Below, piece after piece: positions 1 to 64,000 of a stretch of DNA of 64,000 bases. The position numbers and the translations under genes were made by a program. The stretch is from Bacillota bacterium (GTDB lineage Bacteria; Bacillota; Sulfobacillia; JAUYEG01): assembly GCA_030691505.1 (NCBI GenBank), contig JAUYEG010000087.1, positions 2,476 to 66,475 on the forward strand, written 5' to 3'. Numbering within the stretch: the stretch's first letter is position 1; each line of letters begins with the position of its first letter. Below the pieces are notes generated by a model. It did not search any database. It had not been told where the DNA came from and was given only the letters and a program-made list of their open reading frames with translations.

Positions 1-260
1 CCATCAGGCTGCTGGGCGCCGACCCCCGCTTCTACGGCGAGGACGGGGTCTCGTGGGACGCCCGCAGCGTGGCATACCGGGATAACCTCCGCCTGCAGTT
101 GGAGGCGGACGTTGAGGCCGAGCGCGGCGCCATTGCGCAATACGAACGCCACTTCAGCCTGATCGCCGACCCGCACATAAGACAACTGCTCACCCGCATC
201 ATCGCGGACGAGCAGTTGCACCTGTTCCTGTTTCGCTGGGCCCTGAACTACGTCCGGTAG
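1..260 (+). CDS. ferritin-like / rubrerythrin-family diiron domain protein, C-terminal fragment (open to window start)
   Basis: Reading frame runs from base 1 with no stop. Contains an ExxH motif (IIADEQLHL) and an EAERGAIAQYERH helix typical of ferritin-like four-helix bundles. Confidence 0.45.
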   Translation, partial: IRLLGADPRFYGEDGVSWDARSVAYRDNLRLQLEADVEAERGAIAQYERHFSLIADPHIRQLLTRIIADEQLHLFLFRWALNYVR

Positions 261-337
261 CCGCCGGTACCACCGGCGGTCAGCGGGGCGGGCTCCCCGC
301 ACACCGGGGGGCCCGCTTGGTCATGAGCCGGCAATCC

Positions 338-1642
338 TCAGGCGCCGAGCCCCGGCCACCTGCGTGCAGGGGCCGTGCGCCGCATTTCCTCCGGTATATC
401 CGTGAAAGCCAGGACCGAGTTTTGCCCGCCGAAACCGAACGAGTTTGAAATCGCCGCCCGGATCATCGCTGCGCGGGCGACATTGGGAACGTAGTCCAGG
501 TCGCACTCGGGGTCCGGGTACTCGTAGTTGATCGTCGGCGGCAGAGTGCCCCGGTTGATCGCGAGTATGCAGGCCACGGCCTCGATGGCCCCCGCCGCGC
601 CGAGCATGTGGCCTGTCACCGACTTGGTCGAGCTCACCGGTGGCGGGTTCCCTTCCCACAGCCTCTTGATCACCTGCGACTCATCCTTGTCGTTGGCCGG
701 TGTCGAGGTGCCGTGGGCATTGATGTAGCCGACGTCCGCAAGCGTGAGGCCCGCGTCCGCGATGGCCATGCGCATGCCCTCGAGCCGCCCTAGGCCGTCC
801 GGCGCAGGGGCCGTGATGTGCGCCGCATCCGCCGTCTGGCTGCGGCCGGCTACCGCGCCGTAGGCCCGGGCCCCGCGCCGCAGCGCATGCTCCTCGGATT
901 CCAGGATCAACACGGCGGCGCCCTCGGACATCACGAATCCGTCCCTCTGGGCATCAAACGGACGGCTTGCCCGCGCCGGCTCATCGTTGCGCGTCGAAAG
1001 CGTGTGCGCCGCGCCGAACCCCGCAATGGACACCCTGGTGAAGGGGGCTTCGGTGCCGCCCGCGAGGACCACGTCCGCCTCTCCCCACTGGATCAGCCGC
1101 ATCGCGTCGCCAACGGCGTCAGCGCCGGAGGCGCAGGCGGTTACCACGGTGGTGCAGGGGCCCCGGGCTCCGGTAAGCATGGATATCTGGCCGGCGGCCA
1201 TGTTGCCGATCATCATCGGGATGGTGTAGGGGCTGACACGCCGCGGCCCGCGGTCGTTCATGGTCCGGATCTGTTCGACGATCGTCTGGATGCCGCCGAT
1301 GCCGGTGCCGAGCACTATCCCTGTGCGAAAGGCGCCGTTGGAGGTGATGGTAAGATCGGCGTCGTGGAGGGCCATCCTCGCCGCCGCCACGGCGAACTGG
1401 GCGAAACGGTCCATCCGCTTGGCCTCGTGGCTTTCGACGAAATCGCCGGGGCGGAACTCCTTGACCTCACCGCCAATCGTGGAACGCAGGTCAGTAGTGT
1501 CAATACACTCGAGCTTGCTGATCCCCGACCGTCCCCGGACGAGGGAGTCCCAGAACGCCTCAACATCAAGGCCGCAGCTGCTGACTACACCCATACCGGT
1601 CACAAGGGCGCGGGGCGGGTTTGCGGAGCGGCCTGTGGACAC
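338..1642 (-). CDS. fabF: 3-oxoacyl-ACP synthase II (beta-ketoacyl-ACP synthase)
   Basis: 434 aa. N-terminal ALVTGMGVVS, active-site Cys region (TACASG) and His-His region (NAHGTST, GHMLGAAG). GTG start overlaps the acpP stop by 1 nt. Confidence 0.9.
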   Translation of the reverse strand: MSTGRSANPPRALVTGMGVVSSCGLDVEAFWDSLVRGRSGISKLECIDTTDLRSTIGGEVKEFRPGDFVESHEAKRMDRFAQFAVAAARMALHDADLTITSNGAFRTGIVLGTGIGGIQTIVEQIRTMNDRGPRRVSPYTIPMMIGNMAAGQISMLTGARGPCTTVVTACASGADAVGDAMRLIQWGEADVVLAGGTEAPFTRVSIAGFGAAHTLSTRNDEPARASRPFDAQRDGFVMSEGAAVLILESEEHALRRGARAYGAVAGRSQTADAAHITAPAPDGLGRLEGMRMAIADAGLTLADVGYINAHGTSTPANDKDESQVIKRLWEGNPPPVSSTKSVTGHMLGAAGAIEAVACILAINRGTLPPTINYEYPDPECDLDYVPNVARAAMIRAAISNSFGFGGQNSVLAFTDIPEEMRRTAPARRWPGLGA

Positions 1643-1893
1643 TAGGCTCCCTCCGCCAGCCGTTTCTTGACGTACTCGACCACGTCACGAACCGTCTTGA
1701 TGTACTCGGCGTCCTCGTCCGGCACCTCGATGCCAAACCGCTCTTCCAGGGACATGATCAACTCCAACATGTCCAGCGAGTCCCCGCCGAGATCCTCAAT
1801 CAGCCGGGACTCGGCGTGGATCTCCTTGCCCTCGGTCTTGAGCGTGCTCTCGATCGCGCTGCTGACTGCAGCCAGTATTTCCTGGTCTTCCAT
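1642..1893 (-). CDS. acpP: acyl carrier protein
   Basis: 83 aa, acidic, with the phosphopantetheine attachment motif LGGDSLD. Confidence 0.9.
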
Positions 1894-1945
1894 TTAACGT
1901 CCCTCCTCACGTGACCGCGCTGACCGCGGGATGCGCCTGGGGGGG

Positions 1946-2914
1946 CTACGCCCCGGCTGCGGCAGCGATCGCACCCAAGCGGCTGAGCTCGTCGATGCAG
2001 GCCTGGATGGTCTCCGGCCCTTCGACGTTGATTGTCGTTGCCTGCGGTTCGATCCGGTTGACGAAGCGGGTCAGAACCCGTCCCGGCCCTACCTCGATGA
2101 AGATGCTGATGCCCATCTCGTCAAACATGTACCGGACAGAATCCTCCCACAGCACGGGCGACGAGATCTGCACCAGAAGGGATCTGCGGATCTCGTCTGG
2201 TTCCTGTGAGGGCCGTGCGGACGCATTGGCGATGACCGGAACCATGGGCCTGCCCACGACGGCTCCGGCCAGGGCCTGCGCGAACTGAACCTCGACGGTG
2301 CGCAGGAGCGAGCAATGGAATGGGGCGGTGACCGCAAGCGGGATGACCTTGCGGGCTCCGGCACGCTTGGCGGCATCGGCAGCGGCCCGAACTGCCTCGG
2401 TGTGGCCGGAGATGACGATCTGGTCGGGAGCGTTGAAATTGGCGGGTTCGACGATGCCGTAGCCGGACGAGTCGCTGCACGCCCGGACAACCTCGGCGCG
2501 AGGCAACCCGATAACCGCCGCCATCGCGCCCTGCCCTTTGGGTACGGCTTCCTGCATCAATCTGGCCCTGACGCTGACGAGGCGCATTGCGTCGCCGAGG
2601 TCCAGGCTGCCCGCGCCGACGAGCGCGGTATACTCCCCGAGGCTCAGCCCGGCCATTGCCGCCGGCCTGACGCCCGCCTCGACCAGCGGGGCAAGCGTCG
2701 CCAGGCTTACCGCAAGGATCGCCGGCTGCGCGTTGGCGGTATCCGCCAGCTGATCAGCCGTGCTATCCCAGGCGATGCGCCGCACGTCGCGGCCAAGACC
2801 CAAGGACGCACGGTCAAGCACCTGGCGGGACGCTTGGTAAGCCTCAGCAACCTCGCGGCCCATGCCCGGATACTGAGCACCTTGACCCGGAAAAATGAAC
2901 GCTACACGCTTCAA
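1946..2914 (-). CDS. fabD: malonyl-CoA:ACP transacylase
   Basis: 322 aa. Contains the GQGAQ and GLSLGEY active-site motifs. Confidence 0.9.
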   Translation of the reverse strand: MKRVAFIFPGQGAQYPGMGREVAEAYQASRQVLDRASLGLGRDVRRIAWDSTADQLADTANAQPAILAVSLATLAPLVEAGVRPAAMAGLSLGEYTALVGAGSLDLGDAMRLVSVRARLMQEAVPKGQGAMAAVIGLPRAEVVRACSDSSGYGIVEPANFNAPDQIVISGHTEAVRAAADAAKRAGARKVIPLAVTAPFHCSLLRTVEVQFAQALAGAVVGRPMVPVIANASARPSQEPDEIRRSLLVQISSPVLWEDSVRYMFDEMGISIFIEVGPGRVLTRFVNRIEPQATTINVEGPETIQACIDELSRLGAIAAAAGA

Positions 2915-3100
2915 TGAGCACTACCTCCCGGACTGGTGGGCATCGTTGTCGCGAGGACAAATAGCCAGCGCTGTTCCGAGGCCGATTAGGCGCAAGTAAT
3001 ATGACCCACTATTAAGAGCATATACCATGCGACTAATATTACACCGCGACCAAGCCCGCGGGCAAGAGCCAACGAAGTCCAACGAGGCAGCAAGAAAAGG
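2915..3100 (-). promoter_or_regulatory. AT-rich leader upstream of fabD-acpP-fabF, with palindromic elements
   Basis: A locally AT-rich island (taatatgacccactattaagagcatataccatgcgactaatatta) in an otherwise ~68% GC window. It lies immediately upstream of fabD on the minus strand. Confidence 0.35.
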
Positions 3101-3148
3101 GAATTGATGGGCTGCAAGGGTGGCCTGAGCGCGGGCTTTCCTTCACGG

Positions 3149-3499
3149 CTAGACGCGCGGAAGCCACCGCAGCTGCTGCAAGAAAGCCTCCAGTTCCTCG
3201 CGCGACTTGACTTCCTTTTGCGCCGAATCCGGAGCCGGGATGCGACCGATCTCCGCGCCCCGCCAAAAGGCGATGAAAGTGGGGATACCCCGCACGAGGT
3301 GCGCATCGCGTATCTCGGGCGCCACCATCGTGTCGATCTCCGCGAAGGTGAACGCATCGGCGTATTGCTCTGCGAGCTCCGCGGCAGGTTTCCTTATTGC
3401 CCGGCAGTCCTTGCACCAATCCGCGTAGAACTTGACGATAACCGGACGGTCCTGCCGGTTGATGACCGACGTGAAGTTGGTCTGGTCGAGGGACAGCAT
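3149..3499 (-). CDS. thioredoxin-family protein with atypical WCKDC active site
   Basis: Thioredoxin fold signature (KFYADWCKDCRAI ... GIPTFIAF). Start is probably the internal Met (MLSLDQ) rather than the track start at 3538. Confidence 0.7.
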   Translation of the reverse strand: MLSLDQTNFTSVINRQDRPVIVKFYADWCKDCRAIRKPAAELAEQYADAFTFAEIDTMVAPEIRDAHLVRGIPTFIAFWRGAEIGRIPAPDSAQKEVKSREELEAFLQQLRWLPRV

Positions 3500-3604
3500 T
3501 GTGCCCCGCTCACCCCCCGACAAGTATATCCAATGCATGCCCCGCTGTCAGGGGGCAACCGCGGCGGCCGGGGCGCGCGGCAAGCCGTCCGGGAGGGAAT
3601 AGGA

Positions 3605-4993
3605 ATGCGCATGCTTGACCTTATCGAGCACAAGAAACGCGGCGGCGAACACGCTACCGCCGACATAAGGGCGCTGGTCGAGGGCTATCAGGCCGGGGAC
3701 GTGCCCGACTACCAGATGGCGGCATGGCTTATGGCCGTACGCTGGCGAGGCATGTCGCTCGCCGAAACGGAGGCGCTCACCTGGGCGATGGCCGAAAGCG
3801 GCGAGCGCCTCGACCTTTCCGGCCTCCCGCGCCCCTGGGTCGACAAGCACAGCACCGGTGGCGTGGGCGACAAACTGACGCTGATCGTCGTCCCGCTGCT
3901 CGTCGCCGCGGGTGCCACCGTGATCAAGCTATCCGGGCGCGGTCTCGGCCACACGGGGGGCACGGTCGACAAGCTCGGGGCGATACCGGGCCTGCGCCTG
4001 TTCATGGAAACCGCGGAGCTGGTTGAGTGCGCACGGCGGGCGGGCGGCTGCCTGGCCGGGCATTCAAGCTCGCTCGTGCCTGCCGACGGGCTGATTTACG
4101 CCCTGCGTGACGTTACGGCGACTGTGGACAGCCTGCCCCTCATCGCAGCCAGCATCATGTCCAAGAAGCTGGCCTCGGGGGCCGAAACGATGGTGTTTGA
4201 CGTCAAGGTCGGCCGCGGCGGCTTGCTGAGAAACCTGGAGGAGGCGCGGGCCCTGGCCAGGACCATGCTGGCCATCGCCGAACGTGCCGGGCGCCGCGCG
4301 GTCGCCCTGCTCACGGCGATGGATCAGCCTCTCGGGATGGCCGTGGGCAACGCGCTGGAGGTCAATGAGGCCGTAGAAGTGCTGAGGGGCGGCGGCCCGC
4401 GGGACGTCCGCCTGCTTTCGGTTGCTCTGGCCGGCGCGGCTCTGTGGGCCGCCGGCGCGGCGGATTCGACGGCCGGGGGTGAGAGCGAAGCTGCTGTCTT
4501 GCTGGACAGCGGGGCCGGCCTCCGCTCTTTCGAGGGCATCATCGGCGCGCAGGGCGGCGACACCGCCGCCGCCCTGCAGCCCGGCGGGCTTCACCTGCGG
4601 GGACCGGGGCATAAGGTGTCCGCACCGGCCGCGGGAGTAATCATGGACATCGACGCCCACGCTGTCGGCATGGCTTCGGTGGTGCTTGGCGCAGGGCGCA
4701 GCCGCAAGGGCGAGGACGTGGATCCGGGGGCAGGAGTACAGCTTCATGTCCGGGCCGGGGAGCGCGTGGCCACGGGCCAGCCGCTCGCCACGATATACGC
4801 GGCCGGCCAATCCCGCCTGCAGGCGGGGATGGAGCGGCTAGCATGCGCTTTTGTCCTGGCAGGCGATAATACCGGCCCGTCCGCGGCACCGGGGGCCGTG
4901 CCGGCCAAGGGGGCTCTTTCGGCCGGAAACGCTCTGCGTGCCCGTACCGGCGGCCTTGTGCTCGAGCGGATCGAGGCTGGCGCCTCACCATGA
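3605..4993 (+). CDS. pdp: pyrimidine-nucleoside (thymidine) phosphorylase
   Basis: KHSTGGVGDK phosphate-binding motif and a glycosyltransferase-family-3 fold. RBS GGGAGGG lies upstream of ATG 3605. The track ORF start at 3104 is an antisense-overlap extension. Confidence 0.85.
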   Translation: MRMLDLIEHKKRGGEHATADIRALVEGYQAGDVPDYQMAAWLMAVRWRGMSLAETEALTWAMAESGERLDLSGLPRPWVDKHSTGGVGDKLTLIVVPLLVAAGATVIKLSGRGLGHTGGTVDKLGAIPGLRLFMETAELVECARRAGGCLAGHSSSLVPADGLIYALRDVTATVDSLPLIAASIMSKKLASGAETMVFDVKVGRGGLLRNLEEARALARTMLAIAERAGRRAVALLTAMDQPLGMAVGNALEVNEAVEVLRGGGPRDVRLLSVALAGAALWAAGAADSTAGGESEAAVLLDSGAGLRSFEGIIGAQGGDTAAALQPGGLHLRGPGHKVSAPAAGVIMDIDAHAVGMASVVLGAGRSRKGEDVDPGAGVQLHVRAGERVATGQPLATIYAAGQSRLQAGMERLACAFVLAGDNTGPSAAPGAVPAKGALSAGNALRARTGGLVLERIEAGASP

Positions 4994-5040
4994 GCCCAGG
5001 TACGCCGTGCGCCTAGCCTATCCAGGGATTGCCGGCAATC

Positions 5041-5121
5041 AAAAGGCCCGGCGGCGGTTTGACCGGAGAAACCGGCCCTTACGCCGCCAGGCCCGTAGTT
5101 GATCGACCCTGCTGGCCTCTA
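5041..5121. terminator. bidirectional hairpin region between convergent pdp and the LysM gene
   Basis: Imperfect stem GGCCCGGCGGCG...CGCCGCCAGGCC and a perfect inverted repeat GCTCTAG-tg-CTAGAGC. No U-tract. Confidence 0.3.
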
Positions 5122-5124
5122 GTG

Positions 5125-6240
5125 CTAGAGCCCCGGGGGAAGAGCGACCCCCGTGAGGCCGGCCGCCTCCAGCACGTTGCGCTGGTGTCCGGCGTGTACG
5201 CTGTTGGTGCCGTGTGTGCGGCTGTGGCGGAAATGGATGCAGAAGTGGCCGCCAAAGTTGTTGCTGTAGATGCTCTGCCCGCCATGGGGCATGAAGTTCA
5301 TCGACGCGGCGACGGCGCGGCCGTCGACCAGTACCGCGATCGGTCGCGTGTTCCAGGTCCACCCGCCGCCGGCCAGCGACAGCATGGTCTGGGTGTCGGC
5401 CGGTGTAAGAGGCTCGCAGTCGGCATGGTTTGAGCCGCCGTAGTACTTGACCTTGAACTCACCTCCGGTGCGGACGTCGCGCACTGTAGCGGTCTTGCCC
5501 ACGTTGAAAATCCACCTGGCCTGCTCCCACGCCATCAGCTCTCCCTGGCCGTCGGGGCCGTGCGGACCCGTGGTCACCGACACAGCGCCGGCCGTGGTGC
5601 CGCTGCGCTGCACGAAGAGCGGCTGGGCGATCATGATCTTGTCCGAGTTGAGCTGGTTGGTGCGCCAAATTGCGTCCACGGTAGTCCCGTAGTCGTTGGC
5701 GATCTTGCTCAGGTACTCCCCGGCCTGCACGCGGTGCAGCGTGAACCCCTGGGAATAGACAAACCGGGCCGCCTTGAAAGGCGCGCCCGCCTCGGGCAGA
5801 GGATCGACCGGCGCGGAGGGCACGGTTGGCGCGCCTGTGCGGGGAAGCAACAGAACCTGTCCAGGATATATGATGGTTCTGGTCAGGCCGTTTACGGCCA
5901 TCAAGGCGTCAACGGTGGTCCCGTTGCGTGCGGCGATGAGCCAGAGTGTATCGCCGGACCGGACAGTGTACGTCAGAGCGCCCCCCGTCGGGGTTGTCGC
6001 CGCGCCGGGGATCGCGAGTACCTGCCCGACGTAGATGGTATCCGAGGTCAGTCCGTTGGCGGTCTTGAGCGCGGCGACGGTGGTGCCGTAGCGTTGTGCC
6101 AGCAACCAGAGGGTGTCTCCGCGGACGACCGTGTGGGATGTTGCGGCCATCGCCGGGCCCGGAGCGGTCGTGACAACGATCAGTATCATGGCCACGATGA
6201 TCACCGCGGCGGCACGGCGTCGCCGGTGGGCAATGCTCAT
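5125..6240 (-). CDS. secreted LysM-repeat peptidoglycan-binding protein with a C-terminal L,D-transpeptidase-like (YkuD-like) domain
   Basis: RBS AAGGAGG. Signal peptide (cleavage AMA|AT). About four LysM repeats (TVVRGDTLWLLAQRYGTTV, YTVRSGDTLWLIA, HRVQAGEYLSKIA). C-terminal MPHGG ... GGHFCIHF motif resembles the HG(T)...SHGCIR catalytic motif of LD-transpeptidases. Confidence 0.75.
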   Translation of the reverse strand: MSIAHRRRRAAAVIIVAMILIVVTTAPGPAMAATSHTVVRGDTLWLLAQRYGTTVAALKTANGLTSDTIYVGQVLAIPGAATTPTGGALTYTVRSGDTLWLIAARNGTTVDALMAVNGLTRTIIYPGQVLLLPRTGAPTVPSAPVDPLPEAGAPFKAARFVYSQGFTLHRVQAGEYLSKIANDYGTTVDAIWRTNQLNSDKIMIAQPLFVQRSGTTAGAVSVTTGPHGPDGQGELMAWEQARWIFNVGKTATVRDVRTGGEFKVKYYGGSNHADCEPLTPADTQTMLSLAGGGWTWNTRPIAVLVDGRAVAASMNFMPHGGQSIYSNNFGGHFCIHFRHSRTHGTNSVHAGHQRNVLEAAGLTGVALPPGL

Positions 6241-6346
6241 TGAGTCTTCGCCTCCTTGCGGCCGGAGGTTGTGGCATTACGTGGCCGCTAGATATAGGTT
6301 TCGCAGGCGTGTCTGATTCTTCCTCCGCAGGAGAAGCCGGGAATAT

Positions 6347-6796
6347 ATGGCAACAGGCAGTTCAGATGCTGTTTCATTTCCGCCCTCGTTGACCGGGCGG
6401 CGGCTATTCCTTGAGCGCCCGGCGCGCTGGGAGTTTGGCGAGCACGTGTACAAGGTCAGGAAGCTCGCGGGGCAGGAGATCGGGGAGATCGCATTTCGCA
6501 ATCTCAACCGGTGTCTTTCGCAGGCGGAGCTGGGGATTGAGCTGTACCCCGGCTTTCGGGGCCAGGGCTTTGGCCCGGAATCAATCGAGCTGCTGCTGCG
6601 CGAGCTCTTTGACCGGTACCTGCTGGATCGAGTCTACCTCAGGGTGCGCGAGCCAAACACCCAGGCCCGCCGGGCTTACGAGAAAGCCGGTTTCCGCCAT
6701 GTGCGCACCGTCCGCTGGCCGCTCGTCGGTGTGGTGCGCTATCTGGTGATGGAAATCACCCGCGGGGAGTGCCTCGCTCGGCGAGGGCAGAGTTGA
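6347..6796 (+). CDS. GNAT family N-acetyltransferase (RimJ/RimL-like)
   Basis: GNAT motif A (ELYPGFRGQGFG) and ARRAYEKAGFRH. Confidence 0.8.
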   Translation: MATGSSDAVSFPPSLTGRRLFLERPARWEFGEHVYKVRKLAGQEIGEIAFRNLNRCLSQAELGIELYPGFRGQGFGPESIELLLRELFDRYLLDRVYLRVREPNTQARRAYEKAGFRHVRTVRWPLVGVVRYLVMEITRGECLARRGQS

Positions 6797-7724
6797 GGTC
6801 GTCGCGCATCTTGCGCGCGGCCGCGGCCGCGGCCGCCCGGTAGTCGAGCCCCCGGTCGCGGGCCCAGGCCGCCTGGTGGGCGAAGATTATCTCACGCGCC
6901 GAGTTGACCACGGCTCCGAAACCCTGAGCGTCGAAGTTGGCCAGCGTATCGCGTGCCGTTGCTCCCTGCGCGCCATAGCCGGGCACGAGGAACCAGCTGT
7001 GAGGGAGTATCTCGCGCACTTTCTCCGCCTGGGCCGGGTAGGTCGCGCCGACGACGGCGCCGACCGGCGAGTAGCCGGACCTGCCGGTCAGCCCCGAGCC
7101 CAAAGCTGCAAGCAGACGTGCCACCCGGAGGTAAACGGGCTCGCCGTCGACCTCAAGGTCCTGGAGATCGCCGGCCGAGGGATTGGATGTGCGCACTAGC
7201 ACGAATATCCCCTTGCCGTGCGCGGTGCAGGCATTGATAAACGGCAGGATGCCGTCGCGCCCGAGGTACGGGTGCACCGTCAGCGCATCGGGACTAAATC
7301 CAGGTGCTTCGCCGCCGCCGATAAGCGGCGTCAGGCCCAGGTGCCCCTGGGCATACGCCTCGGCGGTGCTGCCGATGTCGCCCCGCTTGGCGTCCTCGAT
7401 CACCAGGAGGCCGTGCTCGTGCGCGCATCCGATCAGGGCCTCCAGCGCGTACATCCCCGGGGGGCCCAGGGCCTCAAAGAACGCGGCCTGTGGTTTGAAC
7501 GCCGCCGCGTACTCGGCGACCGCGCCGATGATCCCGCACCCGAATTCCAGAAAGGCCATTGCCACAGCCAGCGGGGTGTTGGCGTGACGGTCAAGGGCCT
7601 CGCGGGCGACAGCGGGGGGGAGCCGTCCGAGCACGGGGTCGAGGCCCACACAGACGCGGGAGTTCTTGCTGCGCACGGCATCGTACAGGCGGTCGGCAAA
7701 AGGACTGGTCGCTGCTGTCGGCAT
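6756..7724 (-). CDS. pyrF: orotidine-5'-phosphate decarboxylase (long type-2 form)
   Basis: VCVGLDP and DAKRGDIGSTA motifs. Confidence 0.85.
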   Translation of the reverse strand: MPTAATSPFADRLYDAVRSKNSRVCVGLDPVLGRLPPAVAREALDRHANTPLAVAMAFLEFGCGIIGAVAEYAAAFKPQAAFFEALGPPGMYALEALIGCAHEHGLLVIEDAKRGDIGSTAEAYAQGHLGLTPLIGGGEAPGFSPDALTVHPYLGRDGILPFINACTAHGKGIFVLVRTSNPSAGDLQDLEVDGEPVYLRVARLLAALGSGLTGRSGYSPVGAVVGATYPAQAEKVREILPHSWFLVPGYGAQGATARDTLANFDAQGFGAVVNSAREIIFAHQAAWARDRGLDYRAAAAAAARKMRDDLNSALAERGTPRG

Positions 7725-7891
7725 CGGTGATCGGTCCTTTCGGGTCAGGTTCGGTGCTGGCTAAGTTTGCCCCCGGACGGTCCTGTCCCTGCCGCGCTCT
7801 ACGCCCCCGCCGCGCAACCCGGCCGGAGTCCCCGTTCATAGACTGGTACGGGGAAGCGGCGCCGGAGCCGCAGCCCTGCGGAGGGGTTCCC

Positions 7892-9343
7892 TTGGCAGTT
7901 CGATTTGGCACGGATGGCTGGCGTGCCGTGATCGCCGATGAATTCACGATGAGCAACGTAGCCCTGGTCGCGGCGGCTGCGGCGGCACTGCTGCACGAGC
8001 GAGGGACCGCGGGAGAGGGCGTCGTGGTGGGACACGACCGGCGCTTCCTGTCCGACGCGTTCGCGCGCAGGTGCGCCCACGTCCTGGCGTCGTCCGGGGT
8101 ACGCGTGCTGCTGTGCGGCTATCCATGTCCGACACCTGCGGTGGGCCTCGCCGTCCGTTCCACGTCCAGCGCCCTCGGCATCATCGTCACCGCCAGCCAC
8201 AACCCCTACCAGTACAACGGCATCAAGCTCCGCGCGGCCACGGGTGCGCCGCTGGGCCCGGAGGACCGGCGCTGGATTGAGGAATGGATCGCCTCCGCAC
8301 GTGACGGAATCATGAGCCGCCTGGCCCGTCCGGGCGGCGAGGGACGCATACGGGCGCACGACCCCTGGCCGGAGTACCGGAACCACGTTGCCGCCCGCGT
8401 CGACCTTGAGGCGATCGGGGCCGCCGGCCGTACCGTGATCCATGACGCGATGCACGGGGCCGCCGCGGGATGGCTAGAGCGACTGGTTCCTCAGGTCCGC
8501 ACTGTCCGCAGGTCCCGGGATCCGCTCTTCGGAGGAACGGTGCCCGAGCCGCTTGCCGAAAACCTGACATCCCTCAGCCGCCGTGTGCGACGGTCCGCAC
8601 GCCCGGCAATCGGCCTGGCAACCGACGGTGACGGCGACCGCCTTGCGGCCATCGCCGAGGACGGGACCTATGTGGACTCGCACCATCTGCTTGCGCTCCT
8701 CTACTCCCACCTGGTTGAGGTACGGGGACTGCGGGGGCGCGCCGTGCGCACCGTCACCACGTCCGCGCTGGTTGACCGGCTTGCAGAGAGCTACGGGCTG
8801 CCCGTTGACGTCACTCCCGTCGGCTTCTGGCACGTGGCGAGACGGTTTGCGGCGGCTGTCAGGCCTCCCGCGGTCATCGGCGGAGAGGAGAGCGGGGGGA
8901 TCGGTTTTCCGCTGCACCTTCCCGAGCGAGACGGCATCTTCGCGGGCCTCATGCTCCTCGAGCACCTGACGCGGCAAGGCGTCACCCTGCGGGAGGCGAT
9001 AGACCGTCTGGCGCAGCGCTGCGGCCGTACCTATATTGACAGGCGCGACGTCAGGCTGCCGGCCGGGGAGGCCGCCGCGGAGGAGGCCGAGCGGGCCTGC
9101 TTGCCCCCGCGGACCCTGCTTGGACGCCCTGTGTTGCGGTGGCAGCGGGTTGACGGGCTCTGCATCGAAGCCGCGGGGGCCTGCCGCCTCCACGTGCGCG
9201 CGAGCCACACTGAGCCCGTGCTGCGGCTTTACGCCGAGGCCGGCAGCCGCGAGGACGTCGCTGCCCTGCTTGAGGAAGGGATTGCCCTGGTCAGAGCAGG
9301 TGATCGAGGCCTGCGCGACGGAGTTCCTCCTGTAGCAGTTTGA
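7892..9343 (+). CDS. phosphomannomutase / phosphoglucomutase
   Basis: FGTDGWR N-terminal motif and TASHNP active-site serine loop. TTG start with RBS GGAGGGG. The track ORF start at 7559 is an extension. Confidence 0.8.
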   Translation: MAVRFGTDGWRAVIADEFTMSNVALVAAAAAALLHERGTAGEGVVVGHDRRFLSDAFARRCAHVLASSGVRVLLCGYPCPTPAVGLAVRSTSSALGIIVTASHNPYQYNGIKLRAATGAPLGPEDRRWIEEWIASARDGIMSRLARPGGEGRIRAHDPWPEYRNHVAARVDLEAIGAAGRTVIHDAMHGAAAGWLERLVPQVRTVRRSRDPLFGGTVPEPLAENLTSLSRRVRRSARPAIGLATDGDGDRLAAIAEDGTYVDSHHLLALLYSHLVEVRGLRGRAVRTVTTSALVDRLAESYGLPVDVTPVGFWHVARRFAAAVRPPAVIGGEESGGIGFPLHLPERDGIFAGLMLLEHLTRQGVTLREAIDRLAQRCGRTYIDRRDVRLPAGEAAAEEAERACLPPRTLLGRPVLRWQRVDGLCIEAAGACRLHVRASHTEPVLRLYAEAGSREDVAALLEEGIALVRAGDRGLRDGVPPVAV

Positions 9344-10403
9344 TGTCCTGATCCCGGCGGCGGTCGCACACCAGGAGCACGTCGCCGGTGTCGACGATGA
9401 TCAGGTCGCGCACGCCGAGGGTCGCCACGACCCTGCCGCCGGCGGCATCGATGATGCAGCCCCCGGTTTCAACCGTCACCGCCGGACCGAGGACCACATT
9501 GCCGTCTCCGTCGGCGACGTTTGTCCTGCGCAGCGAAGACCAGCTTCCGAGGTCATCCCACCCGAACGCGGCCGGTACTGTGACCACGCCGCGCTCACGC
9601 TCGAGGACCCAGCGGTCTACCGGCACGGCTGGGAGCTGCGCGTACAGTGCGGCCATGCGGTCGGGGGCCGCCGCCCGGCTCAGCTCAGCCAGCACCTGGC
9701 CTGCTCCGATGTCGTGCCTCCCCATGGCCTCGAGGATCGTGCCGGCCTGCCAGGCGAAAATGCCGGCGTTCCATAGGTAGCGGCCGTCACTCAGATAGCG
9801 GGCCGCCCGCCTCCGATCCGGCTTCTCCACGAAGCGACGCACGGCGAGGACGGTCCGGCCTGCGGCGCTGTACACGGCCTTCCCCGGCAGGATGTACCCG
9901 TAGCCGGTCTCGGGGCGGGTCGGGCGCACCCCGATGGTCACGATCGCGCCGCCCGCGGCCGCGCCGATTGCCGCCGCCACGGTTGCGCTGAATTCATCCG
10001 GGCCCTCGACCCGGTGGTCGCTCGGGGCCACCAGCATCACAGCGTCGGGCCGCCCGCAGCGTGTCACGATATGAAGGGCGGCCAGGGCCACGGCCGGACC
10101 TGTGTTGCGGGCCGCGGGCTCCACCAGGATCCCTTCAGCCCCGATGCCCGGAAGCTGCCGGGCGACCTCGATTTCATAGGGATGGTGCGTGACGACGATG
10201 GTGTTCGCCGGCGGCACCAGCCGCCCCAAACGCGAGGCCGTGGACTGCAGCAGCGACTCGTCTCCACCGGCGAAGGACATGAACTGCTTGGGCCGGTGGC
10301 GGCGGCTTCTCGGCCAGAACCGCGTGCCGAGGCCCCCCGCGAGGATGACCGCGAAGACCGGGACCCCCCCGGGCTCCATGCGCAGACCCCCGGTATCCGT
10401 CAT
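9291..10403 (-). CDS. manC: mannose-1-phosphate guanylyltransferase
   Basis: AVILAGGLGTRFWP nucleotidyltransferase motif and a left-handed beta-helix C-terminus. ATG overlaps the stop of the upstream ORF as ATGA. Confidence 0.8.
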   Translation of the reverse strand: MTDTGGLRMEPGGVPVFAVILAGGLGTRFWPRSRRHRPKQFMSFAGGDESLLQSTASRLGRLVPPANTIVVTHHPYEIEVARQLPGIGAEGILVEPAARNTGPAVALAALHIVTRCGRPDAVMLVAPSDHRVEGPDEFSATVAAAIGAAAGGAIVTIGVRPTRPETGYGYILPGKAVYSAAGRTVLAVRRFVEKPDRRRAARYLSDGRYLWNAGIFAWQAGTILEAMGRHDIGAGQVLAELSRAAAPDRMAALYAQLPAVPVDRWVLERERGVVTVPAAFGWDDLGSWSSLRRTNVADGDGNVVLGPAVTVETGGCIIDAAGGRVVATLGVRDLIIVDTGDVLLVCDRRRDQDIKLLQEELRRAGLDHLL

Positions 10404-12229
10404 GGCTGATCCGCTTCCTGACCGCTGCCTGCAAGAAACGAACCGGCCAGAGCAAAGCTGCCCGCCAGCAGGGCCCAATAGGCGGCGAGCATCGCCGGCG
10501 GCACCGGCCTGTCGCCGATGGTTTCGGCCGCCCTGCCCAGCGCGGCGAGCGCGTCCCGCCGGGCCGCGTGTACCTGCAGCACCTGCTCCGCCGGTCCGAA
10601 CAGTTCCGGGGGAGCGGCACGGAGGGTGGCGGCGCCGGGCCGGCCGCCCCGCCGGACGGGCAGCGCCAGGACTGTGTTTTGCGGTTCGAGCGCCCGCCAG
10701 ATCCCGGCCGCGGCCGCATCCGCGGCGGTGGCCGGGGCAGCAGCACGTGGCGCGGCAAGGACATACAGGTACGGGGCGGCGGCAAGGACGTCGCCCCACG
10801 AACTGAATTGGGCTTGGGCATCTACCACCGGAACCAAGACGGAGCGGCCGCCGGTCCGGACGGTGTGCGCCAGACGGCGCAGCCCACCGTCGTCCTGGGG
10901 ACCGCGCCAGATGGCCAGGAGCAGATGGATATCCTCCATGGACTGTCCGGCGGCCACGCTCGCGCCCGGGGCCGCAAGGTCGGCGATGGCGGCGATGCGC
11001 GAGCCGGGGGACCACAGCTCCGGCCGCGCGACGCTGCCGCCGGGCCCGACCCGGAACCGGGCCGGGCGCCGGCGCGCCATTGGCCGGACAGAGAGATCAA
11101 CCGTGGGTGGAAAGGTCGAACCAGCCGCAGCGGGGACCAGCGGAGGTCCGGACGACGGGGGGGCGGCATCCAGGCGCAAGCACAGCACCGCCTGTCTGGC
11201 CCGTCTGAGGGCGTCCGGCCAGGCAGCCCCCCGGGCAATCTCGGCACCCGAAGGCAGCCAGCAGGCCTCGACCGCGATCCACGCCGGGCCCTGATGGATC
11301 TGCCGCGCCGGCGGGGCCGCCGGCATGCGACCAGCCAGAGGGATGGCAAGCGGCATCCCCAAGCCTGGCGCCTGCCCGCCGGGCTTCGCCAGCCGCTGCG
11401 GAAACGGCGGTAAGGCGTCGCCGGTGGGGGCCCCGGCCGCGCCGGTTCCGGTGGGCGGCAGCCTGACATCTACTGCCGCACGGTCCGCTATCTCATCACG
11501 GTAAGCACAGGCGTACACCACCGCGGTTGACAGGTCATCCCCTATGGCCGCGATGGCCCCGGCTAGATCCCGGCGGGCTTCCGGCGCCAATGCGCCATAC
11601 GGGTCGTCCAGCAACAACAGCTCCGGGTACGCGGCGAGCTCGCGGGCCAGGACCAGGCGTTCGCGGTCGACCGGAGAGAGCGAGGCGGCCTGGGCCTGCG
11701 CGACCTGGGCCAGCCCCGCCGCCGCCAGAGCCTCCCCGGTGCGGCGCTCCACCTGTGCCTCCGGCAGTCCCCCGAGCACCGGTGCGAGCGCTACGTTCTC
11801 GCGGACCGTGAAGTCGGGCCTCGGACGCAGCCCCGGGGTCACAACGCCGGGACGGGCCGCCGCGCGAGGCAGAGACCACGCCGGGTGGCCACCCAGATAC
11901 ACCTCGCCGCGCTCGGGCAGGTCGATGCCCGCGATCGTTCTCAGGAGGGCTGACTTACCCGCCCCGGGCGGGCCGGTGACTGCCACCAGCTGTCCCGGCC
12001 CGACAGAGAGGTCCAGGCCGGACCCTGCCGGCCAGTCCACTCCCGCGGGTCTGAGGCCCTGGCAGCGCAGCCATGGGCGGCTTTCTTGCGCGCTGCGCCG
12101 CGCGGTGTCCGTACGGGTGGGCGGCCGGGGCTCACGCGGAGAGGTGCCCACGCTGATCAACCGCCCATCGATAGACGAGCCATGTCTCCACTGCTGCGCG
12201 ACGCCAGCTGTAGCCGCGGACGCGGACAC
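10400..12229 (-). CDS. degenerate ABC-type nucleotide-binding domain fused to a ~380-aa Ala/Pro-rich domain of unknown function
   Basis: Walker A GPPGAGKS. Signature degenerate (LSPVDRERL). Walker B LLLLDDP (catalytic Glu replaced by Asp). No H-loop His. The C-terminal region has no recognisable motifs. The stop is translationally coupled to manC. Start uncertain; candidates are GTG 12229 and GTG 12151. Confidence 0.5.
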   Translation of the reverse strand: MSASAATAGVAQQWRHGSSIDGRLISVGTSPREPRPPTRTDTARRSAQESRPWLRCQGLRPAGVDWPAGSGLDLSVGPGQLVAVTGPPGAGKSALLRTIAGIDLPERGEVYLGGHPAWSLPRAAARPGVVTPGLRPRPDFTVRENVALAPVLGGLPEAQVERRTGEALAAAGLAQVAQAQAASLSPVDRERLVLARELAAYPELLLLDDPYGALAPEARRDLAGAIAAIGDDLSTAVVYACAYRDEIADRAAVDVRLPPTGTGAAGAPTGDALPPFPQRLAKPGGQAPGLGMPLAIPLAGRMPAAPPARQIHQGPAWIAVEACWLPSGAEIARGAAWPDALRRARQAVLCLRLDAAPPSSGPPLVPAAAGSTFPPTVDLSVRPMARRRPARFRVGPGGSVARPELWSPGSRIAAIADLAAPGASVAAGQSMEDIHLLLAIWRGPQDDGGLRRLAHTVRTGGRSVLVPVVDAQAQFSSWGDVLAAAPYLYVLAAPRAAAPATAADAAAAGIWRALEPQNTVLALPVRRGGRPGAATLRAAPPELFGPAEQVLQVHAARRDALAALGRAAETIGDRPVPPAMLAAYWALLAGSFALAGSFLAGSGQEADQP

Positions 12230-13310
12230 GTCCGCTTGCCGCGAGGGCTCTGCGCCGCTCCGGCTCGGAGAGCGCCAGGGCCAGCTTTGAGGCCATCATC
12301 GCCGGATCGCAGGGATCGAAGAACAGCGCCGCATCGCCCGCAACTTCGCGGTGGGCGGGGATGTCGGAAACGACCAGCGGCACGCCGCAGGCCATGGCCT
12401 CGACCAGCGGAAGGCTGAAACCCTCGCTCAGCGACGGGCAGCAGACCAGCCCTGCCGCTCCGTAAAGGCCCGGCATGTCCGATACGGGGACCAGGCCTGG
12501 CATCACGACCCGTCCCTGCAGCCGGCAGTCCGAGATCATCTGCGCAAGACGCGAGCTGTCACGGCCGGGTGCGCCTGAGAGAACGACCTGGGGCAGGGCC
12601 TGCGCCGCGCTCCGGTCCTGGAGGAGCCGGGCCGCCGCATCGAGCAGCAGGGCCAGATTCTTGCGTGGATTGAAGCCCCCGACGTGCAGGATGTACCCCG
12701 GGGTCAGGCCGTATTTCGACGTCACCTTTCGGACGCCGTCCTCGCTGATCTCAGCAAGGTACTGCTCTTCGGGCGCCTCGTGAACAACCGCGATCTTTTC
12801 GGCGGCAATCCCGAGCACCTCACGCAGGTCCACCGCAGTCGAGCGGGACACGGCGATGATCCGGTCGGACCGGTGCATCGCCCATGGCATGTCTCGGATG
12901 CTGTCGCGCAGGTAGCTGGCACTGCAAGTCTGGGGCAGGGTGAAGGGAATCAGGTCATGAACCGTCGTTACCACGGCGCAGGGCACATCGGGCAGTCCCC
13001 GCCCGTTCTGCGGCAGGTGCAGGATGTCGGCTCGCTCGCGGACGCAGAGGTCGGCCAACTCCGCGGTTTCCGCCGCGCGCTCCGTCGCCGAAAGGCGCAC
13101 GCACCGAACCCGGGCCCGGGGTTCCACGGCTGAGCCGGTCGCAAGGCTCTCCTCGAGCGGGAGCGGCGGTGCCCCCTGGGGCAGGCAGATCACCACGGTG
13201 TCACAGGCACTGGCCGTTAGGGCCACGTTCTCGGCCAGTTGGTGCGTATAGGTGCCGATGCCCGTGCCGCGGTAGCGGATTGCGCCCCGGCCGTCGATAA
13301 CGATCCGCAA
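12132..13310 (-). CDS. GT4-family glycosyltransferase
   Basis: GT-B fold C-terminal region with an EGFSLPLVEAMACG motif. N-terminal RGTGIGTYT motif shared with two paralogs in this window. Confidence 0.85.
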   Translation of the reverse strand: MRIVIDGRGAIRYRGTGIGTYTHQLAENVALTASACDTVVICLPQGAPPLPLEESLATGSAVEPRARVRCVRLSATERAAETAELADLCVRERADILHLPQNGRGLPDVPCAVVTTVHDLIPFTLPQTCSASYLRDSIRDMPWAMHRSDRIIAVSRSTAVDLREVLGIAAEKIAVVHEAPEEQYLAEISEDGVRKVTSKYGLTPGYILHVGGFNPRKNLALLLDAAARLLQDRSAAQALPQVVLSGAPGRDSSRLAQMISDCRLQGRVVMPGLVPVSDMPGLYGAAGLVCCPSLSEGFSLPLVEAMACGVPLVVSDIPAHREVAGDAALFFDPCDPAMMASKLALALSEPERRRALAASGRVRVRGYSWRRAAVETWLVYRWAVDQRGHLSA

Positions 13311-13313
13311 CGC

Positions 13314-14330
13314 CTAACCCCCCCGGCTGGCCTCAGTGTGTTCTTGAATACAGGCCATCTGGGTTTGGTACTCCTGCATGGCCCGCTTGAGGTGCCTCAC
13401 GAAGGTGTTCTCCGGCCAGTCGCGCTTATGCTCGTAGTAGCGCTGCGCCAACTGGTACAAGCGGTCCGGGAACTCCAGCACCAGCATGAGGATCGACTTC
13501 TCCCCGGCTGACATCGGGCGCTCCCGGTCATAGGCCGCGATGACCCGGCCAAGCAGCGCGCTGTCGCCGCCTGTGCCCTTGATGACGCGTAACGCCAGAC
13601 GTGCCACATCGGTGACATGGCATTCGCGCCGGCACCCACCCCAGTCCACAAATACCGCACGGGGCTGCGGCTCGTTGGTCAGGACGACACCGTTCCGGCC
13701 CACGCGGCGATACACAAACAGCCCCTGTTTCCTGGACTGCTCCGCCAACTCCGCCCACTGCGAGGACTCAAGCCGCTCCAGCGTGGCCTCCGCCTGCGGC
13801 AGCACGGTCTCGACCGCCGCCAGAAACCCGCGGTCCATGGCCGTCCGGCGCAGCTTGTTGTGCGCCATCAAGACATACGTGCGCAACGACCTTATGCGGT
13901 CGCGGCAGCGCGAGAGGTAGCGGTGGTACATGTCGAGCGGTTCGGGCATCTCGTCGCCGTTCAGTTCCGCGGAGGCCCGGTGCAGCGAACCCAGAGCGGC
14001 GGCCGTGGCCAGCGCATCGCTTTCCAGTCCCAAAAGGGCCCCGTGCCCGTCTACCAATTCGCTCAACAGCCAGGTAGAGTGGCCTGCGCGGACCCCAAGC
14101 TGCCCGGCCGCGTCGCGGCGCCAGGCGGGGAGCCCCGCAAACCCCTGGGCGAGCAAGTGCTCGATGGCCCGCAAGGACAGGTCCGCCTTGGCGCTCCGCC
14201 GCTTTATCTCCCGCAGCACCAGCATGTCGTCACCGGCCAGCACGAGCCACGCGGCATGCCCGCAGGGCTCGATCCTGGCCGGCTGCACGATGCCGTACCC
14301 GGCCAGGATCTCCGCAAAGGCCGTTTCCAT
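13314..14330 (-). CDS. CotS-family spore coat protein (protein-kinase-like fold)
   Basis: Aminoglycoside-phosphotransferase/CotS-like catalytic region (VFVDWGG, CHVTD). Start likely at METAFAEIL, immediately after the upstream stop. Confidence 0.65.
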   Translation of the reverse strand: METAFAEILAGYGIVQPARIEPCGHAAWLVLAGDDMLVLREIKRRSAKADLSLRAIEHLLAQGFAGLPAWRRDAAGQLGVRAGHSTWLLSELVDGHGALLGLESDALATAAALGSLHRASAELNGDEMPEPLDMYHRYLSRCRDRIRSLRTYVLMAHNKLRRTAMDRGFLAAVETVLPQAEATLERLESSQWAELAEQSRKQGLFVYRRVGRNGVVLTNEPQPRAVFVDWGGCRRECHVTDVARLALRVIKGTGGDSALLGRVIAAYDRERPMSAGEKSILMLVLEFPDRLYQLAQRYYEHKRDWPENTFVRHLKRAMQEYQTQMACIQEHTEASRGG

Positions 14331-14331
14331 G

Positions 14332-16296
14332 TCAGCTCTCTTGCCGGGGGTGCACCGGCGACGGCCATTTGCTCCAGACGATCGTGCGGGGACCAGGAGG
14401 GGCGGCAGCCACCTGCACGGCCTGGTCCTCTGCCGGCGCCGCATCGTGTGGCTCGAGGTCATCCGGCGCGGGGGCTTCGGCCTGCGGCGGCGTGCCGGCC
14501 GCCTCTTCCAGGTCTGCTGCCCGGGCTGGCTTCACGTCGAGGGCCGGGGGCCACTCGTCCGGAATATCTCCTGCCTCGTCGCCGGTTGGACTTTCCGGAG
14601 GGGTTTCCTTGTCCCCCGCAGGCTCCGTGATCTCACCGGTTACGGTCACGGCCTTCTGCTCCCCGGGCGGGCGGACCGGGTGAGGCAGCGGCCCCCACAC
14701 GAGGCGGCGTGCCGGCGCCGAGGCTCGCGCGGAGGCCGGCACGGCAGCCTGCTTGGGAGCTGACACTGTCTCCGGCACGGTCACAGCCACTGGCTCCGGC
14801 TCGGGCTTATGCTCGGCCCCAAGCCCTGGCTCCGGCTCGGCCTGCTGCACGGGCCCGGCCATGGTCTCGGGTTCAGCGGACAGGGGGATCACCAGCTGCA
14901 AACCGGGCTCCAATGCGGTCTCTTTTGCCTCGGCCGCGGGGGCTTCGCTCTCAGGGGCAACCGGGGTCTCCTCCGGCGCCGGCTGCGCGAACACGAGCAC
15001 GTCTTCCTCCTCGGGCTCAGGTTCTGTCCAGGCCTGGTAAATAGGGGTTTCTTCCAACATGGGGGCCGCCTCCTCCTCAAAACTTCCGGCCGGCAGGTCG
15101 ATGGCATCCATCCGCAGCAAGTCCAGAGGGATTGCTTCCAGCTGGTCCGGCTCGACCGGCGTGGCCGGCAGATGCGGTCCGTCAGGCACGTCCGGCGTGT
15201 CTACGGGCTCGGGCCCGGACACGGCGCCCGGGCCGGGCAGGGTCACAAGGATCGGCTCGGCCGGCAGGTCCAGGCCGCCGACTATCTTGGCGAACCTGGC
15301 CCTCTGCTCGGCGCTTTCCAGCAACCTGCGCAGAGTGCGGTTGCGGCGGTGGTCTTTTTGATAGCGGGACTTGCCGACGGCCCAGAACTCCATCGGGAAT
15401 AGCAGGTAGGTTCCGATCAACTCCGTCTCCTCGCGGCTCAGGGGTCTGCCGCGGGCCTGCCCGTAGCTCTGCAAGATAAAGGCCGCGCGTTCAAGGTCCA
15501 GCCCCGCCGCGCGGCGCACGAATTTGGCCAGGTCCTCCAGCCGGATTTCGAGACCCGAGCTGTCAAAATCCAGCAGGCGCAGCCGCATCCGTGAATCCAT
15601 GGCCAGGTTTCGCGGGGTGAAATTGCGGTGGCATACCGCACCCGCTTCCCGCTCTGTCTGCGCCAGATCGCCCAGCGTGGAATCGGCGAGACGGCGAACC
15701 GCCGCCTCGGCCTGACGGCAGAAAGCCGGAGCGGCCTTGGCGTAACGGCTATCGAATCTCGAATCGCGCCGTCCTTCGTCGGCCAGCTCTGCAAAGCCGT
15801 ACAGGTCCCGCAGGCGCTCGACGGACTTATCGAGCCAGCTTCCATAGTCGTCGCGCAACCCGCCGAGACCCGGCCGGGGCCGGAATCGTTCCCCCGCCTG
15901 GTGCATCCTCGCCATTATCTCCACTGCCGTCCGCAGGGTGCCGGGTTCACCGATGTCCGGCCGGCTCAGGTCGTACCAGTCCTGAAGGTAGAGGATTTCG
16001 CCGTCAAGGTGCACGTACGGTTCGCCGCTGCGGGTGAGGTAGATTCGGGGCGCGTCGTCGAAGCCCCGGGAGCGCAGGTGCTCAAGCATGTCATGGACGA
16101 GGCAGATCTCCTGCGGCCCGAACCGGAAGCGTTTCAGGAACCTCGGCCCGCGCGGGCTCTCCACCTTGAAGCCCGATCCCACCGGGATCAGGTTCATGGG
16201 GGTCCAGCCGTAGGCGCCCAGCGCGTCCATCGTCTGCAGATAGCGGTCCCGCTGTTTCGCGAATTCCCGACCATTTGTTTCATCCTGCGAGGTCAT
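14332..16296 (-). CDS. CotS-family kinase-like protein with a ~320-aa acidic Pro/Glu/Ala-rich low-complexity C-terminal tail
   Basis: N-terminal ~330 aa carry CotS/APH-like motifs (CHRNFTPRNLAMD, LLDFD). The C-terminal tail is PEPE-rich. Confidence 0.7.
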   Translation of the reverse strand: MTSQDETNGREFAKQRDRYLQTMDALGAYGWTPMNLIPVGSGFKVESPRGPRFLKRFRFGPQEICLVHDMLEHLRSRGFDDAPRIYLTRSGEPYVHLDGEILYLQDWYDLSRPDIGEPGTLRTAVEIMARMHQAGERFRPRPGLGGLRDDYGSWLDKSVERLRDLYGFAELADEGRRDSRFDSRYAKAAPAFCRQAEAAVRRLADSTLGDLAQTEREAGAVCHRNFTPRNLAMDSRMRLRLLDFDSSGLEIRLEDLAKFVRRAAGLDLERAAFILQSYGQARGRPLSREETELIGTYLLFPMEFWAVGKSRYQKDHRRNRTLRRLLESAEQRARFAKIVGGLDLPAEPILVTLPGPGAVSGPEPVDTPDVPDGPHLPATPVEPDQLEAIPLDLLRMDAIDLPAGSFEEEAAPMLEETPIYQAWTEPEPEEEDVLVFAQPAPEETPVAPESEAPAAEAKETALEPGLQLVIPLSAEPETMAGPVQQAEPEPGLGAEHKPEPEPVAVTVPETVSAPKQAAVPASARASAPARRLVWGPLPHPVRPPGEQKAVTVTGEITEPAGDKETPPESPTGDEAGDIPDEWPPALDVKPARAADLEEAAGTPPQAEAPAPDDLEPHDAAPAEDQAVQVAAAPPGPRTIVWSKWPSPVHPRQES

Positions 16297-16298
16297 AC

Positions 16299-17474
16299 CT
16301 AATCCCTCCGCATGTCACTGCCGGCCGCCAGTGGCTCGGTGTAGACGGCCAGGGTCCTTTTTGCCACCAGAGCCCAGGTAAACTGGGCCGCGTGGGCCAG
16401 GCCGCGCGCCCGCATGAACTCAGCCAGAAAGGGGTCTGACACCACCCGCGCAATCGCCTCCGCCATGGCCCCGGGATCGCGGGAGTCCACAAGCTCGGCA
16501 GCCGTGCCGCACACTTCCGGCAGCGAGGTGGCATCGGAGCATACCACCGGGCACCTGCAGGCCATCGCCTCCAGCGGCGGTAGTCCGAATCCCTCGTACA
16601 GCGACGGGTAGACGAAAACGTCCGCACCGCTGTACAGGTGGGGCAGGTCGGCCGCGGCGACGTATCCAAGGCATGTGACCGCTGACGCACACCCAAGTCT
16701 ATGCGCGAGTTCGAGAAGCTGACCGTGGCCCTGCTCCGGACTGCCCGCGATGGCCAGGGCCTGCCCGCGGGGAAGGCGCGGTCTGGCCAATGCGAATGCG
16801 GCGATGAGAGCGGGCACATTCTTGCGCGGGCTGAGCCCGCCGACGTACAGCACATACGGGCTTGTTAATCTGTACCTGGACGCGACCCTAGCCAGCGCCT
16901 CCTTGCGGGGCACCGGGCGGAGAGAGCACGGCGGGGCCTCCCCGATCACCGTGATCTTGCCTGAATCAACGCCCAAGAGCTGCACCAGGTCAGCCTTGGA
17001 GTGCTCGGACGGCGTGATTATTCTTGCAGCACGGGTTGCGGCCGCTGGTACCTGTTCCTCGAACAGGCCGCGGAAGCCAGCCCCCGCCGCGCCCGGCATC
17101 ACCAGGGGGATCAGGTCATGAACGGTCACCACAAGGGGGAGGCCCTCATCCAGCGGCAGGCCAATGCCGCTGTGCGGGTTGTGCCATAGAACCTCATCAC
17201 CGAGCAGTTCCGGCGGTTGTGAGGCCATCTGCCAGAAGCGGTTGCCCGGAGGAGGAGCCCCGGCCCCCTCGTAGATCCCAGCGGCGCCGGTGCCAGCCGG
17301 GAAGCCCTGCGCCCCGTCAAGCCCCCAGCAACGTACCGCATACCCCAGATGCCTGGGCGGCAGCGCCGAAACCAGTTCGGCCGTGTAGGTGCCGATCCCG
17401 TGGCCCCAATGCCACCGTGCCGAACGCGCATCGATCGCCACCGCGCCGTCCCGCCCCATGGCTTGAAGGTTCAT
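16299..17474 (-). CDS. GT4-family glycosyltransferase
   Basis: [13 protein letters not shown] motif. N-terminal HGIGTYT motif. Probable start MNLQAM overlaps the stop of the small upstream ORF as ATGA. Confidence 0.8.
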
Positions 17475-17665
17475 CGCCAGCGCGTCACCCGCGGTGAGGC
17501 CAGGACGAACACCGCCAATCCCACGGCGGCCAGGGTGAGTAAGCTTGGCCAAAGCACCAGAGCAGCCGTCCCGAGCAGGATACCCGCCAGGACACGGAGT
17601 TTCCTCGCAGCCGCCCGGAGGCCCCGCGCAATCCTGCGCACGCCGGATGGAGCGCTCGCCGCCAC
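17471..17665 (-). CDS. small (64 aa) predicted membrane protein, translationally coupled to the GT4 gene
   Basis: GTG start. One strongly hydrophobic span (LAGILLGTAALVLWPSLLTLAAVGLAVFVLA). TGA overlaps the downstream ATG. Confidence 0.3.
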   Translation of the reverse strand: MAASAPSGVRRIARGLRAAARKLRVLAGILLGTAALVLWPSLLTLAAVGLAVFVLASPRVTRWR

Positions 17666-17830
17666 CGCCTCACCCCCTCACCCGTCCCTTCATTGTATGA
17701 GCGAGGCGCTGAGCGGTGAGGAGCGGGCGCCCGAACGCATCAGCCTGCCCGGCACTATAATGGACCACCGATTTGAATGTGGGTTTGCCTGGTGTTTTCT
17801 ACCGGGCGCCCGCGCTGAGGGAGGGTCCCG

Positions 17831-18853
17831 GTGGAGACGCAAGCCCTGCTCGCCCACTGGAACCTGACGGTCAAGTCCGCGGAGCCGGTCTCCGGTTCGC
17901 CCCGCGTTCATCGCGTCGAAACCGCGGCCGGCCCGAAGGTGCTGAAGAGGTCCAGGATCAGGGAGGACGAGGTGCTGTTTGTCCACGCGGCCCAGGAGCA
18001 TCTCGCCGCGTCGGGTTTCCATGAGGCTCCGCGCTTTCAGCTTGCCCGTGACGGAAGGCCTTTCGTCCGTCAAGGCTCCGAGCTGTGGACCCTGACGGAT
18101 TGGGTCGATGCGGAGCGCTCCACGCTCCGTCGAAAGAACCAGCTCGATCTGGCGGTGGGCAAAGTTGCGGAATTGCATGAGAGGAGCGCCGGGTTCCCCG
18201 CGCCCGCTCAGCCTGCCGACCGCACTCGGTGGGGGGCCTGGCCGGAGATCTTCCGGGCACGCCTTGACCAGCTTGGCGTATTCCGCCGCCTTGCGCGTGA
18301 GGCCAGGACGCGCACCGCATTTGACCGGCTTTATATGGGGCTGCTTGACTACCACTGGGAACAGGCCGCGACGGCCATTACGCTGCTGCTCCGCACACGC
18401 TACCGCCGGCTGATGGACCTTGAGTGCAGGCGGGCCTCGATCTGCCACCATGACCTGACCCACAACAACATCATGTTCCGACCGGACGGGAGCGTTCACC
18501 TGCTCGACCTGGACTACTGCCTCGCGGACAGCCGGTTGCACGACGTCGGCAGCATGATTCTCCGCCACTGCAAGCGTTTCGGGTGGGATCTGGCGGCGGC
18601 GGAGCTATACATCAAGCTGTACAGCCGTAATAGCCGCGATCCGCTTAGCTCCGACGAGCTTGCCGTTCTCGCGGCCTTCCTGTACTGGCCTCAGGATTTC
18701 TGGCAAGTCGGCCTGCAGTACTACGTTGAAAAACAGCCCTGGCCGCTCAGCAGGTTTCTTTCTTCACTTGAGCGCAAAACGGCCAACCGGCGCGAGCACG
18801 AGGCGTTTCTCGCCGGCTTTCGCCGGCGTTTCTCGCCGGACCTGACGGTGTGA
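17831..18853 (+). CDS. CotS-family spore coat protein
   Basis: ICHHDLTHNNIMF and LLDLDY catalytic-loop motifs. GTG start with RBS GGAGGG. Confidence 0.8.
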   Translation: METQALLAHWNLTVKSAEPVSGSPRVHRVETAAGPKVLKRSRIREDEVLFVHAAQEHLAASGFHEAPRFQLARDGRPFVRQGSELWTLTDWVDAERSTLRRKNQLDLAVGKVAELHERSAGFPAPAQPADRTRWGAWPEIFRARLDQLGVFRRLAREARTRTAFDRLYMGLLDYHWEQAATAITLLLRTRYRRLMDLECRRASICHHDLTHNNIMFRPDGSVHLLDLDYCLADSRLHDVGSMILRHCKRFGWDLAAAELYIKLYSRNSRDPLSSDELAVLAAFLYWPQDFWQVGLQYYVEKQPWPLSRFLSSLERKTANRREHEAFLAGFRRRFSPDLTV

Positions 18854-18860
18854 GGAGACA

Positions 18861-19925
18861 TTGACTTTGGAGCAACCCGGGTTCACACCAAGCTCGCTGC
18901 TTGTCCAATGGCCGGTTGACGTCACAGACGTCAAGGCCGTCGGCGACGTGTACAGCGTCGCCGGTGTGGGGCGGCGCTACGTGCTCAAGCCGATCAACAA
19001 GGGCATGCGCCGCGCCCGCTTTATATGTTCGCTGACCGAATACCTCGGCCGCGGGGCTGATCCCCTGACGCCTGGCTTGATCCGCACCCGGGTCGGGAAA
19101 CTGCTGACCACGGAGTCGAGGCGCCGCCACTGGATCCTGTGCGAGTGGATTCCGGGCCGGACGTGCGACTGGGCGGACCTTGGCGACGCCGCGCGCTGCG
19201 CGGCGGCTCTGGCCAGATTCCACACCCAGGCCCGGGACTACTGCCATCTACCCCACGAGCGACCGCAGGCATACTGGGACCGCTGGCCCACACGACTGCT
19301 GCGGCGCTACGAGGCCTTACGGGGCTTCTGCGCGGCTGCCGAGCGCGCGGTCCAGGCCGGCGGGGCCCCGTACTTCGACCGCATGGTCGCGGCCCAATCT
19401 GCCCGTCAGCTTGCCCGGGCCCAAGATGCGATGCGCGTTCTGGCCGCCTCGCCCTACCGGTCGCTCTGCGCCGAGTACCGCCGGCGGGGTCAGGTCATCC
19501 ACGGCGATCCGGCGGGCCGCAACTTCGTTGCGACCGAGAACGGAATGGTGCGTATCATCGACCTCGAGTCGATAAGACAGGACCTGCCGGCCCTGGACAT
19601 CGCCAAGCTCCTGCGGCGCGTACTCAAAAGCCATGGCTGGCGCACCGACGTGGCCATGGCCGTCCTGTCGGCATACGCGGACGCCGGCGGGCTGGACCCG
19701 TCGATGCTGCCCGTGGTATACGCGTTCATCGCCTACCCGATGAAATTTAGCTACGACGTCAGGCGCTACTACACGTGCGCGGAGGGCTGGGCCTACCGCC
19801 GCCACCTTCGGAAGCTGATCAAGCACCTATGGGGAGAAAAAGGCAAACAGCGTTTCCTCGATTGGTTCGGCCGTGATTTCGCCCGGGCGCCCTATGCGGA
19901 GGCCGATCATGCCGGCGGCTGTTGA
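18861..19925 (+). CDS. CotS-family spore coat protein
   Basis: VIHGDPAGRNFV and IIDLES motifs. Confidence 0.8.
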   Translation: MTLEQPGFTPSSLLVQWPVDVTDVKAVGDVYSVAGVGRRYVLKPINKGMRRARFICSLTEYLGRGADPLTPGLIRTRVGKLLTTESRRRHWILCEWIPGRTCDWADLGDAARCAAALARFHTQARDYCHLPHERPQAYWDRWPTRLLRRYEALRGFCAAAERAVQAGGAPYFDRMVAAQSARQLARAQDAMRVLAASPYRSLCAEYRRRGQVIHGDPAGRNFVATENGMVRIIDLESIRQDLPALDIAKLLRRVLKSHGWRTDVAMAVLSAYADAGGLDPSMLPVVYAFIAYPMKFSYDVRRYYTCAEGWAYRRHLRKLIKHLWGEKGKQRFLDWFGRDFARAPYAEADHAGGC

Positions 19926-20691
19926 GGATTTGCAGGCGGTGGTTCTCGCCGGAGGGTTAGGTCTTCGGCTGCGGCCTGCCGTGGCCGACCTGCCCAAGGT
20001 CATGGCGCCGGTCGCGGGGCAGCCCTTCCTGGCCCACCTGCTGGGTCGTCTGCAGAGGCAGGGCGTGCGCCGGGTCGTGCTTTGCGTCGGGCACAAGGCT
20101 GAAGATATCGCCGGGCACTTCGGCGACGGCCGGCGGCACGGCCTTCAGATCACCTACTCCGTCGAGGACACGCCGGCGGGGACGGGTGGGGCGCTCCGGC
20201 TGGCATGCCGGCTGCTGGATCCGGCATTTCTGCTGCTCAACGGGGATACCGCCATCGATCTTGACCTCTGTGAGCTTCGGGACTACCACCGGGCGCGAGG
20301 CGGGTTGGTTACAGTTGTCGGGCGCCGCTGGCGCGGGAGGCCGCGCCAGGACGCCGGTTACGTTCTGGCTGCCCGGGGTGGGCGGGCCCTGGCTTTCACC
20401 CGTGGTCCCGTTGCCGGCCGCGTGTTTCCGGAGGGTGAGCTGTGGGTCAACTGCGGCTGGTTTATGTGCGAACGCCGGGCTGCGGAGATGATCCGGCGAC
20501 CGCCAGGGGCGATGTCCAGCCAGGACGCCCTATCGCTTGAAAGCGGGCTATTCGCGTCCGTGCTTGGCGCCATCTTCGTGTTTCCGACTACGCAGCCGTT
20601 CGTGGATATCGGGACCCCCGAGCGATACCGGCGGCTCAAGCGGGAGTGGGAGGACAATGCAGTACCTGAGCCGGGCCCCCCTGCGGGTTAG
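19909..20691 (+). CDS. hddC: sugar-1-phosphate nucleotidyltransferase (D-glycero-alpha-D-manno-heptose-1-phosphate guanylyltransferase-like)
   Basis: AVVLAGGLGLRLRP ... DLPKVMAPV ... GTGGAL NTP-transferase motifs. Start uncertain (19873-19909). Confidence 0.7.
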   Translation: MPAAVEDLQAVVLAGGLGLRLRPAVADLPKVMAPVAGQPFLAHLLGRLQRQGVRRVVLCVGHKAEDIAGHFGDGRRHGLQITYSVEDTPAGTGGALRLACRLLDPAFLLLNGDTAIDLDLCELRDYHRARGGLVTVVGRRWRGRPRQDAGYVLAARGGRALAFTRGPVAGRVFPEGELWVNCGWFMCERRAAEMIRRPPGAMSSQDALSLESGLFASVLGAIFVFPTTQPFVDIGTPERYRRLKREWEDNAVPEPGPPAG

Positions 20692-21685
20692 CTTCGCGGG
20701 GGGCGGCACCGATGTCTCCCCGTATCCGGAGACGGCCGGCGGGGCGGTGCTCTCCGTTGCCATCAACCGTTTCTGCCGCGCCGTGCTGGCGCCGCGCAGG
20801 GACGGATTGGTGTTCGTGCGCTCGCTCGACTACGGGGTCAGTCACGTATTCCCGATTGACCGGGTGCCGGACTTGACCGGGCCGCTGGCTCTCACCGGAG
20901 CCGTCCTGCGGGCCGCGGGGGATCTTGGTTCAGGCCTTGACCTTGTGTCCGCAAGCGAGGCGGCTCCCGGGTCGGGCCTTGGGGCAAGCAGCGCCCTGGT
21001 TGTCGCCATTCTTGGGGCTGTCCGCGCCTGGCAGGGCCGGCCGTGGACAAACGCTCAGCTTGCCGAACTGGCCTATCGGGTCGAACGGATCGACCTCGGG
21101 CTCAGCGGCGGCCGCCAGGACCAGTACGCGGCCGTCTTCGGAGGCCTCAACTTCCTGGAGTTTCTTCCCGGGCGGACCATCGTCAACCGCCTGCAGCTGC
21201 CTCGAGGCGTCGACGATGGACTCAAAGCGAGCCTCCTTCTCTGTTACACGGGAAAGGGGCATCCCAACGAAGACCTTATCGGCCAGCAGGTCGCCTCCTT
21301 CCGGGCCGGCGAGCGCAAGGTGGTCGCCGCATTGGAACACCTCAAGGAACTCGCTGTGGTCATGAAGCAGGCCCTCGAACGCGGCGACCTCGAGTCTTTT
21401 GCCGGTCTGTTGGCTCAGGGGTGGGAGCACAAGAAGGCCCTTGCCGACGGGATCAGCGACCCGGCCATCGACCGGATGTACCAGGCCGCCCTGGATGCTG
21501 GGGCGCTCGGCGGCAAGTTGTTGGGATCCGGGGGCGGCGGGCATTTGCTGCTCTTTTGCCCGCCATCGAGCCGGGCCCGTGTGGTGGGGGCCGTGCAGGG
21601 CCACGGCTGCCGCGAGGTGCCGTTTGACTTCAGTCCCGGCGGCGTGGAAGCCACGATTTCCGGAGGTGATCCCGTTGCCAGCTGA
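20657..21685 (+). CDS. hddA: GHMP-family sugar kinase (D-glycero-alpha-D-manno-heptose-7-phosphate kinase-like)
   Basis: PLRVSFAGGGTD N-terminus and GHMP ATP motif PGSGLGASSA. RBS GGGAGGA lies upstream of ATG 20657. Confidence 0.75.
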   Translation: MQYLSRAPLRVSFAGGGTDVSPYPETAGGAVLSVAINRFCRAVLAPRRDGLVFVRSLDYGVSHVFPIDRVPDLTGPLALTGAVLRAAGDLGSGLDLVSASEAAPGSGLGASSALVVAILGAVRAWQGRPWTNAQLAELAYRVERIDLGLSGGRQDQYAAVFGGLNFLEFLPGRTIVNRLQLPRGVDDGLKASLLLCYTGKGHPNEDLIGQQVASFRAGERKVVAALEHLKELAVVMKQALERGDLESFAGLLAQGWEHKKALADGISDPAIDRMYQAALDAGALGGKLLGSGGGGHLLLFCPPSSRARVVGAVQGHGCREVPFDFSPGGVEATISGGDPVAS

Positions 21686-22976
21686 GGACCGGCGGGGTTA
21701 CCTTGACGATTGGTTGGCCTGGACTCAGTCCGCGGTGCGGAGTCTGGAGCCTGCCGCACGCTGTCTGGCTGATCTGGTATCCCTGGTGCTTGCGGCGGGC
21801 GGGTCACTGTACGTCTGCGGCAACGGCGGAAGCGCCGCCGATGCCCAGCACTTCGCGGCCGAGCTGGTCGGACGGTTTCTGCGGGAACGTGCGGCGCTGC
21901 CGGTCGTGGCGCTGACGGCGAACACATCGGTACTCACGGCCCTGGGCAATGACTACGGCTTTGACGCCGTCTTTGGCCGGCAGGTCGAGGCCATGGCCCG
22001 CCCCGGCGACTGCCTGATGGTAATCTCCACCAGCGGGCGGTCGCCTAACGTCCTTGCCGCCCTGCGGGCCGGGCGCCGGCAGGGTGTCCTCACCATAGCC
22101 CTGGTCGGGCCGGAAGGGCTTGACCCCTCTGTCGTATCCTGCTGCGATTTCTGCCTGGCCGTGTCGGGCCCGGACGGCGGCACCGCGGAGACCTGGTCGG
22201 GCATGGCCACGCCGCACGTGCAGGAAGTGCATCTGGCCCTGCTGCACTACGTTGCCCACCTCGTGGAACGCGGCGTTGAGTCGCGCAGGGGCCGCCCGCG
22301 GCGATGCGCCCTGCGGCCGGCGGTGTTCCTGGACCGCGACGGCACTGTCGTCCAAGAACGGGGGCACATCACCGATGAGCGCGACCTCGCGGTGTTGCCG
22401 GGCGCTGCGGACGCGGTCAGGCGGCTGAAAGGGGCCGGGTTTGTCGTTGTCCTGACGACCAATCAATCGGTGGTCGCCCGCCGTCTGGTTGACGGGCCGG
22501 GTCTCGAGCGGCTGCACGGCCGCCTGCGGGCGCTTGCCGGCGAGCGCGGAGCTGTCCTCGACGCCATCTACCATTGCCCGCATCACCCCGAGCATGGCCT
22601 GCCGGGTGGGCCGTGCGCCTGCCGAAAGCCGATGCCCGGGATGATGCTCCGCGCCGCGGACGAGATGTCGCTTGACCTGGGAGCCTCATTCGTGATCGGA
22701 GACAACTGGACCGACGTGCAGGCCGCCGCCGCGTGCGGTGCACATGGCGTGCTGGTCCTCACCGGCTCAGGGGCCGGCGCGCTGGCGGCCGGGAGTCCGC
22801 TGGCGGCCGAGAGCGCCGGGCGATGGTCCGTTGCCACCGACCTCGCCGCTGCCGCGGACGACGTGATCGCCCGCCACCGGGCAAACGAGTCGTGGCCGGC
22901 CCCGGGCGGCCGGGCGGGCACCCCGGGACCGGCAGAGGCGGGCAGGGGTCCGGGCGATGATTCGCATCGGCATTGA
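21675..22976 (+). CDS. gmhAB: bifunctional fusion: SIS-domain phosphoheptose isomerase (GmhA) + HAD-type D,D-heptose-1,7-bisphosphate phosphatase (GmhB)
   Basis: SIS motifs (YVCGNGGSAADAQHFAAEL, ISTSGRS) followed by the HAD motif FLDRDGT and a Cys-rich CPHHPEHGLPGGPCACRKP zinc loop typical of GmhB. TTG start with RBS GGAGGTG. Confidence 0.75.
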   Translation: MPAEDRRGYLDDWLAWTQSAVRSLEPAARCLADLVSLVLAAGGSLYVCGNGGSAADAQHFAAELVGRFLRERAALPVVALTANTSVLTALGNDYGFDAVFGRQVEAMARPGDCLMVISTSGRSPNVLAALRAGRRQGVLTIALVGPEGLDPSVVSCCDFCLAVSGPDGGTAETWSGMATPHVQEVHLALLHYVAHLVERGVESRRGRPRRCALRPAVFLDRDGTVVQERGHITDERDLAVLPGAADAVRRLKGAGFVVVLTTNQSVVARRLVDGPGLERLHGRLRALAGERGAVLDAIYHCPHHPEHGLPGGPCACRKPMPGMMLRAADEMSLDLGASFVIGDNWTDVQAAAACGAHGVLVLTGSGAGALAAGSPLAAESAGRWSVATDLAAAADDVIARHRANESWPAPGGRAGTPGPAEAGRGPGDDSHRH

Positions 22977-24102
22977 CGCCCGGCCCTCCGTCTGGTACCG
23001 CGGCACCGGTATCGGCAACTACACGTACCAGCTGGTGCAGCACCTGCAGAGGATGGACCGGGTCAACATGTACTCCATCCTGTGGCCCGACGATTGCCCG
23101 CTTCCCAATCTTCCGCCGCGCTGGCGCGCGACTGCGATGCCGAAAAAGCGCAGTGACGAGCGGCAACTGATCGGCCCGTGGCTGCGGGAACAGGATCTGG
23201 ACGTGTATCACCTGCCGCAAAACGGGCTGCGCGCCCCCGCCGATCTCGGCCGCACCCGGCTGGTGGTGACGATCCATGACCTGATCCCGTTCCTGCTCCC
23301 CGAATACGTGCGCCATTCGTTCGCCAGGCGGTTTCTGCGCGAGGTGCCGGCAGCCGCCAAGCGAGCCGCCCGGGTGGTCACGGTCTCGCGGCGCTCCGCG
23401 TGCGACCTGACCCGCATCCTCGGAGTGGACGAGGGCAAGATCAGGGTTGTCTATCCGGCGCCTGAGGAGGTGTTCCGCCCGGTGCCCGCGGCGGCCAGGC
23501 GGCGGGTCGCGGCCGAGCTGGCGGTCCGGTACGGCGTACATGAGCCGTACGCGCTTTACGTGGGTGGAATCACCCCGCGCAAGAACCTGTTTGATCTGGT
23601 CTATGCGTTTGGCAAGATCTGCCGTCAGCTTGTTCCGCAGATGACCCTGGTCATCTCCGGGCTGCTCGGGCAGCACGGGAGTCAGGTGGCAGAGCTCTCC
23701 GAGCTTCTGGGGCTCAAATCCTACGTGCGCCTGCCGGGCGAGGTGCCCCTGTCCGACCTTCCCGCCCTATACAGCCTGGCCACCTTCGCCGTCTACCCCT
23801 CGATGTATGAGGGATTCGGCCTGCCGCCGCTCGAGGCCATGGCCTGCGGGACGCCGGTGCTGTGCTCCGACGCCGGCTCGCTGCCCGAGGTGGTGGGCAG
23901 GGCCGGGCTGATCGTAAGGTCAGGCGACGTGACCGCGCTGAGCGAGGGCATGCTTCGCCTGGCCGGGGACCCCTGGCTGCGCGACCGCCTGGTGACACGC
24001 GGGGAACGGCATGTCGCCCGTTTCTCGTGGGCGGCCACGGCCGCCGGCATCCTCGACGCATACCGCGAGGCCGCCGCGCAGGAGGAAACCGGTGGCGGAT
24101 AG
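22957..24102 (+). CDS. GT4-family glycosyltransferase
   Basis: [14 protein letters not shown] motif. N-terminal RGTGIGNYT motif. Confidence 0.85.
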   Translation: MIRIGIDARPSVWYRGTGIGNYTYQLVQHLQRMDRVNMYSILWPDDCPLPNLPPRWRATAMPKKRSDERQLIGPWLREQDLDVYHLPQNGLRAPADLGRTRLVVTIHDLIPFLLPEYVRHSFARRFLREVPAAAKRAARVVTVSRRSACDLTRILGVDEGKIRVVYPAPEEVFRPVPAAARRRVAAELAVRYGVHEPYALYVGGITPRKNLFDLVYAFGKICRQLVPQMTLVISGLLGQHGSQVAELSELLGLKSYVRLPGEVPLSDLPALYSLATFAVYPSMYEGFGLPPLEAMACGTPVLCSDAGSLPEVVGRAGLIVRSGDVTALSEGMLRLAGDPWLRDRLVTRGERHVARFSWAATAAGILDAYREAAAQEETGGG

Positions 24103-24134
24103 AACTCCCCCTATGCACCGCACATCTTGCCATA

Positions 24135-24632
24135 ATGCGGCAGGGGAGGCCACCGGCCCCAGTGCAGGTTTTGACGCAGGAGGAGAGGACAACCCGCGAC
24201 TTCGCGGTAACGGTGTTCATCGTCCAACAGGGGCGTGTCGCCCTGCTATACGATGAGCTGGCCGGGACGCTGGCCGCACCCTCGGGCCACATCCGCCTTG
24301 AGGAGCTTCCTGCCCAAGCCGCCGCGCGCGTCGCCCTCGCCCAGACTGGCATGCCCGTTGAGCTGATCTTGCCTTTTGCGCCGGTTTGGGCATCGCCTTT
24401 CCTGGCCCGCCCGGAGGGGCTGCTGCTGGAGGCGATAACCCTCAGCCATGAGCACATCAGCCTGGTCTACTTCGCCCGGCCCGCAACGGGCTTCCGCCTG
24501 CGGCTGAGCGAGGAATTGCCCTTCCTGCGCTGGTTTGACGCCGCCGCCCTGGAGGGCATCGGGCTTCAGCCGGAGATCGCGGGCTGGGCGTCCGAAGCGA
24601 TATCCCGCGACCTCCGCCAAGATCGCCCCTGA
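24135..24632 (+). CDS. NUDIX-like hydrolase-fold protein with a degenerate Nudix box
   Basis: PSGHIRLEELPAQAAARVALAQTGMPV resembles GX5EX7REUXEEXGU, but with the EE pair replaced. Start uncertain. Confidence 0.4.
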   Translation: MRQGRPPAPVQVLTQEERTTRDFAVTVFIVQQGRVALLYDELAGTLAAPSGHIRLEELPAQAAARVALAQTGMPVELILPFAPVWASPFLARPEGLLLEAITLSHEHISLVYFARPATGFRLRLSEELPFLRWFDAAALEGIGLQPEIAGWASEAISRDLRQDRP

Positions 24633-24695
24633 AGTGACGGGCTCAGGCCCGTGCCGGCCCGCGGCCGCGCCCCGGGCCAGCGATTGAGCCTCGCG

Positions 24696-25850
24696 TCAAC
24701 AGGTCGGTACCCCGATATCGGCATGCAGGTAGCCGCCGACCTGCTCGGACGTCTTGACCAGCCCCCGCAGTATCCGCCAGGCCCCCATCGCGTCGTTGAT
24801 ATCGCCCATTTCAACTGGTGAATGCGAGTACCGCCGGGCCAGGGTGATCACGCCCGCGGGGATGCCGTCACGCACCAGGTGCATGGCGGTGGCGTCGGTG
24901 TTGCCGCCGGTGAACGTCGTCACCTGGTACTCGACCCCGGCCGCCCTGGCGGTGTCCTCCAGCAGGCGGCGCACGCCCGGGTTAACCAGGATTCCCTTTC
25001 CCCCGGTGCCCCCGCTCATGACCTGCAAGACCGGCCCACGGCCGATGCCGACCGGCAGTTCCCGGGCGTAGTCGACGTCCGGCGTGTCGCCGCAGGGCAT
25101 CGTATCGAGAGCGATCGCAAGATCCGGGTTGACACGGTGCGCGGCGACGGTAGCACCGCGCAGCCCGACCTCTTCCTGCACCGTGACGACGCCGACCAGC
25201 GTGCCGGCGAACTCCTCGCCGGCCAGCGACTCAAACAGGGCCGCCAGCACGGCGCAGCCCAGCCGGTCGTCCACGGCCTTGCCCGCGAACCGGTCGCCGT
25301 CAGCGAAAAACGTCAGGTCGCTGCGCTGCTCAATCGGGTCGCCGACCCGGATCCCCAGCGCGGCGACGCCTTCGGCGCTCTGCTCGCCCACGTCGATGAA
25401 CAGGTCCGTGTACGGCTTCACCTCGGTCCGCTCCTTGGACGTCTGCAGGTGGCCGGCCTTGACCCCGATGATCCCCAGGTGGCCGCGGATGGTCACCATG
25501 CGTCCGATGAGCAGCGGGTCAAGCATTCCGCCGATCTTGTCAAACCGGACGAAACCGCTCTTTTCAATGCTCTTGACGATTAGGCCGATCTCGTCCGAGT
25601 GAGCGGCGACCATAATTGCCGGTCCCGGCCGCCCGCCGTGCCTGGTGGCGAAGAGGTTGCCCATCGCGTCAACCGCGAGCCGATCCGAGCAGCCGCGCAG
25701 CCGGTCGGCCATATAGCGGGCCACCGGGGCCTCAAACCCCGACACACCCGGGATGGCCGTGAGTTGGACCAGGAGCTCCTTTAGCCGGAGTTTGAGCCTT
25801 TCGTCGGGCCATCCGGCGGTGCCGGGCTGGGGTGCTTCCGATATGGGCAT
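24696..25850 (-). CDS. M42 family aminopeptidase (FrvX/YsdC-like)
   Basis: AAHSDEIGLIV and GKAVDDRLGCA motifs. Confidence 0.85.
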   Translation of the reverse strand: MPISEAPQPGTAGWPDERLKLRLKELLVQLTAIPGVSGFEAPVARYMADRLRGCSDRLAVDAMGNLFATRHGGRPGPAIMVAAHSDEIGLIVKSIEKSGFVRFDKIGGMLDPLLIGRMVTIRGHLGIIGVKAGHLQTSKERTEVKPYTDLFIDVGEQSAEGVAALGIRVGDPIEQRSDLTFFADGDRFAGKAVDDRLGCAVLAALFESLAGEEFAGTLVGVVTVQEEVGLRGATVAAHRVNPDLAIALDTMPCGDTPDVDYARELPVGIGRGPVLQVMSGGTGGKGILVNPGVRRLLEDTARAAGVEYQVTTFTGGNTDATAMHLVRDGIPAGVITLARRYSHSPVEMGDINDAMGAWRILRGLVKTSEQVGGYLHADIGVPTC

Positions 25851-25901
25851 GGGTCTGACTCCTTTCCTGTCGCTTGGTGTAGGATATCCCTGGAATGCGG
25901 G

Positions 25902-26681
25902 ATGCCGGCGGGCAAGCCCCGGCGGCGGCAGACCCCCAGGAGGTGCAGACCTATTTCGCTATCGTCCGCAATCGACCCTCGCGCCCAGGCGGACCGCCCT
26001 TTCCGGGCCCTGATCATCCGCCACGGCCGGACCGAGTACAACCGGTCAAACCAGTTCCGTGGCCGGCTGGACATTCCTCTGGATGAAATCGGCTTGGAGC
26101 AGGCCCAGCGAGTCTGCGAGGTTCTGGCCGGGCCGCCGGAGGGGTGGGGGCCGCCCGTCGCGATCTTCACCAGCCCTCTAACCCGGGCCCGTCAGACCGC
26201 CGCGCCGCTTGCCCTGATCACTGGACTTGAGCCAGTTGTTCACGACGGGCTGCACGATGTGGACGTCGGCGAATGGCAGGGGCGCCCGGGGGATGAGGTC
26301 AAAGCGCAATACCCCGCCGCGTACCGTATGTGGGAGACGGAGCCCGCGGACTTCGTGTTTCCCGGAGGCGAGTCGCTCCGGGCCGCTCAGGACCGCGTGA
26401 TGAGAACCCTGGCGGAGATCCTCAGCCGCTTTCCAGGCCGCACTGTGGCCCTGTTCACGCACAGGGTGCCCGCCAAGCTCCTGATTGCCGGCGTGATGCG
26501 CGCCGGGCCCGAGGCGTTCTGGCGAATGCGCATTGACAACGGTTCGATCAGCGTGGTTGAGTTTGACGGTCGGGACTATGTGCTCACGTTGGCCAACAGC
26601 ACGGCGCATCTGACGGGGGCTGGCGGAGGGGCCGCGGGCGAGGCCGGAGGGGCCGCCTACCGGCGGGCACCCGATTTCTAG
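25902..26681 (+). CDS. histidine phosphatase (phosphoglycerate-mutase-like) family protein
   Basis: RHGRTEYN catalytic motif and FTHR. Start uncertain. Confidence 0.75.
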   Translation: MPAGKPRRRQTPRRCRPISLSSAIDPRAQADRPFRALIIRHGRTEYNRSNQFRGRLDIPLDEIGLEQAQRVCEVLAGPPEGWGPPVAIFTSPLTRARQTAAPLALITGLEPVVHDGLHDVDVGEWQGRPGDEVKAQYPAAYRMWETEPADFVFPGGESLRAAQDRVMRTLAEILSRFPGRTVALFTHRVPAKLLIAGVMRAGPEAFWRMRIDNGSISVVEFDGRDYVLTLANSTAHLTGAGGGAAGEAGGAAYRRAPDF

Positions 26682-26789
26682 TTTCGGAACAAACCGGCCC
26701 CGTGCTCGAGCCCGGCCCCCGTGCCGCCGAGCAGGTCAATCGGCCGGGCGGCGGCGCAGCGACGCCGCAACTGAAGCAGGCTTCATGCT

Positions 26790-26830
26790 GGACTTACCAT
26801 AACGACCGCTGTACAATTGTACGTGTTTGA
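26790..26830 (+). promoter_or_regulatory. putative promoter with a perfect 12-bp palindrome GTACAATTGTAC overlapping a TACAAT -10-like element
   Basis: Read directly from the sequence at 26811-26822, upstream of the ferredoxin ORF. Confidence 0.4.
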
Positions 26831-26854
26831 TTTGGGGGAAAGGGGGAAGACGGA

Positions 26855-27028
26855 GTGGCAGTAACAGTCGATCGTGGTAAATGCAGCGGCTGCGGCACCT
26901 GCGTTGACATCTGCCCGACAGAGGCAATCAAGGTGATCGACAACTTCGCACATGTTACAGAGGCTGACTGCGCCGATTGCGGCACCTGCGTGGATGAGTG
27001 CCCGGAGAAGGCGCTGCTTCTCCCGTAG
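26855..27028 (+). CDS. 2x[4Fe-4S] ferredoxin (57 aa), not listed in the ORF track
   Basis: GTG start after an AAAGGGGGAAG RBS. Translation MAVTVDRGKCSGCGTCVDICPTEAIKVIDNFAHVTEADCADCGTCVDECPEKALLLP contains two CxxCxxCxxxCP motifs. Followed by a Rho-independent terminator. Confidence 0.7.
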   Translation: MAVTVDRGKCSGCGTCVDICPTEAIKVIDNFAHVTEADCADCGTCVDECPEKALLLP

Positions 27029-27080
27029 TCCCGGCAACAATGGCCTCGGGCCCGGGCACCGCTGCCCGAGACGCGCAAAA

Positions 27081-27110
27081 GCCCCGCCAAGCAGCGGGGT
27101 TTTTGGTTTC
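27081..27110 (+). terminator. Rho-independent terminator (CCCCGC-caagca-GCGGGG + TTTTTGGTTT)
   Basis: GC stem-loop followed by a T-rich tract directly after the ferredoxin stop. Confidence 0.6.
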
Positions 27111-27183
27111 TAGCGAATTGCCGGTGATGTCAGCGCCGGCGAGCTTCACTGTCGGACGACATGCCCGGCCGGCTGCTTTCACG

Positions 27184-28209
27184 CTATTTGGTTGAGCGCT
27201 TGACCTCCGGATTTAGAGCCAGCAACCTGTCGACAGTCGTCTCGAACCGGCGGGCCAGGCCGTACAGGGTATCGCCCCGCTGGACGACGTACTGCGCCGT
27301 GTCCGCTCCACCATCATTCCTGATCGATAGGAGGTCGGTCACCCTGACGATGTCGTACCCGCGTCCGAGCAGGTCGTCTATGATCGCCGGCAGAGCCTGA
27401 GCGGTCTCGATTCGTCCCACGTGCATCAGGACAATCCCGCCGTCCTCGACCTTCGTGAGCACGCGGTCGATAATCGCCTGCACACCGCTCGTCTCCATCC
27501 AGTCCAGGCTGTCGACCTGCCACATCACAACCCAGCCGTAGCCGTGGGCCTCAAGGGCCTGCGATACCGCATCGCCGTGCGCACCGTAGGGCGGCCTGTA
27601 GAGAGGCACGAAGGATTCCTCGCCGCCCACGGCGACAAGCGCCTGCTTGCCCTGTGCGATCTCCGCATCGATCTTCTCCGGAGTTTGTTTGACCAGGCCC
27701 TCCGGGTGGGTGTACGAGTGATTGCCGACTTCGTGCCCCTCGGCGAGCATGCGCCGGACGAGATCGGGGTTGTTCTCGATCCACTTGCCGCGCGGGAAAA
27801 ACGTTACCTGCAGGTCGTATCGCTTCAGTACATCAAGCAGAGGGCCGGCGGGCTCCCAAAACCAGCCGCAGTCAAACGTAAGCGCAACGCGCTTCGTGCC
27901 TGCCTCGATGCGGGTGACGGTACGCGGCGGCGTCGGGGTCTCAAACGTCGGCCTCGCCGGTCCACCAGCCGGGATGCGGAGCACCTGTCCAGCATAGATG
28001 ACGTATTCAGACCCCCCCGGATCGCCCGTGGGATCCTGGCTGCCGCCGTCGCCCGTTCCGTCGCCGTTGCCTCTCAGCCAGGGTATCAAATCCCGGTTGG
28101 TCAGCAGGACACCGCCCATGCCGACGATAAAGCACAAGCCAATCACCAAGCCGATGGTTACCGCGCCCGGACGGACAAGCTTTAGCTTGCGTGCAAGCAC
28201 TTGTCCCAC
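27184..28209 (-). CDS. polysaccharide (peptidoglycan) deacetylase, NodB homology domain, with C-terminal LysM domain and N-terminal TM anchor
   Basis: TFDCGW and HSYTHP NodB motifs. C-terminal YVVQRGDTLYGLARRF LysM motif. Confidence 0.8.
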   Translation of the reverse strand: MGQVLARKLKLVRPGAVTIGLVIGLCFIVGMGGVLLTNRDLIPWLRGNGDGTGDGGSQDPTGDPGGSEYVIYAGQVLRIPAGGPARPTFETPTPPRTVTRIEAGTKRVALTFDCGWFWEPAGPLLDVLKRYDLQVTFFPRGKWIENNPDLVRRMLAEGHEVGNHSYTHPEGLVKQTPEKIDAEIAQGKQALVAVGGEESFVPLYRPPYGAHGDAVSQALEAHGYGWVVMWQVDSLDWMETSGVQAIIDRVLTKVEDGGIVLMHVGRIETAQALPAIIDDLLGRGYDIVRVTDLLSIRNDGGADTAQYVVQRGDTLYGLARRFETTVDRLLALNPEVKRSTK

Positions 28210-28293
28210 CTCCGGCTCGATAGTAGCACTGCGTTTACATAAGCGACCGTCGACGTAATCTATCGTAAATCATACGGCCCGGGAGGCATCGCC

Positions 28294-29628
28294 GTGACGC
28301 ACCCACCGGAACTCGTCGATGTGTCAGTGCTCGACCAGTTGGGGCCGCTCGTTCAGTGCCGGCTGCGGTTTCCCCGTCCGCGGCTCGACGATGTGCCCGG
28401 CGAAGTGAAGAGCGCGCTGGCCCGGCTTCCGGCCCTCGGCGGGCTTGAGCAAGGGCAGCGGGTAGCCGTCACGGCGGGCAGTCGCGGCATCACCGGCATC
28501 GCGCCGATTCTCCGCGCCGCCTGCGAGTACCTTCGCACACTGGGCGTCGAGCCGGTCGTGGTGTCGGCGATGGGCAGCCACGGTGGCGGCACCGCCGCCG
28601 GCCAACGGGATCTACTCCGTTCCCTTGGCATCACCGAGGAGGCGTTGGGCGGCACGCCGGTCATCTGTTCAGCCGAAACCGACATCATCGGCCACACCCC
28701 TGACGGTCTGGCGGTGCACGCCGACCGCTTCACAGTCCGCGAGGTGCACGGTGTGCTGGTCGTCAACAGGGTCAAGCCCCACACGGCGTTCCGCGGTCCG
28801 ACCGAGTCAGGCCTGCTCAAGATGCTTGCCGTCGGTCTCGGGCGGCAGCCGGGCGCCACGATCGTCCATTCACGCGGCCCCGGGTCGATGTGCGCGGCCA
28901 TCAGGTCCATGGCCGCGGTTTCGCTCGAAAAGCTGCCGGTGCTGGGCGGGCTGGCGATACTCGAAAACGGCTACGAAGAGACCGCGGAGATCGTGCCGTT
29001 GATGGCCCAGGAATTCCTGTCACGCGAGGAGACTCTGCTCGCCAGGGCGCGCGAGCTGCTCCCCCGGCTGCCGCTGGCGGCCGCGGACATCCTGGTCGTG
29101 GAGCAGATCGGCAAGGAGGTCAGCGGCACCGGGATGGACACCAACATCACCGGGCGTTGGGGCGACAGTGACCCCGGTCCCGAGGCCGGGCCGACGCCCG
29201 GCTTCCGGCGGGTCGTCGTGCTGGACCTGACCCCCTCATCACACGGCAACGCCACCGGGATCGGCCTGGCCGATTTCACGACCGACCGCGTCGTTCAGGC
29301 TATGGACCGGCGGGTCACCTACACCAACTGCCTGACGTCAACGCTCATTGACCGTGCCCGCCTCCCTCTCTTCCTGCCCGACGACCGTCAGGCGCTGGCA
29401 GCCGCGGTGCTTAGCCTGGGGGAGGTGGATCGAGGGCGCGCATCGCTGGTTCAAATTCGCGACACGCTCCACCTTGACGTAATCAGGGTCTCCGCGCACG
29501 TCGTGGGCAAGATGGAGCCGCCCCCAGGTGTGACCGTGGAGGTCGAGGAGCAGCCAGGGGCCTTCCCGATGGGTTTCGACGCCGGGGGGAGGCTTGCGCG
29601 CCTCCCCGCTCCCGAGGCGTCAGGCTAA
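28294..29628 (+). CDS. LarA-like (lactate racemase N-terminal domain, DUF2088) 2-hydroxyacid racemase/epimerase homolog
   Basis: VAVTAGSRGI ... AMGSHG and VKPHTAFRGPTESG segments parallel the LarA DxTR/GTHR and EPHFMAGFSGG regions. This is recall-based, not computed. Confidence 0.55.
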   Translation: MTHPPELVDVSVLDQLGPLVQCRLRFPRPRLDDVPGEVKSALARLPALGGLEQGQRVAVTAGSRGITGIAPILRAACEYLRTLGVEPVVVSAMGSHGGGTAAGQRDLLRSLGITEEALGGTPVICSAETDIIGHTPDGLAVHADRFTVREVHGVLVVNRVKPHTAFRGPTESGLLKMLAVGLGRQPGATIVHSRGPGSMCAAIRSMAAVSLEKLPVLGGLAILENGYEETAEIVPLMAQEFLSREETLLARARELLPRLPLAAADILVVEQIGKEVSGTGMDTNITGRWGDSDPGPEAGPTPGFRRVVVLDLTPSSHGNATGIGLADFTTDRVVQAMDRRVTYTNCLTSTLIDRARLPLFLPDDRQALAAAVLSLGEVDRGRASLVQIRDTLHLDVIRVSAHVVGKMEPPPGVTVEVEEQPGAFPMGFDAGGRLARLPAPEASG

Positions 29629-30647
29629 AGCGCGTAGCGCCGGCGGGCCGAATCCACGATCCTGCCCAGCACGTCGGCCCGGCTGAGGCCCATCGCCCTG
29701 GCCATGGTCCCGATGTAGCTTGCGTGCAGGTGCCGCTCGTTGCCGGTCAGTATCTGCAGCCCGGCAAAGGTATTTATCTCGAGGACCGCCGCCCGGCCGT
29801 CCTCGCCGACGATCGTGTCGACCCGGCCGTAGTCGCGCGCCCCCACCGCCGAAAACGCCCGCATCGCCGTATCCTGCACGGCCTCCAACTGCTCAGCGCT
29901 CAGCCGTGCAGGGCAGTGCATGATCTCGTTATCCATCTTGTGCTCAAACGTGTTGGTGCGCGCGTTGTTGTACTCGATCTCGAGCGGGATCAGGGCTTGC
30001 GGCGGATCGCCGATGACCCCGACCGTGACCTCCCGGCCCTGCAGGTAGGACTCCACCAGGGCCCCCTGGTCCATCCGGCTCACGATGGCTTCTGCCTGGC
30101 GCCGGAGGGAGACCGCGTCGGTAACAATGGAGTCGTCGCTTATTCCCGCGCTGCCGCGGCCCCGCACTGGCTTGACAAAGAGCGGGAAAGCCAGCGGCGG
30201 CGGTGGCGTCCATCCCGGGCCGATCGAACTCAACGGCACCGCGTGCCCCGTGGTGGCGCCGTCCTTCCCGATGGCTATGAACGGGGCGGTATTGACCCCG
30301 TGGCAAGACCACAGCTTCTTCCGTACGGCCTTGTCCAGGGCCACAAGGTCCAGGCCTGATCCGCAGTAGGGGATGCCAAGGGCCTCCAGGAGCGCCACCT
30401 CGGCCAGCGAAGAGGTGTTAAACACCAGTTGCGCCCGCATGCCGCGCAGCGCCGCGACCGTCTCCAGCGGGTCGCCGGCCTGCCATTGCACCAGCTCCGC
30501 CTCGTGGCCGGCCTCCAACAGAGCGTCGCGGTGCAGGCTTGCCTCCTCGATGGCATCGTCAGGCATCTCGCTGCCGGTGTACCTACGCTGCCATTCGACG
30601 TTCCGTCCGGGACGGAACAACACCGCTATCCTCAGTTTGTTTCCCAT
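29625..30647 (-). CDS. D-Ala-D-Ala ligase-family ATP-grasp enzyme with atypical N-terminal substrate region
   Basis: LEALGIPYCGSG, PLFVKPVRGRGSAGI, RVD and VLEINT motifs match the Ddl ATP-grasp core. ATG at MGNKLRIAVLF with a GGAGG RBS. Overlaps the convergent LarA-like gene by 4 nt. Confidence 0.75.
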   Translation of the reverse strand: MGNKLRIAVLFRPGRNVEWQRRYTGSEMPDDAIEEASLHRDALLEAGHEAELVQWQAGDPLETVAALRGMRAQLVFNTSSLAEVALLEALGIPYCGSGLDLVALDKAVRKKLWSCHGVNTAPFIAIGKDGATTGHAVPLSSIGPGWTPPPPLAFPLFVKPVRGRGSAGISDDSIVTDAVSLRRQAEAIVSRMDQGALVESYLQGREVTVGVIGDPPQALIPLEIEYNNARTNTFEHKMDNEIMHCPARLSAEQLEAVQDTAMRAFSAVGARDYGRVDTIVGEDGRAAVLEINTFAGLQILTGNERHLHASYIGTMARAMGLSRADVLGRIVDSARRRYAL

Positions 30648-30724
30648 CTCGCGCCTCCGGTCTCGCCGAGGTCCCCACGCCGGACACTCCGCGCCGGTCC
30701 GGTGTGCCGGTCCCGCGTGCTTGT

Positions 30725-32503
30725 CTAAGCCGATCTGCTGCGGGCTACATCCAGGCACCCGGCGACGCGTCTGGCCTCCGCCACCGGCCGCCCGCTGTCA
30801 TCTGTGGCCCGGCAGGCTCCGTCCACAATCGCAGTGTGTACCGTGCCGCGCGCATGCGCATTGCCCGCCAGGTCGGGGGCGTCAAGCAGCCCGCACTCGA
30901 CCGCTAGGGCGAGCGTCTCGGGGTCGGCCCAGGGGTCGCTAGTGCCTCTCGGCGCCAGCTCGCGCATGGCAGCCAGAAGCAGCCTTGCCTCGCTCAGGAG
31001 CTCGTCCCGCCGGGCGGTGACCCGCCGGTCGCGGGTCATGTCGGGCAGGCCGCGCAACAGGGCGTCGATAACGCCGCCGGCCATGCGCGCGCTTCCGATG
31101 ACGTCACCCGCGCGTGCCGCGTGGCTGGCCTCCGAATAGCCGACGACGTGCACGATATGCGGCCGCATTGCGAGCTGCAGGGCGATGGACCCGCACATGT
31201 GCCCCGCGGCCCGCTCGATCCCCGTTGGAACGCTGGCCAGGCCCGTGCGCGTCTCGCGCCAGATCGCGAATCCGCCGTTCTCCTCGAGCTCTCCCGCCAG
31301 TTCCAGCTTGGCCAGCATCTTGGCCAGATCCATGTCCGGGGCCGTCCCTACAGGGGTGTTGAACATCATCTGGCCGACATAGTCCCGCACGCCCAGCCGC
31401 TTTGCGTTGTACGCCGCAAGAAAGAAGGTCGCGACGGCGACGCTGTCGGGGGCAGCCCGCAGACTCCACTGGTGCGATTCGTTGACCTCGACGGGCACGC
31501 CATGCCCGGCGTGCCAGGAGATGCCGTCCTGGGCCTCGCCGATGGCCTCCCGGAGGCCGCGGTCGCTCCGGCGGTCCAGCACGTTGTACCAGAAAAGGGG
31601 AATCGCGGCCCAGGCGTTATTAATCGTTCGCTGCAGCACATCGGCCATCCGCAGTACATCGCGAGTGCCGCTGTAGCACCGGACAAGCGGCCGGTTGCCG
31701 GTGCGGGTAGCAGAGTAGATCAGGCGGAGGTCGTCTTCGCTGCGAATGGGTACGCCGCCGGCCCCATCCTGGGCGGGGTCCATCTCGGCGGGCCTGAAAA
31801 AGCTTGCCTGCGCGTTCTGGTCCGGCCCCAGCGACAGGACGTCGAGCACCTCCGCTTGGGCAATCTCGCGCGCCCCGCGGACGGTTTCGTCCACTGTCGG
31901 CTGCCCGAAATGGTGACGGATGAGCGGCGCCGGCGCCCTGGCCTTGATCCTCGCGATGAGTGTATCCGGCAACTCCGCCGGCGCAGCTGCCGCCTCGCCG
32001 CCCACCAGGTAGGCGCGGCAGTCGATGTCGCTGGAGCTGCTGCCGAAAGTGGCCTCGAACACCCCCATCCGCGCCGCCACGGCGCAGTTGGGGTCGGTGC
32101 CGCCGAAGACCAGGCGCAGGCCGGCGTCAATACGCGGGCGCAGCCGCGGCACGATGTCGGCCAGCATGCGCTCGAGGGCGTCAGGAGTCAGCCGGTAGCT
32201 GAGGGCGAGTACATCAGGCTCCCACCGCTGCACTTCAGCGACGATCGCCTCCGGCGGCTGGGCCGCGCCGAGAAAGCGCGTCTCAAATCCGGCCTGGTCC
32301 GCGAGAGCCAAGAAACGCCGGACGCCGGCAACGTGAACGCAGTTACCCAGGCAGGTCGCCAGCAGCCGGGCTCGTGACCGCGAAGATCGCCTCGTCAACC
32401 TCAGTGTCTCCTTCCCGAACCAGGTCAAGGACTTCGCTTGGGCTACGGCCGGCGATCCCCATCCGCGCGGCGTTGCGGCCCTCGCGCCTGTAGTCTGTGT
32501 CAT
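30725..32503 (-). CDS. coenzyme-B12-type carbon-skeleton mutase: N-terminal B12-binding-like Rossmann domain fused to a glutamate mutase E (GlmE)-like TIM-barrel
   Basis: N-terminus LLATCLGNCVHVAGVRRFLALADQAGFETRFLG resembles the B12-binding GDxHxxG-...-GfeVi.LG fold, with NCVHVAG in place of DxHxxG. C-terminal SHQWSLRAAPDSVAVATFFLAAYNA and NTPVGTAPDMDLAKMLAKLELAG resemble the GlmE FHQWMGGFPQDESKAFGVI and TPHEAIGIPTKEANAAG segments. The track start overlaps the upstream gene by ~160 nt, so the true start is probably internal. Confidence 0.55.
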   Translation of the reverse strand: MTQTTGARAATPRGWGSPAVAQAKSLTWFGKETLRLTRRSSRSRARLLATCLGNCVHVAGVRRFLALADQAGFETRFLGAAQPPEAIVAEVQRWEPDVLALSYRLTPDALERMLADIVPRLRPRIDAGLRLVFGGTDPNCAVAARMGVFEATFGSSSSDIDCRAYLVGGEAAAAPAELPDTLIARIKARAPAPLIRHHFGQPTVDETVRGAREIAQAEVLDVLSLGPDQNAQASFFRPAEMDPAQDGAGGVPIRSEDDLRLIYSATRTGNRPLVRCYSGTRDVLRMADVLQRTINNAWAAIPLFWYNVLDRRSDRGLREAIGEAQDGISWHAGHGVPVEVNESHQWSLRAAPDSVAVATFFLAAYNAKRLGVRDYVGQMMFNTPVGTAPDMDLAKMLAKLELAGELEENGGFAIWRETRTGLASVPTGIERAAGHMCGSIALQLAMRPHIVHVVGYSEASHAARAGDVIGSARMAGGVIDALLRGLPDMTRDRRVTARRDELLSEARLLLAAMRELAPRGTSDPWADPETLALAVECGLLDAPDLAGNAHARGTVHTAIVDGACRATDDSGRPVAEARRVAGCLDVARSRSA

Positions 32504-33515
32504 GCATCGCTGATGCCAGGGCGATCATCGCGTTGATGGTCGGTGTGCCTATCCCAGCGATGCGTCCCAGCGCCGAAATCGGCACCAGGCTGGCCGGCAC
32601 GTCCTCCCAGATGTAGCGGTGGTTGAGGTGCGCCGGGGCCCGGATGCCGGCGTAGCCGGGATTGTTGAGGACGGCCTCGCGGAGCGTCGCTCCCTCGGCG
32701 CCGTACGCTTCGCCAAGCCAATCGAGCGCTGACCGCGCACGTACGCCGTAGGCCCGGGCGACGTCCACCCGTTCGCTGTCGATCTGCTCGATAATCCGGG
32801 CCACCGTTGGGGTTATGCCCTCCAGGTAGTAGTCAAACTCTCCGCCCGTCGCCTCGATGTGCGCCGCGTTGAGCAGGGTGACTCCGGGATGGAAGACGGC
32901 GCCCATATTGTCGAGGCCGGTCTCCAGCACGCAACTGGCCGCGTAGAACTGTGGAAAGGCCGGGTTAAGGGCCGCGAGAACCCGCGGCGTGTCATCGGCC
33001 GGCAGGGCGGCCAGCGGCACGAATCGTTTGACGCTGAACACGCGGCAGGTTCCGTCGGCCTCCGCACGGCTGGCGAAAAGGAGTGTCTGGGCCTCCGCGA
33101 CAATGACGCCGCGCGGTGCACCGTCCTCCGTGAGGGCATGGCGGACCTCGAGGGCGCCTCCGGTCCGGCCGGGATTGAGCACGATGATCTGCCCTGGCTG
33201 GACCAACGGGGCCAGCATCTCGGCAAGCTCTCGGTGCGCAGTGGCAGGCACGACGACCATCAGAACGCGCGCACCGCTCACGGCCGCCTCAAGATCGGTG
33301 GTAACGAGGCTCGGTCTGGCGAAACCTGCGACCGACCCGGTCAAGGTGATGCCCCCACGCCGCCAGAGCGGCGCCAGCCGGAGCGGCGAGCGGTTAAACA
33401 GGCGGACCTCGTGGCCCTGTAATGCCAGGCAGCCTGCCATGGCCTGTCCGCCGCTGCCGGCACCGATGACCGCATAGACGCTTTTATGCACGCTCGAACC
33501 CCCTCTCAGCCAAGA
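32343..33515 (-). CDS. NAD(P)-dependent opine dehydrogenase family protein (octopine/nopaline-DH-like)
   Basis: N-terminal VYAVIGAGSGGQAMAG Rossmann motif and overall similarity to opine-DH/ApbA-like folds. Start likely MSWLRGG (33515) rather than the track start at 33596. Confidence 0.7.
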   Translation of the reverse strand, partial: SWLRGGSSVHKSVYAVIGAGSGGQAMAGCLALQGHEVRLFNRSPLRLAPLWRRGGITLTGSVAGFARPSLVTTDLEAAVSGARVLMVVVPATAHRELAEMLAPLVQPGQIIVLNPGRTGGALEVRHALTEDGAPRGVIVAEAQTLLFASRAEADGTCRVFSVKRFVPLAALPADDTPRVLAALNPAFPQFYAASCVLETGLDNMGAVFHPGVTLLNAAHIEATGGEFDYYLEGITPTVARIIEQIDSERVDVARAYGVRARSALDWLGEAYGAEGATLREAVLNNPGYAGIRAPAHLNHRYIWEDVPASLVPISALGRIAGIGTPTINAMIALASAMHDTDYRREGRNAARMGIAGRSPSEVLDLVREGDTEVDEAIFAVTSPAAGDLPG

Positions 33516-34080
33516 CATGACGGGCGCTGTGCGGTCGTACGGAACGGGCTGTACACCGTTGCCGGGCCGCGGCAATGCAACGCAAATGCGGGCCAATCGA
33601 CCGACATGCGCCGGAACACGAAGCCTGAGGCGACCACTGGCTGGGGAGGTTGGGTCGGACCGAGAACACGCCCTAGGGGGCGCACCGCGGAGGTCGAGGC
33701 GGGCCGGCCGACTACTGCGCCGGTTACCCGCTTCGCGGACCCACCTCCTCCTTCAACGCTTACGAGGTTAGCTGACGGGCTCGGGTCGAAAGAGTGTGAC
33801 CCTATGCGGTCTGCGCTCTGCCGTCCCGATGTTTGGCCGGCTGCGCTTCCCGCGATTAGCCCCTACTGCCCTGGTTCCCCCGTTCCCCCGCCCAGGCGGG
33901 GGATTAAGCGATTAAGGTGGTGGCTGTTATTGCATCACCATCTTAGCATTAACTTGCGCCAACAGTCAAAGAGACCCATGCGCGTTGGCTGTCGAATACT
34001 GGCGATAGCTGGGCCAACGATGCGTCGTTGGGCGGCATACCTGCAAGGGTGCGGTTTCCCCCGTTTTCGCGTGGCTAGCT

Positions 34081-34434
34081 ATGATGACGATGCCAGCGAT
34101 ATCACGGACCTGGCCGGGTGAGGGAGTCATACGGATGCGCGACTGGCCGGAACTGGTGGATGCCTTGGGCGTCCTCGCCCGCGGGGACCGGGTGCTCGAG
34201 GCGGGCACGGGCAGGGGGGCGATGCTCGAGTACCTGCTCCGGCTGCTGAGCATGCGCCGCGCCGCCGAGCCCTGGCTCGGGATCCCGTCATTGGTCACCC
34301 TCGCCGCCGATCCAGCCGCCCGCAGCCTCGGCCAGGGCCCGCTGCCTGCGGCTGCCCGGCGATGTCGCCCAATCGGTCACAGTCGTGGAGGCCGAGCTTA
34401 CCGAGTACGTGGTTGGTCCGTGCCCGCGCTTTGA
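34081..34434 (+). pseudogene. possible remnant of a class-I SAM-dependent methyltransferase (isolated motif I only)
   Basis: VLEAGTGRGAMLEYL resembles SAM-binding motif I. There is no RBS and no further motifs. It lies in a 1.1-kb non-coding gap. Confidence 0.2.
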
Positions 34435-34583
34435 GCTGCTGGCCACCCTCGTGGCTGGCCCGCCGGCTTGAGGCTGCCGGTTTCTCTTCGATTTCCTGGG
34501 TTGCCGACGAGCGGCAGCACCCGCGCTCGCCTGAGACCCTGTCCGAGCTGCTCTCCTCCGCCCCGCTTACCGCCCTCCCTTGC

Positions 34584-34617
34584 CCGCCCGGACACCCGCC
34601 CGGACACCCGCCCGGCG
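34584..34617. repeat. tandem 12-mer CCCGCCCGGACA, about 2.5 copies
   Basis: Read directly from the sequence, upstream of the GGDEF/HD-GYP gene. Confidence 0.6.
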
Positions 34618-34755
34618 CAAGCTGTCTCAGAAACAAGCGTTCCCGTGGGTTAAAATACCAGGTCTCGCCCCCGAAACATTGTACAGGCACTTTTGGCGGA
34701 CTCTGCGCCTTACGCCCGTTTCGATGGCCGGACGCGCCCGCTGGGAGGGAACACC

Positions 34756-37700
34756 GTGGAGCAAGGCTCGACCGCCTTCGCACTCGGGAAGATTGCGAAA
34801 CAGTCCGACCTGAATGCAGCAATGGAAGCTACGGTTGACGCCGTGGTTAGCTTGCTTGCCCCCGACCATGCGGGTCTTTACCTGCAGGATTGGGGATCGG
34901 GACGCCTGGTGCTGGCTGCCCGCAACACATCACTTGACCCCGCAATACAGCTCGGACTGAAACTCAGGGCAAACGAGGGTCCGATCGGGCAGGCGTTTGC
35001 GTCTTGCCGTGCCCGGTGCGACAGCTACGACTTCCGGGGGGACGCGGTCCCCCCGCAGGGCGTGTCGCCCACTACCCGTTCTCACCTTGTCCAGCCCCTG
35101 ATGGACGGCGAGACGCCGGTCGGCGTGCTTGAGGCCCAAGCCGGGCGCCCGGGGGCCTTCGACTCCAGCGCGGCCGCCACCCTTGCCCTCGTTTCCCGCA
35201 ACGCCGCCCGGTCTCTGCGGTTCGCACTCGGGGTCCGCCAGGAGGCGGTGCGGTCACGCTTGGTGGGTAGCCTACTCGACGCCGCAGTCACCGGCGCCGT
35301 GTTTGTCGACCGGGAGGGCTGGGTAAGGCACGCGAGCGGCCGCCTTCTGGCCATGCTTGGCTTGGAGTCTAACGGCCGCGGCGGCCCGACCGGACGGACG
35401 TATCGCCGTTTCTTCTGGCCCCGGCTTGCCGCCAGGCTCGACCGGCCGTCGCGCTATCCCCCCGCCAAGGTCGCTCGCGCGGTAATCGAAGGGCGCGAGC
35501 TCGAGGAGGACATGTGCCTGTCAGGCCCGGTTGAGATGACCATCCGCCGCCGGTGCGTGCCCGTCCGGGACGACGAAGGACGTATTGCGGGCCGTATCGA
35601 GATCTATGAGGATGTCACGGCCGAACGACGCGCCGCGCGCAGGCTGGAGGCCTCGGCCTCGATAGCCCGGGCCTTGACCGCGAGCTTCGATCTCACCAGC
35701 ATTTTCGCCGGTCTGACCCACGGGCTCTCGGCTGCGGTGGAGTTTGATGCGGCCATCTGCTACATACGCGGAGTCGGGGGCGCCGTCCGCATAGCGCGCC
35801 TTGACCCGCGTTTCCCCGACAGCCCCGTGCTGGAGGAAACCGACCGCCCTGCAGCGCCCGGCGGCTGCTGCTGCCCGGAAGGGTCCGCACTGGTCACCTC
35901 CGACCTCCTGGCCGAGGGCCCCCTGCGCGGCCCGGCGGCTGAACTGCGGGCTCTGGGCATGAAGCAGGTGTGTGTGCTGCCTCTCGCTGTCGGCGAAACC
36001 CGCTGCGGGATTATGGCTGTGGGATTGGCCCGGCCTGTGCCGCGCTACAGCCAGGCGACCCTTGACACACTGGTGCCCCTGGCGGAATTCCTTTCCCTGG
36101 CAGTCAACAACGCCGTGTTGTTTGAGGAGGCGACCTCCAGCGGTGAGGCCGCGCGCGAGGAGGCCGTCTGGGCCTCGGCCCTGCTGGATATGGCCCGCGC
36201 CGTGGCGAGCAGCCCGGGGCCGCATGAGACCTGCGCGGCCGGGGCCGACGTCCTGCGCCGGCTGTTCGATCACCGGTGGGCCCTGATCGCACTCAGGGAC
36301 AGCAGCCGCGACGTGTACGTCGTCGGGCATGCGGACTTCGAGCGCTACAGCGCACCGTGCCGCGAATTCGATCTCAGCCCAGCCATCGCCGTGCTCATCG
36401 AGGCGGCTTCGGCAGGCGCCCGAGTACTCACAGTAACTGGTCCGGAGGTGGGGCCCGACCTGCCGCCCGGCACGGCGTCGTTGGCCGTCGCACCGCTGTG
36501 CTCGGCGGATGACCTCATCGGGGGCGTGATCCTGGGCTTTGCCCACGGCCGCGGACTCGCGGGTGAGCGGGAACAGGCAATACTCCTGGGCCTGGCCGAC
36601 CAGATGGCTCTTGGTGTCCAGCAGGCCGGCCTTCTCGCCGCCGCAAAGCAGCAGGCCAGCCTGCTTGCCGGCATCAGCCGCGCCAGCAGGCGTCTTACCT
36701 CCAGCCTGGACCTGGAAACCGTGCTGGACGAGGTAATCGGCTTCCTCACGCGGGACCAGGGAGCAGACTGGGTAGGGATCTACCTGAAGGACAAGGGGAC
36801 CGGCGATCTGATGCTGCGTGCGCACGGCGGCCGCTTTGCGCCACTGGTGGCGCCGGGCGAGCGCATTCCGTTGGGTCGGGGGCTGATCGGCGCCGCCGCG
36901 GGCGACGGGCAGCCGGTGATAGCCAACGATGTTTCTGTCGACAGCCGCTTCGTTGGCGCCCCCGGCAATCCGACTCAGGCTGAAATGTGCGTTCCCCTCA
37001 AGTTCAACGACCAGATCCTCGGCGTCCTCAACGTCGAGTCGGCGCGCAGAAACGCCTTCGGCGACCGCGAGCTACAGGTGGTAGAGACGCTGTCGGACCA
37101 CCTTGCCATCGCCATCAACAACGCCGACCTGTACCAGCACATCCGGCGTCTGCACCTTGCGACGACCCAATCGCTGGTCAGGGCCATGGAGGCCCGCGAC
37201 CCGTACGCGCGCGGACACGGCGCGCGTGTCTCGGAATACGCCGTGGCCATCGGGTGCCGGCTGGGGCTCAACACGCCCGACGTCGAGGAACTCCGACTGG
37301 CCGGGCTGCTCCACGACGTCGGCAAGGTCGTCGTGGAGGACCGCGTGCTTGCCAAACGGGGGCCCCTCGATTCCGTGGAAAGGGCCCTGGTAATGGAGCA
37401 CTCCGTCGCCGGGGCCGGCATCCTGCGCCGGACGGAGGCCCTCGCCGCCCTTGCGCCGCTGGTCCGCTGGCATCATGAGTGGTACGGGGGCGGGGGGTAC
37501 CCTGACGGGATCAAGGACGACGACATCCCCGTCGGGTCGCGAATCCTGGCCGTCGCCGATGCCTTCGACGCCATGACGTCCGACCGGCCCTACCGTACCG
37601 CGCTCCCGATCGACGAGGCGGAGGAACGGTTGCGGGCCGGGCAATACACGCAGTTTGATCCGGCGGCGGCGCAGGCTTTCCTCGCCGTGCTCGCGGAGGC

Positions 37701-38838
37701 CCGGCAGTGCGGGAGTCCCCTCTGGCGCGATCTGCAGCAGCGCGTCGAGGCAAGCCGGGAGGCGGGCGGCATGCCAGTTGCCGGCCGGGGCAGCCCGGAC
37801 CAGCCCGGCCGGATCCTGCCCGTTCACGGCAGGGCGCTCAACGTGATGTACCGCGTGTCCCTTGAGACTGGCAGCATCCTGCAGCGCCAGCAGCTCCTGC
37901 AGCGAATCCTGGGGATCCTGCACGACACGATGGGCAAGCACAAATACGTCATACTGCTCGCCGAACCCGACTCAAACGATTTGCTCATCGAGGCGGAGAT
38001 CGGATTCGGCAGTTCCCATCACAGGTACAGGATACCGGCAGGGAGGGGAGTCACCGGGTGGGTGGCGGAGCAGGGTGTCCCGCTCCTCGTCAAGGATGTT
38101 GAGAACGACCCGCGCTATATCGCCGGACCGTCGTCGGGCATCCGTTCCGAACTGGCTGTTCCCCTGATCGCCAGGGGCCGGGTAATCGGGGTGCTCGACA
38201 TCGAATCGGAGGTGCCCAACGCATTCACCACGGAGGACCTGTACCTGATCTCCGCGGTCGCCGGCCAGATCTCGACCGCCATCGAGGTCTCTCAACAGCA
38301 CGAACAGGTCGCCCGCGCAGCCATCGTCGACGGTTTGACAGGGCTCTACAACCACTCGTACTTCTACCGACGGCTTGAGGAGGAAATGGCCCGAAGCAAG
38401 CGCCATGGTCGTCCACTCGTCGTAGGTATTGCGGATGTCGACAAGCTAAAAGAGGTCAACGATGAGTACGGCCATCTGGCAGGCGATGCGGTGCTACGCG
38501 AGATCGCGGCCTGCCTCCGCGCCATGCTGCGCAAGTCGGACATTGTCGCCCGCTACGGAGGCGACGAGTTCGGGCTGATCATGCCGGACACGGACCTCCC
38601 CGACGCCGGGATGATCTCTCAGAGGTTTCAGGCAGAGCTTCACTCACGCCTCATTAAGACCGACAAGCACGAAATTACCCTGCCCACCCTGGCTCTGGGC
38701 CTGGCCGTCTTCCCCCTTGAGGGTGACTCCCCGGACGCGCTCGTGAGTAAGGCGGACGAGCGGCTCTACGTCCAAAAGGGCTCCGGTCGATCCTCCGGCC
38801 CGAGCCACCTTGAGCTGCGTGTGACGCGCACCGCCTGA
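34756..38838 (+). CDS. multidomain c-di-GMP signalling protein: GAF-PAS-GAF-GAF-GAF-HD-GYP-GAF-GGDEF
   Basis: HD-GYP motifs LLHDVGK and HHEWYGGGGYP. Intact GGDEF (RYGGDEFGL) with an RKSD I-site. Several GAF-like segments. GTG start with RBS GGGAGGG. The track start at 34693 is an extension. Confidence 0.85.
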   Translation: MEQGSTAFALGKIAKQSDLNAAMEATVDAVVSLLAPDHAGLYLQDWGSGRLVLAARNTSLDPAIQLGLKLRANEGPIGQAFASCRARCDSYDFRGDAVPPQGVSPTTRSHLVQPLMDGETPVGVLEAQAGRPGAFDSSAAATLALVSRNAARSLRFALGVRQEAVRSRLVGSLLDAAVTGAVFVDREGWVRHASGRLLAMLGLESNGRGGPTGRTYRRFFWPRLAARLDRPSRYPPAKVARAVIEGRELEEDMCLSGPVEMTIRRRCVPVRDDEGRIAGRIEIYEDVTAERRAARRLEASASIARALTASFDLTSIFAGLTHGLSAAVEFDAAICYIRGVGGAVRIARLDPRFPDSPVLEETDRPAAPGGCCCPEGSALVTSDLLAEGPLRGPAAELRALGMKQVCVLPLAVGETRCGIMAVGLARPVPRYSQATLDTLVPLAEFLSLAVNNAVLFEEATSSGEAAREEAVWASALLDMARAVASSPGPHETCAAGADVLRRLFDHRWALIALRDSSRDVYVVGHADFERYSAPCREFDLSPAIAVLIEAASAGARVLTVTGPEVGPDLPPGTASLAVAPLCSADDLIGGVILGFAHGRGLAGEREQAILLGLADQMALGVQQAGLLAAAKQQASLLAGISRASRRLTSSLDLETVLDEVIGFLTRDQGADWVGIYLKDKGTGDLMLRAHGGRFAPLVAPGERIPLGRGLIGAAAGDGQPVIANDVSVDSRFVGAPGNPTQAEMCVPLKFNDQILGVLNVESARRNAFGDRELQVVETLSDHLAIAINNADLYQHIRRLHLATTQSLVRAMEARDPYARGHGARVSEYAVAIGCRLGLNTPDVEELRLAGLLHDVGKVVVEDRVLAKRGPLDSVERALVMEHSVAGAGILRRTEALAALAPLVRWHHEWYGGGGYPDGIKDDDIPVGSRILAVADAFDAMTSDRPYRTALPIDEAEERLRAGQYTQFDPAAAQAFLAVLAEARQCGSPLWRDLQQRVEASREAGGMPVAGRGSPDQPGRILPVHGRALNVMYRVSLETGSILQRQQLLQRILGILHDTMGKHKYVILLAEPDSNDLLIEAEIGFGSSHHRYRIPAGRGVTGWVAEQGVPLLVKDVENDPRYIAGPSSGIRSELAVPLIARGRVIGVLDIESEVPNAFTTEDLYLISAVAGQISTAIEVSQQHEQVARAAIVDGLTGLYNHSYFYRRLEEEMARSKRHGRPLVVGIADVDKLKEVNDEYGHLAGDAVLREIAACLRAMLRKSDIVARYGGDEFGLIMPDTDLPDAGMISQRFQAELHSRLIKTDKHEITLPTLALGLAVFPLEGDSPDALVSKADERLYVQKGSGRSSGPSHLELRVTRTA

Positions 38839-38971
38839 CGGCATAGGGGTCTTGGGGCGGGCGCATAATCGGAGTTGCACGGGCAAGCAGGAATCGGCGG
38901 GCGGGTATTCGAAGTCCCGTGGCTGGTCAGCCCCGTGACCGCAGCGGGGGAATCCTTTGGGGGGCATCTTG

Positions 38972-41080
38972 ATGAGCACCGCGCTGATTTGGTCTGCGCC
39001 CGCAGCGTCCGCCGCGGCACTGTTGTTTGCGCTTTATCTAGCTGGCACGATCATGCGCAAGGACGAGGGGACGCCGGCAATGCAGGAGATCGCGGCCGCC
39101 GTCCGTGAGGGCGCCGGCGCCTACCTCCGGCGGCAGTACACCGGTGTCGCGCTGTTTTTTGCGGCGATGTTCGTCCTTCTGCTCGTCTTCGCCCTTCGCG
39201 GCTACATGACCGTGTTTGTGCCGTTCGCCTTCGTGTCCGGCGGCTTTTTCTCCGGACTGGCCGGTTTCATCGGGATGAGCGTGGCCACCAGGTCCAGTTC
39301 ACGCACCGCTCAGGGAGCCGCGCGAAGCCTCAACGAGGGCCTTCAGGTTGCCTTTTCCAGCGGCGCGGTGATGGGCCTCGTTGTGGTCGGCCTCGGCCTC
39401 CTGCACCTGTCGATCTGGTACTTCGCGCTTGACAGCTACTATGCCGGCCTCGAGGCGTCGGCCCGCATTCGTACGATCACCAGCATCCTGCTGACCTCGG
39501 GGATGGGCGCCAGTTCCATGGCGCTGTTCGCCCGGGTCGGTGGGGGCATTTTCACCAAGGCCGCCGACGTCGGCGCGGACCTGGTCGGCAAGCTCGAGGC
39601 CGGCATTCCCGAGGACGACCCGCGCAACCCCGGCGTAATCGCGGACAACGTCGGCGACAACGTCGGCGACGTGGCCGGGATGGGCGCCGACCTCTACGAG
39701 TCGTACATCGGGTCCATCGTGGCGACCGCAGCACTGGCTGTGGCCGCGGGCTACGGCGTCGGCGGCCTGAGCCTGCCTTTTGGGCTGGCGGCGCTCGGCG
39801 TATTCGCGGCCATCCTGGGGACGTTCTTCGTCCGCGCCGGCGAGCGCGCCGAGCAGAGCGCGCTCCTGGGAGCGCTGCGCCGCGGGGTCTACGCGGCCAG
39901 CCTGGTTGTCGCGATCGGCGCGTATTTCCTCGTGCGCGAGGCGCTCGGCGATGGACGCCTGGGCGTCTATTTCGCCGTGCTGGCCGGGCTGCTGGCCGGC
40001 AACCTGATCGGCTTTGCGACCGAGTATTACACCTCGGCCACCTACCGGCCGACGCAGTCTCTGGCCGCCACTTCGCTGACCGGTCCCGCGACGGTCATGA
40101 TCGGCGGGCTGTCGCTCGGCATGCTTTCCACCGCGGTTCCCGTGATCACGGTCAGCATCGCCGTTCTTGCGAGCTTCTACCTGGCCGGCGGCGGCCAGGA
40201 CACCAGCGCCGGCCTGTACGGGGTGGGTATCGCGGCAGTGGGCATGCTCTCGACACTTGGCATCACGCTGGCCACTGATGCGTACGGGCCCGTGGCCGAC
40301 AACGCCGGCGGGATTGCCGAGATGGCGCACCTGGGCCCGGAGGTACGGGAGCGTACCGACGCCCTCGACTCGCTCGGCAACACCACAGCGGCCACGGGAA
40401 AGGGTTTTGCGATCGGCTCGGCCGCCCTGACCGCGTTGGCCCTGATTGCAGCCTACCGCGAGCAGGTTTTCGCGCTGATGGCGGAAATGGGGCTGACGCG
40501 CGAGCTCAATTTGTCCGTTCTTAACCCGAAGGTAATTGTCGGCATGTTTATCGGCGGGATGCTCCCGTTCCTGTTCGGCGCGTTTACGATGAGCGCGGTC
40601 GGCCGCGCGGCGCAAGAGGTGGTCACCGAGGTGAGGCGGCAGTTCCGCGAGATCAAGGGCCTTATGGAGGGCACGGCGCGGGCCGACTACGCTGCCTGCG
40701 TCGATATCTGCACGCGGGCGGCGCAGCGCGAGATGGTCGCCCCGGCGCTGCTGGCGATCATCGCGCCCGTTCTGGTCGGAGTCGTCCTCGGCGTCGAGGC
40801 CGTGGCCGGGCTGCTGGTCGGCGCCACGGTCGGCGGTTTCACCATGGCGGTGATGATGGCCAATGCCGGAGGTGCTTGGGACAACGCCAAGAAGTACATT
40901 GAGGCGGGGCAGCACGGAGGCAAAGGCAGCGCCGCGCACAAAGCCGCTGTTGTCGGCGACACAGTCGGCGATCCGTTCAAGGACACGTCGGGCCCTTCGT
41001 TGAATATCCTGATCAAGCTGGTGTCGATGGTCTCGGTCGTGTTCGCCGGCTTCGTGCTGGCCAACACGCTTATCCGTTAG
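38972..41080 (+). CDS. hppA: membrane-bound proton/sodium-translocating pyrophosphatase
   Basis: About 16 TM segments and V-PPase motifs (GGIFTKAADVGADLVGK, DNVGDNVGD). ATG 38972 with a GGGGGG RBS. Confidence 0.9.
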   Translation: MSTALIWSAPAASAAALLFALYLAGTIMRKDEGTPAMQEIAAAVREGAGAYLRRQYTGVALFFAAMFVLLLVFALRGYMTVFVPFAFVSGGFFSGLAGFIGMSVATRSSSRTAQGAARSLNEGLQVAFSSGAVMGLVVVGLGLLHLSIWYFALDSYYAGLEASARIRTITSILLTSGMGASSMALFARVGGGIFTKAADVGADLVGKLEAGIPEDDPRNPGVIADNVGDNVGDVAGMGADLYESYIGSIVATAALAVAAGYGVGGLSLPFGLAALGVFAAILGTFFVRAGERAEQSALLGALRRGVYAASLVVAIGAYFLVREALGDGRLGVYFAVLAGLLAGNLIGFATEYYTSATYRPTQSLAATSLTGPATVMIGGLSLGMLSTAVPVITVSIAVLASFYLAGGGQDTSAGLYGVGIAAVGMLSTLGITLATDAYGPVADNAGGIAEMAHLGPEVRERTDALDSLGNTTAATGKGFAIGSAALTALALIAAYREQVFALMAEMGLTRELNLSVLNPKVIVGMFIGGMLPFLFGAFTMSAVGRAAQEVVTEVRRQFREIKGLMEGTARADYAACVDICTRAAQREMVAPALLAIIAPVLVGVVLGVEAVAGLLVGATVGGFTMAVMMANAGGAWDNAKKYIEAGQHGGKGSAAHKAAVVGDTVGDPFKDTSGPSLNILIKLVSMVSVVFAGFVLANTLIR

Positions 41081-41139
41081 GCCGGGATAGCTGGGTTGAC
41101 CTGCGATGGGCAGCCGTCTATATTCAGGCTTGACACGTT

Positions 41140-41186
41140 GGCTTGGGTGGGGTAGCTTCCAGCCAAAGACATAGACCAGCCCACCA
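41140..41186 (+). promoter_or_regulatory. putative marR promoter (TTGACA -17- TAGCTT) with an imperfect inverted repeat TTGGCTTGGGTGGG ... CCAGCCAAAG ... CCCACCAA
   Basis: Seen directly upstream of the MarR gene. Candidate autoregulatory operator. Confidence 0.35.
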
Positions 41187-41675
41187 ATGCCGGGGGGCTA
41201 CGCGATGGATGAGCAACATGATTTGGGGCGGCTCGAGGACCTCCTTCGTCTCCTGCCCGTGTTCATGAAGCGATTGGGTGAGGCTTTTCACCACGAGTCC
41301 GATACCGCGCACCGTTTTACTCACGCCCAGTTTCGGGTGCTTGTCCTGGCCTCGAAACGCGATGAGTGGCGGATGAGCGATCTTGCGGGCCGGATGGCCC
41401 TCTCACCGGGCAGCCTGACGCTGATGATGGACCGTCTGATCGAGGATGGTTTGATATCGCGCGGGCGCAGCGACGAGGACCGGCGTGTGGTCATCGTGCG
41501 GATCACGGAAATGGGTCGTGCCATGCTCGCGGAGCGTAGGGCGGGGCTTAACAGGCTCGCTGCCGCATACATCGCCCGTCTTTCGCCCCCTGAACGCAAA
41601 GAGTTGCTCCATGCCGTGGGAACGATCGTCAGGTTTCTGGAGAAGCACGTAGCCGACTCAACCTCTCCGTACTGA
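41187..41675 (+). CDS. MarR-family transcriptional regulator
   Basis: Winged-helix region RMSDLAGRMALSPGSLTLMMDRLIEDGLISR. Confidence 0.8.
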   Translation: MPGGYAMDEQHDLGRLEDLLRLLPVFMKRLGEAFHHESDTAHRFTHAQFRVLVLASKRDEWRMSDLAGRMALSPGSLTLMMDRLIEDGLISRGRSDEDRRVVIVRITEMGRAMLAERRAGLNRLAAAYIARLSPPERKELLHAVGTIVRFLEKHVADSTSPY

Positions 41676-41681
41676 AACCCC

Positions 41682-42407
41682 ATGGCCAGCCTGAATGCGC
41701 CGTCGCCCGACCTATACGGACGGGCCCTGCTTGATTACCTCAAAGGTCGTCGCCTGCCCGTCCATCTCCGGCGGGGCGACGGGCGGCTGGCTGTGCTCGA
41801 TCTGAAATCCTACTTCGGGGGACCTGAGCTGTTTACGCCGATGGAGCGATGTATCGTTGCCCACGCGCGGGGCGCCGTACTGGACCTCGGCGCCGGAGGC
41901 GGCCGCATCGCCGCGCATTTGCAGTCCATGGCCGGACCGGACCAGGATGTAACCGAGGTAGTCGCGGTCGACGCCTCACAGGGGGCGTGTTCCTGCCTCA
42001 GGCGTTTCGGGCTCCGGTCGGTCGTGCACAGCCCGTGGCAACGGGTGATGGAGTCAGGCATCTGGCACGGCCGTTTCGACAGCGTGGTGCTTGCGGGCGG
42101 CAACCTTGGCCTGGCCGGTGACCCATCCGGCCTGGCCGTAATGCTCGGCTGGCTCCGCGGCCTGCTCAGACCGTGTGGCACGATACTGGCTACGGGGCTC
42201 GCCCCTTGGCCGCCTCCGGGCGGCTGCGACGCACTGCCGGTCCGGTTTCGTGTCGAGTACGCCGGCAGGGTCGGCGAGTGGTTTGCCTGGCTGACGCTTA
42301 CGCCCGCGGCCCTTGAGCTGGCCGCCGCGAGCGAGGGTCTGCGCGTGGAACGCTGGCTGCTGCCGGCCGATCACGCGGATTTCGGGGCGCAACTGGTCAG
42401 GATCTGA
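41682..42407 (+). CDS. class-I SAM-dependent methyltransferase
   Basis: Motif I VLDLGAGGGRIA. Confidence 0.75.
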   Translation: MASLNAPSPDLYGRALLDYLKGRRLPVHLRRGDGRLAVLDLKSYFGGPELFTPMERCIVAHARGAVLDLGAGGGRIAAHLQSMAGPDQDVTEVVAVDASQGACSCLRRFGLRSVVHSPWQRVMESGIWHGRFDSVVLAGGNLGLAGDPSGLAVMLGWLRGLLRPCGTILATGLAPWPPPGGCDALPVRFRVEYAGRVGEWFAWLTLTPAALELAAASEGLRVERWLLPADHADFGAQLVRI

Positions 42408-42471
42408 GCCGCCAGGGCGCGCGCGTGCGGTGCCCGCGGCCGGCGTCCGAGCATGAAAGGAGGCGCAAGAC

Positions 42472-43242
42472 GTGTATCCGGAGCTCCTGCGGATCGGCCG
42501 GTTGGCCATCTATAGCTATGGTTTCATGCTTGGCATGTCACTGCTCAGTGCGGTCTGGCTCAGCTACCGCCAGGCGCCCCGCGAGGGCGTCGACCCTCAG
42601 ATCACGCTCGATTTCAGCCTGGCGATCGTCGTGGCGGGTGTGGTTGGGTCCAGACTGGTCTTTGTCCTTCTCAACTGGGAGTACTACGCCTCAAACCCGG
42701 TCAGCATTCTGGGGATCGGCGAGGGCGGTCTGGCCGGCCTGTCGATCCATGGCGGGTTGCTCGGCGGCATTATTGCCGGCTGGTTTATGTGCGCGCGACA
42801 CGGTTTGCGCTTTCCGGTTATGGCGGACCTGTACGCACGGCCCCTGGCGATGGGGCACACCCTCGGCCGCATAGGTTGCGTGCTGCGGGGCTGCTGCTTC
42901 GGGGAGCTCACGGGCGGGGGGTGGGGTGTGCGGACCGTCTACGCCTGGGGGCTGCGGCATCCCAGCCAGCTATATGAATCAGGTCTTGCGCTGCTGCTTT
43001 TTGTCGGGCTCACCTGGTATATGAAGCGCCCGCGCGCAGCCGGGCAGCTGTTCCTGCTGTACGCGGGCGGCTACGCGGTGGCCCGGTTTCTGGCCGATTT
43101 GTACCGTGAGTCGGACTTGGTCACCGGATCGCTCAATCTCGCCCAACTCGTCAGCCTCGGGGTGTTGTGTATCGTCGTGCCGCTGTGGTTTCGCCTTGGG
43201 GCCGGGTCCCGGGCCGGGGCTTCGCGCGGCCCCCGTACCTGA
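42472..43242 (+). CDS. lgt: prolipoprotein diacylglyceryl transferase
   Basis: Lgt signature GLRHPSQLYES and multiple TM segments. Confidence 0.85.
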   Translation: MYPELLRIGRLAIYSYGFMLGMSLLSAVWLSYRQAPREGVDPQITLDFSLAIVVAGVVGSRLVFVLLNWEYYASNPVSILGIGEGGLAGLSIHGGLLGGIIAGWFMCARHGLRFPVMADLYARPLAMGHTLGRIGCVLRGCCFGELTGGGWGVRTVYAWGLRHPSQLYESGLALLLFVGLTWYMKRPRAAGQLFLLYAGGYAVARFLADLYRESDLVTGSLNLAQLVSLGVLCIVVPLWFRLGAGSRAGASRGPRT

Positions 43243-43419
43243 GTCTTGCGCGGGTTTTGCCGAGCGCCCTAAAGTATGCCCCTCCGCGCCGGGATAAACG
43301 GGACAGCGGCGTTGCCCGGTCCCACTATTCGTGTGCCTGTCCAGCCATCCGTCGGGCCCGGCCCCCGGGCCGGGCGTCCAGCCGCCACCCAGTCGCCCCA
43401 AAGCAGGGAGGATTCGCCG

Positions 43420-44454
43420 GTGCGCATTCACGAGTTGTTGCAGATGGCCGTCGACCAGGGAGCCTCCGACCTGATTATCACCGTCGGCAGTCCGCCGGTG
43501 CTGCGCAGAAACGGCACGCTGGTTCGCCTTGAGGGCCAGCGGATGGCGCCCGCGGACACGGACGGACTCCTTCAGCAACTGCTCTTGGAGGGGCACCGTG
43601 ATACCTTCGCCCGGACCGGCGAGATCAGTCTCTCCTACAGCGTTTTCGGCACCGGCCGGTTCCGGATCCAGGCGTTCCGCCAGCGCGGGACGGTAACGCT
43701 GATCGCCCGCACCATTCCAACCGCTGTGCAGTCCGCCATCCAACTGGGCATTCCCGACTCCGCCGTGCGGCTCGCACTCAGCGCCAGCGGCCTAGTAATC
43801 GTCGCCGGTCCCCCGGGCAGCGGCCGTACGACGACGCTGGCGAGCATGGTTGATACCATCAATTCGCAAAGGGAAGCCCACGTGCTGACCCTCGAGGACC
43901 CGATCGAGTTCCTGCACCGCCATAGCCGCAGCCTGGTCAACCAGCGTGAAGTCGGCACCGACTGCCCGAGCTTCGGCGCGGGTCTGCGTGCCGCGATTCA
44001 CCAGACCGTGGACGTGATTGCAGTTGGGGAGATGGACCCCGAGTCTGTGCCTCTGATGCTGACAGCCGCCGGCAGCGGCATTCTGGTGCTCACCTCGGCG
44101 CTGGCCCGCGATGTTCGTGAGGTGCTCGGCCAAATGGCCACGGCCTTTGAGCCGCACCAGCAGGAGCGGGCCTGCAGGCTCCTGGCCGACAATCTCCGGG
44201 GCGTGGTCTGCCAGCAGCTTGTGCCGAGGTCCGGCGGGGACGGCATGGTTGCGGCATTTGAGGTGTTTGTTGTTGAAAGCGCCGCGCGCGAGCTCATCCG
44301 CACCATGCGCCTCGATGAGGTTTCCCGTCTGCTTGATGGGGGCGGCGGCGGGGATTCCGTGCCGATGCGCGACGCTCTCGCCGCCCTCGCCGCGGCCGGC
44401 AAGATAAGCGAGAGCGATTTCCACGCCCGGTGCGTTGCACTGCAGGCGCACTGA
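43420..44454 (+). CDS. pilT: type IV pilus retraction ATPase PilT-like
   Basis: GPPGSGRTTT Walker A and PilT/PilU-type secretion ATPase core (LEDPIEF, VGEMD). GTG start with RBS AGGGAGGA. Confidence 0.8.
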   Translation: MRIHELLQMAVDQGASDLIITVGSPPVLRRNGTLVRLEGQRMAPADTDGLLQQLLLEGHRDTFARTGEISLSYSVFGTGRFRIQAFRQRGTVTLIARTIPTAVQSAIQLGIPDSAVRLALSASGLVIVAGPPGSGRTTTLASMVDTINSQREAHVLTLEDPIEFLHRHSRSLVNQREVGTDCPSFGAGLRAAIHQTVDVIAVGEMDPESVPLMLTAAGSGILVLTSALARDVREVLGQMATAFEPHQQERACRLLADNLRGVVCQQLVPRSGGDGMVAAFEVFVVESAARELIRTMRLDEVSRLLDGGGGGDSVPMRDALAALAAAGKISESDFHARCVALQAH

Positions 44455-44589
44455 GCCCCGTTCACTGAGTTCTGTTTCGCCGAACGCCTCCTGGACACTC
44501 CTTGCCAGCTAGCGTGGGCGTCACCAGCTTGCGTGTGTTGCGCCGTCGCGTACCCGCACGTACAATCATGGCACGGGGGGTGCGGCGCA

Positions 44590-44997
44590 ATGCGGCATTT
44601 CAGCCTGCGACGGCTCATGACTCCCTACGATCTTGGCCTGGCTGCAGCTATTCTGGTCGCGGCGTTGGTGAGCTTCTACTGGGTCGGCTTTGCGGGAGCG
44701 GCGGGGGCGGGCGTGCTCCGGGTCGAGATCGAAGGCCGCCTGGTCACCGAGGTCACCTTTAAGGTAACGGATCCCCCACGGCTCATCCCGGTCAGGGCTC
44801 CGCGCGGTCTCGTCACGATCGAGTTGCGCGACGGGCGGGCCCGGGTTCTCCCGCTTCCGGTGGAGGTCTGTCCCCTCGGCATCTGCTGGAACTCCGGGTG
44901 GACCGGAAGCCCCGCCAAAGCAATCGTGTGCCTGCCCAACAGGCTTGTCCTGCGGGTGCTGACGGGCGCCGGCGGCATTGACGGAATTACCAGGTAG
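44590..44997 (+). CDS. NusG-domain-II (DUF1312)-containing small membrane-anchored protein
   Basis: N-terminal TM. C-terminal VCPLGICWNSGW ... IVCLPNRLVLRV matches the CP..C...G.I.....IVCLPN pattern. A -35 TTGCGC -17- TACAAT promoter lies upstream. Confidence 0.5.
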   Translation: MRHFSLRRLMTPYDLGLAAAILVAALVSFYWVGFAGAAGAGVLRVEIEGRLVTEVTFKVTDPPRLIPVRAPRGLVTIELRDGRARVLPLPVEVCPLGICWNSGWTGSPAKAIVCLPNRLVLRVLTGAGGIDGITR

Positions 44998-45009
44998 GGC
45001 GGTGGGCCA

Positions 45010-45945
45010 TTGGATATCGAGCTGGGCTGGCTGAGAACCGAGTTTGAGCGTGACGGGTACATCTGCGGCATGGAAGTGCTGCTGCCGGTGTATCTTGCTC
45101 TGCGTCTCGGAAAACCCCTGCTGATCGAAGGGGCTCCCGGGGTGGGCAAGACCGAGGTTGCCAAGGTGCTGGCGCGCGTGCTTGGGGCGGAGCTTATCCG
45201 GCTGCAGTGCTATGAGGGCCTCGACGAGAACAAAGCCCTCTATGAATGGAACTACCAGCGTCAGTTGCTGCGGATCCAGCTCAGCCGGTCGATCGCAGCG
45301 GCGGGCGGGCCCGCTGCCGGTGTCGGTGCCGATGCCGATCCCGAGCTCGAGCTGGAGCGCGATCTTTTCTCACACGAATACCTGCTGATGCGGCCGCTCC
45401 TTCGCGCCATCCGCTCACCCGAACGTCCTGTGCTGCTTGTGGACGAGGTCGACAAGGTTGATGAGGCCTTCGAGGCTTTCCTGTTTGAGCTCCTCTCGGA
45501 CTTCCAGGTTTCGATTCCGGAGCTGGGCACGGTAACGGCCAACCACGTGCCGGTGGTCGTGCTGACCTCCAACAGCGAGCGGGACCTGTCCGACGGGCTC
45601 AAGCGGCGGTGCATCTACCTCTACATCGACTTCCCGGACGTAGACCGCGAAGTCCGCATCATCCAGGTCAAGGTGCCCGGCACGAGCGAATTGCTCGCCC
45701 AACAGGTAGCTGCGGCGATGCGTTTTCTGCGTACAGAGATGGACCTTCGCAAGAAACCGTCCATCGCCGAGGCCCTCGACTGGGCGCGGGCCCTGGTGGC
45801 GCTTGGCATCGAGCGCATCGGCGAAAAGGACGCCTCGGACACGGCCAGTCTGGTGCTCAAGAACCGCGACGACCTCTCCGCCCTGAGGCGCGAAATCGCG
45901 GCGCACGGCGTCCAGCGCCTGCTGGGCAGGCAGGACCAGCCTTGA
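45010..45945 (+). CDS. MoxR-family AAA+ ATPase (CoxD-like)
   Basis: Walker A GAPGVGKT and Walker B LLVDEVDK. Confidence 0.85.
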   Translation: MDIELGWLRTEFERDGYICGMEVLLPVYLALRLGKPLLIEGAPGVGKTEVAKVLARVLGAELIRLQCYEGLDENKALYEWNYQRQLLRIQLSRSIAAAGGPAAGVGADADPELELERDLFSHEYLLMRPLLRAIRSPERPVLLVDEVDKVDEAFEAFLFELLSDFQVSIPELGTVTANHVPVVVLTSNSERDLSDGLKRRCIYLYIDFPDVDREVRIIQVKVPGTSELLAQQVAAAMRFLRTEMDLRKKPSIAEALDWARALVALGIERIGEKDASDTASLVLKNRDDLSALRREIAAHGVQRLLGRQDQP

Positions 45946-47291
45946 GCATACGGCGGGCCGCCCGCGGGACATCCGCCGGGCGGAACGTTCTGCGGTTTGT
46001 CGGCACCCTGCGGTCGCTGGGCGTTCCGGCAGGCAGCGGCGAGGTGCTTGACGCGATGGCCGCCCTGCACCACGTGAACATGCGGGACCGGTCACAGGTC
46101 AAGCTGGTCCTGTCCGCCGCTCTCGCAAAGGATGAGCGTTCGCGGTCGATCTTTGACCAGGCGTTTGACCTGTACTTCGTTTCCGCCGAGCAGGCTGCGG
46201 TGCGCGCCAGGGCCAGAGAGGCCGAGGGACAGGCCCGTGCGCGGCGGATCGCCCAGAGCGAGGCCGAACTCCGCTTTCAGGGCCAGAGCCTTGAACTGAG
46301 CGGCGAACACCGTGAGACGTATGCGCAGCTATCCCAGGCCCAGCAGGAACGGCTGCGTGAGTTCCTGTCCCGGTCGTCCGGCGGTCACGGGGTAGACGCG
46401 TCTTTCCTGCCGCTAATCGAGCATATCGTGCGCGGCCACCTGGAGAGGTGGCGTCAGGGGATTGAGAACGGGCCGGGCGGACCCTCGACCGGTGACGAAA
46501 TCGCCGACGACGTCGTCCGCATGGTCCGCGCCGGCAGCGGCTCCGGCGGCGACCCGCTGCTGTACGTCGACATCAAGGACATCTCCGAGGCCGACATGCC
46601 GCGGGCCCGCGTGCTGTTGCGGCGGCTGGCCAAGCGGCTGGCGACCCGCGTGATGCGCCGGTACCGGCGGGCCAGGGCCGGTGACAGGGTCGACTTTCGC
46701 CGCACCGTGCGGGCCAATCTGCGCTACGGAGGCGTGCCGGTCGAGCTGCGTTTCAGCCGCAGGAAGGTTCTCAAGCCCAAGATCGTGCTTGTATGTGACG
46801 TCTCGGGGTCGATGAGCCGCTATGCCTCGTTTATCCTGCAGTTTAGCTACGGCCTGGCCAAAGTGGTGCGGGACCTCGAGGCCTTTTTGTTCGCCGAGGA
46901 TCTCGAGCGTGTTTCCGAGCAGTTGCGGGATGCCGCCGACGTCGAGCTGACGATCGGGCGCCTGCTGGAGAGCAGCCGCGTCTGGGGCAAGGGCACCAAC
47001 CTGGCGGTCGCCCTACGCCGCCTCAACGCGGAACACCGGCAGGTCCTCACCGGAGACGCGCTCGTACTGGTGGTCAGCGACACCAAGACGCTGGCAGTCA
47101 CGGAGGCGGCGGCGATCCTGGCGGAAATGAGCCGCCGGGTGCGCGACATCGTCTGGCTCAACACGGTGCCCGCCAGCGAGTGGCCGGGGCTGCCGACCGT
47201 GGCCGCCCTCGCGCCGCACGTGCGCATGTACGAGTGCAGCACCCTCGCGGACTTGGACAGGGTCCTCAGGCTCACCATGGACATCGCCTAG
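45942..47291 (+). CDS. VWA-domain protein (CoxE-like), partner of the MoxR ATPase
   Basis: MIDAS-containing VWA region (VLVCDVSGSMSRY). TTG start overlaps the MoxR stop as TTGA. Confidence 0.75.
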   Translation: MSIRRAARGTSAGRNVLRFVGTLRSLGVPAGSGEVLDAMAALHHVNMRDRSQVKLVLSAALAKDERSRSIFDQAFDLYFVSAEQAAVRARAREAEGQARARRIAQSEAELRFQGQSLELSGEHRETYAQLSQAQQERLREFLSRSSGGHGVDASFLPLIEHIVRGHLERWRQGIENGPGGPSTGDEIADDVVRMVRAGSGSGGDPLLYVDIKDISEADMPRARVLLRRLAKRLATRVMRRYRRARAGDRVDFRRTVRANLRYGGVPVELRFSRRKVLKPKIVLVCDVSGSMSRYASFILQFSYGLAKVVRDLEAFLFAEDLERVSEQLRDAADVELTIGRLLESSRVWGKGTNLAVALRRLNAEHRQVLTGDALVLVVSDTKTLAVTEAAAILAEMSRRVRDIVWLNTVPASEWPGLPTVAALAPHVRMYECSTLADLDRVLRLTMDIA

Positions 47292-47334
47292 GCGGTGACC
47301 GGACAGGGAGGAATGGCCGGCTACGGCCTGCGAC

Positions 47335-48654
47335 ATGGAACAGGACAAGTTTGACCTCATCGTGGTTGGAGCGGGCCCGGCCGGGGCCGCGGCAGCGATG
47401 CGGGCAGCCCGGGCGGGGCTCGACGTCGTGCTCCTTGAGCGAGGAAGCAGCCCCGGAGGCAAGAACGTGATGGGCGGCGTGATGTACGGCCACGCCCTGC
47501 GCGATGCCATCCCGGACTTTGACCCGCGGACTGCCCCGCTGGAGCGTACCGTTGCCGAGCAAGGGTACTGGTTGCTTACCGGAGAGGACGCGCTCCGGGT
47601 CAGCTACAGGTCGCCGAGGCACGCCGCGCCGCCGGAGAACTGCTTTACCGTGCTGCGCGCCAGGTTTGACCCCTGGTTTGCCGGGCAGGCCGAGGAGGCC
47701 GGCGCCATGATGCTCACCGGCACCACGGTCACCGGGCTCATCCGGCGCAACGAAGACCCGCGGGGCCAGGTGATCGGGGTGCGGACCGATCGGCCGGACG
47801 GAGATCTGTTGGCCGACGCCGTGATCGTCGCCAGCGGGGTCCATGCGTTGCCGGAGCTGCTTGCCGCCCGTCCGCACGGCGATCTGCGGCCCGACCAGGT
47901 TGCGCTCGCGGTCAAGGAAGTCGTGCACCTGGGGGAGGAAGAGGTCGGCCGGCGGTTTGCGCTCGCGCCCGGTCAGGGCGCGGCGTACGAGCTGCTGGGC
48001 ACAATCACGCGCGGGCTTCCGGGCGTCGGTTTCCTCTATACCAATCGTGACACGGTCTCGATTGGTGCCGGCGTCGTGCTTGCCGACCTGGCCGCCGCCG
48101 GGCTCAAGCCCTACGAGCTTCTCGACGGGGTCAAGGAGCATCCCATGCTGCGGCCTTTCCTTGACGGTGGAGACGTTGTCGAATACTCCGCGCACCTGAT
48201 TCCGGAGGCGGGCCACGCCGGGCTTCCCGACCTGGCCGGTGACGGGTTGCTGGTGGCCGGCGATGCGGCGGGCCTGGTAAACAGCTTGCGCCGTGAAGGC
48301 TCCAATCTCGCGATCACCTCCGGCCTGCTCGCCGCCGACGCCGTGATCCACGCGCGCGAGACTGGCGATTCCTCGGCCCGGGGTCTCGCGGGCTACGCCG
48401 AGTCCCTAGGGCGCAGCTTTGTGCTGCAGGACCTGCGGAGGTACCGCCAGGCCATGCCCTATTTGCGCGCCCACCCCGAATTCTTCGGCCTCTACCCGGA
48501 GCTGGCGGCAATTGCGGCGGATAGCGTCTTCCTCGCCACCGGCGAGCCCCGGCGGCAGCGCGCCCGAAAGTTGATTGCCGAGCTTAGGCGGCGTCGGAGC
48601 CCGCTGCGCGCCCTGCGCGACCTGTGGGGGCTGTGGCGGGCCCTGAACGGCTGA
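47335..48654 (+). CDS. fixC: FAD-dependent oxidoreductase FixC (ETF-quinone oxidoreductase-like)
   Basis: FDLIVVGAGPAGAAAA FAD motif and FixC-family length/architecture. Confidence 0.85.
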   Translation: MEQDKFDLIVVGAGPAGAAAAMRAARAGLDVVLLERGSSPGGKNVMGGVMYGHALRDAIPDFDPRTAPLERTVAEQGYWLLTGEDALRVSYRSPRHAAPPENCFTVLRARFDPWFAGQAEEAGAMMLTGTTVTGLIRRNEDPRGQVIGVRTDRPDGDLLADAVIVASGVHALPELLAARPHGDLRPDQVALAVKEVVHLGEEEVGRRFALAPGQGAAYELLGTITRGLPGVGFLYTNRDTVSIGAGVVLADLAAAGLKPYELLDGVKEHPMLRPFLDGGDVVEYSAHLIPEAGHAGLPDLAGDGLLVAGDAAGLVNSLRREGSNLAITSGLLAADAVIHARETGDSSARGLAGYAESLGRSFVLQDLRRYRQAMPYLRAHPEFFGLYPELAAIAADSVFLATGEPRRQRARKLIAELRRRRSPLRALRDLWGLWRALNG

Positions 48655-48715
48655 CGGGACTGACGGGACTGACGGGAGATAACTGACGGGATGACTGGTG
48701 GGAGGTAGCTGACGG
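48650..48715. repeat. about 5 tandem copies of CTGACGG(GA) immediately after the fixC stop
   Basis: Read directly: ctgacgggactgacgggactgacgggagataactgacggg...gctgacgg. Confidence 0.6.
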
Positions 48716-48735
48716 TTGGGGATGGAGGGTAACCG

Positions 48736-49053
48736 ATGTCCGAGGACAATCGCAGCCCGGTCCGCCGGATGACTGTCGCCGACCGGCTGTTTTTGGTGTC
48801 GTTCAGGCCGGCCCACGAGAGCCATCTGCGGGCAAAAGACCCGGGGCTGTGCGCGGAGTGCGTGGGGCGCCCGTGCACGACGGTCTGCCCCGCCGCCGTG
48901 TATGAATGGCTTGAGGACACGGACGGGGCAAGGCTGGTCATATCCTTCGAAAACTGCCTGGAGTGCGGCGCGTGCCGCCTGGCTTGCCCGGAACGCAACA
49001 TCGACTGGGCCTATCCGCCGAGCGGGCACGGGGTTACCTACCGGTACGGCTAG
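48736..49053 (+). CDS. fixX: ferredoxin-like protein FixX
   Basis: CAECVGRPCTTVCP and CLECGACRLACP cysteine motifs. 105 aa. Confidence 0.8.
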   Translation: MSEDNRSPVRRMTVADRLFLVSFRPAHESHLRAKDPGLCAECVGRPCTTVCPAAVYEWLEDTDGARLVISFENCLECGACRLACPERNIDWAYPPSGHGVTYRYG

Positions 49054-49162
49054 CGAGCGGCAGGCGAATGAGTTGAGTTGGGGAGAATGAAGGCCGGGGG
49101 TGCGGAGTGTTTCGGACCCACCTGCTTCGCAGCAAGCAGATGCTGGAGCGACCTGGGTTGCA

Positions 49163-49192
49163 GCGAGCAGGTGCCGGGCCCGACCTGCTCGC
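49163..49192. terminator. 10-bp perfect stem hairpin GCGAGCAGGT-(10 nt)-ACCTGCTCGC between convergent fixX and the HD gene
   Basis: Read directly. No U-tract. Overlaps the HD gene stop. Confidence 0.35.
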
Positions 49193-49806
49193 TACAGAGC
49201 AGTAAAAGGCTTGATGGTCACCGCTCCGGTCACCGCCCCCGCGACGAGCGCTTCTAGCTGCCTTGTGCTGAGGCAGGCCATGCCGGCCAGCTGGCGGAGG
49301 ATGGTCTCGGCCCCGGGGATGCAGAGACGGATGTCATATTCATGGCCGTAGCGCCGTTCGAGGTCCCGCATTCGCCCGCTGAAACCGAGCCACGTTCGCC
49401 CGACCAGCTTGTCGGCGGTAAACACGACCTGCTCGACGGGGCTGACCGGTGGGGCAGGGCCCAGGACGGACCCGAGCGCGTGCCGCCCAACAACCCCGGC
49501 CAGTTGCCGGAGCGGATCTCCCGCCGCCTCCAGCAGAAATGCCCCCAGCTCGGCGTGATCCATGGCGGCCAGGACAGGCCGCGGCCGGCCGGTCAAAGAG
49601 GCGGCCAGCTCCACCGCCAGGGGTGCGCGGCCGACGTCGTGCAGCAGGGCGCATGCAAGGCACTCGGCCTTATCGATCCGGCAGAGGACGGCGAGTTCGC
49701 CGGCGGTACGCGCCACCAGCTCGAGATGGCCGAGCAGCCCCGGTCCCGCAGCCACACTTCTGAGCAGAAGCCGGCATTCAGTTACCGAAGGCATCAGATG
49801 ACCCAC
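49192..49806 (-). CDS. HD-domain protein
   Basis: LLHDVGR motif. GTG start with a GGAGGAA RBS (the track start at 49893 is probably an extension). Confidence 0.55.
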   Translation of the reverse strand: MGHLMPSVTECRLLLRSVAAGPGLLGHLELVARTAGELAVLCRIDKAECLACALLHDVGRAPLAVELAASLTGRPRPVLAAMDHAELGAFLLEAAGDPLRQLAGVVGRHALGSVLGPAPPVSPVEQVVFTADKLVGRTWLGFSGRMRDLERRYGHEYDIRLCIPGAETILRQLAGMACLSTRQLEALVAGAVTGAVTIKPFTAL

Positions 49807-49899
49807 CGCGCATTCCTCCTGCCTCGACCGGATACCCCCGGCGCGAAGCCAAACAATATTCAGCCTGCTTAACAGGGCGTTATGCCGGGCCAAGCTTTA

Positions 49900-50045
49900 C
49901 CTCAAGATTCACCGCGTGATACACTCAAACCACGGCACACCACATTATGTTAACACAAGATTCGCAGAAGTCAGAATACCTGAATTACACTAACTTTAGG
50001 CGTTTGCGTTCGCGCCTGCCCTGATGCAGGAGTGATTCTTGCATG
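49900..50045 (+). promoter_or_regulatory. relatively AT-rich leader of the acs cluster, with palindromes TGTTAACA and ATGCAGGAGTGATTCTTGCAT
   Basis: Read directly. The second palindrome spans the AGGAG RBS and the ATG of the first gene. Confidence 0.4.
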
Positions 50046-50804
50046 CAACGAAGCTTGCGCCGTGTTTTTGGGCCGTGCCGGGACGAGTTCCCGGCGGATG
50101 CGATGACAGATCCGTCTGCCCGGCTTGCGCCGTTCGGCGGCAGTCTGGCCGCAAGCCGGCTGGACGTTTTTGAGCGCGCCCGTACTGCGCTTTTGGCGCT
50201 ATCGCCGGATGAAACCGCCAGCCGCACCGGGGCATGCCTTCGCCCCGGCGGAGTCACCGTCGACTTCCTTGGCGGCACTTACGACGTGGACTTCGCGCGC
50301 GGCGTCGTGCGCCATCTTCTGTCCGGCCCGGGGGCCGCGGACGACCTGACGGTCAACACCCTTATCCTACATTACCTTCTGTTGGCCGATGGGTCTCCGC
50401 TGTCGGGGTGCAACGCCTCCTATCGGGAGTTTCCAGGTGCCCAGATCTACTACGGGCCGTTCCTGGCCAGGACGGTCACGCCGCTGGTCGGCGCCTTCGG
50501 GGCCCGGTCGCACGTCCTGCTCCAGGCCGGGGAGCGCCTTGGAGGTCGTCCGGTGCCGCTTGGAGATGCGGCCGTTGTGCTCGACGTGTTTCCCAGGCTT
50601 CCGATGACCTTCGTCGTGTGGTCCGGGGATGACGAGGTGCCGGCATCGGGGAGCGTTCTTTTCGACGGGTCGGCGGCCGGCTATCTGCCGCTTGAGGACC
50701 TCGTCATCGCGGCCTCGTTGGCCGTCGCGGCTTTGCGCCGGGCCGCGCCGGAAGCACCGCCGACGGCGCCGACAGGAGGTGGGGGACCGTGCACGAGGCA
50801 CTAG
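50043..50804 (+). CDS. DUF3786-like protein commonly found at the head of CODH/ACS clusters
   Basis: TALLALSPDETASRTGACLRPGGVTVDFLGGTYDVDF matches the DUF3786 pattern (from memory). AGGAG RBS lies upstream of ATG 50043. Confidence 0.5.
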   Translation: MQRSLRRVFGPCRDEFPADAMTDPSARLAPFGGSLAASRLDVFERARTALLALSPDETASRTGACLRPGGVTVDFLGGTYDVDFARGVVRHLLSGPGAADDLTVNTLILHYLLLADGSPLSGCNASYREFPGAQIYYGPFLARTVTPLVGAFGARSHVLLQAGERLGGRPVPLGDAAVVLDVFPRLPMTFVVWSGDDEVPASGSVLFDGSAAGYLPLEDLVIAASLAVAALRRAAPEAPPTAPTGGGGPCTRH

Positions 50805-51619
50805 GCCATGGCCAGGGCGGAGGCGGCGGCACGAGGCCGCTGTCGGGCCGCATCGCCGTCGCAGGCAAGGGTGGCGTCGGCAAGACGACCATCTCCGCCG
50901 GACTGGCCCGGCTGCTGGCCCGCGAGGGCGCGGCCGTCTATGCCGTCGACGCCGACCCCGATGTCAGCCTCGGCCTGGCTTTGGGGGTTCCGGCTCAAGA
51001 CCTGGCGGCCCTGCCGCCGATCATCGCCGCGCGCGATCTCGTCCTTTCGAGGACGGGGGAGGGGACGATGCTACTCCTCAACCCCGCAGTTGACGACCTG
51101 CTATCGAGCTACGGGCTCTGGCATGAGGGCATCCGGCTGTTCCGCATGGGCGGCGTCAAGGGCGGGGGGACCGCGTGCTACTGCCCCGAGAACTCGTTTC
51201 TGCGGGCGATGCTGTCCTCGATCGTCCTGCGCAAGGGCGAGATGGTCCTGCTTGACATGGGGGCCGGCATCGAGCATCTGACCCGAGGAACGGCGCGCGG
51301 GGTCGACCTGATGCTCATCGTCACCGAATCGGGGCGGGCGAGCCTCGACACCGCGGCCACCATCGGACGCCTTGCGGCTCAAATAGGGGTGCGCGAGATC
51401 CGCTACGTCGGCAACAAGGTTCGTAACGAGCTCGAACGCCAGGCGATGCGAGCCGCGTTTGGCGACAAGCTCGCAGCCATGATCGGCCTGCATGAAGAGG
51501 TCATGGACGCCGCCGCGGGCGGGCGGGCGGGCGATCTGGAGGGGCCGTTCGGCCACCAGCTTAAGGAGCTTCTAGGAAAGGTTCTATCTATCGTATCCAT
51601 GTCCCAAGAGACGAGGTGA
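50789..51619 (+). CDS. cooC: CODH nickel-insertion accessory ATPase
   Basis: GKGGVGKTT P-loop and CYCPEN motif. GTG start with a GGAGGTGGGGG RBS. Confidence 0.85.
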   Translation: MHEALGHGQGGGGGTRPLSGRIAVAGKGGVGKTTISAGLARLLAREGAAVYAVDADPDVSLGLALGVPAQDLAALPPIIAARDLVLSRTGEGTMLLLNPAVDDLLSSYGLWHEGIRLFRMGGVKGGGTACYCPENSFLRAMLSSIVLRKGEMVLLDMGAGIEHLTRGTARGVDLMLIVTESGRASLDTAATIGRLAAQIGVREIRYVGNKVRNELERQAMRAAFGDKLAAMIGLHEEVMDAAAGGRAGDLEGPFGHQLKELLGKVLSIVSMSQETR

Positions 51620-51630
51620 GTGGTCAAGAC

Positions 51631-53631
51631 ATGAGCGAGGAGAAAACTCAGCAGGCGGCTCGCACGGTTTCGCGGCGGCCCGCCGACGCCAAGCGCACGT
51701 GCGATCCGGCAGCGATGGAGATGCTGGAGTGCGCGGCGTGCCGCGGCGAGCAGACGATGTTCGACCGCTACGTGGCCCAGTCCCCCCAGTGCCCGTTCGG
51801 CTTGGCCGGCATCTGCTGCCGGATCTGCATTCAGGGGCCGTGCCGGATCAACCCCCGGCGGCCCGGGGCGGACAAGGGCATCTGCGGCGCGAGCGAGTAC
51901 ACCATCGTGGCCCGCAACATCGCCCGGTACGTAGCCGGTGGGGCCGCATGCCACTCGGATCACGGCCGTCACGCCGCACTTACGCTGCTGCACGCGGCGG
52001 AGGGCAAGCTGCCCGACTACAAGCTGACCGACACGGCAAAGCTGCGCGTGGTCGCTGAGCGCATCCGCGTCCAGACGAGCGGCCGGAGCGACAATGAGGT
52101 GGCCAAGGAAGTCGCCCTCGCGGCCCTGGCCGACTACGCGGACCGCTACGGCGAGCCGTGCCGCTGGCTGTCGAGTACGATCACGGCCGGCAGGCAGGAC
52201 AAGTTTAAGCACTGCGACATCGCCCCGGACGGGATCGACAAGGCTATCGTCCAGGTCCTTCACCGCACCGCGATGGGCATGGACGCTGACCCTGTCAGCA
52301 TCATCTTCGGAGCGCTGCGCACCGCGCTGGCCGACTACACCGGCATGCACATCGCCACCGACATCACCGACATTCTCTTCGGCACGCCGGAGCCGGTGGT
52401 GTCCGAGGCAAACCTTGGCGTAATCGATCCGGAATACGTCAACCTGGCCATCCACGGCCACAACCCGATCTTGTCCGAGGTCGTGGTGGACGCGGCCAGA
52501 AACCTCAAGTCCGAGGCGGTTGCGGTCGGAGCCAAGGGCGTCAACGTCGTCGGCATCTGCTGCACCGGCAACGAGTTGCTGATGCGTGAGGGAGTCTACC
52601 TCGCGGCCAACCAGAGCTCTCAGGAGTTGGCGGTGATGACCGGAGCCGTGGATGCGATGCTCGTCGATATCCAGTGCATCGCGCCTTCCGTCCGCGCCGT
52701 GTGCGAGTGCTACCATACCAAGCTGATAACGACGGCGGATATCGCCAAGATTCCCGGTAGCCATCACTTTGATTTCCGCGAGGACCGGGCGCTCGAGACG
52801 GCCGAGGCAATGGTGCGCCTCGCGGTCGCCGCGTTCGCCGAGCGGGACCCCGAGAAGATCCACATTCCCAAGCACAAGGCGACCGTCATAGCCGGTTGGA
52901 GCCTGGAGGCGCTTTTGGATGTCTTCTCCAAGGTCAACCCGGAGAGCCCGGTGGCGGTCCTGACGGATGCGATCCGCAGCGGCGAGCTCAAGGGCGTGTG
53001 CCTTTTGGCCGGGTGCAACAACCTCAAGGGGCCGCACGACGAGGGCCATCTGACGGTGGCCAGGGAACTCGCCAAGAACGATGTGTTCATGGTGGCGACC
53101 GGGTGCTCGGCCGGGGCGTTCGCCAAGGCAGGCATGATGAACCCCGACGCCGTCGAGCGCTATGCCGGCCGCGGCCTCAAGGCCTTCCTCGCCCGCCTGT
53201 CAGCGGCTGCCGCCCCCAAGCACGGGCTTCCGCTCATTTTCCACATGGGTTCATGCGTTGACAACACCAGGGCTCAGGACCTGCTGACACTGATGGCCAA
53301 GGAGCTCGGCGTGGACACCCCAAAGGTGCCGTTCGTGGCCAGCGCGCCCGAGGCCATGCACGAAAAGGCAGTATCTATCGGGTCCGGGTGCGTCGCGCTC
53401 GGAATCCCGACCCACGTGGGAGTCATGCCGCACATCGAGGGCAGCCAGCTCGTCTACGGGGTGGCGACCCAGATCGCGCGCGACGTCTACGGCGGGTTCT
53501 TCATATTCGAAACCGATCCGACCAAAGGGGCCCTGAAGCTGATTGAGGCCCTCGACTACCGCAGCTGGAAGCTGCGTGTACATCACGAAGCCGCGACCCG
53601 GTACGGCACCGCGGTCGCCACCAGCTGGTAG
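51631..53631 (+). CDS. acsA: anaerobic carbon-monoxide dehydrogenase catalytic subunit
   Basis: N-terminal B/D-cluster cysteines (CPFGLAGICCRICIQGPC) and C-cluster ligand regions (GICCTGNE, HMGSCVDN). About 667 aa. Confidence 0.9.
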   Translation: MSEEKTQQAARTVSRRPADAKRTCDPAAMEMLECAACRGEQTMFDRYVAQSPQCPFGLAGICCRICIQGPCRINPRRPGADKGICGASEYTIVARNIARYVAGGAACHSDHGRHAALTLLHAAEGKLPDYKLTDTAKLRVVAERIRVQTSGRSDNEVAKEVALAALADYADRYGEPCRWLSSTITAGRQDKFKHCDIAPDGIDKAIVQVLHRTAMGMDADPVSIIFGALRTALADYTGMHIATDITDILFGTPEPVVSEANLGVIDPEYVNLAIHGHNPILSEVVVDAARNLKSEAVAVGAKGVNVVGICCTGNELLMREGVYLAANQSSQELAVMTGAVDAMLVDIQCIAPSVRAVCECYHTKLITTADIAKIPGSHHFDFREDRALETAEAMVRLAVAAFAERDPEKIHIPKHKATVIAGWSLEALLDVFSKVNPESPVAVLTDAIRSGELKGVCLLAGCNNLKGPHDEGHLTVARELAKNDVFMVATGCSAGAFAKAGMMNPDAVERYAGRGLKAFLARLSAAAAPKHGLPLIFHMGSCVDNTRAQDLLTLMAKELGVDTPKVPFVASAPEAMHEKAVSIGSGCVALGIPTHVGVMPHIEGSQLVYGVATQIARDVYGGFFIFETDPTKGALKLIEALDYRSWKLRVHHEAATRYGTAVATSW

Positions 53632-53643
53632 GGGGGAGCCGGT

Positions 53644-55839
53644 ATGCCAGTCACACACGAGGAAGTCGAACGCGTATACGCGGGGGCCATCAAGGACCCG
53701 GCCAAGGCTCCCGTCGGCCTGTTCAAGATGGCCTATGAAGGCGCCGTGATCGCCACCAGTTACGCCGAGATCCTGCTGAGCCAGGCCTTACGCCTGTACG
53801 GGCCGGACGCCGCGGTGGGGTACCCGGACACCGCCTACTACCTGCCGGTCATCACCGCCCTCTCCGGAGAGCAGGTCAAGAAGCTCGGCGAGCTGCCCGC
53901 GATCCTCAACCGCCTGCGGCACCAGATCAAGGAGCCGCTGACGTTCGAGAACGCGCGCCTGTGCGGCGAGGCCACGCTATACGCCGCGGAGATCATCGAG
54001 GCGCTTCATTATCTGGTCGGAGACGAGCCCAAGGTTGAGCCGTGGTCGGGCTTCCTTCCCGACCCGGTCGTTCGCCAGTACGGCATCAAGCTCGTCGACT
54101 GGACGATCCCTGGCCAGGCGGTCCTCCTTGGCCAGGCCAAGACGTCGGCCCACGCCAAGAAGCTCGTTCAAGAGCTGATGGGCATGGGGTTCATGATTTT
54201 CGCCTCAAACGAGATCATCGAGCAGCTGATCGAGGAGAACGTCAAGATCGGCATCGACTACATCGTGTTCCCGGTGGGCAACTTCACCCAGGTCATCCAC
54301 GCCGTCAATTACGCACTGCGGGCCGGCCTCGCCTTCGGCGGCATTCCGCCGGGGCGGCGGGCGGAAGCGCGCGACTACCAGCGGCGCCGGGTGCGGGCCT
54401 TTGTGCTGCAGCTGGGCGAGATCGACGAGGTTAAGGTCGCCGCCGAGTTTGGGGCGATGTTCCTGGGCTTCCCGACGGTTACCGACCAGGTGCTGCCCGA
54501 AGAACTGCAGTTGCCGGATTGGTACATGTCGCACCCGGACTATGACGACATAGTCCAGTACGCGATGGAGCTGCGCGGCATCAAATTAGCAAAGATCAAG
54601 ATCGATATCCCGCTCAACTTCGGCCCCTCCTTCGAGGGCGAGACGATCCGCCGTCCTGACGTGTACGTCGAAATCGGCGGCGGCCGGGGCCCGGCCTTCG
54701 AGCTCGTCCGCATGGTGGACCTGCAGCACATCCAGGACGGCAAGGTCGAGCTCATCGGACCCGACATCGACCAGTTCGAGGTCGGGTCGCAGGTGCCGCT
54801 GGCCACGATCGTGGAGATCTACGGCCGCAAGATGCAGGAGGACTTTGAAGGCGTCCTCGAGCGGCGCATTCACTACTTCACCAACTACGCCGAAGGCCTG
54901 TGGCACACGGCGCAGCGCGACCTGTGCTGGCTGCGCGTGAGCAAGGAGGCCGCAGCCAAAGGGTTTAGATTCCGACATTTCGGCGAGATACTGATCGCCA
55001 AGTTCAAAGAGGAGTTCCCGGCCATCGTGGACCGGGTCCAGGTACAGATCATCACCGACGAGTCGCTCGTGCTCCAGGAGATGAAAAAGGCCCGCGAGCG
55101 CTACCGGACTCGCGACAACCGCATGCGCGGCCTGACCGACGAGTCGGTTGAGGAGTTTTACTCCTGCCTGCTCTGCCAGTCGTTCGCGCCCAACCACCTC
55201 TGCATCATCACGCCGGAGCGCGTGGGGCTGTGCGGCGCGGTGACCTGGCTCGACGGAAAGGCGTCGTACGAGATCACGCCGACCGGCCCCAACCGGCCGA
55301 TTACCAAGGGCCCGGCGATAGACGACGTCCGCGGCATGTGGCAGAGCGTCAACGAGGCCCTGTACGTGGGGACCAACCGCAATCTCGAAGAGGTCAACCT
55401 GTACACTCTGATGGACAAGCCGATGACATCCTGCGGCTGCTTCGAGTCGATCATGGCCATTCTCCCGGAAACCAACGGGATCATGATCACGACGCGTGAG
55501 CACAAGGGGATGACCCCCTGCGGGATGACGTTCTCGACCCTCGCCGGCATGGTCGGCGGCGGCGTGCAGACTCCTGGGTTCATGGGCATCGGCAAGTCCT
55601 ACATTGTCAGTCGCAAATTCATCACCGCCGACGGGGGCCTCGGCCGCATCGTGTGGATGCCCAAGGGCCTCAAGGAGTTCTTGCGCGACGACATCATCGC
55701 CAGGTCCAAGGAATTGGGGCTCGGTGAGGACTTCATTGACAAGATCGCCGACGAGACGGTCGGCACCACTTCCGAGGAGATACTGCCGTTCCTGGAGGAA
55801 AAGGGGCACCCGGCGCTGGCCATGGCGGCGCTGATCTGA
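53644..55839 (+). CDS. acsB: acetyl-CoA synthase (CODH/ACS A-cluster subunit)
   Basis: 731 aa with the A-cluster Cys-Gly-Cys (TSCGCFE) and CLLCQSFAPNHLC motifs. Confidence 0.9.
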   Translation: MPVTHEEVERVYAGAIKDPAKAPVGLFKMAYEGAVIATSYAEILLSQALRLYGPDAAVGYPDTAYYLPVITALSGEQVKKLGELPAILNRLRHQIKEPLTFENARLCGEATLYAAEIIEALHYLVGDEPKVEPWSGFLPDPVVRQYGIKLVDWTIPGQAVLLGQAKTSAHAKKLVQELMGMGFMIFASNEIIEQLIEENVKIGIDYIVFPVGNFTQVIHAVNYALRAGLAFGGIPPGRRAEARDYQRRRVRAFVLQLGEIDEVKVAAEFGAMFLGFPTVTDQVLPEELQLPDWYMSHPDYDDIVQYAMELRGIKLAKIKIDIPLNFGPSFEGETIRRPDVYVEIGGGRGPAFELVRMVDLQHIQDGKVELIGPDIDQFEVGSQVPLATIVEIYGRKMQEDFEGVLERRIHYFTNYAEGLWHTAQRDLCWLRVSKEAAAKGFRFRHFGEILIAKFKEEFPAIVDRVQVQIITDESLVLQEMKKARERYRTRDNRMRGLTDESVEEFYSCLLCQSFAPNHLCIITPERVGLCGAVTWLDGKASYEITPTGPNRPITKGPAIDDVRGMWQSVNEALYVGTNRNLEEVNLYTLMDKPMTSCGCFESIMAILPETNGIMITTREHKGMTPCGMTFSTLAGMVGGGVQTPGFMGIGKSYIVSRKFITADGGLGRIVWMPKGLKEFLRDDIIARSKELGLGEDFIDKIADETVGTTSEEILPFLEEKGHPALAMAALI

Positions 55840-55856
55840 GACATCGTCCCGTTGGA

Positions 55857-55882
55857 GCCCCGCCCGCCAGGACGGGCGGGGC
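55857..55882 (+). other. intercistronic GC hairpin (CCCCGCCCG-ccagga-CGGGCGGGG) between acsB and acsC
   Basis: Perfect 9-bp stem read directly. No U-tract. Confidence 0.5.
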
Positions 55883-55942
55883 CGCGGCGGGGCCTGCCGA
55901 GAGGTCACGCAAGACGTTTGCGGAGGAGGCTGATTTGTTCCG

Positions 55943-57298
55943 ATGGGTCTGAGCGGTCTGGACATCTTTAAGCAACTCCCCAAGACCAACTGCAAGGAAT
56001 GCGGTCTGCCGACCTGCCTGGCGTTGGCCATGGCCCTTGCCTCGGGCAAGGCGTCCCTGGAGAAATGCCCGCACGTTTCCGACGCCGCCAAGGCGGCGCT
56101 GGGAGCGGCCGCCGCGCCGCCGATCAAGCTGGTGGCAATCGGCGCAGGCGAGGCCAAAGTCGAAATCGGCGACGAAACTGTGATCTACCGCCACGACAAG
56201 ACCTTTCTCCATCCGACCGGGGTCGCCGTCGACCTGCCCGCCACGCTCCCGGACGACGAGCTGGCCGCCCGCGCGGCCAAGATTGACGCCATGGTTCTGG
56301 AGCGCGTGGGACTGCACTATCGCCCTGACATGCTGGCGGTCAGCCAGAGGTCCGCGAGCGCCCAGCGGTTTGTTGAGGCCGTGGGCATCGTCGCCCGGAG
56401 CAGCCGCCGCCCGATGGTTTTGATCTCGTCCGACGCCGAGGCCATGAAGGCCGCGGCAGCCGCGGCGGGGCGGCCGCGCTGCCTGCTCGCCGGGGCCGAC
56501 AAGAACAACTACGAGGCCATGGCCGCGCTGGCCACGGCCGCCAACTGCCCGCTGGTCGTCAAGGGTGACGACCTGGACAGCCTGGCCGACCTGGCGCAAA
56601 GAGCCGCCGGTCTTGGTGTCAAGGACATCGTCCTCGACAGCGGCGCCAGGCAAACCAGCCGCGTGCTTGCCGACCTTACGCAGATGCGCCGTCTCTCCAT
56701 CACCCGCCGGTTCCGCCCGCTGGGCTACCCGACGGTTGCCTTCACAACCGAGCAATCGCCGCGGGCTGCCGCCGTTCAGGCCGGGCTTTACATCGGCAAG
56801 TACGCGAGCATGGTCGTGCTGCCGCTGACAGAGCCTCACCATCTGCTTCCGGTGCTGGCGTGGCGCGGCAACGTCTATACCGATCCGCAGAAGCCGATCC
56901 AGGTCGAGGCCAAAGTAAACGCCGTCGGCGCGGTCAATCCGGAGTCGCCGGTGTACGTGACGACCAACTTCTCCCTCACCTACTTTACGGTCGAGGGCGA
57001 GGTTACCGCGTCCAAGGTCCCGTCGTACATCCTGCCGGTCGACACGGAGGGCACCTCGGTGCTCACCGCGTGGGCGTCAGGCAAGTTCTCGGCCGAATCG
57101 ATCGCCGCGGCGCTCAAGAAATCCAACATGGAGGAAATTGTCGGTCACAAGACGCTCGTTCTTCCGGGGTTTGTCGCGGTGCTGTCCGGCAAGCTGCAGG
57201 AGCTGTCCGGCTGGAAAGTGCTGGTCGGTCCGCGGGAGGCGGCCGGCATCCCGGCCTTCGCCAAGTCGCGGTTCGGCAACCTGGCGGCCGACGACTAA
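55943..57298 (+). CDS. acsC: corrinoid iron-sulfur protein large subunit
   Basis: N-terminal 4Fe-4S motif CKECGLPTC and a TIM-barrel/B12-binding architecture. Confidence 0.9.
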   Translation: MGLSGLDIFKQLPKTNCKECGLPTCLALAMALASGKASLEKCPHVSDAAKAALGAAAAPPIKLVAIGAGEAKVEIGDETVIYRHDKTFLHPTGVAVDLPATLPDDELAARAAKIDAMVLERVGLHYRPDMLAVSQRSASAQRFVEAVGIVARSSRRPMVLISSDAEAMKAAAAAAGRPRCLLAGADKNNYEAMAALATAANCPLVVKGDDLDSLADLAQRAAGLGVKDIVLDSGARQTSRVLADLTQMRRLSITRRFRPLGYPTVAFTTEQSPRAAAVQAGLYIGKYASMVVLPLTEPHHLLPVLAWRGNVYTDPQKPIQVEAKVNAVGAVNPESPVYVTTNFSLTYFTVEGEVTASKVPSYILPVDTEGTSVLTAWASGKFSAESIAAALKKSNMEEIVGHKTLVLPGFVAVLSGKLQELSGWKVLVGPREAAGIPAFAKSRFGNLAADD

Positions 57299-57360
57299 GG
57301 CGGGCCGGGCTGCCCCCGGGCAGCGCCCGGGGAGGCACGCTCTCGAACGTTGGAGGCTTG

Positions 57361-59325
57361 ATGTTGAGCAAAGACGCTGGCGTGTTCAAGGTGAGCTTCT
57401 GGCCCGACGGCCTCGCGGTCGATGTGGGTCGAGGCACCCTGTTGTCCGATGCGGCGGCCGCCGCGGGAATTGAGCTCAAGAGTTCGTGCGGCGGCCAGGG
57501 CACGTGCGGCATGTGCGCGGTCAAAGTGCGACGCGGACAGACCGAACAGGCCGAGGCGCGGTTTCCGGCCCGGCTGCGCGCCCTGGGCTACGTTCCCGCG
57601 TGTCAGACCAGGGTGCTTGGCGACGTCGAAATCGAGGTGCCTGCCACATCACGCCTGGGAAGGCATGACGTGCTGCTCGACGGCCCCGGCGGCGGCGCCG
57701 TACTGGCCGAACAGCAGGCCGAGGACCTTGACGGCTATTCTTTCCGTCCTCTTGGCTTCCGGGTGCTGGTCCAGGTGGCGCCTCCGACGGTCGAGGGCAA
57801 CGCCGACGATTGGAGCCGGCTGGTCACCGCGGTACGGCCTCATCTGCCCGGCCCGCCCAAGTGCGGGGCCGGGAGCGGGGCCGGGGGCGACCGGATGCTG
57901 TCGGCGTCGCTCGGCGTGCTCGCCGCGTTGCCCGGCGCGTTGCGCGCAAAAAACTGGCGCGTGGCGGTCTATGGCCTGGACCTGCCCTGCGGGTTCGAGA
58001 TTATCCGCGTCGTCCCCCAGGACGGCGCCCCGCCCCCGCTCGGCCTGGCCATAGATATCGGCACGACGACGGTCGTGGTCCACCTGACGGACCTTGAGAA
58101 GGGTTCGGTGCTGGCGCGGGCGGGCAGCCACAACCGTCAGGCGCGATACGGTGACGATGTGATCACCCGGATCATCCACAGCGTCGAGCATCCCGACGGC
58201 GCCGGGGAGCTCCGCCGGGCGGTGCAGGGTACCATCAACGACCTGATCGCCCAGACGCTCGCCGGGACCGGCTGGACCGAACCGGACATCCTGTGCGCCG
58301 TCGTCGCGGGCAACACAACGATGCAGCACCTATTCCTGGGGCTGCCGGCCAACCAGATCCGGCTCGAGCCGTACGTCCCGGTTGCCGGCGAGTATCCCGC
58401 TCTGCCTGCCAGCCAGCTGGGCATCACCATCCACCGGGAGGGCAGGGTCCTGATGATGCCCGCCATGTCCAGTTACGTGGGTGGGGACATCACGGCCGGA
58501 CTGCTGGTGGCAGGGCTCGACACCCAGGATGACCTGGCTCTTTTTATTGACATCGGGACCAACGGCGAAATGGTCCTCGGCAACCGCGATTGGCTCGTCG
58601 CCTGCGCCTGCTCCGCCGGCCCCTGCTTCGAGGGCGGCGGCATCACCGCCGGGATGCGGGCCGTGGATGGGGCGATTGAGGCCCTCGCCGTCGACCCGGC
58701 GACCCTGGAGGTCACTGCGCTAACGATCGGCGGAGGGCTGCCGGCCGGCGTCTGCGGGTCGGGTCTGATCGATTGCCTGTCGCAGTTGCGTTTGGCCGGG
58801 GTTATCGACCGCGCGGGGACGTTCCACCATGAAGGCGACGGTGGGTCGCCGCGCCGGCGCGAAACTCCCGACGGCCCCGAGTTTGTGCTGGTGTGGGCCG
58901 CCGAGAGTGCCTCGGGCCGCGACGTGGTGATCTCCGAGGCTGACGTCAAGAATCTCGTCCGGGCCAAGGGGGCCGTGTTCGCCGGCGTGCGCGCACTGCT
59001 TGCCTCTCTGGAGTCGGACATCGATGCCGTGAGCCGGATCGACATAGCCGGGGGTTTCGGCAGCGCACTTAATATCGAGGACGCCGTGCGTATAGGCATG
59101 CTGCCGGACGTGCCCCGCGAGCGGTACCGTTTCCTGGGCAATACGTCCGTCAAGGGCGCGCGCCTTGCGCTTCTCTCCCAGCCGGCCTTTCAGCATGCGC
59201 TGGAGCTAGCACGTTCAGTCACCGTGGTCGAGCTGTCCGTCGGCAACCGGTTCATGGAGGAGTACGTTTCGGCCCTGTTTCTGCCGCATACCGACCTGAG
59301 CCTGTTCCCATCGGTCAGGGAGTAA
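57361..59325 (+). CDS. reductive activator of corrinoid Fe-S protein (RACo-like): 2Fe-2S ferredoxin + ASKHA ATPase
   Basis: CGGQGTCGMC plant-type ferredoxin motif, then an ASKHA-fold region. GGAGG RBS lies upstream of ATG 57361. The track start at 56860 is an extension. Confidence 0.8.
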   Translation: MLSKDAGVFKVSFWPDGLAVDVGRGTLLSDAAAAAGIELKSSCGGQGTCGMCAVKVRRGQTEQAEARFPARLRALGYVPACQTRVLGDVEIEVPATSRLGRHDVLLDGPGGGAVLAEQQAEDLDGYSFRPLGFRVLVQVAPPTVEGNADDWSRLVTAVRPHLPGPPKCGAGSGAGGDRMLSASLGVLAALPGALRAKNWRVAVYGLDLPCGFEIIRVVPQDGAPPPLGLAIDIGTTTVVVHLTDLEKGSVLARAGSHNRQARYGDDVITRIIHSVEHPDGAGELRRAVQGTINDLIAQTLAGTGWTEPDILCAVVAGNTTMQHLFLGLPANQIRLEPYVPVAGEYPALPASQLGITIHREGRVLMMPAMSSYVGGDITAGLLVAGLDTQDDLALFIDIGTNGEMVLGNRDWLVACACSAGPCFEGGGITAGMRAVDGAIEALAVDPATLEVTALTIGGGLPAGVCGSGLIDCLSQLRLAGVIDRAGTFHHEGDGGSPRRRETPDGPEFVLVWAAESASGRDVVISEADVKNLVRAKGAVFAGVRALLASLESDIDAVSRIDIAGGFGSALNIEDAVRIGMLPDVPRERYRFLGNTSVKGARLALLSQPAFQHALELARSVTVVELSVGNRFMEEYVSALFLPHTDLSLFPSVRE

Positions 59326-59402
59326 GAGAGGCGGGCCACAGCAGGTATTTATCAGGCGGTCAGGGCGGAGGATGCCCCGGGTCCGCCAAAACGGAGGCCC
59401 CG

Positions 59403-60161
59403 ATGCCAAAGTACATCGCAGTAGCGGGCAAGGGTGGGACAGGCAAGACCACCGTCGCAGCCAACCTGGTTCGTTACCTCGCCGGGCGCGAGGACGGTCG
59501 GTCGGTCCTGGCTATCGACGCCGACCCCAACTCCAACTTCGGCGAGGCGTTGGGGCTCGCGCCTCGCGGCACCATTGCCGACGTGCTCGAGGAAACCAAG
59601 CAGACCAAGGAACTGCCGGCAGGCATGACCCGGCAGGGCTGGATTCAGTACCGCCTCAGCCAGCTGGTGGAGGAAAGCGATCGCTTTGACCTCCTGACCA
59701 TGGGCACTCCTGAGGGGCCGGGATGCTACTGCTACCCGAACGACCTGCTCCGCGGGCACCTATCAGCGCTTGGAGCCAACTACGGATACGTCGTGATCGA
59801 CAACGAGGCCGGGCTGGAGCACCTCAGCCGGCGCGTTGAGCAGGAGATCGATGTGCTGCTGGTGGTCACCGACCCGACCGCGCGCGGGGTGCGCTCGGCC
59901 GGACGGGTGACCGAAATCATCCGCAATCTCAAGACCAAGGTGTCCGACTCATATCTGATTGTCAACCGGGCGACCAGCGGCGGAGATCTGGCGGCTCTGG
60001 ACGGAGAGATCGAGCGCACCGGCCTGAAAGTCGCCGGCACCATCCCGGAGGATCCGGCGATCCGGGAGTACGACCTGCGCGGCACGCCGCTTACCGAACT
60101 GCCGGTCGACGGGCCGGCGGTGCGTGCCATGCGCGAGTTGTTCGCCCGTTTGCCCCTATAG
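59403..60161 (+). CDS. ACS nickel-insertion accessory ATPase (CooC-family, AcsF-like)
   Basis: [10 protein letters not shown]-loop and CYCYPN motif. Confidence 0.85.
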
Positions 60162-60219
60162 GGCTTCCAGACCGCGGGCTGCGCCGCTCGCGTTCGTTTC
60201 AGCGAAAGGAGACTTGCCG

Positions 60220-61188
60220 ATGCCAGTCGGGATTCAGAAGGAGAGGTATTCAAGCAAGGTAGGGACGGTGACCCTCGGGGCCCTGCCCGAAAGCGGGGGC
60301 ACCCGGACCAGGACGGTCACGGTCGGCGGCGACTCGACGATGCCGTTCCTGCATTTCGAGGGCGAGATGCCCAACCGCGCGGCCGTTGCCTTCGAGGTGC
60401 CGGACATCGCCCCGCCCTGGGATGAGTCGCTCAAGCGTTTCTGGGGCGATGTATGGGGCGATCCCGCCGCCTGGGCCCGCAAAGCCGTCGAGGAGCACGG
60501 CGCGGACCTGATTTGCCTCAAGCTGCTGAGCCCGGATCCCGATTTGGGCGGTACGGGCCCCGAGCAGTGCGCTGAGGTCACCCGTGCGGTCCTTGGGGCC
60601 GTCGGCGTGCCCCTGATTGTGATCGGGTGCGGCATCGCGGACATCGACAACGTGGTCATGCCGGCTGTCGCCGAGGCCGGGGCGGGGGAGAACCTGCTGC
60701 TCGGGACGGCCACGCAGGACAACTACAAGACCCTGACGGCCGCCTGCATGGTCCATAAACACAACATCGTCGCCCTGTCGCCGATCGACATCAACATCTG
60801 CAAGCAGCTCAATATCCTCATCAACGAGATGAACCTGCCCCTCGAGCGGATCATCATCGATCCGACGGTCGGCGCCCTCGGCTACGGGATCGAGTACACC
60901 TACTCGATCATGGAGCGCATCCGGCTCGGAACCCTGCAGGGGGACCGCATGCTCTCGATGCCCGTGATCTGCAACATCGGCTACGAGGCCTGGCGCGCCA
61001 AGGAAACCAAGGCCCCGGCGGAGGATTTCCCCGGCTGGGGCGACGCCATCGAACGCGGCACGCTGTGGGAGGCCATGACCGCAACCCTGTTCCTGCAGGC
61101 CGGCGGGCACATTTTCGTGATGCGCAACCCCGAGGCGGTGGGCCTCTTGCGGGGGCACATCGACCAGTTGATGGTCAGCAACAGGTAG
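60220..61188 (+). CDS. acsD: corrinoid iron-sulfur protein small subunit
   Basis: CFeSP delta TIM-barrel. AAAGGAG RBS lies upstream of ATG 60220. Confidence 0.85.
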
Positions 61189-62061
<873 letters not shown>

Positions 62062-62688
62062 ATGAGCGGGGCCGAGCAGGCCACGGCCCCCGGCAGCGCG
62101 GCGACGACGATCCTGCCCGAAGGCCGCCTGGCCGCTGAGGTCGAGGCCGCCACGGGCGAACCGGTCAACCGGTGCTTTGGCTGTAAGAAGTGCACCGGCG
62201 GCTGCCCGGTGTCGATGCACATGGATCTGGTCCCGCACCGCGTCATCCGCCTGATCCAGCTGGGACAGCGGGAGACGGTGCTTAATTCGTCGACCGTATG
62301 GATCTGTGCCTCGTGCCGCGCCTGTGAGGCCCGCTGCCCCAACGACATCAACATCGCGCACGTCATGGACTACCTCAAGGGCCGGATTCTCGCCGCGGGC
62401 GGGCGGGTGGCCGAGAGCAAGGTGTACGATTTCCACCGATCGTTCCTCAACACGGTCGGCCTTTACGGGCGTGCGCATGAGATCACCATGATCGGCATGT
62501 ACAAGATGCGCAGCCGCACGTACTTTGATGACCTGGCCATGGGCGGGAGGATGCTGGCGCGCGGCAGGCTTCCGATCTTGCCGGAGATAATCCGCGGGCG
62601 CGGGCAGATCCGCCGTATCTTCCGCCGCGCCGCCGAGCTTGCCCGCTCGGGGCGGGCGGGCGGCGAGGGAACGGGGGATCGCCGATGA
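62062..62688 (+). CDS. hdrC: heterodisulfide-reductase subunit C-like 2x[4Fe-4S] protein
   Basis: CFGCKKCTGGCP and CASCRACEARCP motifs. Confidence 0.75.
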   Translation: MSGAEQATAPGSAATTILPEGRLAAEVEAATGEPVNRCFGCKKCTGGCPVSMHMDLVPHRVIRLIQLGQRETVLNSSTVWICASCRACEARCPNDINIAHVMDYLKGRILAAGGRVAESKVYDFHRSFLNTVGLYGRAHEITMIGMYKMRSRTYFDDLAMGGRMLARGRLPILPEIIRGRGQIRRIFRRAAELARSGRAGGEGTGDRR

Positions 62689-63626
62689 AGCTGAGCTTCT
62701 TTCCGGGATGCTCATTCTGCGGCACGGCCAAGGAGTACGGAGAGTCGACCCTGGCCGTCATGTCGGTCTTGGGTCATGAGTTCCGAGAGATTCCCGACTG
62801 GAACTGCTGCGGCGCGTCCAGCGCCCACGCGCTGGACAGCAACCTGCAGTATCTCCTTCCCCTGCGAAACCTGGTGCTGGCCGAGGCAATGGACTTGGAC
62901 GCCTCGACCAGCTCCTGCAGTGCCTGCTACAACGCCTGCAAGCTGGCGGAGCAGCATATTCTCGCCGGCGGTCCGCACGCCGAAGCCCTGAACCGCGAAA
63001 TCGAGAGCATTCTCGGCCGGCGGTTCGAGGGACGGCAGCGGTTCCTGCACCCGCTGCAGGTACTGAGCCGGCCCGAAGAGCTCAAGAAGATCCGCTCGAG
63101 GGTGGTCCGCCCGCTCGAGGGTCTCAAGGTTGTCACGTACTACGGCTGCTACCTGTCAAGGCCGCCCGAGGTCGTGGCTTTCGAGTCGCCGGAGCAGCCG
63201 ACGAGTATGGACGAGGTCTGCGCCGCAACCGGTGCGGAGGTCCGGCGCTGGTCATGGAAAGTGGAGTGCTGCGGCGCCAGCCTGACCATGCCCCGGGCGG
63301 AGATCGTCGAAGGGCTTGTCGACCGGCTGCTGTCCGAAGCCCTGCACGCCGGGGCCGACGCGCTGGTCACGCCCTGCCCGATGTGCCTTGCCAACTTGGA
63401 TTCGCGCCAGGGCGCGCGCCTTGCCCGCAAGGAGCCGCCGGTGCCGGTCTTTTATTTCACGGAACTGATGGCCATGGCTTTCGGCCTGCCGCGGGTCAAC
63501 CGCTGGCTGCGCAAGCGGCTGGTCACTCCGGCTCCGCTGCTGCAGCGTCTTGGTCTTTCCGGTTCGATCGTGCAGACCGGCCGCGCCGCCGCCGGCGGGG
63601 GGAGGCAGCGGAGATGGCCGTCATGA
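62685..63626 (+). CDS. hdrB: heterodisulfide-reductase subunit B-like protein (two CCG domains)
   Basis: NCCGAS and ECCGAS CCG motifs, plus CPMC. Confidence 0.8.
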   Translation: MKLSFFPGCSFCGTAKEYGESTLAVMSVLGHEFREIPDWNCCGASSAHALDSNLQYLLPLRNLVLAEAMDLDASTSSCSACYNACKLAEQHILAGGPHAEALNREIESILGRRFEGRQRFLHPLQVLSRPEELKKIRSRVVRPLEGLKVVTYYGCYLSRPPEVVAFESPEQPTSMDEVCAATGAEVRRWSWKVECCGASLTMPRAEIVEGLVDRLLSEALHAGADALVTPCPMCLANLDSRQGARLARKEPPVPVFYFTELMAMAFGLPRVNRWLRKRLVTPAPLLQRLGLSGSIVQTGRAAAGGGRQRRWPS

Positions 63627-64000
63627 GACAGCCCGTCGAGGATCCCAAACCCGAAACGCCGGCCGCAACACAGGCAGTCGCGCCTGCCGCCGCCCGCACC
63701 GGGGCCGTGATGGTCCTCGGCGCCGGCATCGGCGGCATGCAATCAGCGCTCGATCTGGCAAATGCGGGTTTCCTCGTGCACCTCGTCACTTCCGACTCAT
63801 CCATCGGCGGAAAGATGACGCAGCTCGACAAGACCTTTCCCACCAACGAGTGCGCGATGTGCCTTCTGGGGCCCAGGATGAGCGATTGCCGCAGCCACCC
63901 CAACATCGTCATCCACACGGTGACGACCCTGGAGGAAGTGGCCGGTCTGCCCGGGGATTTCACCGTGCGCGTGCGCCATAACCCCCGCTACGTGGATGCC
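63614..64000 (+). CDS. hdrA: heterodisulfide-reductase subunit A-like flavoprotein, N-terminal fragment (runs off the window end)
   Basis: GGAGG RBS. VMVLGAGIGGMQSALDLANAGF FAD motif and NECAMC Fe-S region. No stop before the window end. Confidence 0.7.
   Translation, partial: MAVMRQPVEDPKPETPAATQAVAPAAARTGAVMVLGAGIGGMQSALDLANAGFLVHLVTSDSSIGGKMTQLDKTFPTNECAMCLLGPRMSDCRSHPNIVIHTVTTLEEVAGLPGDFTVRVRHNPRYVDA

Follow-up and report, generated by a model that had tools for sequence, protein, structure and literature searches.

A predicted spore-surface glycosylation locus with GDP-mannose and GDP-heptose supply genes in an uncultured Bacillota lineage

In this study, we asked what an uncultured member of the Bacillota might build with a group of genes that places four CotS-family (BSK) proteins and three GT4 glycosyltransferases beside enzymes of GDP-mannose and GDP-heptose supply. 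The window, by which we mean the whole 64-kb stretch of DNA analysed, belongs to a lineage of 68% GC that is known from metagenome assemblies only and whose nearest named relatives share at most 60% FabF identity. An initial annotation had placed these genes at positions 7892-24102. Gene identities established computationally through Pfam, NCBIfam and PDB searches bear out that list, every named gene being present, and gene prediction run independently on the same contig gave the same ends (7892 and 24102). The explanation that we favour, and consider fairly likely, is that the spore surface receives a mannose/heptose glycan from the mother cell late in sporulation; the conserved cluster would then predict a heptose-containing sugar coat on the spore.

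Gene order and inheritance of the cluster

Two operons are transcribed in opposite directions from a 165-bp control region; ManC closes the minus-strand one and meets a convergent ManB-like gene, the two overlapping by 53 nt at their 3' ends:

7892-9343, plus strand: ManB-like phosphohexomutase (PGM/PMM superfamily), 483 aa, all four PGM_PMM domains
9291-10403, minus strand: ManC, mannose-1-phosphate guanylyltransferase, NTP_transferase and ManC_GMP_beta-helix domains
10400-12151, minus strand: ABCx, ABC-like fusion (ABC_tran, 68.6 bits)
12132-13310, minus strand: GT4a, retaining GT-B glycosyltransferase, Glycos_transf_1 and Glyco_transf_4 domains
13314-14330, minus strand: CotS_d, BSK-family pseudokinase
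14332-16296, minus strand: CotS_c, 654 aa, BSK domain (aa 1-340) and 314-aa tail
16299-17474, minus strand: GT4b, ancient CotSA-like partner, divergent from CotS_a, GT4 domains
17471-17665, minus strand: uncalled 64-aa ORF, hydrophobic stretch with room for two membrane helices
17831-18853, plus strand: CotS_a, BSK, HHD...N and DLD motifs intact, most conserved of the four
18867-19925, plus strand: CotS_b, BSK, HGD...N and DLE motifs intact
19909-20691, plus strand: HddC-like sugar-1-phosphate nucleotidyltransferase, predicted heptose-1-P guanylyltransferase
20657-21685, plus strand: HddA, GHMP type
21675-22976, plus strand: GmhA-GmhB fusion, sedoheptulose-7-P isomerase and heptose-1,7-bisphosphate phosphatase, SIS_2 and HAD-IIIA domains
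22957-24102, plus strand: GT4c, GT4 domains
24162-24632, plus strand: Nudix hydrolase (NUDIX, 26 bits)

The cluster and its housekeeping neighbours are syntenic in five other uncultured Bacillota genomes (protein identity 39-80%), and the 13 genes of positions 7892-24102 stand in identical order in L002/L008, L004 and L088. The whole unit is matched 1:1 in L002 and L004 at 39-61% identity, with ABCx compared over its NBD only, while CotS_a is 75% identical in L088 and 80% identical in L089, where the plus operon is kept. Shorter versions occur in L089, whose contig stops in GT4b, and in L010, which has a minimal operon, CotS_a-HddC-HddA-GmhA-GT4c-ManB. This recurrence across the loci of relatives argues that the grouping is not a product of chance. 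The word "island" in the initial annotation, if understood as horizontal transfer, has to be given up: the GC content of the cluster (65-74%) is like that of the rest of the window (63-69%), which together with the syntenic flanks points to vertical inheritance.

The unit probably extends to 24632, to take in the conserved Nudix gene, and probably includes the 64-aa ORF. The Nudix gene is kept in place in L004 (64% identity), L088 and L089; its product matched no specific model in the NCBIfam search and might possibly, if speculatively, control the GDP-sugar pool. The stop codon of the 64-aa ORF overlaps the GT4b start codon (ATGA), and a homologue with the same C-terminal VFVLASP motif is found in L088; the ORF is absent from L002, L004 and L089.

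Sugar supply and spore-kinase relatives

GDP-mannose would be made by ManB and ManC. ManC has the GMP domain only, without a PMI cupin domain, and scores 273 bits against TIGR01479 over model positions 2-347 of 467. The best NCBIfam match of the ManB-like protein is archaeal-type GlmM (277 bits, below the cutoff of 439), and it could be a GlmM-type mutase instead; synteny of its gene holds in L002 and L004, and in L010 the gene is found within the heptose operon.

The complete HddC-HddA-GmhA-GmhB route proposed in the initial annotation is upheld, in that all four activities are encoded and the kinase is of the GHMP/HddA (GDP) type. The HddC-like protein finds its best PDB matches in Y. pseudotuberculosis HddC (5XHW and 6JQ8) and scores 110.6 bits against NF049965 (cutoff 300). 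HddA scores 196 bits against NF049969 (cutoff 600) and matches 3K85, 4USK and 4N3O at E values of 1e-51 to 1e-63; of these, 4USK carries the label "sugar kinase" and the other two are entered as heptose phosphate kinases. Its homologues number in the thousands at about 47-52% identity, many of them named HddA by JGI. The two halves of the fusion match PDB phosphoheptose isomerases and D,D-heptose-1,7-bisphosphate phosphatases, respectively. None of the heptose enzymes reaches its curated NCBIfam cutoff, and of the four BSKs only one does. By the order of the known route, the GmhA isomerase would be followed by the HddA 1-kinase, the GmhB 7-phosphatase and the HddC guanylyltransferase. The cluster encodes the same four activities as that route, with HddA likewise of the GHMP type, but differs in that GmhA and GmhB are fused, the operon is headed by spore-kinase genes, and neither export or lipid-carrier machinery nor heptose-modifying enzymes accompany it. 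The other known setting of GDP-D,D-heptose in a Gram-positive organism is a vegetative S-layer glycan (PMC5387315). We found no literature report of heptose on a spore, in keeping with the earlier remark that such a glycan would be unusual for a Gram-positive spore former.

The four CotS-like proteins were initially all called kinases. All four belong to the BSK family, with BSK models as best match, although only CotS_a exceeds the TIGR02906 (NCBIfam CotS) cutoff of 172.7 bits (260.7 bits, against 163 for CotS_b, 164 for CotS_c and 139.9 for CotS_d). In each case, the spore kinase YtaA/CotI (2Q83) is the best or second-best solved relative, beside 4PDY. YtaA matches CotS_a at E=1e-25 and, with the CotS_a family profile, at 1.9e-52, against which HSK2, APH and choline kinases reach 1e-6 or worse; it matches CotS_b at E=3e-12, and the best PDB matches of CotS_d are 4PDY and YtaA. 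The concern that these proteins might turn out to be generic aminoglycoside or choline kinases therefore falls away, since YtaA/CotI is among the two best solved relatives of all four and, for CotS_a, such kinases lie many orders of magnitude behind. The name kinase applies less evenly, as only two of the four keep their catalytic motifs. In CotS_a, H206, H207, D208, N213, D226 and D228 are invariant among 34 homologues, and CotS_a and CotS_b probably act as kinases on small molecules or sugars. CotS_d has lost the HxD catalytic loop, and its ATP-site Lys is Arg in all three orthologues, which marks it as a pseudokinase. CotS_c is ambiguous: its catalytic Asp is Asn in the window and in L004 and Asp in L002, so that it may be non-catalytic in the window genome. 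Its tail is acidic, Pro/Ala/Glu-rich and disordered and has no match in the Pfam search; GPHLPxxP and, at the C-terminus, VWxxWPxP are short motifs conserved within it.

Donor specificity of GT4 enzymes is not readable from sequence. GT4a, whose PDB relatives include MshA, PimA and similar enzymes, is a candidate mannosyltransferase by adjacency only; GT4c, which stays with CotS_a-HddC-HddA-GmhA in the minimal L010 version, is the best candidate heptosyltransferase of the cluster, by operon position only. ABCx, the odd ABC-like fusion of the initial annotation, is indeed present: an ABC-ATPase-like domain at about aa 55-235 is joined through a linker rich in Pro and Ala to an orphan C-terminal domain (about aa 290-583), which gave no match in the Pfam search and has six relatives among 1.84 billion representatives. 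A role as a transporter was rejected: Walker A is kept, but Walker B reads DD, the signature reads LSPVD, the Q-loop Gln and H-loop His are absent, and no permease gene lies nearby. Its AF2 model is poor (pLDDT 55), with the C-terminal part modelled as alpha/beta at low confidence. Membrane segments are absent from all 14 proteins, no export genes occur in the cluster, and no Wzx, Wzy, Wzm or priming transferase was found in the annotated parts of the window, all of which points to an entirely cytoplasmic machinery.

Promoter motifs and related loci

Both divergent operons carry motifs of the type recognized by sigmaK, whose consensus in C. difficile and B. subtilis is AC / CATATAAT (PMC3789822):

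17692-17717, minus strand: sigmaK-type promoter of the minus operon, AC-N16-CATACAAT
17735-17769, plus strand: sigmaK-type promoter of the plus operon, AC-N17-ACTATAAT

The 18-nt block GCACTATAATGGACCACC (17752-17769), which ends the plus promoter, is identical in the window, L002, L004 and L088 and has one change in L089. AC-N17-ACTATAAT lies upstream of CotS_a in four of the five clade genomes, the spacing being N18 in the fifth, and CATAnnAT is found at the same place upstream of GT4b in all five, with AC 16-17 nt further upstream in four. The two promoters are two of only three matches in the 64-kb window, where 2.5 would be expected. AC-N16/17-CATAnnnT is present in 30 of 70 orthologous CotS loci, nearly all as CATATAAT or CATATACT, compared with 3.9% of control windows; as most of the control DNA is coding, this figure is too low as a background for AT-rich intergenic DNA. 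On the plus strand, the -10 matches TATAAT perfectly, a sequence that is also the housekeeping sigmaA -10 and differs from CATATAAT at the first two positions.

That the genes of spore kinases (BSKs) are linked to GT4 and NDP-sugar genes has been documented (Scheeff et al. 2010, PMC2860764). Within 10 kb of 80 species-level CotS loci, we found several CotS paralogues in 75, GT4 in 55 and ManC in 17; two of the 80 loci carry the GDP-heptose module. The combination of BSK and GT4, whether or not ManC accompanies it, is widespread among Clostridia and has been on record since 2010; what is new is the GDP-heptose module. The closest known systems are the B. subtilis cotSA-cotS and ytcC-cotI (ytaA) genes with ytdA-ytcABC, and the Clostridium BSKC2-6-1(+4) operon flanked by two glycosyltransferases (PMC2860764). 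They share with the cluster several BSK paralogues, some of them pseudokinases, tightly linked to GT4 and nucleotide-sugar enzymes, and sigmaK-type promoter motifs. The inspected Clostridium loci (L026, L031 and L059) keep the divergent GT4/CotS pair, as does L025. Unlike these systems, the cluster would supply GDP-mannose and GDP-heptose instead of UDP-glucose-derived sugars; its two divergent operons hold four BSKs, one of them with a long acidic tail, and three GT4s, together with an orphan pseudo-ABC protein, in an uncultured host of high GC. The likeness to cotSA-cotS drawn in the initial annotation thus survives in the BSK-GT4 linkage of the cotSA/cotS/ytc type (PMC2860764), whereas no resemblance to sps genes was found.

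A predicted glycan and its alternatives

In the Bacillus sps, cge and BclA systems, soluble glycosyltransferases glycosylate the outermost spore layer in the mother-cell cytoplasm during the sigmaK period. We propose the same concept here, although no annotated product matches the rhamnose, legionaminic-acid, Cge or collagen-like families and the predicted sugars are mannose and heptose. The unit would act in the mother cell late in sporulation and serve the outer coat, crust or exosporium. Three soluble retaining GT4 enzymes would build an alpha-linked mannose/heptose glycan directly on proteins of the developing spore surface; assembly in the mother-cell cytoplasm would make a lipid carrier, flippase and exporter unnecessary. 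The four CotS-family proteins would be coat-associated partners of the transferases, with CotS_d as a non-catalytic scaffold and the acidic tail of CotS_c as a plausible anchor or glycan acceptor, and ABCx would be a lineage-specific accessory. The BSK relatives, sigmaK-type motifs and cytoplasmic machinery all support reading the locus as a cotSA-cotS-like unit for spore-surface glycosylation.

One refinement, compatible with this explanation and in our view of fairly low probability, is that the CotS-family proteins are glycan kinases and the product a phosphorylated heptose/mannose glycan. CotS_a and CotS_b would add phosphate to sugar residues, for instance so as to cap the chain or end it, by analogy with WbdD on E. 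coli O9a polymannan and WaaP/WaaY on LPS heptose, and ABCx would be a Wzt derivative that lost transport and binds the finished glycan. The O9a set (ManC/ManB, Wzm/Wzt, the kinase-methyltransferase WbdD and WbdA/B/C) is paralleled here by ManC, ManB, GT4 transferases, a kinase of the protein-kinase fold and an ABC NBD that bears an additional C-terminal domain, and O9a illustrates that a mannan terminus can be the target of a kinase-fold enzyme (PMC3482155). This is an analogy only: the cluster has no Wzm permease, methyltransferase or undecaprenyl-linked initiation, its ATPase motifs are degenerate, the fold modelled for the ABCx C-terminus is of low confidence, and the searches detected no sequence relationship of the BSKs or ABCx to WbdD, WaaP or Wzt_C. 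In support of glycan kinases, CotS_a and CotS_b retain all catalytic residues, CotS_a weakly matches Kdo kinase across the catalytic loop, and small-molecule, possibly sugar, substrates have been argued for BSKs because of their GT linkage and APH-like pocket (PMC2860764). Against this, CotS_b is missing from L089 and L010, and so dispensable in two lineages, and no BSK had been assayed for catalysis by 2009 (PMC2860764), nor did we find a later assay in the literature.

We consider it improbable that the locus makes a vegetative envelope glycan (S-layer, secondary cell-wall polymer or capsule) with D,D-heptose and mannose, as in Aneurinibacillus thermoaerophilus, beside which the CotS-like proteins would be incidental neighbours. 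The TATAAT element and the ABC-type ATPase domain would suit such a role, but both promoters are of the sigmaK type, the ABC motifs are degenerate, membrane segments are lacking, and an initiating phosphoglycosyltransferase, permease, flippase, polymerase and oligosaccharyltransferase are absent from the cluster and the annotated parts of the window. Moreover, in every clade member CotS_a heads the operon, in which the heptose genes lie in tight translational packing with CotS_b on one side and GT4c on the other. Heptose-containing antibiotic clusters also combine APH-fold kinases, NDP-heptose genes and glycosyltransferases, and the Pfam label of CotS_a is "APH"; the product could on these grounds be a soluble small molecule (a heptose/mannose glycoside, an aminoglycoside-like product or a compatible solute), with tailoring or self-resistance kinases. 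This we regard as very unlikely, as the cluster lacks an aminocyclitol or scaffold synthase, aminotransferase, exporter and regulator, and its kinase-like members belong to the BSKs, for which YtaA is a much stronger match than APHs. A pseudokinase and an ambiguous CotS_c with a long disordered tail are unlike tailoring enzymes, and the core is common to Clostridium species, behind sigmaK-type promoters.

Also in favour of the spore-surface reading, other sporulation-like genes lie near the cluster, encoding a SafA-like protein with three LysM domains and a PdaB-like deacetylase, and in a distant relative gerE adjoins GT4-ManC and two CotS genes.

Organization and inheritance of the gene cluster

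The initial annotation placed a spore-surface glycosylation island at 7892-24102, and Pfam, NCBIfam and PDB sequence searches, together with an independent gene call on the identical public contig, bore out its genes and both outer coordinates, 7892 and 24102. That contig, identical in sequence to the window, belongs to an NCBI MAG labelled 'Bacillota bacterium'. A 165-bp control region separates two divergent operons, and the genes are arranged as follows:

7892-9343, convergent with ManC and overlapping its 3' end by 53 nt: ManB, a putative mannose gene
Minus-strand operon, 5' to 3': a 64-aa hydrophobic ORF (17471-17665), the glycosyltransferase GT4b, the bacterial spore kinase (BSK) paralogues CotS_c (654 aa) and CotS_d, the glycosyltransferase GT4a, the ABC-like fusion ABCx (10400-12151) and the mannose gene ManC
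Plus-strand operon, to 24632: the BSK paralogues CotS_a and CotS_b, the heptose genes HddC, HddA and a GmhA-GmhB fusion, the glycosyltransferase GT4c and a Nudix hydrolase

Within each operon most adjacent genes overlap or lie a few bases apart, which indicates co-translation. The 64-aa ORF (minus strand) had not been called; it has a hydrophobic stretch sufficient for two membrane helices, and its TGA overlaps the ATG of GT4b (ATGA). A related locus, L088, has a homologue that shares its C-terminal VFVLASP motif, although the public call there is a 64-aa ORF on the opposite strand; three other loci (L002, L004 and L089) lack the ORF.

As judged from FabF, the host is a member of a deep uncultured lineage, since this protein is 69-86% identical to those of a handful of assemblies and at most 60% identical to those of all named Bacillota. 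An origin in Symbiobacterium, first guessed from GC content, is not supported; no Symbiobacterium is found among the 120 best FabF relatives, in which named taxa reach ~60% at most. The full 13-gene cluster, with the same genes, is present in three other genomes: GCA_040766985.1 (loci L002 and L008), a Logan assembly (L004) and GCA_020052495.1 (L088). These also keep the flanks: pyrF at one end, and at the other the genes for an M42 peptidase, a histidine phosphatase and a PdaB-like LysM deacetylase. The proteins of L002 and L004 are 39-61% identical to those of the window (for ABCx, over the N-terminal domain only), and CotS_a of the window and of L088 are 75% identical. Locus L089 has the plus-strand operon without CotS_b, on a contig that stops inside GT4b, and L010 has the cluster in compact form (GT4 / CotS_a-HddC-HddA-GmhA-GT4c-ManB). 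The cluster is therefore real and old within its clade, and its gene-for-gene recurrence with the same neighbours means that it is vertically inherited. The word 'island', taken to mean horizontal acquisition, is ruled out by composition and synteny: the window is ~68% GC throughout, the cluster region is not distinct in composition, and cluster and flanks are syntenic in relatives.

Two differences among the relatives were seen. HddC directly follows CotS_a in L089 and L010, both of which lack CotS_b, indicating that CotS_b is dispensable or was inserted later. In L002 (AnMBR.bin301 MAG), ManB and the M42 peptidase both appear as two separate ORFs (609-2047 and 16895-17955); frameshifts or faulty assembly could account for this, and the ManB of that genome may be a pseudogene.

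Spore kinases, sugar supply and the ABC-like protein

By profile and PDB matches, all four CotS proteins are BSKs and not the generic aminoglycoside or choline kinases that the initial annotation had named as the alternative. The family profile of CotS_a matches YtaA/CotI at 1.9e-52 and its best non-BSK kinase at 2.8e-6, which places this CAK/protein-kinase-like fold nearer to YtaA than to APH, ChoK or HSK2. Against the BSK model TIGR02906 (cutoff 172.7 bits), CotS_a scores 260.7, and CotS_c (164.2), CotS_b (163.4) and CotS_d (139.9) fall below the cutoff with no better-scoring family; their strong matches are to BSK models only (CotS, CotI, YsxE, YutH), which for CotS_c are the sole NCBIfam matches. 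The closest solved relatives of CotS_a, CotS_b and CotS_d are YtaA/CotI (2Q83) or 4PDY. The paralogues are only 21-30% identical to one another and 42-57% identical to their own orthologues in L002 and L004; they are long-separated, non-redundant proteins.

The catalytic region was aligned with YtaA as reference (D239, N244, D257), pseudokinases being accepted as members of the BSK family. CotS_a retains HHD...N and DLD, with residues invariant in 34 homologues, and CotS_b retains HGD...N and DLE. The catalytic loop of CotS_c reads HRN (Asp to Asn) in the window and L004 and HRD in L002, and CotS_d has no HxD loop and carries Arg for the ATP-site Lys in all orthologues. From these motif states, CotS_a and CotS_b are probable kinases, CotS_c is ambiguous and CotS_d is a predicted pseudokinase, so that 'four CotS kinases' holds for family identity and should otherwise be taken as a pair of probable kinases plus an ambiguous protein and a pseudokinase.

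In addition, CotS_c has an acidic tail of 314 aa (14332-15310, minus strand; 19% Pro, 16% Ala, 13% Glu). It is poorly conserved save for GPHLP[AS][TV]P and a C-terminal [IL]VWxxWPxP, both common to all three orthologues; the window copy has an additional internal LVWGPLPHP repeat. The tail has no Pfam match at E<=1 and its motifs match no known motif family. It may be a disordered spacer with short docking motifs, and possibly a glycan acceptor.

For the claimed supply of GDP-heptose and GDP-mannose, all four predicted heptose activities are encoded together and the ManC domains are present. A single operon encodes a GHMP kinase, an NTP_transferase and a protein that joins SIS_2 (GmhA) to HAD-IIIA (GmhB), and PDB relatives agree. 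HddA (GHMP_kinases_N and _C; best model NF049969) has as solved relatives 3K85 and 4N3O, labelled heptose phosphate kinases, and 4USK, a 'sugar kinase', with E-values of 1e-51 to 1e-63. It is of the GHMP type (alpha-anomer route), not the ribokinase type of HldE/HldA (ADP-beta route). The best solved relative of HddC is Yersinia pseudotuberculosis HddC, aligned over residues 10-120 only. The two halves of the GmhA-GmhB fusion match phosphoheptose isomerases and D,D-heptose-1,7-bisphosphate phosphatases, and for GmhB the beta-type model outscores the alpha-type model. All four fall below their NCBIfam equivalog cutoffs (bits/cutoff: HddA 196/600, HddC 110.6/300, GmhA 149.5/209, GmhB 149.9/178), which marks them as divergent members whose putative functions are drawn from best matches and context. 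No heptose-modifying enzyme was identified among the cluster products, so any heptose transferred would be unmodified D,D-heptose. ManC contains PF00483 and PF22640 (ManC beta-helix), scores 273 bits against TIGR01479 over the GMP part only and lacks the PMI isomerase domain. ManB is a four-domain member of the PGM/PMM superfamily with GlmM as best model (277 bits, below cutoff), and context favours a phosphomannomutase. GT4a, GT4b and GT4c are generic retaining GT-B enzymes. Operon position alone makes GT4c, which stays with the heptose genes in L010, the best candidate heptosyltransferase, and GT4a, which adjoins ABCx and ManC, a candidate mannosyltransferase. CotS_a has GT4b as its ancient CotSA-like partner.

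ABCx consists of an ABC-like N-terminal domain, a Pro/Ala-rich linker and a C-terminal domain of ~290 aa. The N-terminal domain (~180 aa) matches ABC ATPases, with Walker A the only ABC motif kept: Walker B is LLLDDP and the signature LSPVD, and neither the Q-loop Gln nor the H-loop His is present. The L004 orthologue has lost Walker A as well. No permease for ABCx was found, and the cluster encodes no membrane protein except the 64-aa ORF. The C-terminal 343 aa have no Pfam match (E<=1), to the Wzt_C carbohydrate-binding domain or any other, and an exhaustive HMMER search of 1.84 billion representative proteins returned only six relatives of the C-terminal domain, an orphan. A low-confidence AF2 model (5-sequence alignment, pLDDT 55) suggests that the C-terminus forms an alpha/beta domain followed by helices. 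The motif losses and missing permease indicate that ABCx is not a transporter; we take it to be a clade-specific accessory protein that perhaps binds a nucleotide.

How common this arrangement is was assessed with a CotS_a-homologue profile scanned against one genome per species, which found a relative in at least 545 stretches; the best 80 were analysed with 10-kb flanks. Several CotS paralogues occur in 75 of these 80 loci, a GT4 within 10 kb of CotS in 55, as in the window (GT4b diverges from CotS_a, and GT4a and GT4c lie in the same operons), and ManC in 17. Only two, L008 and L010, both of the high-GC group, have HddA and GmhA. The inspected Clostridium core (GT4 <- / -> CotS ... CotS ... 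<- GT4 / CotS, with ManC a few kb off) has the arrangement described by Scheeff et al. (2010), who reported BSK paralogues, frequent pseudokinases, strictly co-occurring CotSA/YtcC-class glycosyltransferases and linkage of BSK genes to nucleotide-sugar enzymes (PMC2860764). Since the Clostridium arrangement matches that description, the BSK-glycosyltransferase platform is already known; what is new is the GDP-heptose module, the orphan ABC-like protein and the tailed BSK. BLAST gave no one-to-one assignment of CotS_b, CotS_c and CotS_d to Clostridium BSK classes, CotS_a being the top scorer against nearly every Clostridial BSK. In a relative with 52% GC (L006, 4740-9812; also L009), the small regulator gene gerE lies directly beside GT4-ManC-PHP, facing two CotS genes; this is a compact form of the module that includes its likely regulator.

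Promoter motifs, and probable timing and location

Membrane segments are absent from all 14 cluster proteins, and among the annotated ORFs in and around the cluster we found no priming transferase or initiating phosphoglycosyltransferase, flippase, polymerase, permease, or ligase/oligosaccharyltransferase. Soluble machinery without export genes suits glycosylation inside the cytoplasm of the producing cell, as in a developing spore, and not an envelope polymer. In agreement with this setting, the cluster is flanked by two further genes of sporulation type:

5125-6240 (minus strand): a SafA/ExsA-like protein with three LysM domains, above the SafA-domain cutoff
27184-28209 (minus strand): a PdaB-like polysaccharide deacetylase with a C-terminal LysM, syntenic in relatives

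Alignment of the control region from the window, L002 and L004 revealed a single invariant stretch, the 18-nt block GCACTATAATGGACCACC (17752-17769, plus strand). It is unique in the window, identical in L088 and altered at one position in L089, and the flanking proteins of the genomes that share it are only 57-75% identical. The plus-strand promoter motif, AC-N17-ACTATAAT, is present in four of the five clade genomes, with N18 in the fifth. In 4/5 genomes the minus strand has AC-N16/17-CATAnnAT, 19-30 nt upstream of the operon's first start codon, and CATAnnAT is found in all five. These two sites are two of only three matches to the combined pattern in the window, with ~2.5 expected over 128 kb (both strands) and ~0.006 expected for the control region. 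By itself, CATACANT is not enriched (1 match in the window against 1.4 expected), and it is meaningful only through its position, the AC -35 and its conservation.

Orthologous loci bear the canonical motif. In 30 of the 70 whose upstream sequence is long enough, AC-N16/17-CATAnnnT falls within -200 to +60 of the CotS start, against 3.9% of control windows from the same loci, which are mostly coding DNA, and nearly all of the 30 read CATATAAT or CATATACT. Promoters of sigmaE and sigmaK are reported to resemble each other at -10 and to be told apart by the -35, which is ATA in sigmaE promoters and AC in those of sigmaK; a sigmaK promoter with -10 CATATAAT and -35 AC has been cited (Saujet et al., PMC3789822). 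The plus-strand -10 is equally a perfect sigmaA TATAAT. The gerE gene directly beside GT4-ManC and two CotS genes in the distant relative agrees with a late-sporulation reading. Soluble machinery, promoter motifs and the promoters of orthologous loci together lead us to infer that the cluster acts in the mother cell, late in sporulation.

Other readings of the block fit less well. In the L002 annotation a coding sequence begins with the 18-mer; this reading was rejected, since in the window its ATG and CotS_a are in different frames and the block is conserved at the nucleotide level only. Readings as a sigmaF, sigmaG or GerE box were dismissed by eye, as spacing and core do not fit. An Rfam scan of the control region gave a chance-level match only, so the 18-mer is not a known RNA element, and a scan of 7000-25000 for sigma-70 and terminator consensus sequences gave nothing above shuffle expectation. 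The 8 bases 3' of TATAAT (GGACCACC) are conserved equally with the -10, so that a promoter reading alone is insufficient; GGACCACC might be a regulator site or an initial-transcript element.

A predicted spore-surface glycan, and other genes in the window

Our analysis supports spore-surface glycosylation, as initially proposed and with the corrections made here. We judge it rather probable that the cluster directs sigmaK-timed assembly, in the mother cell, of a mannose/heptose spore-surface glycan with BSKs as partners; its timing, location and chemistry are those we infer, whereas conservation, motifs, gene identities and the lack of export functions come from computation. Late in sporulation, sigmaK RNA polymerase would transcribe both operons in the mother cell, and GDP-heptose and GDP-mannose would be produced locally. 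The three GT4s would then build an alpha-linked mannose/heptose glycan on proteins of the outer coat or exosporium. The BSKs would tether the transferases to the coat, where CotS_d, and perhaps CotS_c, would serve as scaffolds; a small-molecule or sugar substrate would be phosphorylated by CotS_a and CotS_b.

The most interesting rival is a refinement in which the BSKs phosphorylate the glycan itself. The parts list of the cluster mirrors the E. coli O9a polymannan system, in which WbdD, an enzyme with a protein-kinase fold, phosphorylates the terminal mannose (PMC3482155). PDB searches for homology of the BSKs to WbdD, WaaP and KdkA gave nothing past a weak catalytic-loop match, and with no homology to WbdD or Wzt_C found the parallel is one of analogy. 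We consider this refinement unlikely, if worth keeping in mind. The fuller version, in which the spore bears a heptose-containing, possibly phosphorylated glycan built in the mother-cell cytoplasm and the BSKs are both heptose/mannose glycan kinases and scaffolds, we regard as slightly more doubtful still; if true, it would give BSKs their first biochemical function and spores their first heptose glycan. GDP-D,D-heptose is known in a Gram-positive organism from the vegetative S-layer glycan of Aneurinibacillus thermoaerophilus (PMC5387315), and the cluster could likewise make a glycan of the vegetative S-layer or envelope. Its operon structure, its promoters and the lack of export genes speak against this, and we consider it improbable. 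A soluble natural product made with APH-like kinases is very improbable given the BSK identity of these proteins, the pseudokinases, the tailed protein and the core shared with Clostridium.

How hydrophobic a spore is, how it adheres and disperses, and how hosts or phages recognize it are governed by the sugars on its surface, and those known include rhamnose derivatives, quinovose, legionaminic acid, anthrose and GlcNAc. A full-text literature search for heptose linked to spores or exosporia returned incidental co-mention only. To a specialist a heptose spore glycan would be new but not shocking. All of it is predicted and comes from uncultured organisms, which limits its practical value. The cluster shows the old and poorly understood pairing of spore kinase and glycosyltransferase to be a modular base to which various nucleotide-sugar routes are attached. 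The substrates of BSKs were an open question when the family was defined in 2010 (PMC2860764), and in the literature we found neither a later settlement nor a reported substrate for CotS-family spore kinases. Two catalytically intact BSKs tightly tied in an operon to a simple, defined supply of GDP-Man and GDP-Hep only are among the cleanest contexts for tests of BSK substrates.

Three other loci in the window were noted:

28294-32503: a nickel-pincer isomerase of LarA type (group 22; 461 bits, which exceeds the cutoff), next to a Ddl-like ATP-grasp ligase and to a 592-aa protein whose sole family match is a B12-binding domain; this may be a small pathway that makes or modifies an unusual D-amino or hydroxy acid
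34693-38838 (plus strand): a 1381-aa multidomain signalling protein with a C-terminal GGDEF diguanylate cyclase domain, in which aa 812-1005 match a NosR-family response-regulator c-di-GMP phosphodiesterase model and weak NifA-like matches lie upstream of the GGDEF domain
45010-45945 (plus strand): an AAA ATPase with its best match to the MadB family (281 bits, below the 475 cutoff)

Follow-up and report, generated by a model that had tools for sequence, protein, structure and literature searches.

ABC nucleotide-binding domains (NBDs) are almost always taken as transporter engines. Heterodimeric ABC systems with a single degenerate site exist, and a site that binds ATP without hydrolysing it is classically recognised by an Asp in place of the Walker B Glu and by a missing H-loop His. 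Wzt has canonical motifs, is paired with a Wzm permease and ends in a C-terminal beta-sandwich. The NBD analyzed here is most closely related, in sequence and structure, to those of CysA, PotA, MalK and PhnT (PDB 1Z47, 2AWN, 8Y5F), in which, as in our protein, the NBD is followed by a C-terminal extension in one polypeptide. PhnK, an ABC-fold subunit of C-P lyase (PDB 7Z19/7Z17), is encoded, like our protein, among enzyme genes in an operon that lacks a permease, and it provides a precedent for a non-transport NBD docked on a soluble enzyme complex. In Bacillus, the cotS/ytaA kinases, which are under sigmaK control in B. subtilis, cluster with GT4 and NDP-sugar genes, and this group includes pseudokinases with presumed non-enzymatic roles (PMC2860764).

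The gene described here, hereafter pseudo-ABC, lies in a 64-kb window (the whole stretch of DNA that was analyzed), within an operon with the following features.

9291..10403, minus strand: manC of the GDP-mannose pyrophosphorylase type, 370 aa, downstream of pseudo-ABC (Pfam NTP_transferase and ManC_GMP_beta-helix; NCBI MDP2872403.1)
10400..10403, minus strand: ATGA stop/start overlap with manC (...CAG CCA TGA over ATG ACG)
10400..12151, minus strand: pseudo-ABC coding sequence, 583 aa plus stop (NCBI MDP2872404.1)
12132..13310, minus strand: GT4 glycosyltransferase, 392 aa, upstream; its last 20 nt overlap the pseudo-ABC start
13314..16296, minus strand: further upstream in the operon, two genes of the CotS family (bacterial spore kinases) with products of 338 and 654 aa (TIGR02906, Pfam)
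17691..17699, minus strand: CATACAATG, resembling a -10 box for sporulation sigma factors (sigmaK/sigmaE) and located upstream of the operon

The locus resembles the Bacillus cotS/cotSA/ytaA cluster in its CotS-family proteins, GT4, nucleotide-sugar enzymes and sporulation-sigma-like promoter, and pseudoenzymes are frequent in that cluster (PMC2860764). Unlike our locus, the Bacillus cluster includes no ABC-like gene, and it is associated with UDP-glucose-derived sugars, whereas here we find GDP-mannose and heptose pathway genes. The two CotS genes match NCBIfam TIGR02906 spore_CotS with 140 and 164 bits, as well as Pfam Spore_coat_YutH; the product of the longer one has a long low-complexity tail. 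In all seven lineages carrying pseudo-ABC, the gene order is CotS-like, CotS-like, GT4, pseudo-ABC, ManC, successive genes being separated by short gaps or overlapping at start/stop, so that pseudo-ABC is co-located and co-oriented with a cotS-type cluster in the same slot throughout. The original prediction had proposed translational coupling of the gene to manC and, as a check, a look for orthologs beside manC in related genomes; the ATGA overlap is present in the sequence, and pseudo-ABC adjoins manC in 7/7 lineages. In a sister lineage (L045/L046), ManC begins 5 nt after GT4 and pseudo-ABC is absent, and the gene is therefore an optional, clade-specific addition.

Upstream of the operon, CATACAATG is the sole CATACAnT within the window, with an AC dinucleotide located 16 nt upstream of it; the looser pattern CATAnnnT occurs 19 times in 128 kb (both strands). 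At the equivalent position, six related loci carry CATAnnATG within otherwise diverged flanks. The ATG of this motif was considered and rejected as the start of a conserved small ORF: in several loci, a stop follows within 1-7 codons, which makes a promoter element the better reading. Judged by the B. subtilis consensus, the element resembles a sigmaK/sigmaE-like promoter.

The pseudo-ABC gene is real and its frame is correct over the full length, as indicated by codon statistics, eight homologues and dN/dS below 1. On the minus strand, positions 10400..12229 form a single open frame of 609 codons without interruption. A log-likelihood model of codon usage, for which 25 other genes from the window served as training set, favours this frame in 17 of the 19 sliding windows, with a summed log-likelihood ratio (LLR) of +39.6 over the NBD and +39.5 over the C-terminal region, compared to +6.4 and +3.8, respectively, for the next-best frame; the signal is weak across 10970-11420. 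The other open frames originally noted in the C-terminal region are present (10518-11294 and 10568-11413 on the plus strand, 10822-11469 on the minus strand, and the manC frame extended upstream to 11015), all of which follows from the stop-poor frames usual at 70% GC. The original prediction would have been overturned by GC3 or periodicity favouring another frame, but none is favoured, and the GC1/GC2/GC3 pattern, like the codon LLR, backs the frame initially called. Translation likely starts at the GTG at 12151 (583 aa) rather than at 12229, the start adopted both by NCBI (MDP2872404.1) and by an independent Logan gene call (P0001). Codons 1-26 of the open frame (12152-12229) lie within the 3'-terminal part of GT4, show a codon LLR of -0.13, that is, lack a coding signal in the pseudo-ABC frame, and are not conserved among the homologues; this extension is probably untranslated.

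The encoded protein is divided as follows, with motifs called by alignment to canonical NBDs.

11444..12079, minus strand: ABC-type NBD, residues 25-236 of the 583-aa protein (Pfam, AF2, Foldseek, hhalign)
11951..11974, minus strand: Walker A GPPGAGKS, intact; present in 6/7 full-length family members
11834..11854, minus strand: Q-loop site RPGVVTP, Gln replaced by Pro; RPG(V/L)(V/L)T conserved in the family
11666..11680, minus strand: signature site LSPVD in place of LSGGQ, by motif alignment
11597..11620, minus strand: Walker B LLLLDDPY, catalytic Glu replaced by Asp; DDPY in 6/7 members
11501..11521, minus strand: H-loop site VVYACAY, His replaced, by Cys here and by Ser or Ala elsewhere in the family
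11288..11443, minus strand: Ala/Pro/Gly-rich linker, residues 237-288, predicted to be disordered
10403..11287, minus strand: conserved orphan C-terminal domain, residues 289-583, about 295 aa; homologues at E 1e-38 to 3e-6

The NBD fold is retained. Pfam ABC_tran (PF00005) matches residues 71-210 of the 609-aa ORF with 68.6 bits (cut-off, 25), and the RecA-like core and helical subdomain expected of the ABC ATPase superfamily are both present, with an AF2 pLDDT of 70-94 across the NBD (residues 24-235). Foldseek returns a probability of 1.0 against LolD, FtsE, MacB, MalK and CysA, with target-normalised TM values of 0.70-0.78 against the LolD, FtsE and MacB NBDs, and lists PhnK among the structural matches; hhalign aligns the domain to 74 canonical NBDs with a probability of 100% (E 5.6e-44). 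The best sequence matches are the importer-type proteins CysA, PhnT, PotA and MalK, along with LolD/FtsE, and not specifically ABC-2 exporters. For the importer type, the match is clear (PDB 1Z47, E 2.9e-22; Foldseek probability 1.0), yet the best family model, TIGR00968, yields only 93.7 bits, well short of its cut-off of 342.75, and all family cut-offs lie far above the scores obtained, which sets the protein apart from CysA-type importers.

The alignment to canonical NBDs agrees with the catalytic degeneracy that was originally predicted, namely an intact Walker A combined with alterations of the Q-loop, LSGGQ, the Walker B Glu and the H-loop, and extends it to the D-loop after Walker B, which reads GALA where SALD is expected. 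Thus, among the hallmarks of a competent ABC ATPase, Walker A is present, whereas the Walker B Glu, LSGGQ, Q-loop Gln, H-loop His and D-loop, all of which CysA, PotA and MalK possess, are lost. The Glu-to-Asp replacement and the loss of the H-loop His are shared with the degenerate sites of heterodimeric ABC proteins (ABCC-type NBD1), but in such proteins one site still follows the consensus and a transmembrane domain is present, whereas in pseudo-ABC the Walker-side and signature-side half-sites are both degenerate and there is no membrane domain. The Walker A Lys and the Mg-binding Walker B Asp are retained, and the motif pattern is consistent with a nucleotide being bound without normal hydrolysis.

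The signature, Q-loop Gln, H-loop His and D-loop are all replaced in every member of the family, and the replacement residues are themselves conserved (DDPY, LSP(V/A)(D/E), RPGVVT, WSLP); such recurrence points to altered function, not decay. Walker A, as GxxGxGK[ST], is strict in six of the seven members and the Walker B Asp is found in all seven. In the exception, L043, the Walker A lysine is missing (GGRGGERT), although a Walker B DE is retained. Accordingly, ATP binding is no universal constraint in this family, and, given that L043/L044 combine the missing lysine with DE, one nucleotide-dependent mechanism may not fit all members.

The region following the NBD had been described as a 380-aa Ala/Pro-rich domain without a recognisable motif. 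A fused C-terminal region indeed exists, but it consists of a variable, apparently disordered linker and a conserved core of about 295 aa. The linker is composed of 21% Ala, 21% Pro and 17% Gly (residues 237-288), and its length differs between family members, spanning about 20-120 aa. The core (residues 289-583; 23% Ala, 11% Pro) contains the conserved blocks WLAVEA, LVLALWRG..D...LRRLA, VLPV, PYxYL, WRALxRGxVVAALP, LxGPPxLVLxVHAARR and LLAAxWALxAGNFxLA. The absence of a recognisable motif held up under HMM, profile and structure searches: no match to the C-terminal part was found in Pfam, NCBIfam or PDB sequences, even at E<=10, and no relatives outside the family were detected by sequence, profile or structure. 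The secondary structure, predicted with low confidence, would be a mixture of alpha and beta elements with three helices at the end; the fold itself was poorly predicted, with a pLDDT of 41 and below 50 in two runs, so that a binding function cannot be read from the structure.

Several specific identities of this domain were considered and rejected. A second NBD, as in ABCF or RbsA/MglA-like tandem proteins, is not supported at the sequence level (hhalign 0.2 against the protein's own NBD and 0.08 against the 74 canonical NBDs). By eye, LALWRGxxDxxxLRRLA gives the impression of a degenerate P-loop-like beta-loop-alpha element. The idea of a TOBE-type regulatory domain came from the similarity of PAWLAVEA to the P.N.FVA.F.G linker and of VxLxVRP to lgiRPE. 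Neither TOBE, TOBE_2 nor OB_MalK matches at E<=10, and the hhalign probability is 0.06. A GT-B/GT4-like or CotS-like domain obtained an hhalign probability of 0.08 each. Finally, the C-terminal helix does not make a conserved tail anchor: a Kyte-Doolittle value of 1.62 is attained in the window copy only, the other copies containing His, Asn, Arg or Glu at this place.

The family has about eight members among billions of proteins, and its carriers are uncultured, high-GC, spore-forming bacteria. A HMMER search of 1.84 billion representatives with the C-terminal domain returned only four homologues, all with the NBD plus C-terminal architecture, and synteny contributed further members (L040, L041/L042 and L043/L044). 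A word-indexed search with the whole protein recovered its own copy and generic ABC matches, including P0002 and P0003, which were rejected as orthologues because they are EcfA-type tandem NBDs; the same kind of search with the C-terminal alignment returned P0066 alone, the low-complexity composition defeating the word filter. Scans of genome contigs with the single protein and of metagenomes with the alignment yielded generic NBDs and an already known JGI contig only. Intact ORFs of 524-625 aa are found in seven lineages at 28-47% identity, and dN/dS is 0.2-0.5 in both halves of the gene (0.25-0.5 in the C-terminal domain). The Logan contig L006 is 99.98% identical to the window copy and hence uninformative with respect to synonymous changes. 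These observations show that the gene is under purifying selection and confined to one clade.

Taking into account these lines of evidence, we propose, at roughly even chances, that pseudo-ABC encodes a non-transport pseudo-ATPase that acts as an accessory or scaffold subunit in the mother-cell assembly of a spore-surface glycan. Under this model, the soluble, clade-specific protein has an N-terminal ABC fold with the nucleotide- and Mg-binding residues kept in most members but with all residues for ATP hydrolysis, or for completing a partner's active site, lost. It would be produced together with GT4 and ManC from a cotS-type operon, probably specifically in the mother cell. The dead NBD would either contribute just its fold or, with ATP bound, mediate dimerisation or docking, and the C-terminal domain with its terminal helices might bind partners, for example, GT4, ManC or the CotS-like proteins, within the machinery that equips the spore surface with a mannose/heptose-containing glycan. 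ATP binding without hydrolysis, a function as scaffold or adaptor and a location on the spore coat are all inferred. PhnK offers a precedent for a non-transport role of this kind, although it lacks a 300-aa C-terminal domain, shows no specific sequence relationship to pseudo-ABC and retains canonical catalytic motifs.

Membership in the cotS operon, the low-complexity linker and the missing Walker A lysine of L043 could also be explained if pseudo-ABC were a structural protein of the spore coat or crust, with the NBD as a stable module devoid of a nucleotide role and the linker and C-terminal domain as coat material; the neighbouring 654-aa CotS-like protein, too, carries a long low-complexity tail, and pseudoenzymes are common in the cotS cluster (PMC2860764). 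However, the near-complete retention of GxxGxGK[ST] (6/7) and the invariant Walker B Asp (7/7) imply some selection on the nucleotide pocket, and the gene is tightly coupled to enzymes rather than to coat structural genes; we consider this explanation unlikely. Slightly more doubtful is an alternative in which an ATP-binding, non-hydrolysing, ABC-derived switch dimerises and recruits the GT4, ManC and CotS-like enzymes to the coat, the C-terminal domain being a new fold and the whole an undescribed type of assembly factor.

The locus logic is also reminiscent of Wzt, where an NBD with a C-terminal extension is encoded in a polymannose-type locus next to GT4, kinase-fold proteins and ManC/ManB (here ManC/PMM). 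A Wzt-like module reused in the mother-cell cytoplasm, with no membrane crossing and with a C-terminal domain that binds the finished or capped glycan, would be compatible with the absence of a permease. Nevertheless, canonical motifs, a Wzm-type permease and a carbohydrate-binding beta-sandwich were not found in pseudo-ABC or its locus: no Pfam carbohydrate-binding or Wzt C-terminal match was obtained at E<=10, the (low-confidence) prediction is alpha/beta plus helices rather than a beta-sandwich, and the NBD resembles importer-type and LolD/FtsE domains instead of ABC-2 exporters specifically. This reading appears improbable. We judge no better the prospects that pseudo-ABC partners ManC or regulates it allosterically, for example, through a dead pocket that senses a purine nucleotide or GDP-mannose and so tunes the GDP-mannose supply to GT4: the P-loop is kept, and in every locus the gene meets manC at an ATGA or across a short gap, which, along with the overlap with GT4, fits such a role, but ManC operates without pseudo-ABC in the sister lineage.

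A working ABC transporter subunit, with the permease and perhaps a competent partner NBD encoded elsewhere and a degenerate regulatory ATP site in pseudo-ABC, would draw on the intact NBD fold, the retained Walker A and the known heterodimeric systems with one degenerate site. Yet the signature motif is lost as well, so that the partner's consensus site would also be crippled. In line with the original observation of no adjacent membrane partner, no ABC permease gene, or permease domain linked to the NBD, was found among the genes of the 64-kb window or the seven syntenic loci, and no conserved transmembrane segment exists in the family. Binding-protein genes and a detectable TOBE/OB domain, which accompany CysA, PotA and MalK, are likewise absent. 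In addition, the helical subdomain, the normal contact for the permease coupling helix, is shortened in L009 by a deletion of about 34 residues, and the sister lineage keeps the rest of the operon without the gene, all of which makes a transporter very improbable. A non-functional sequence, either a decaying ABC pseudogene or a chance long ORF in GC-rich DNA, might seem compatible with the lost catalytic motifs, the overlapping open frames and the weak codon signal over 10970-11420, but is effectively refuted by the intact ORFs in seven divergent lineages, the low dN/dS, the conserved replacement residues and the total codon LLR clearly favouring the pseudo-ABC frame.

The automatic name 'ATP-binding cassette domain-containing protein' is no evidence for a transporter. 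The pseudo-ABC family comprises an NBD that has lost its catalytic residues, is fused to an orphan domain and appears to have been recruited to a spore-coat glycosylation operon, and it defines a domain of about 295 aa that lies outside all current libraries. If the proposed role is established, the family would represent a new class of ABC-derived pseudoenzyme and would provide a handle on the assembly of spore-surface glycans in the mother-cell cytoplasm, a process that is poorly understood even in Bacillus.

The gene under study occupies a stretch of the window, which has a GC content of about 67%:

10400..12229, minus strand, pseudo-ABC ORF of 609 codons, open throughout

Several other frames are also open across this ORF, as originally noted, which is normal at such high GC content. 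A codon log-likelihood model trained on 25 other genes of the window assigned 17 of the 19 sliding windows to the pseudo-ABC frame, with totals of +39.6 for the part encoding the ABC nucleotide-binding domain (NBD) and +39.5 for the C-terminal part, compared to +6.4 and +3.8, respectively, for the next-best frame. The GC1/GC2/GC3 phase is the same over the whole ORF, and by GC3 and codon statistics no rival frame is preferred in either half. The codon signal is weakest at 10970-11420, a low-complexity, poorly conserved part, and is weak also in the first 90 nt. The first 26 codons overlap the 3' end of the upstream GT4 gene and are not conserved among homologues. Thus, the frame and the 3' end of the original prediction stand, but its start probably does not, since GTG 12151 is the start codon in the NCBI annotation (MDP2872404.1, 'ATP-binding cassette domain-containing protein', 583 aa) as well as in a separate, independent gene call from Logan. 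At its 3' end, the ORF shares ATGA with the start of manC, in agreement with the proposed translational coupling.

The N-terminal half scores 68.6 bits against Pfam ABC_tran, residues 24-235 are modeled by AlphaFold with pLDDT 70-94, and Foldseek matches the NBD model to LolD, FtsE, MacB, MalK, CysA and PhnK with probability 1.0. By sequence, this half comes closest to ATPases of the importer type (CysA, PhnT, PotA, MalK) and to LolD/FtsE, with scores far under all these family cut-offs. Alignment with canonical NBDs gave the following motif states, which bear out the predicted degeneration around an intact Walker A.

Motifs of the NBD (canonical form; form in the pseudo-ABC protein)
Walker A: GxxGxGK[ST]; GPPGAGKS, kept
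Q-loop: Gln; Pro
Signature: LSGGQ; LSPVD
Walker B: DE; DD
D-loop: SALD; GALA
H-loop: His; Cys

By the membership tests applied, the protein belongs to the ABC-ATPase fold superfamily but does not qualify as a competent ABC ATPase, an ABC transporter, a member of the CysA/MalK/PotA families, a tandem-NBD protein or a Wzt. Because the Walker-side catalytic residues and the signature motif are both lost, the NBD is predicted to be unable to hydrolyse ATP or to complete a partner's site; it can nonetheless fold and, in six of the seven lineages, probably binds nucleotide.

When 1.84 billion representatives were searched exhaustively by HMMER, with the C-terminal 379 residues as the query, only four homologues turned up besides the organism's own copy (P0063, P0064, P0065 and P0066; E values of 1e-38 to 3e-6). 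Further family members, of greater divergence but at the equivalent position, came to light through orthologues of the adjacent GT4, namely, L040 (partial), L041/L042 (NCBI assemblies GCA_040766985.1 and GCA_964430585.1) and L043/L044. The NBD and C-terminal architecture is common to all full-length homologues, and in related loci the gene is indeed found between GT4 and ManC. Because the ORF is intact (524-625 aa) in seven lineages at 28-47% identity, the replacement residues are conserved (RPG(V/L)(V/L)T, P.W(S/T)LP, LS(P/A)(V/A)(D/E), LLDDPY, VVYA(C/S) and DEI..TAT in the family alignment), and dN/dS is 0.2-0.5 in both halves (NG86; dS near saturation), the degeneracy is a constrained change of function rather than decay. 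The most divergent member, which has a Gln/Glu-rich insertion behind its NBD, reverses the Walker A and Walker B states of all others:

L043 7165-9042 / L044 3265-5127, Walker A GGRGGERT (Lys lost), Walker B DE canonical

In locus L009, a deletion shortens the helical subdomain by about 34 residues. Neither form is compatible with a working transporter engine. A Logan assembly holds a contig 99.98% identical to the window.

The NBD is followed by an Ala/Pro/Gly-rich linker of 20-120 aa (pLDDT 25-35) and then by some 295 aa of conserved sequence, with the blocks WLAVEA, ARxAVLxFR, VxLxVRP, RAxLVDL, LVLALWRGxxDxxxLRRLA, VLPV, PYxYL, WRALxRGxVVAALP, LxGPPxLVLxVHAARRxALAAL and LLAAxWALxAGNFxLA. 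As predicted, this region contains no recognisable motif: it has no match in Pfam or PDB-sequence profiles at E<=10 or in NCBIfam, and hhalign probabilities are all <=0.2% against its own NBD, 74 canonical NBDs, TOBE regions, and the neighbouring GT4s and CotS-like proteins (positive control, 100%). AlphaFold reached pLDDT 40.8 from five sequences and <50 in the full-length run, and Foldseek found no significant match with this low-confidence model, in which several beta-strands lead into beta-alpha-beta units and three helices, the last helices at pLDDT 62-75. The terminal helix does not form a conserved membrane anchor, being hydrophobic in the window copy only (Kyte-Doolittle 1.62). Neither the architecture nor the C-terminal domain has been described before, and databases give the protein a generic name.

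In every lineage with the pseudo-ABC gene, the order is CotS-like (~560-650 aa), CotS-like (~335 aa), GT4, pseudo-ABC, ManC, with overlaps or short gaps at the junctions and a convergent PMM gene downstream. The following features belong to this operon and its surroundings:

window 9291-9343; L007 6920-6972; L041 10009-10061, manC/PMM 3' overlap of 53 nt
L043 10113-10141, manC/PMM 3' overlap of 29 nt
14332-16296, minus strand, 654-aa CotS-family protein, kinase-fold part only ~340 aa
~17475-17665, minus strand, small ORF of ~64 aa, GTG start, ~32-residue hydrophobic stretch
17691-17699, minus strand, -10-like box CATACAATG upstream of the operon, AC 16 nt further upstream
17831-22976, plus strand, divergent operon upstream: two CotS/YutH-family genes, nucleotidyltransferase, GHMP kinase, SIS/HAD-hydrolase fusion
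22957-24102, further GT4, upstream, divergently transcribed

The conserved manC/PMM overlap leaves no room for a terminator. In L041 (10009-11447, NCBI MAG GCA_040766985.1), the phosphomannomutase is split into two ORFs (128 + 350 aa); the cause is a frameshift, pseudogenisation or misassembly. The two adjacent 'hypothetical' proteins match TIGR02906 spore_CotS (140 and 164 bits); the 654-aa protein, with orthologues of 563-654 aa, ends in an acidic Pro/Glu/Ala-rich low-complexity tail of ~310 aa. From its Pfam content, the divergent operon looks like an NDP-heptose pathway. The small ORF ends by overlapping the operon's first GT4 as ATGA; genes of 64-75 aa lie at or near the equivalent place in L040, L045/46 and L047 but are absent in L041 and L043, and hence are not obligate partners of the pseudo-ABC protein. 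In the sister lineage (L045 6001-8194 / L046 4018-6211; GT4 45% identical), ManC follows GT4 after 5 nt without the pseudo-ABC gene. The operon thus existed first, and the pseudo-ABC gene was added to it in a clade-specific manner. Further downstream, these loci carry an N6-methyltransferase/Eco57I-type gene and a Coat_F gene. The locus matches the Bacillus cotS/ytaA-cotSA/ytcC-NDP-sugar cluster, a set of coat-associated members under sigmaK/GerE control whose kinases are in many cases pseudokinases (PMC2860764).

The CATACAATG box is the sole CATACAnT in the window, and CATAnnnT occurs only 19 times in 128 kb on both strands. Six diverged loci have a CATAnnATG box 30-45 nt ahead of the first cotS/GT4-operon ORF. 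It recurs at the equivalent site despite diverged flanks, with an SD-like GGGGG/GGAGG downstream and, in both the window and L040, an AC a further 16 nt upstream:

L040 ~1654, L041 ~2101, L043 ~1916, L045 ~2483 (L045/46), L047 ~5819, CATAnnATG box

In B. subtilis, the -10 consensus is AC-N16-17-CATAnnnTA for sigmaK and CATACA-T for sigmaE. The putative promoter resembles these elements and, short of proof, supports mother-cell expression of the operon.

The host is an anaerobic, high-GC, uncultured spore-former, given that the window (NCBI proteins MDP2872394-407) carries an H+-pyrophosphatase gene, LysM/deacetylase genes and the following cluster, which indicates an acetogen-type anaerobe:

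50789-63626, plus strand, complete-looking CODH/ACS (Wood-Ljungdahl) cluster: CooC-like ATPases, Prismane/CODH gene, ACS beta, CdhD-type subunits, RACo, pterin-binding methyltransferase, HdrC/B-like genes

A large c-di-GMP signalling protein of 1381 aa (34693-38838, +) combines multiple GAF domains with one HD(-GYP-like) and one GGDEF domain. Three ORFs with good coding statistics, 28294-29628 (+, 444 aa), 24246-24620 (-, 124 aa) and 41682-42407 (+, 241 aa), have no Pfam match at E<=1e-5.

Assembly of spore-surface glycans takes place in the cytoplasm of the mother cell, right on the surface of the forespore, and therefore needs no membrane export step. Because of this, and because the NBD appears incapable of hydrolysis or partner-site completion yet foldable, we favour, at about an even chance, a role of the pseudo-ABC protein as a non-transport accessory or scaffold in the GT4/ManC/CotS-like glycosylation module. 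In this model, partners would be bound through the C-terminal domain, and the NBD would provide docking or ATP-locked dimerisation. Functionally, the closest precedents are PhnK, which is an NBD seated on a soluble enzyme complex, heterodimeric ABC proteins with their degenerate sites, and the pseudokinases found in the cotS-type coat cluster. A purely structural coat protein, for which the CotS-like neighbours speak, is unlikely. A Wzt-like glycan-binding protein is doubtful indeed, and we hold a ManC regulator, encoded next to manC, to be just as doubtful. A subunit of a transporter encoded elsewhere is a shade less credible still; in line with the original observation of no adjacent transmembrane partner, there is no ABC permease gene within the 64-kb window or any related locus. 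A non-functional ORF is extremely improbable given the evidence of constraint. The scaffold or accessory reading is a function that we infer for a family that is itself real, conserved and odd, and limited to a rare uncultured clade.

Follow-up and report, generated by a model that had tools for sequence, protein, structure and literature searches.

Organization of the locus

The analysed window comprises 64,000 nucleotides of a Bacillota genome (GCA_030691505.1, JAUYEG010000087.1:2476-66475). The four open reading frames described in the first-pass annotation were all present in it at the positions given, and coding-type GC3 values of about 0.83 were determined for each of them. HMM searches gave the same families for the products: an opine dehydrogenase (ODH), a B12-type mutase, a Ddl-family ATP-grasp ligase and a LarA-like isomerase. 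The genes of the first three lie head-to-tail on the minus strand at 32343-33518, 30725-32398 and 29625-30647, respectively, and were borne out as one unit. The 5' end of the mutase gene overlaps the 3' end of the ODH gene by 56 nt, and the two would be translationally coupled. The LarA-like gene (28294-29628, plus strand) converges on the ligase gene, and the 4-nt overlap reported between them (29625-29628) is real. Upstream of the ODH gene, a c-di-AMP riboswitch aptamer (33742-33920, minus strand) and a promoter candidate (33940-33969, minus strand) were found. No described pathway combining the ODH, B12 mutase, ligase and LarA-like enzyme families was found in the searchable literature, as had been supposed.

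Opine dehydrogenase

The maximal ORF of the ODH spans 32343-33596 (minus strand). Its likely start is ATG at 33518 or GTG at 33491, the latter being preceded by GAGGGGG. The protein contains a Rossmann domain and PF02317 (Octopine_DH, 8.5e-48) and matches Arthrobacter CENDH (1bg6) over the full length with an E-value of 1e-86. The catalytic H202, R292 and D297 are present and were invariant across 82 sequences. The signature of the mODHs (R111, G198, R35, Q136, M197, F201) is also found in the window ODH; among the B12-linked ODH sequences R111 was conserved in 81/82, G198 in 82/82 and R35 in 77/82. The identity of the window ODH was 43% to ArODH and 46% to mODH-48, and the six assayed mODHs were 46-51% identical to the B12-linked ODHs.

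The residues Arg111 and Gly198 (ArODH positions) have been shown to turn ArODH from an enzyme for apolar substrates into one for L-Asp (Telek et al. 2024, PMC10787698). The mODHs turn over L-Asp or L-Glu and pyruvate with NADPH, with Arg35 as the NADPH determinant (PMC10787698). From the conserved residues we infer that the B12-linked ODHs are NADPH-type enzymes specific for acidic L-amino acids and pyruvate. The enzyme would reductively condense an Asp/Glu-type amino acid with pyruvate, resulting in an N-(1-D-carboxyethyl) amino acid. As the kcat/KM values of the mODHs with L-Asp are low, 0.04-1.5 s-1 mM-1 (PMC10787698), Asp and Glu may stand in for a different natural substrate, such as 3-methylaspartate. 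The likeness to the mODHs and to ArODH/CENDH (1BG6) thus comprises full-length homology, the catalytic His/Arg/Asp, R111/G198 and R35. However, the mODHs were described as isolated biocatalysts without genomic context or physiological role (Telek et al. 2024), whereas the window ODH is encoded by the first gene of a riboswitch-preceded operon with a B12 mutase.

B12-dependent mutase

The maximal ORF of the mutase (30725-32503, minus strand) encodes 592 aa. The probable true start is TTG at 32398, located behind GGAAGGAG and shared with a 94%-identical orthologue (P0001), which gives a protein of 557 aa. A B12-binding Rossmann domain (PF02310, 3.3e-11) was detected at the N-terminus. Of the base-off/His-on signature DxHxxG...SxL...GG, the His and Gly are conserved together with 'SYRL' and 'FGG' motifs, and where the cobalt-ligand motif DxHxxG has Asp a nearly invariant Cys is found (CxHxxG; G-D/N-C-V-H-V-A-G).

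No Pfam match was obtained for the C-terminal 400 aa of the window mutase, and Met_asp_mut_E (PF06368) gave nothing with this protein even at E<=1. With the orthologues P0010 and P0021, PF06368 scored 28.5 and 29.4 bits, respectively (gathering score 26.6), and P0025 and P0106 fell just below. The AF2 model of the mutase (pLDDT 91.6) matched GlmE best, and the modelled TIM barrel was assigned to the GlmE fold; glutamate mutase was the nearest fold, followed by lysine and ornithine aminomutases. A 'GTxD' motif and a C-terminal 'AxExGxLDxP' motif are common to the mutase and GlmE. The designation of the protein as a GlmE-like mutase fusion was right, although Pfam alone misses it here. The B12 protein is predicted, from sequence and model, to be an AdoCbl-dependent mutase of the GlmE fold.

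In source annotations the B12 protein appears as 'methionine synthase' or 'methylmalonyl-CoA mutase cobalamin-binding subunit', and its B12 domain does resemble those of corrinoid proteins. A role as corrinoid methyltransferase or methionine synthase in place of a radical mutase is very improbable. An acs/CFeSP/RACo cluster occurs in the same window, indicating that the organism uses corrinoids.

The known glutamate mutase, GlmS/GlmE with GlmL/MutL, is an AdoCbl-dependent isomerase of (S)-glutamate and (2S,3S)-3-methylaspartate. In contrast, the window mutase is a single polypeptide whose B12 domain is N-terminal; it has the Cys-type cobalt-ligand motif and about 15% identity to GlmE. Two substrate-binding residues of GlmE, R149 and E171 (C. 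cochlearium numbering), are not conserved: in low-confidence profile alignments R149 aligned with an invariant Tyr of the mutase family and E171 with a small variable residue within AWxAxPLxWY. These equivalences are tentative because the hhalign probabilities were low.

The partners differ as well. Glutamate mutase is accompanied by methylaspartase, whereas the partner of the window mutase is always an opine dehydrogenase, and a GlmL gene is missing from most loci. Neither MutL nor methylaspartase genes were detected in the window, and neither recurred across 86 loci. MutL was found fused to the mutase in three orthologues (P0387, P0389, P0396); in the sole fusion contig examined, that of P0389 (L092), the mutase-MutL/GlmL fusion directly follows the ODH gene.

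The mutase would catalyze a radical 1,2-rearrangement of the type X-CH2-CH2-COO- <-> X-CH(CH3)-COO-. Its substrate is most likely the N-alkylated (opine) form, since the mutase no longer has the residue with which GlmE binds the free amino group.

ATP-grasp ligase and alternative third enzymes

The maximal ORF of the ligase spans 29625-30758 (minus strand); the likely start is ATG at 30647, resulting in 340 aa, the same as in the orthologues. Orthologous ligases are encoded at the equivalent place in L005-L009 and L029. The ligase resembles D-Ala-D-Ala ligase and VanA in the ATP-grasp fold, the Dala_Dala_lig_C domain (1.5e-25) and the ATP/Mg2+ residues K144, K215, R255, E270 and N272, which are all kept. 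The substrate site has diverged: Gly stands in place of the D-Ala-binding S150, Y216 has been lost by deletion, and the N-terminal part carries an insertion close to E15. The protein scored below every NCBIfam Ddl/Van cutoff (best 113 bits vs 243). A genuine D-Ala-D-Ala ligase was rejected on the basis of this score and of the D-Ala1 triad Glu15/Ser150/Tyr216, which is not preserved.

The VanH/VanA depsipeptide analogy of the first-pass annotation is weak because Ser150 and Tyr216 are missing. In other genomes AsnB takes the place of the ligase. The comparison with pyrrolysine synthesis proved formal only. The order mutase, Ddl-like ATP-grasp ligase, dehydrogenase recalls PylB/PylC/PylD, but homology is found at the ATP-grasp level only: PylB is a radical-SAM enzyme while the window mutase is of the B12/GlmE type, PylD is not an opine dehydrogenase, and the gene order and partners are unlike those of the Pyl system.

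An AsnB-like gene, overlooked earlier as an alternative at the third step, lies directly downstream of the ODH-mutase pair in 30/81 loci. ATP-grasp genes were found downstream in 8/81 and upstream in 7/69 loci, and a third gene adjoining the pair was missing in 31/69. The ATP-grasp ligase and the AsnB-type amidotransferase were mutually exclusive, with no co-occurrence across the loci. In one relative (P0374) the mutase is fused to a RimK/GSH-S-type ATP-grasp domain and encoded between an ODH gene and a class-I GATase gene. By their scores the AsnB-like neighbours pass as genuine asparagine synthetases, and they could be products of housekeeping genes.

The ligase step is predicted from sequence to be a carboxylate amidation or ligation, in which one carboxylate would be converted to an amide. 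The third enzyme would be interchangeable, activating a carboxylate with ATP and forming an amide. This role would fall to a Ddl-like ATP-grasp ligase in the window and, in other loci, to an AsnB-type glutamine amidotransferase or to a mutase-fused RimK/GSH-S-type ATP-grasp domain with a class-I GATase behind it.

c-di-AMP riboswitch and promoter

The operon leader matched RF00379 (ydaO/yuaA leader) over the full model, 1-134, with 77.9 bits (E 2e-16), the gathering score being 38. By covariance model this element is a c-di-AMP riboswitch aptamer, with c-di-AMP as the predicted ligand; it had escaped the first reading. With nhmmer, 31 related non-redundant loci were found to carry it with unchanged position and strand, namely 29 of the 44 Bacillota-labelled loci and 2 unlabelled ones. 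In each of them it lies 5' of the operon's first gene. In the Rfam re-test of 14 of these 31 loci, all 14 were above the gathering score. No RF00379 element was found elsewhere in the 1.43 Mb scanned. As the riboswitch is missing from 15/44 Bacillota loci and from every other phylum, c-di-AMP control is not universal.

Downstream of the aptamer, neither a terminator-like site before the ODH start nor a clear expression platform was detected, and the leader fold was not distinctive (z -1.4). About 20 nt upstream of the riboswitch there is a sigma-70-like promoter candidate (TTGACT, 18 nt, TG-TAAGAT), assigned by consensus match alone. It was the sole promoter-like site in 29400-34700, where shuffles expect 0.4.

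Genes known to be under c-di-AMP riboswitches encode K+ and amino-acid transporters, cell-wall hydrolases and proteins with osmoprotectant functions. The window resembles the ydaO/kimA-type regulon in its full-length aptamer in the operon 5' leader, kept in the orthologous Bacillota loci, and differs from it in that the riboswitch precedes an ODH/B12-mutase operon. No such operon was reported in the c-di-AMP regulon in the searchable literature, which was without Block 2010 and Nelson 2013. The Bacillota operon would be a member of this regulon, expressed at low c-di-AMP, and control of this kind points to an osmolyte or K+ counter-ion role.

LarA-like neighbour

The LarA-like protein (444 aa) was assigned to NCBIfam NF052515, 'nickel pincer cofactor-dependent isomerase, group 22', with 461 bits against a cutoff of 400. 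The window copy had no Pfam match; weak Lar_N matches were obtained in homologues only. The invariant H96, H163, K176 and H192 are spaced as H108, H174, K184 and H200 of LarA and are presumably the two catalytic His, the NPN-binding Lys and the Ni-binding His, respectively.

The four enzymes had been regarded as one pathway, in which the LarA-like racemase would supply a D-2-hydroxy acid to the Ddl-like ligase or epimerise an intermediate for it, leading to a depsipeptide or opine product. The gene does abut the ligase gene with the short overlap, and every relative with a B12 protein of about 69% identity or more keeps it beside the ligase gene (L005, L008 and L089, and also the contigs common to P0003/P0242, P0004/P0243 and P0018/P0250). 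However, it was seen only at this level of identity. Among the 86 non-redundant loci (L001-L087) it was absent from 84 and adjacent in L005 and L008, with L089 as a further close relative; all four genes occur in this arrangement in a single narrow lineage only. Four loci with an orthologous ligase (L006, L007, L009, L029) lack it, as do about 80 others. The genes of an M42 peptidase, a His phosphatase and a deacetylase-LysM protein are also syntenic in the same clade, so the adjacency is explained by descent of the whole neighbourhood. Furthermore, the gene is convergent, which makes co-transcription with the operon impossible; distant group-22 homologues lie in sugar-acid/hydroxy-acid clusters or beside Fe-ADH; and no larB/C/E genes were found in the 64-kb window. 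A pathway of four enzymes is therefore unlikely, and LarA does not hold as a member of it. The LarA-like gene is a lineage-specific, separately transcribed convergent neighbour and not a conserved module member. In place of the proposed quartet, the functional unit is the trio of ODH, B12 mutase and ligase.

Distribution of the ODH-mutase pair

In 79/86 non-redundant loci the ODH gene immediately preceded the B12 gene in the same orientation, usually overlapping it. This co-localization is far beyond chance. The loci span Bacillota, Planctomycetota, Bacteroidota, Ignavibacteria, Aminicenantes, Gemmatimonadota, Armatimonadota, Dehalococcoidia and archaea, the archaeal carriers being Methanomicrobia, Thermococci and Thermoproteota MAGs. 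As a two-gene module the ODH-mutase core is ancient and widespread.

The archaeal carriers bear on the suggestion that an unusual D-centre amino acid is made or amidated for peptidoglycan or spore cortex, as with Ddl or the AsnB-type amidation of mDAP. The Ddl- and AsnB-family partners are compatible with this, and c-di-AMP riboswitches control cell-wall enzymes too. Wall-related genes also lie nearby: the deacetylase-LysM gene in the window, Amidase_3 in L001, PBP5/LytR in L003 and Mur ligase/FemAB in L007 and L092. These, however, vary by locus and none is recurrent, and the ligase is without the D-Ala-binding residues. Since the pair occurs in archaea, which are without murein, a general cell-wall or cortex function is improbable.

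The carriers are mostly fermentative anaerobes, which would suit a catabolic module: the mutase and an oxidative ODH would degrade an acidic or N-carboxyalkyl amino acid (an opine or glycation product) in a variant of methylaspartate or aminomutase fermentation. The nearest folds of the mutase all belong to fermentation enzymes, and ODH reactions are reversible. In contrast, methylaspartase, mesaconase, thiolase-type and transporter genes are not recurrent in the neighbourhoods, and the sole recurrent third genes spend ATP on amide formation. The preference of the mODHs for NADPH corresponds to the biosynthetic direction, and c-di-AMP riboswitches control mainly K+/osmolyte and cell-wall genes. 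Degradation is thus rather doubtful as the function of the pair.

Discussion

We favour the reading that 29625-33969 (minus strand) is a single operon of promoter, c-di-AMP riboswitch, ODH, B12 mutase and ATP-grasp ligase, which would produce a rearranged, amidated acidic opine with an osmolyte or counter-ion role. The probability of this reading is estimated at roughly 55%. The product may serve osmotic or K+/glutamate homeostasis as a compatible solute or counter-ion drawn from the Glu/Asp pool.

The same family and neighbourhood, not recognized in the first-pass annotation, were predicted without function as a new family of B12-dependent proteins by Zhang, Rodionov, Gelfand and Gladyshev (2009, BMC Genomics 10:78; PMC2667541) in a sample of 11 genomes from 4 lineages. 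The assignment to the GlmE fold, the riboswitch, the ODH specificity and the fusions are absent from that description, and together with the occurrence of the family in at least 596 species, archaea included, they extend it.

Gene content of the operon

The window had a G+C content of about 67%, with the genes set apart by a GC3 of about 0.83. All four ORFs named in the first-pass annotation were found: a LarA-like gene of 444 aa (28294-29628, plus strand) and, on the minus strand, an ATP-grasp ligase (29625-30758; Dala_Dala_lig_C, 1.5e-25), a B12 protein with an N-terminal B12-binding domain (30725-32503) and an opine dehydrogenase (ODH; 32343-33596; Octopine_DH, 8.5e-48). The LarA-like and ligase genes do overlap tail to tail by 4 nt. 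The profile-HMM searches proposed earlier matched the Octopine_DH, Dala_Dala_lig_C, B12-binding and LarA-type families in the window; Met_asp_mut_E was reached only by some orthologues of the B12 protein, which exceeded its Pfam gathering score. The LarA-like protein had no Pfam match and scored 461 bits against a cutoff of 400 with NF052515, "nickel pincer cofactor-dependent isomerase, group 22"; no definition of "group 22" was found in the LarA superfamily literature searched. The likely start of the B12 protein is TTG 32398, behind GGAAGGAG, resulting in 557 aa as in the 94%-identical homologue P0001. The ligase probably starts at ATG 30647 (340 aa, matching its orthologues), and the ODH is likely to start at ATG 33518 or GTG 33491.

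A c-di-AMP riboswitch, overlooked in the first-pass annotation, was detected with Rfam at full length (RF00379; 33742-33920, minus strand; 77.9 bits, E 2e-16), between a promoter-like site (33969-33940, minus strand) and the ODH start. The same element was located ahead of the operon in Caldanaerobacter, Thermoanaerobacter, Symbiobacterium, Caldinitratiruptor, Limnochordales and many MAGs. In Caldanaerobacter subterraneus and Thermoanaerobacter (L003, L012, L023) it is followed by the ODH and B12 genes, in some cases together with AsnB. With nhmmer, 32 of the 87 loci fetched were positive, 31 of them non-redundant. The element was invariably in the coding orientation and ahead of the first gene, even where an ATP-grasp gene precedes the ODH, and no further match was found in 1.43 Mb. 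Besides the window aptamer, all 14 related loci re-tested (14/14) were confirmed with Rfam. Among the loci labelled Bacillota, 29 of 44 had the element; loci of other phyla had none. Other Rfam families (cobalamin, T-box and amino-acid riboswitches) were not found in riboswitch-negative Bacillota, non-Bacillota or archaeal loci. Neither an intrinsic terminator 3' of the aptamer nor an expression platform was recognised.

Conservation of the ODH-B12 pair

In a scan of one genome per species, the B12 protein was found in at least 596 species at 46–56% identity. The carriers among the matches listed were Bacillota, Planctomycetota, Bacteroidota, Ignavibacteria, Aminicenantes, Gemmatimonadota, Armatimonadota, Dehalococcoidia, Methanomicrobia, Thermococci and Thermoproteota. 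The neighbourhood comparison called for in the first-pass annotation upheld the pairing: the ODH gene was immediately 5' of the B12 gene, on the same strand and often overlapping, in 79 of 86 non-redundant loci. Clustering of the neighbourhoods of these 86 loci resulted in no fourth recurrent family and no transporter, methylaspartase, adenosyltransferase or regulator.

The LarA-like gene had been counted as a pathway member. It adjoined the operon only in the closest relatives (loci L005, L008 and L089 and the contigs of homologues P0003, P0004 and P0018), where the B12 identity was at least about 69% and the entire neighbourhood syntenic; at 61–64% B12 identity, loci with an orthologous ligase were without it. 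Distant members of the LarA-like family were located in a sugar-acid cluster or beside an Fe-ADH, and the window protein itself had a 100%-identical counterpart, annotated as hypothetical, in a Bacillota MAG. Since the adjacency is limited to syntenic close relatives, the quartet is, as judged from these neighbourhoods, explained by descent, and the functional unit is the ODH-B12 pair with a variable third gene. The observation of the four genes was confirmed and its interpretation supported in part: the cluster stands as the ODH, mutase and ligase trio with its riboswitch, without the fourth gene. The window copy is an ordinary member of the ODH-mutase module.

Other genes of the window

An M42 aminopeptidase, a histidine phosphatase and a polysaccharide deacetylase-LysM protein (24696-28209) were syntenic with the operon only in close relatives (L005, L089). 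Divergent from the operon, a 1381-aa signalling protein with PAS, four GAF, HD-GYP and GGDEF domains (34693-38838, plus strand) was found, also in the syntenic L005. A 117-aa ORF (34081-34434, plus strand) had no Pfam match; inspection of its sequence showed VLEAGTGRG, a motif of class-I methyltransferases; as L089 encodes a full-length methyltransferase of 262 aa at the corresponding place, the ORF may be a truncated remnant. The window also carried fatty-acid synthesis genes for FabF (ketoacyl synthase), ACP and FabD (acyl transferase) (338-2914, minus strand) and a glycan or nucleotide-sugar cluster (9291-24102) with two NTP-transferases, several GT4 glycosyltransferases, an APH-like kinase, a fused SIS_2-HAD protein resembling GmhA-GmhB of heptose synthesis, and large ORFs without a Pfam match at 14332-16296 and 18861-19925. 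A complete Wood-Ljungdahl acs cluster (50043-63626, plus strand) comprised DUF3786, CooC, CODH (Prismane), ACS (CdhC), the large and small CFeSP subunits (CdhD), the RACo corrinoid activase, a second CooC, the AcsE pterin-binding methyltransferase and HdrC/B-like proteins. Due to this cluster, the host is, by its gene content, a corrinoid-using anaerobe.

The B12 protein

Sequence methods recognised only the B12 domain in the window copy. Structure prediction, likewise suggested earlier for the mutase, resulted in a confident AlphaFold2 model from 52 homologues (pLDDT 91.6), with the GlmE-type fold as the best match, followed by lysine 5,6-aminomutase (27.2), ornithine 4,5-aminomutase (27.0) and acyl-CoA mutases (about 22). 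The MetH and pterin-binding barrels matched the model at only about 14. The name "methionine synthase", carried by many records, and a methyltransferase role were rejected. A PLP-dependent aminomutase was also rejected because the B12 domain contains no invariant Lys.

The family profile was compared with a GlmE alignment seeded with E. coli O157 GlmE, at low statistical support. The GTxD and C-terminal AxExGxLDxP motifs were common to both in this low-support alignment, in which R149 of GlmE aligned with an invariant Tyr of the B12 family and E171, which binds the free amino group of the substrate in GlmE, with a small residue. As the alignments are statistically weak, these residue equivalences are tentative; counterparts of GlmE R66 and R100 could not be placed due to the low probability of the local hhalign alignments. 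The cobalt-ligand motif of the family is G-D/N-C-V-H-V-A-G, i.e., CxHxxG versus DxHxxG, and spans C20-G25 in the window protein (557-aa numbering). The Cys is conserved in at least 90% of the family, and the canonical Asp is shifted or missing, being Asn in the window copy.

A fusion search covering 1.84 billion representatives identified three orthologues with a C-terminal domain of MutL/GlmL, the reactivase of glutamate mutase; one of them (L092, 6001-9801, 1266 aa) directly follows an ODH gene. At L093 (1174-3765, 863 aa) the mutase carries a C-terminal RimK/GSH-S-type ATP-grasp domain, with an ODH gene immediately 5' and a Peptidase_C26/GATase (class-I glutamine amidotransferase) gene after it. 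It was concluded that the B12 protein is a predicted adenosylcobalamin (AdoCbl) radical isomerase, homologous to GlmE and with a different substrate pocket. Further proteins of 600–635 aa (P0403, P0406, P0411, P0432, P0435, P0440 and others) matched only profile positions of about 140–550, with 200–330 bits; mostly without a recognisable B12 domain, they may form a family of paralogues whose N-terminus differs.

Predicted specificity of the ODH

The window ODH aligned over its full length with the Arthrobacter enzyme CENDH/ArODH (PDB 1BG6; E 1e-86, 43% identity). Six metagenomic ODHs (mODHs) from hot springs use L-Asp and L-Glu, and also cysteate and 2-aminopimelate, with pyruvate and mostly NADPH; the substitutions A111R and N198G shift ArODH from apolar substrates to L-Asp, and R35 marks NADPH use (Telek et al. 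2024, PMC10787698). In the window ODH these positions are R111, G198 and R35, and Q136, M197 and F201 are present as well. In a survey of 82 sequences, 80 being B12-linked ODHs, R111 was conserved in 81, G198 in all 82 and R35 in 77, with H202, R292 and D297 invariant. The B12-linked ODHs were 46–51% identical to mODH-48. On the basis of the mODH-type residues and homology, the partner ODHs are predicted to convert acidic L-amino acids into their N-(1-D-carboxyethyl) derivatives. As the kcat/KM of the mODHs for Asp is low (PMC10787698), the true substrate may be a related compound, e.g., 3-methylaspartate.

The ligase and the interchangeable third gene

The window ATP-grasp protein scored far under all NCBIfam Ddl/Van cutoffs. 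It retained the ATP/Mg2+ residues of DdlB (K144, K215, R255, E270, N272); a genuine D-Ala-D-Ala ligase function was rejected due to the S150 to Gly replacement, the Y216 deletion and an insertion near E15. An AsnB-type amidotransferase gene was directly 3' of the B12 gene in 30 of 81 loci; these neighbours passed TIGR01536 and about reached NF006949. A Ddl-family ATP-grasp gene was 3' in 8/81 loci or 5' of the ODH in 7/69. The two types did not occur together in any of the 86 non-redundant loci, and neither was present in 31 of 69. This mutual exclusion, the mutase-ATP-grasp fusion and the GATase gene following it point to a third step in which a carboxylate would be converted to an amide with ATP. 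A single operon at L029 (7642-12757) consisted of the riboswitch, ATP-grasp, ODH, B12 and a second ATP-grasp gene; the 5' copy was the more Ddl-like of these two Ddl-family proteins (193 versus 93 bits to PRK01372).

Discussion

To our knowledge, all carbon-skeleton B12 mutases interconvert X-CH2-CH2-COO- and X-CH(CH3)-COO-. In the proposed pathway, the ODH would condense a Glu- or Asp-type amino acid with pyruvate, and the mutase would rearrange the opine so formed, either in its acidic side chain or in its carboxyethyl arm. An N-alkylated tricarboxylate as the mutase substrate would fit both the absence of the amino-binding Glu and the large number of invariant Arg residues. The order may also be reversed, with the free amino acid rearranged by the mutase before the ODH step. 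With the ODH acting first, one carboxylate of the rearranged opine would then be amidated by the ligase or AsnB. Low c-di-AMP is a signal of K+ or osmotic stress; on this basis, the pathway would draw on the glutamate/aspartate pool to make a compatible solute or counter-ion. A catabolic role, a cell-wall role and a four-gene pathway are all less probable. In the most far-reaching reading, the B12 protein would be the first AdoCbl "opine mutase", acting on an ODH-made N-alkylated (secondary-amine) acidic amino acid and, with the amidating enzyme, yielding a new class of opine-amide compatible solutes or K+ counter-ions that is switched on at low c-di-AMP; we give this reading a chance of about one in four.

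The B12 family was described as "always adjacent" to octopine/nopaline dehydrogenase, with Ddl and Asn synthase nearby and no function given (Zhang et al. 2009, PMC2667541); the searchable literature after that report added nothing on the family and its neighbourhood. Combinations of ODH with glutamate mutase, B12, ATP-grasp, adenosylcobalamin or c-di-AMP riboswitch were found only in Zhang 2009 and Telek 2024 in the literature searched. The predicted GlmE fold with an altered pocket, the MutL and ATP-grasp fusions, the predicted mODH-type specificity of all partner ODHs, the mutually exclusive choice of third gene, the riboswitch ahead of the operon and the breadth of the family, archaea included, appear to be new.

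We know of only a handful of AdoCbl isomerases, and a further, uncharacterised one, present in at least 596 species and about 50% identical between archaea and bacterial phyla, would bring a new reaction to B12 enzymology. The ODH-mutase pairing provides a physiological setting for the "acidic" ODHs, so far treated as biocatalysts only. Through its riboswitch the system lends itself to experiments: the operon is predicted to be induced at low c-di-AMP (salt or K+ stress) in Thermoanaerobacter and Caldanaerobacter, both of them cultivable, so that comparative metabolomics should reveal the product. The c-di-AMP regulon would widen from transport to solute biosynthesis and, if the opine-mutase reading is true, the spread of the module over bacteria and archaea would represent an ancient osmoadaptation pathway.
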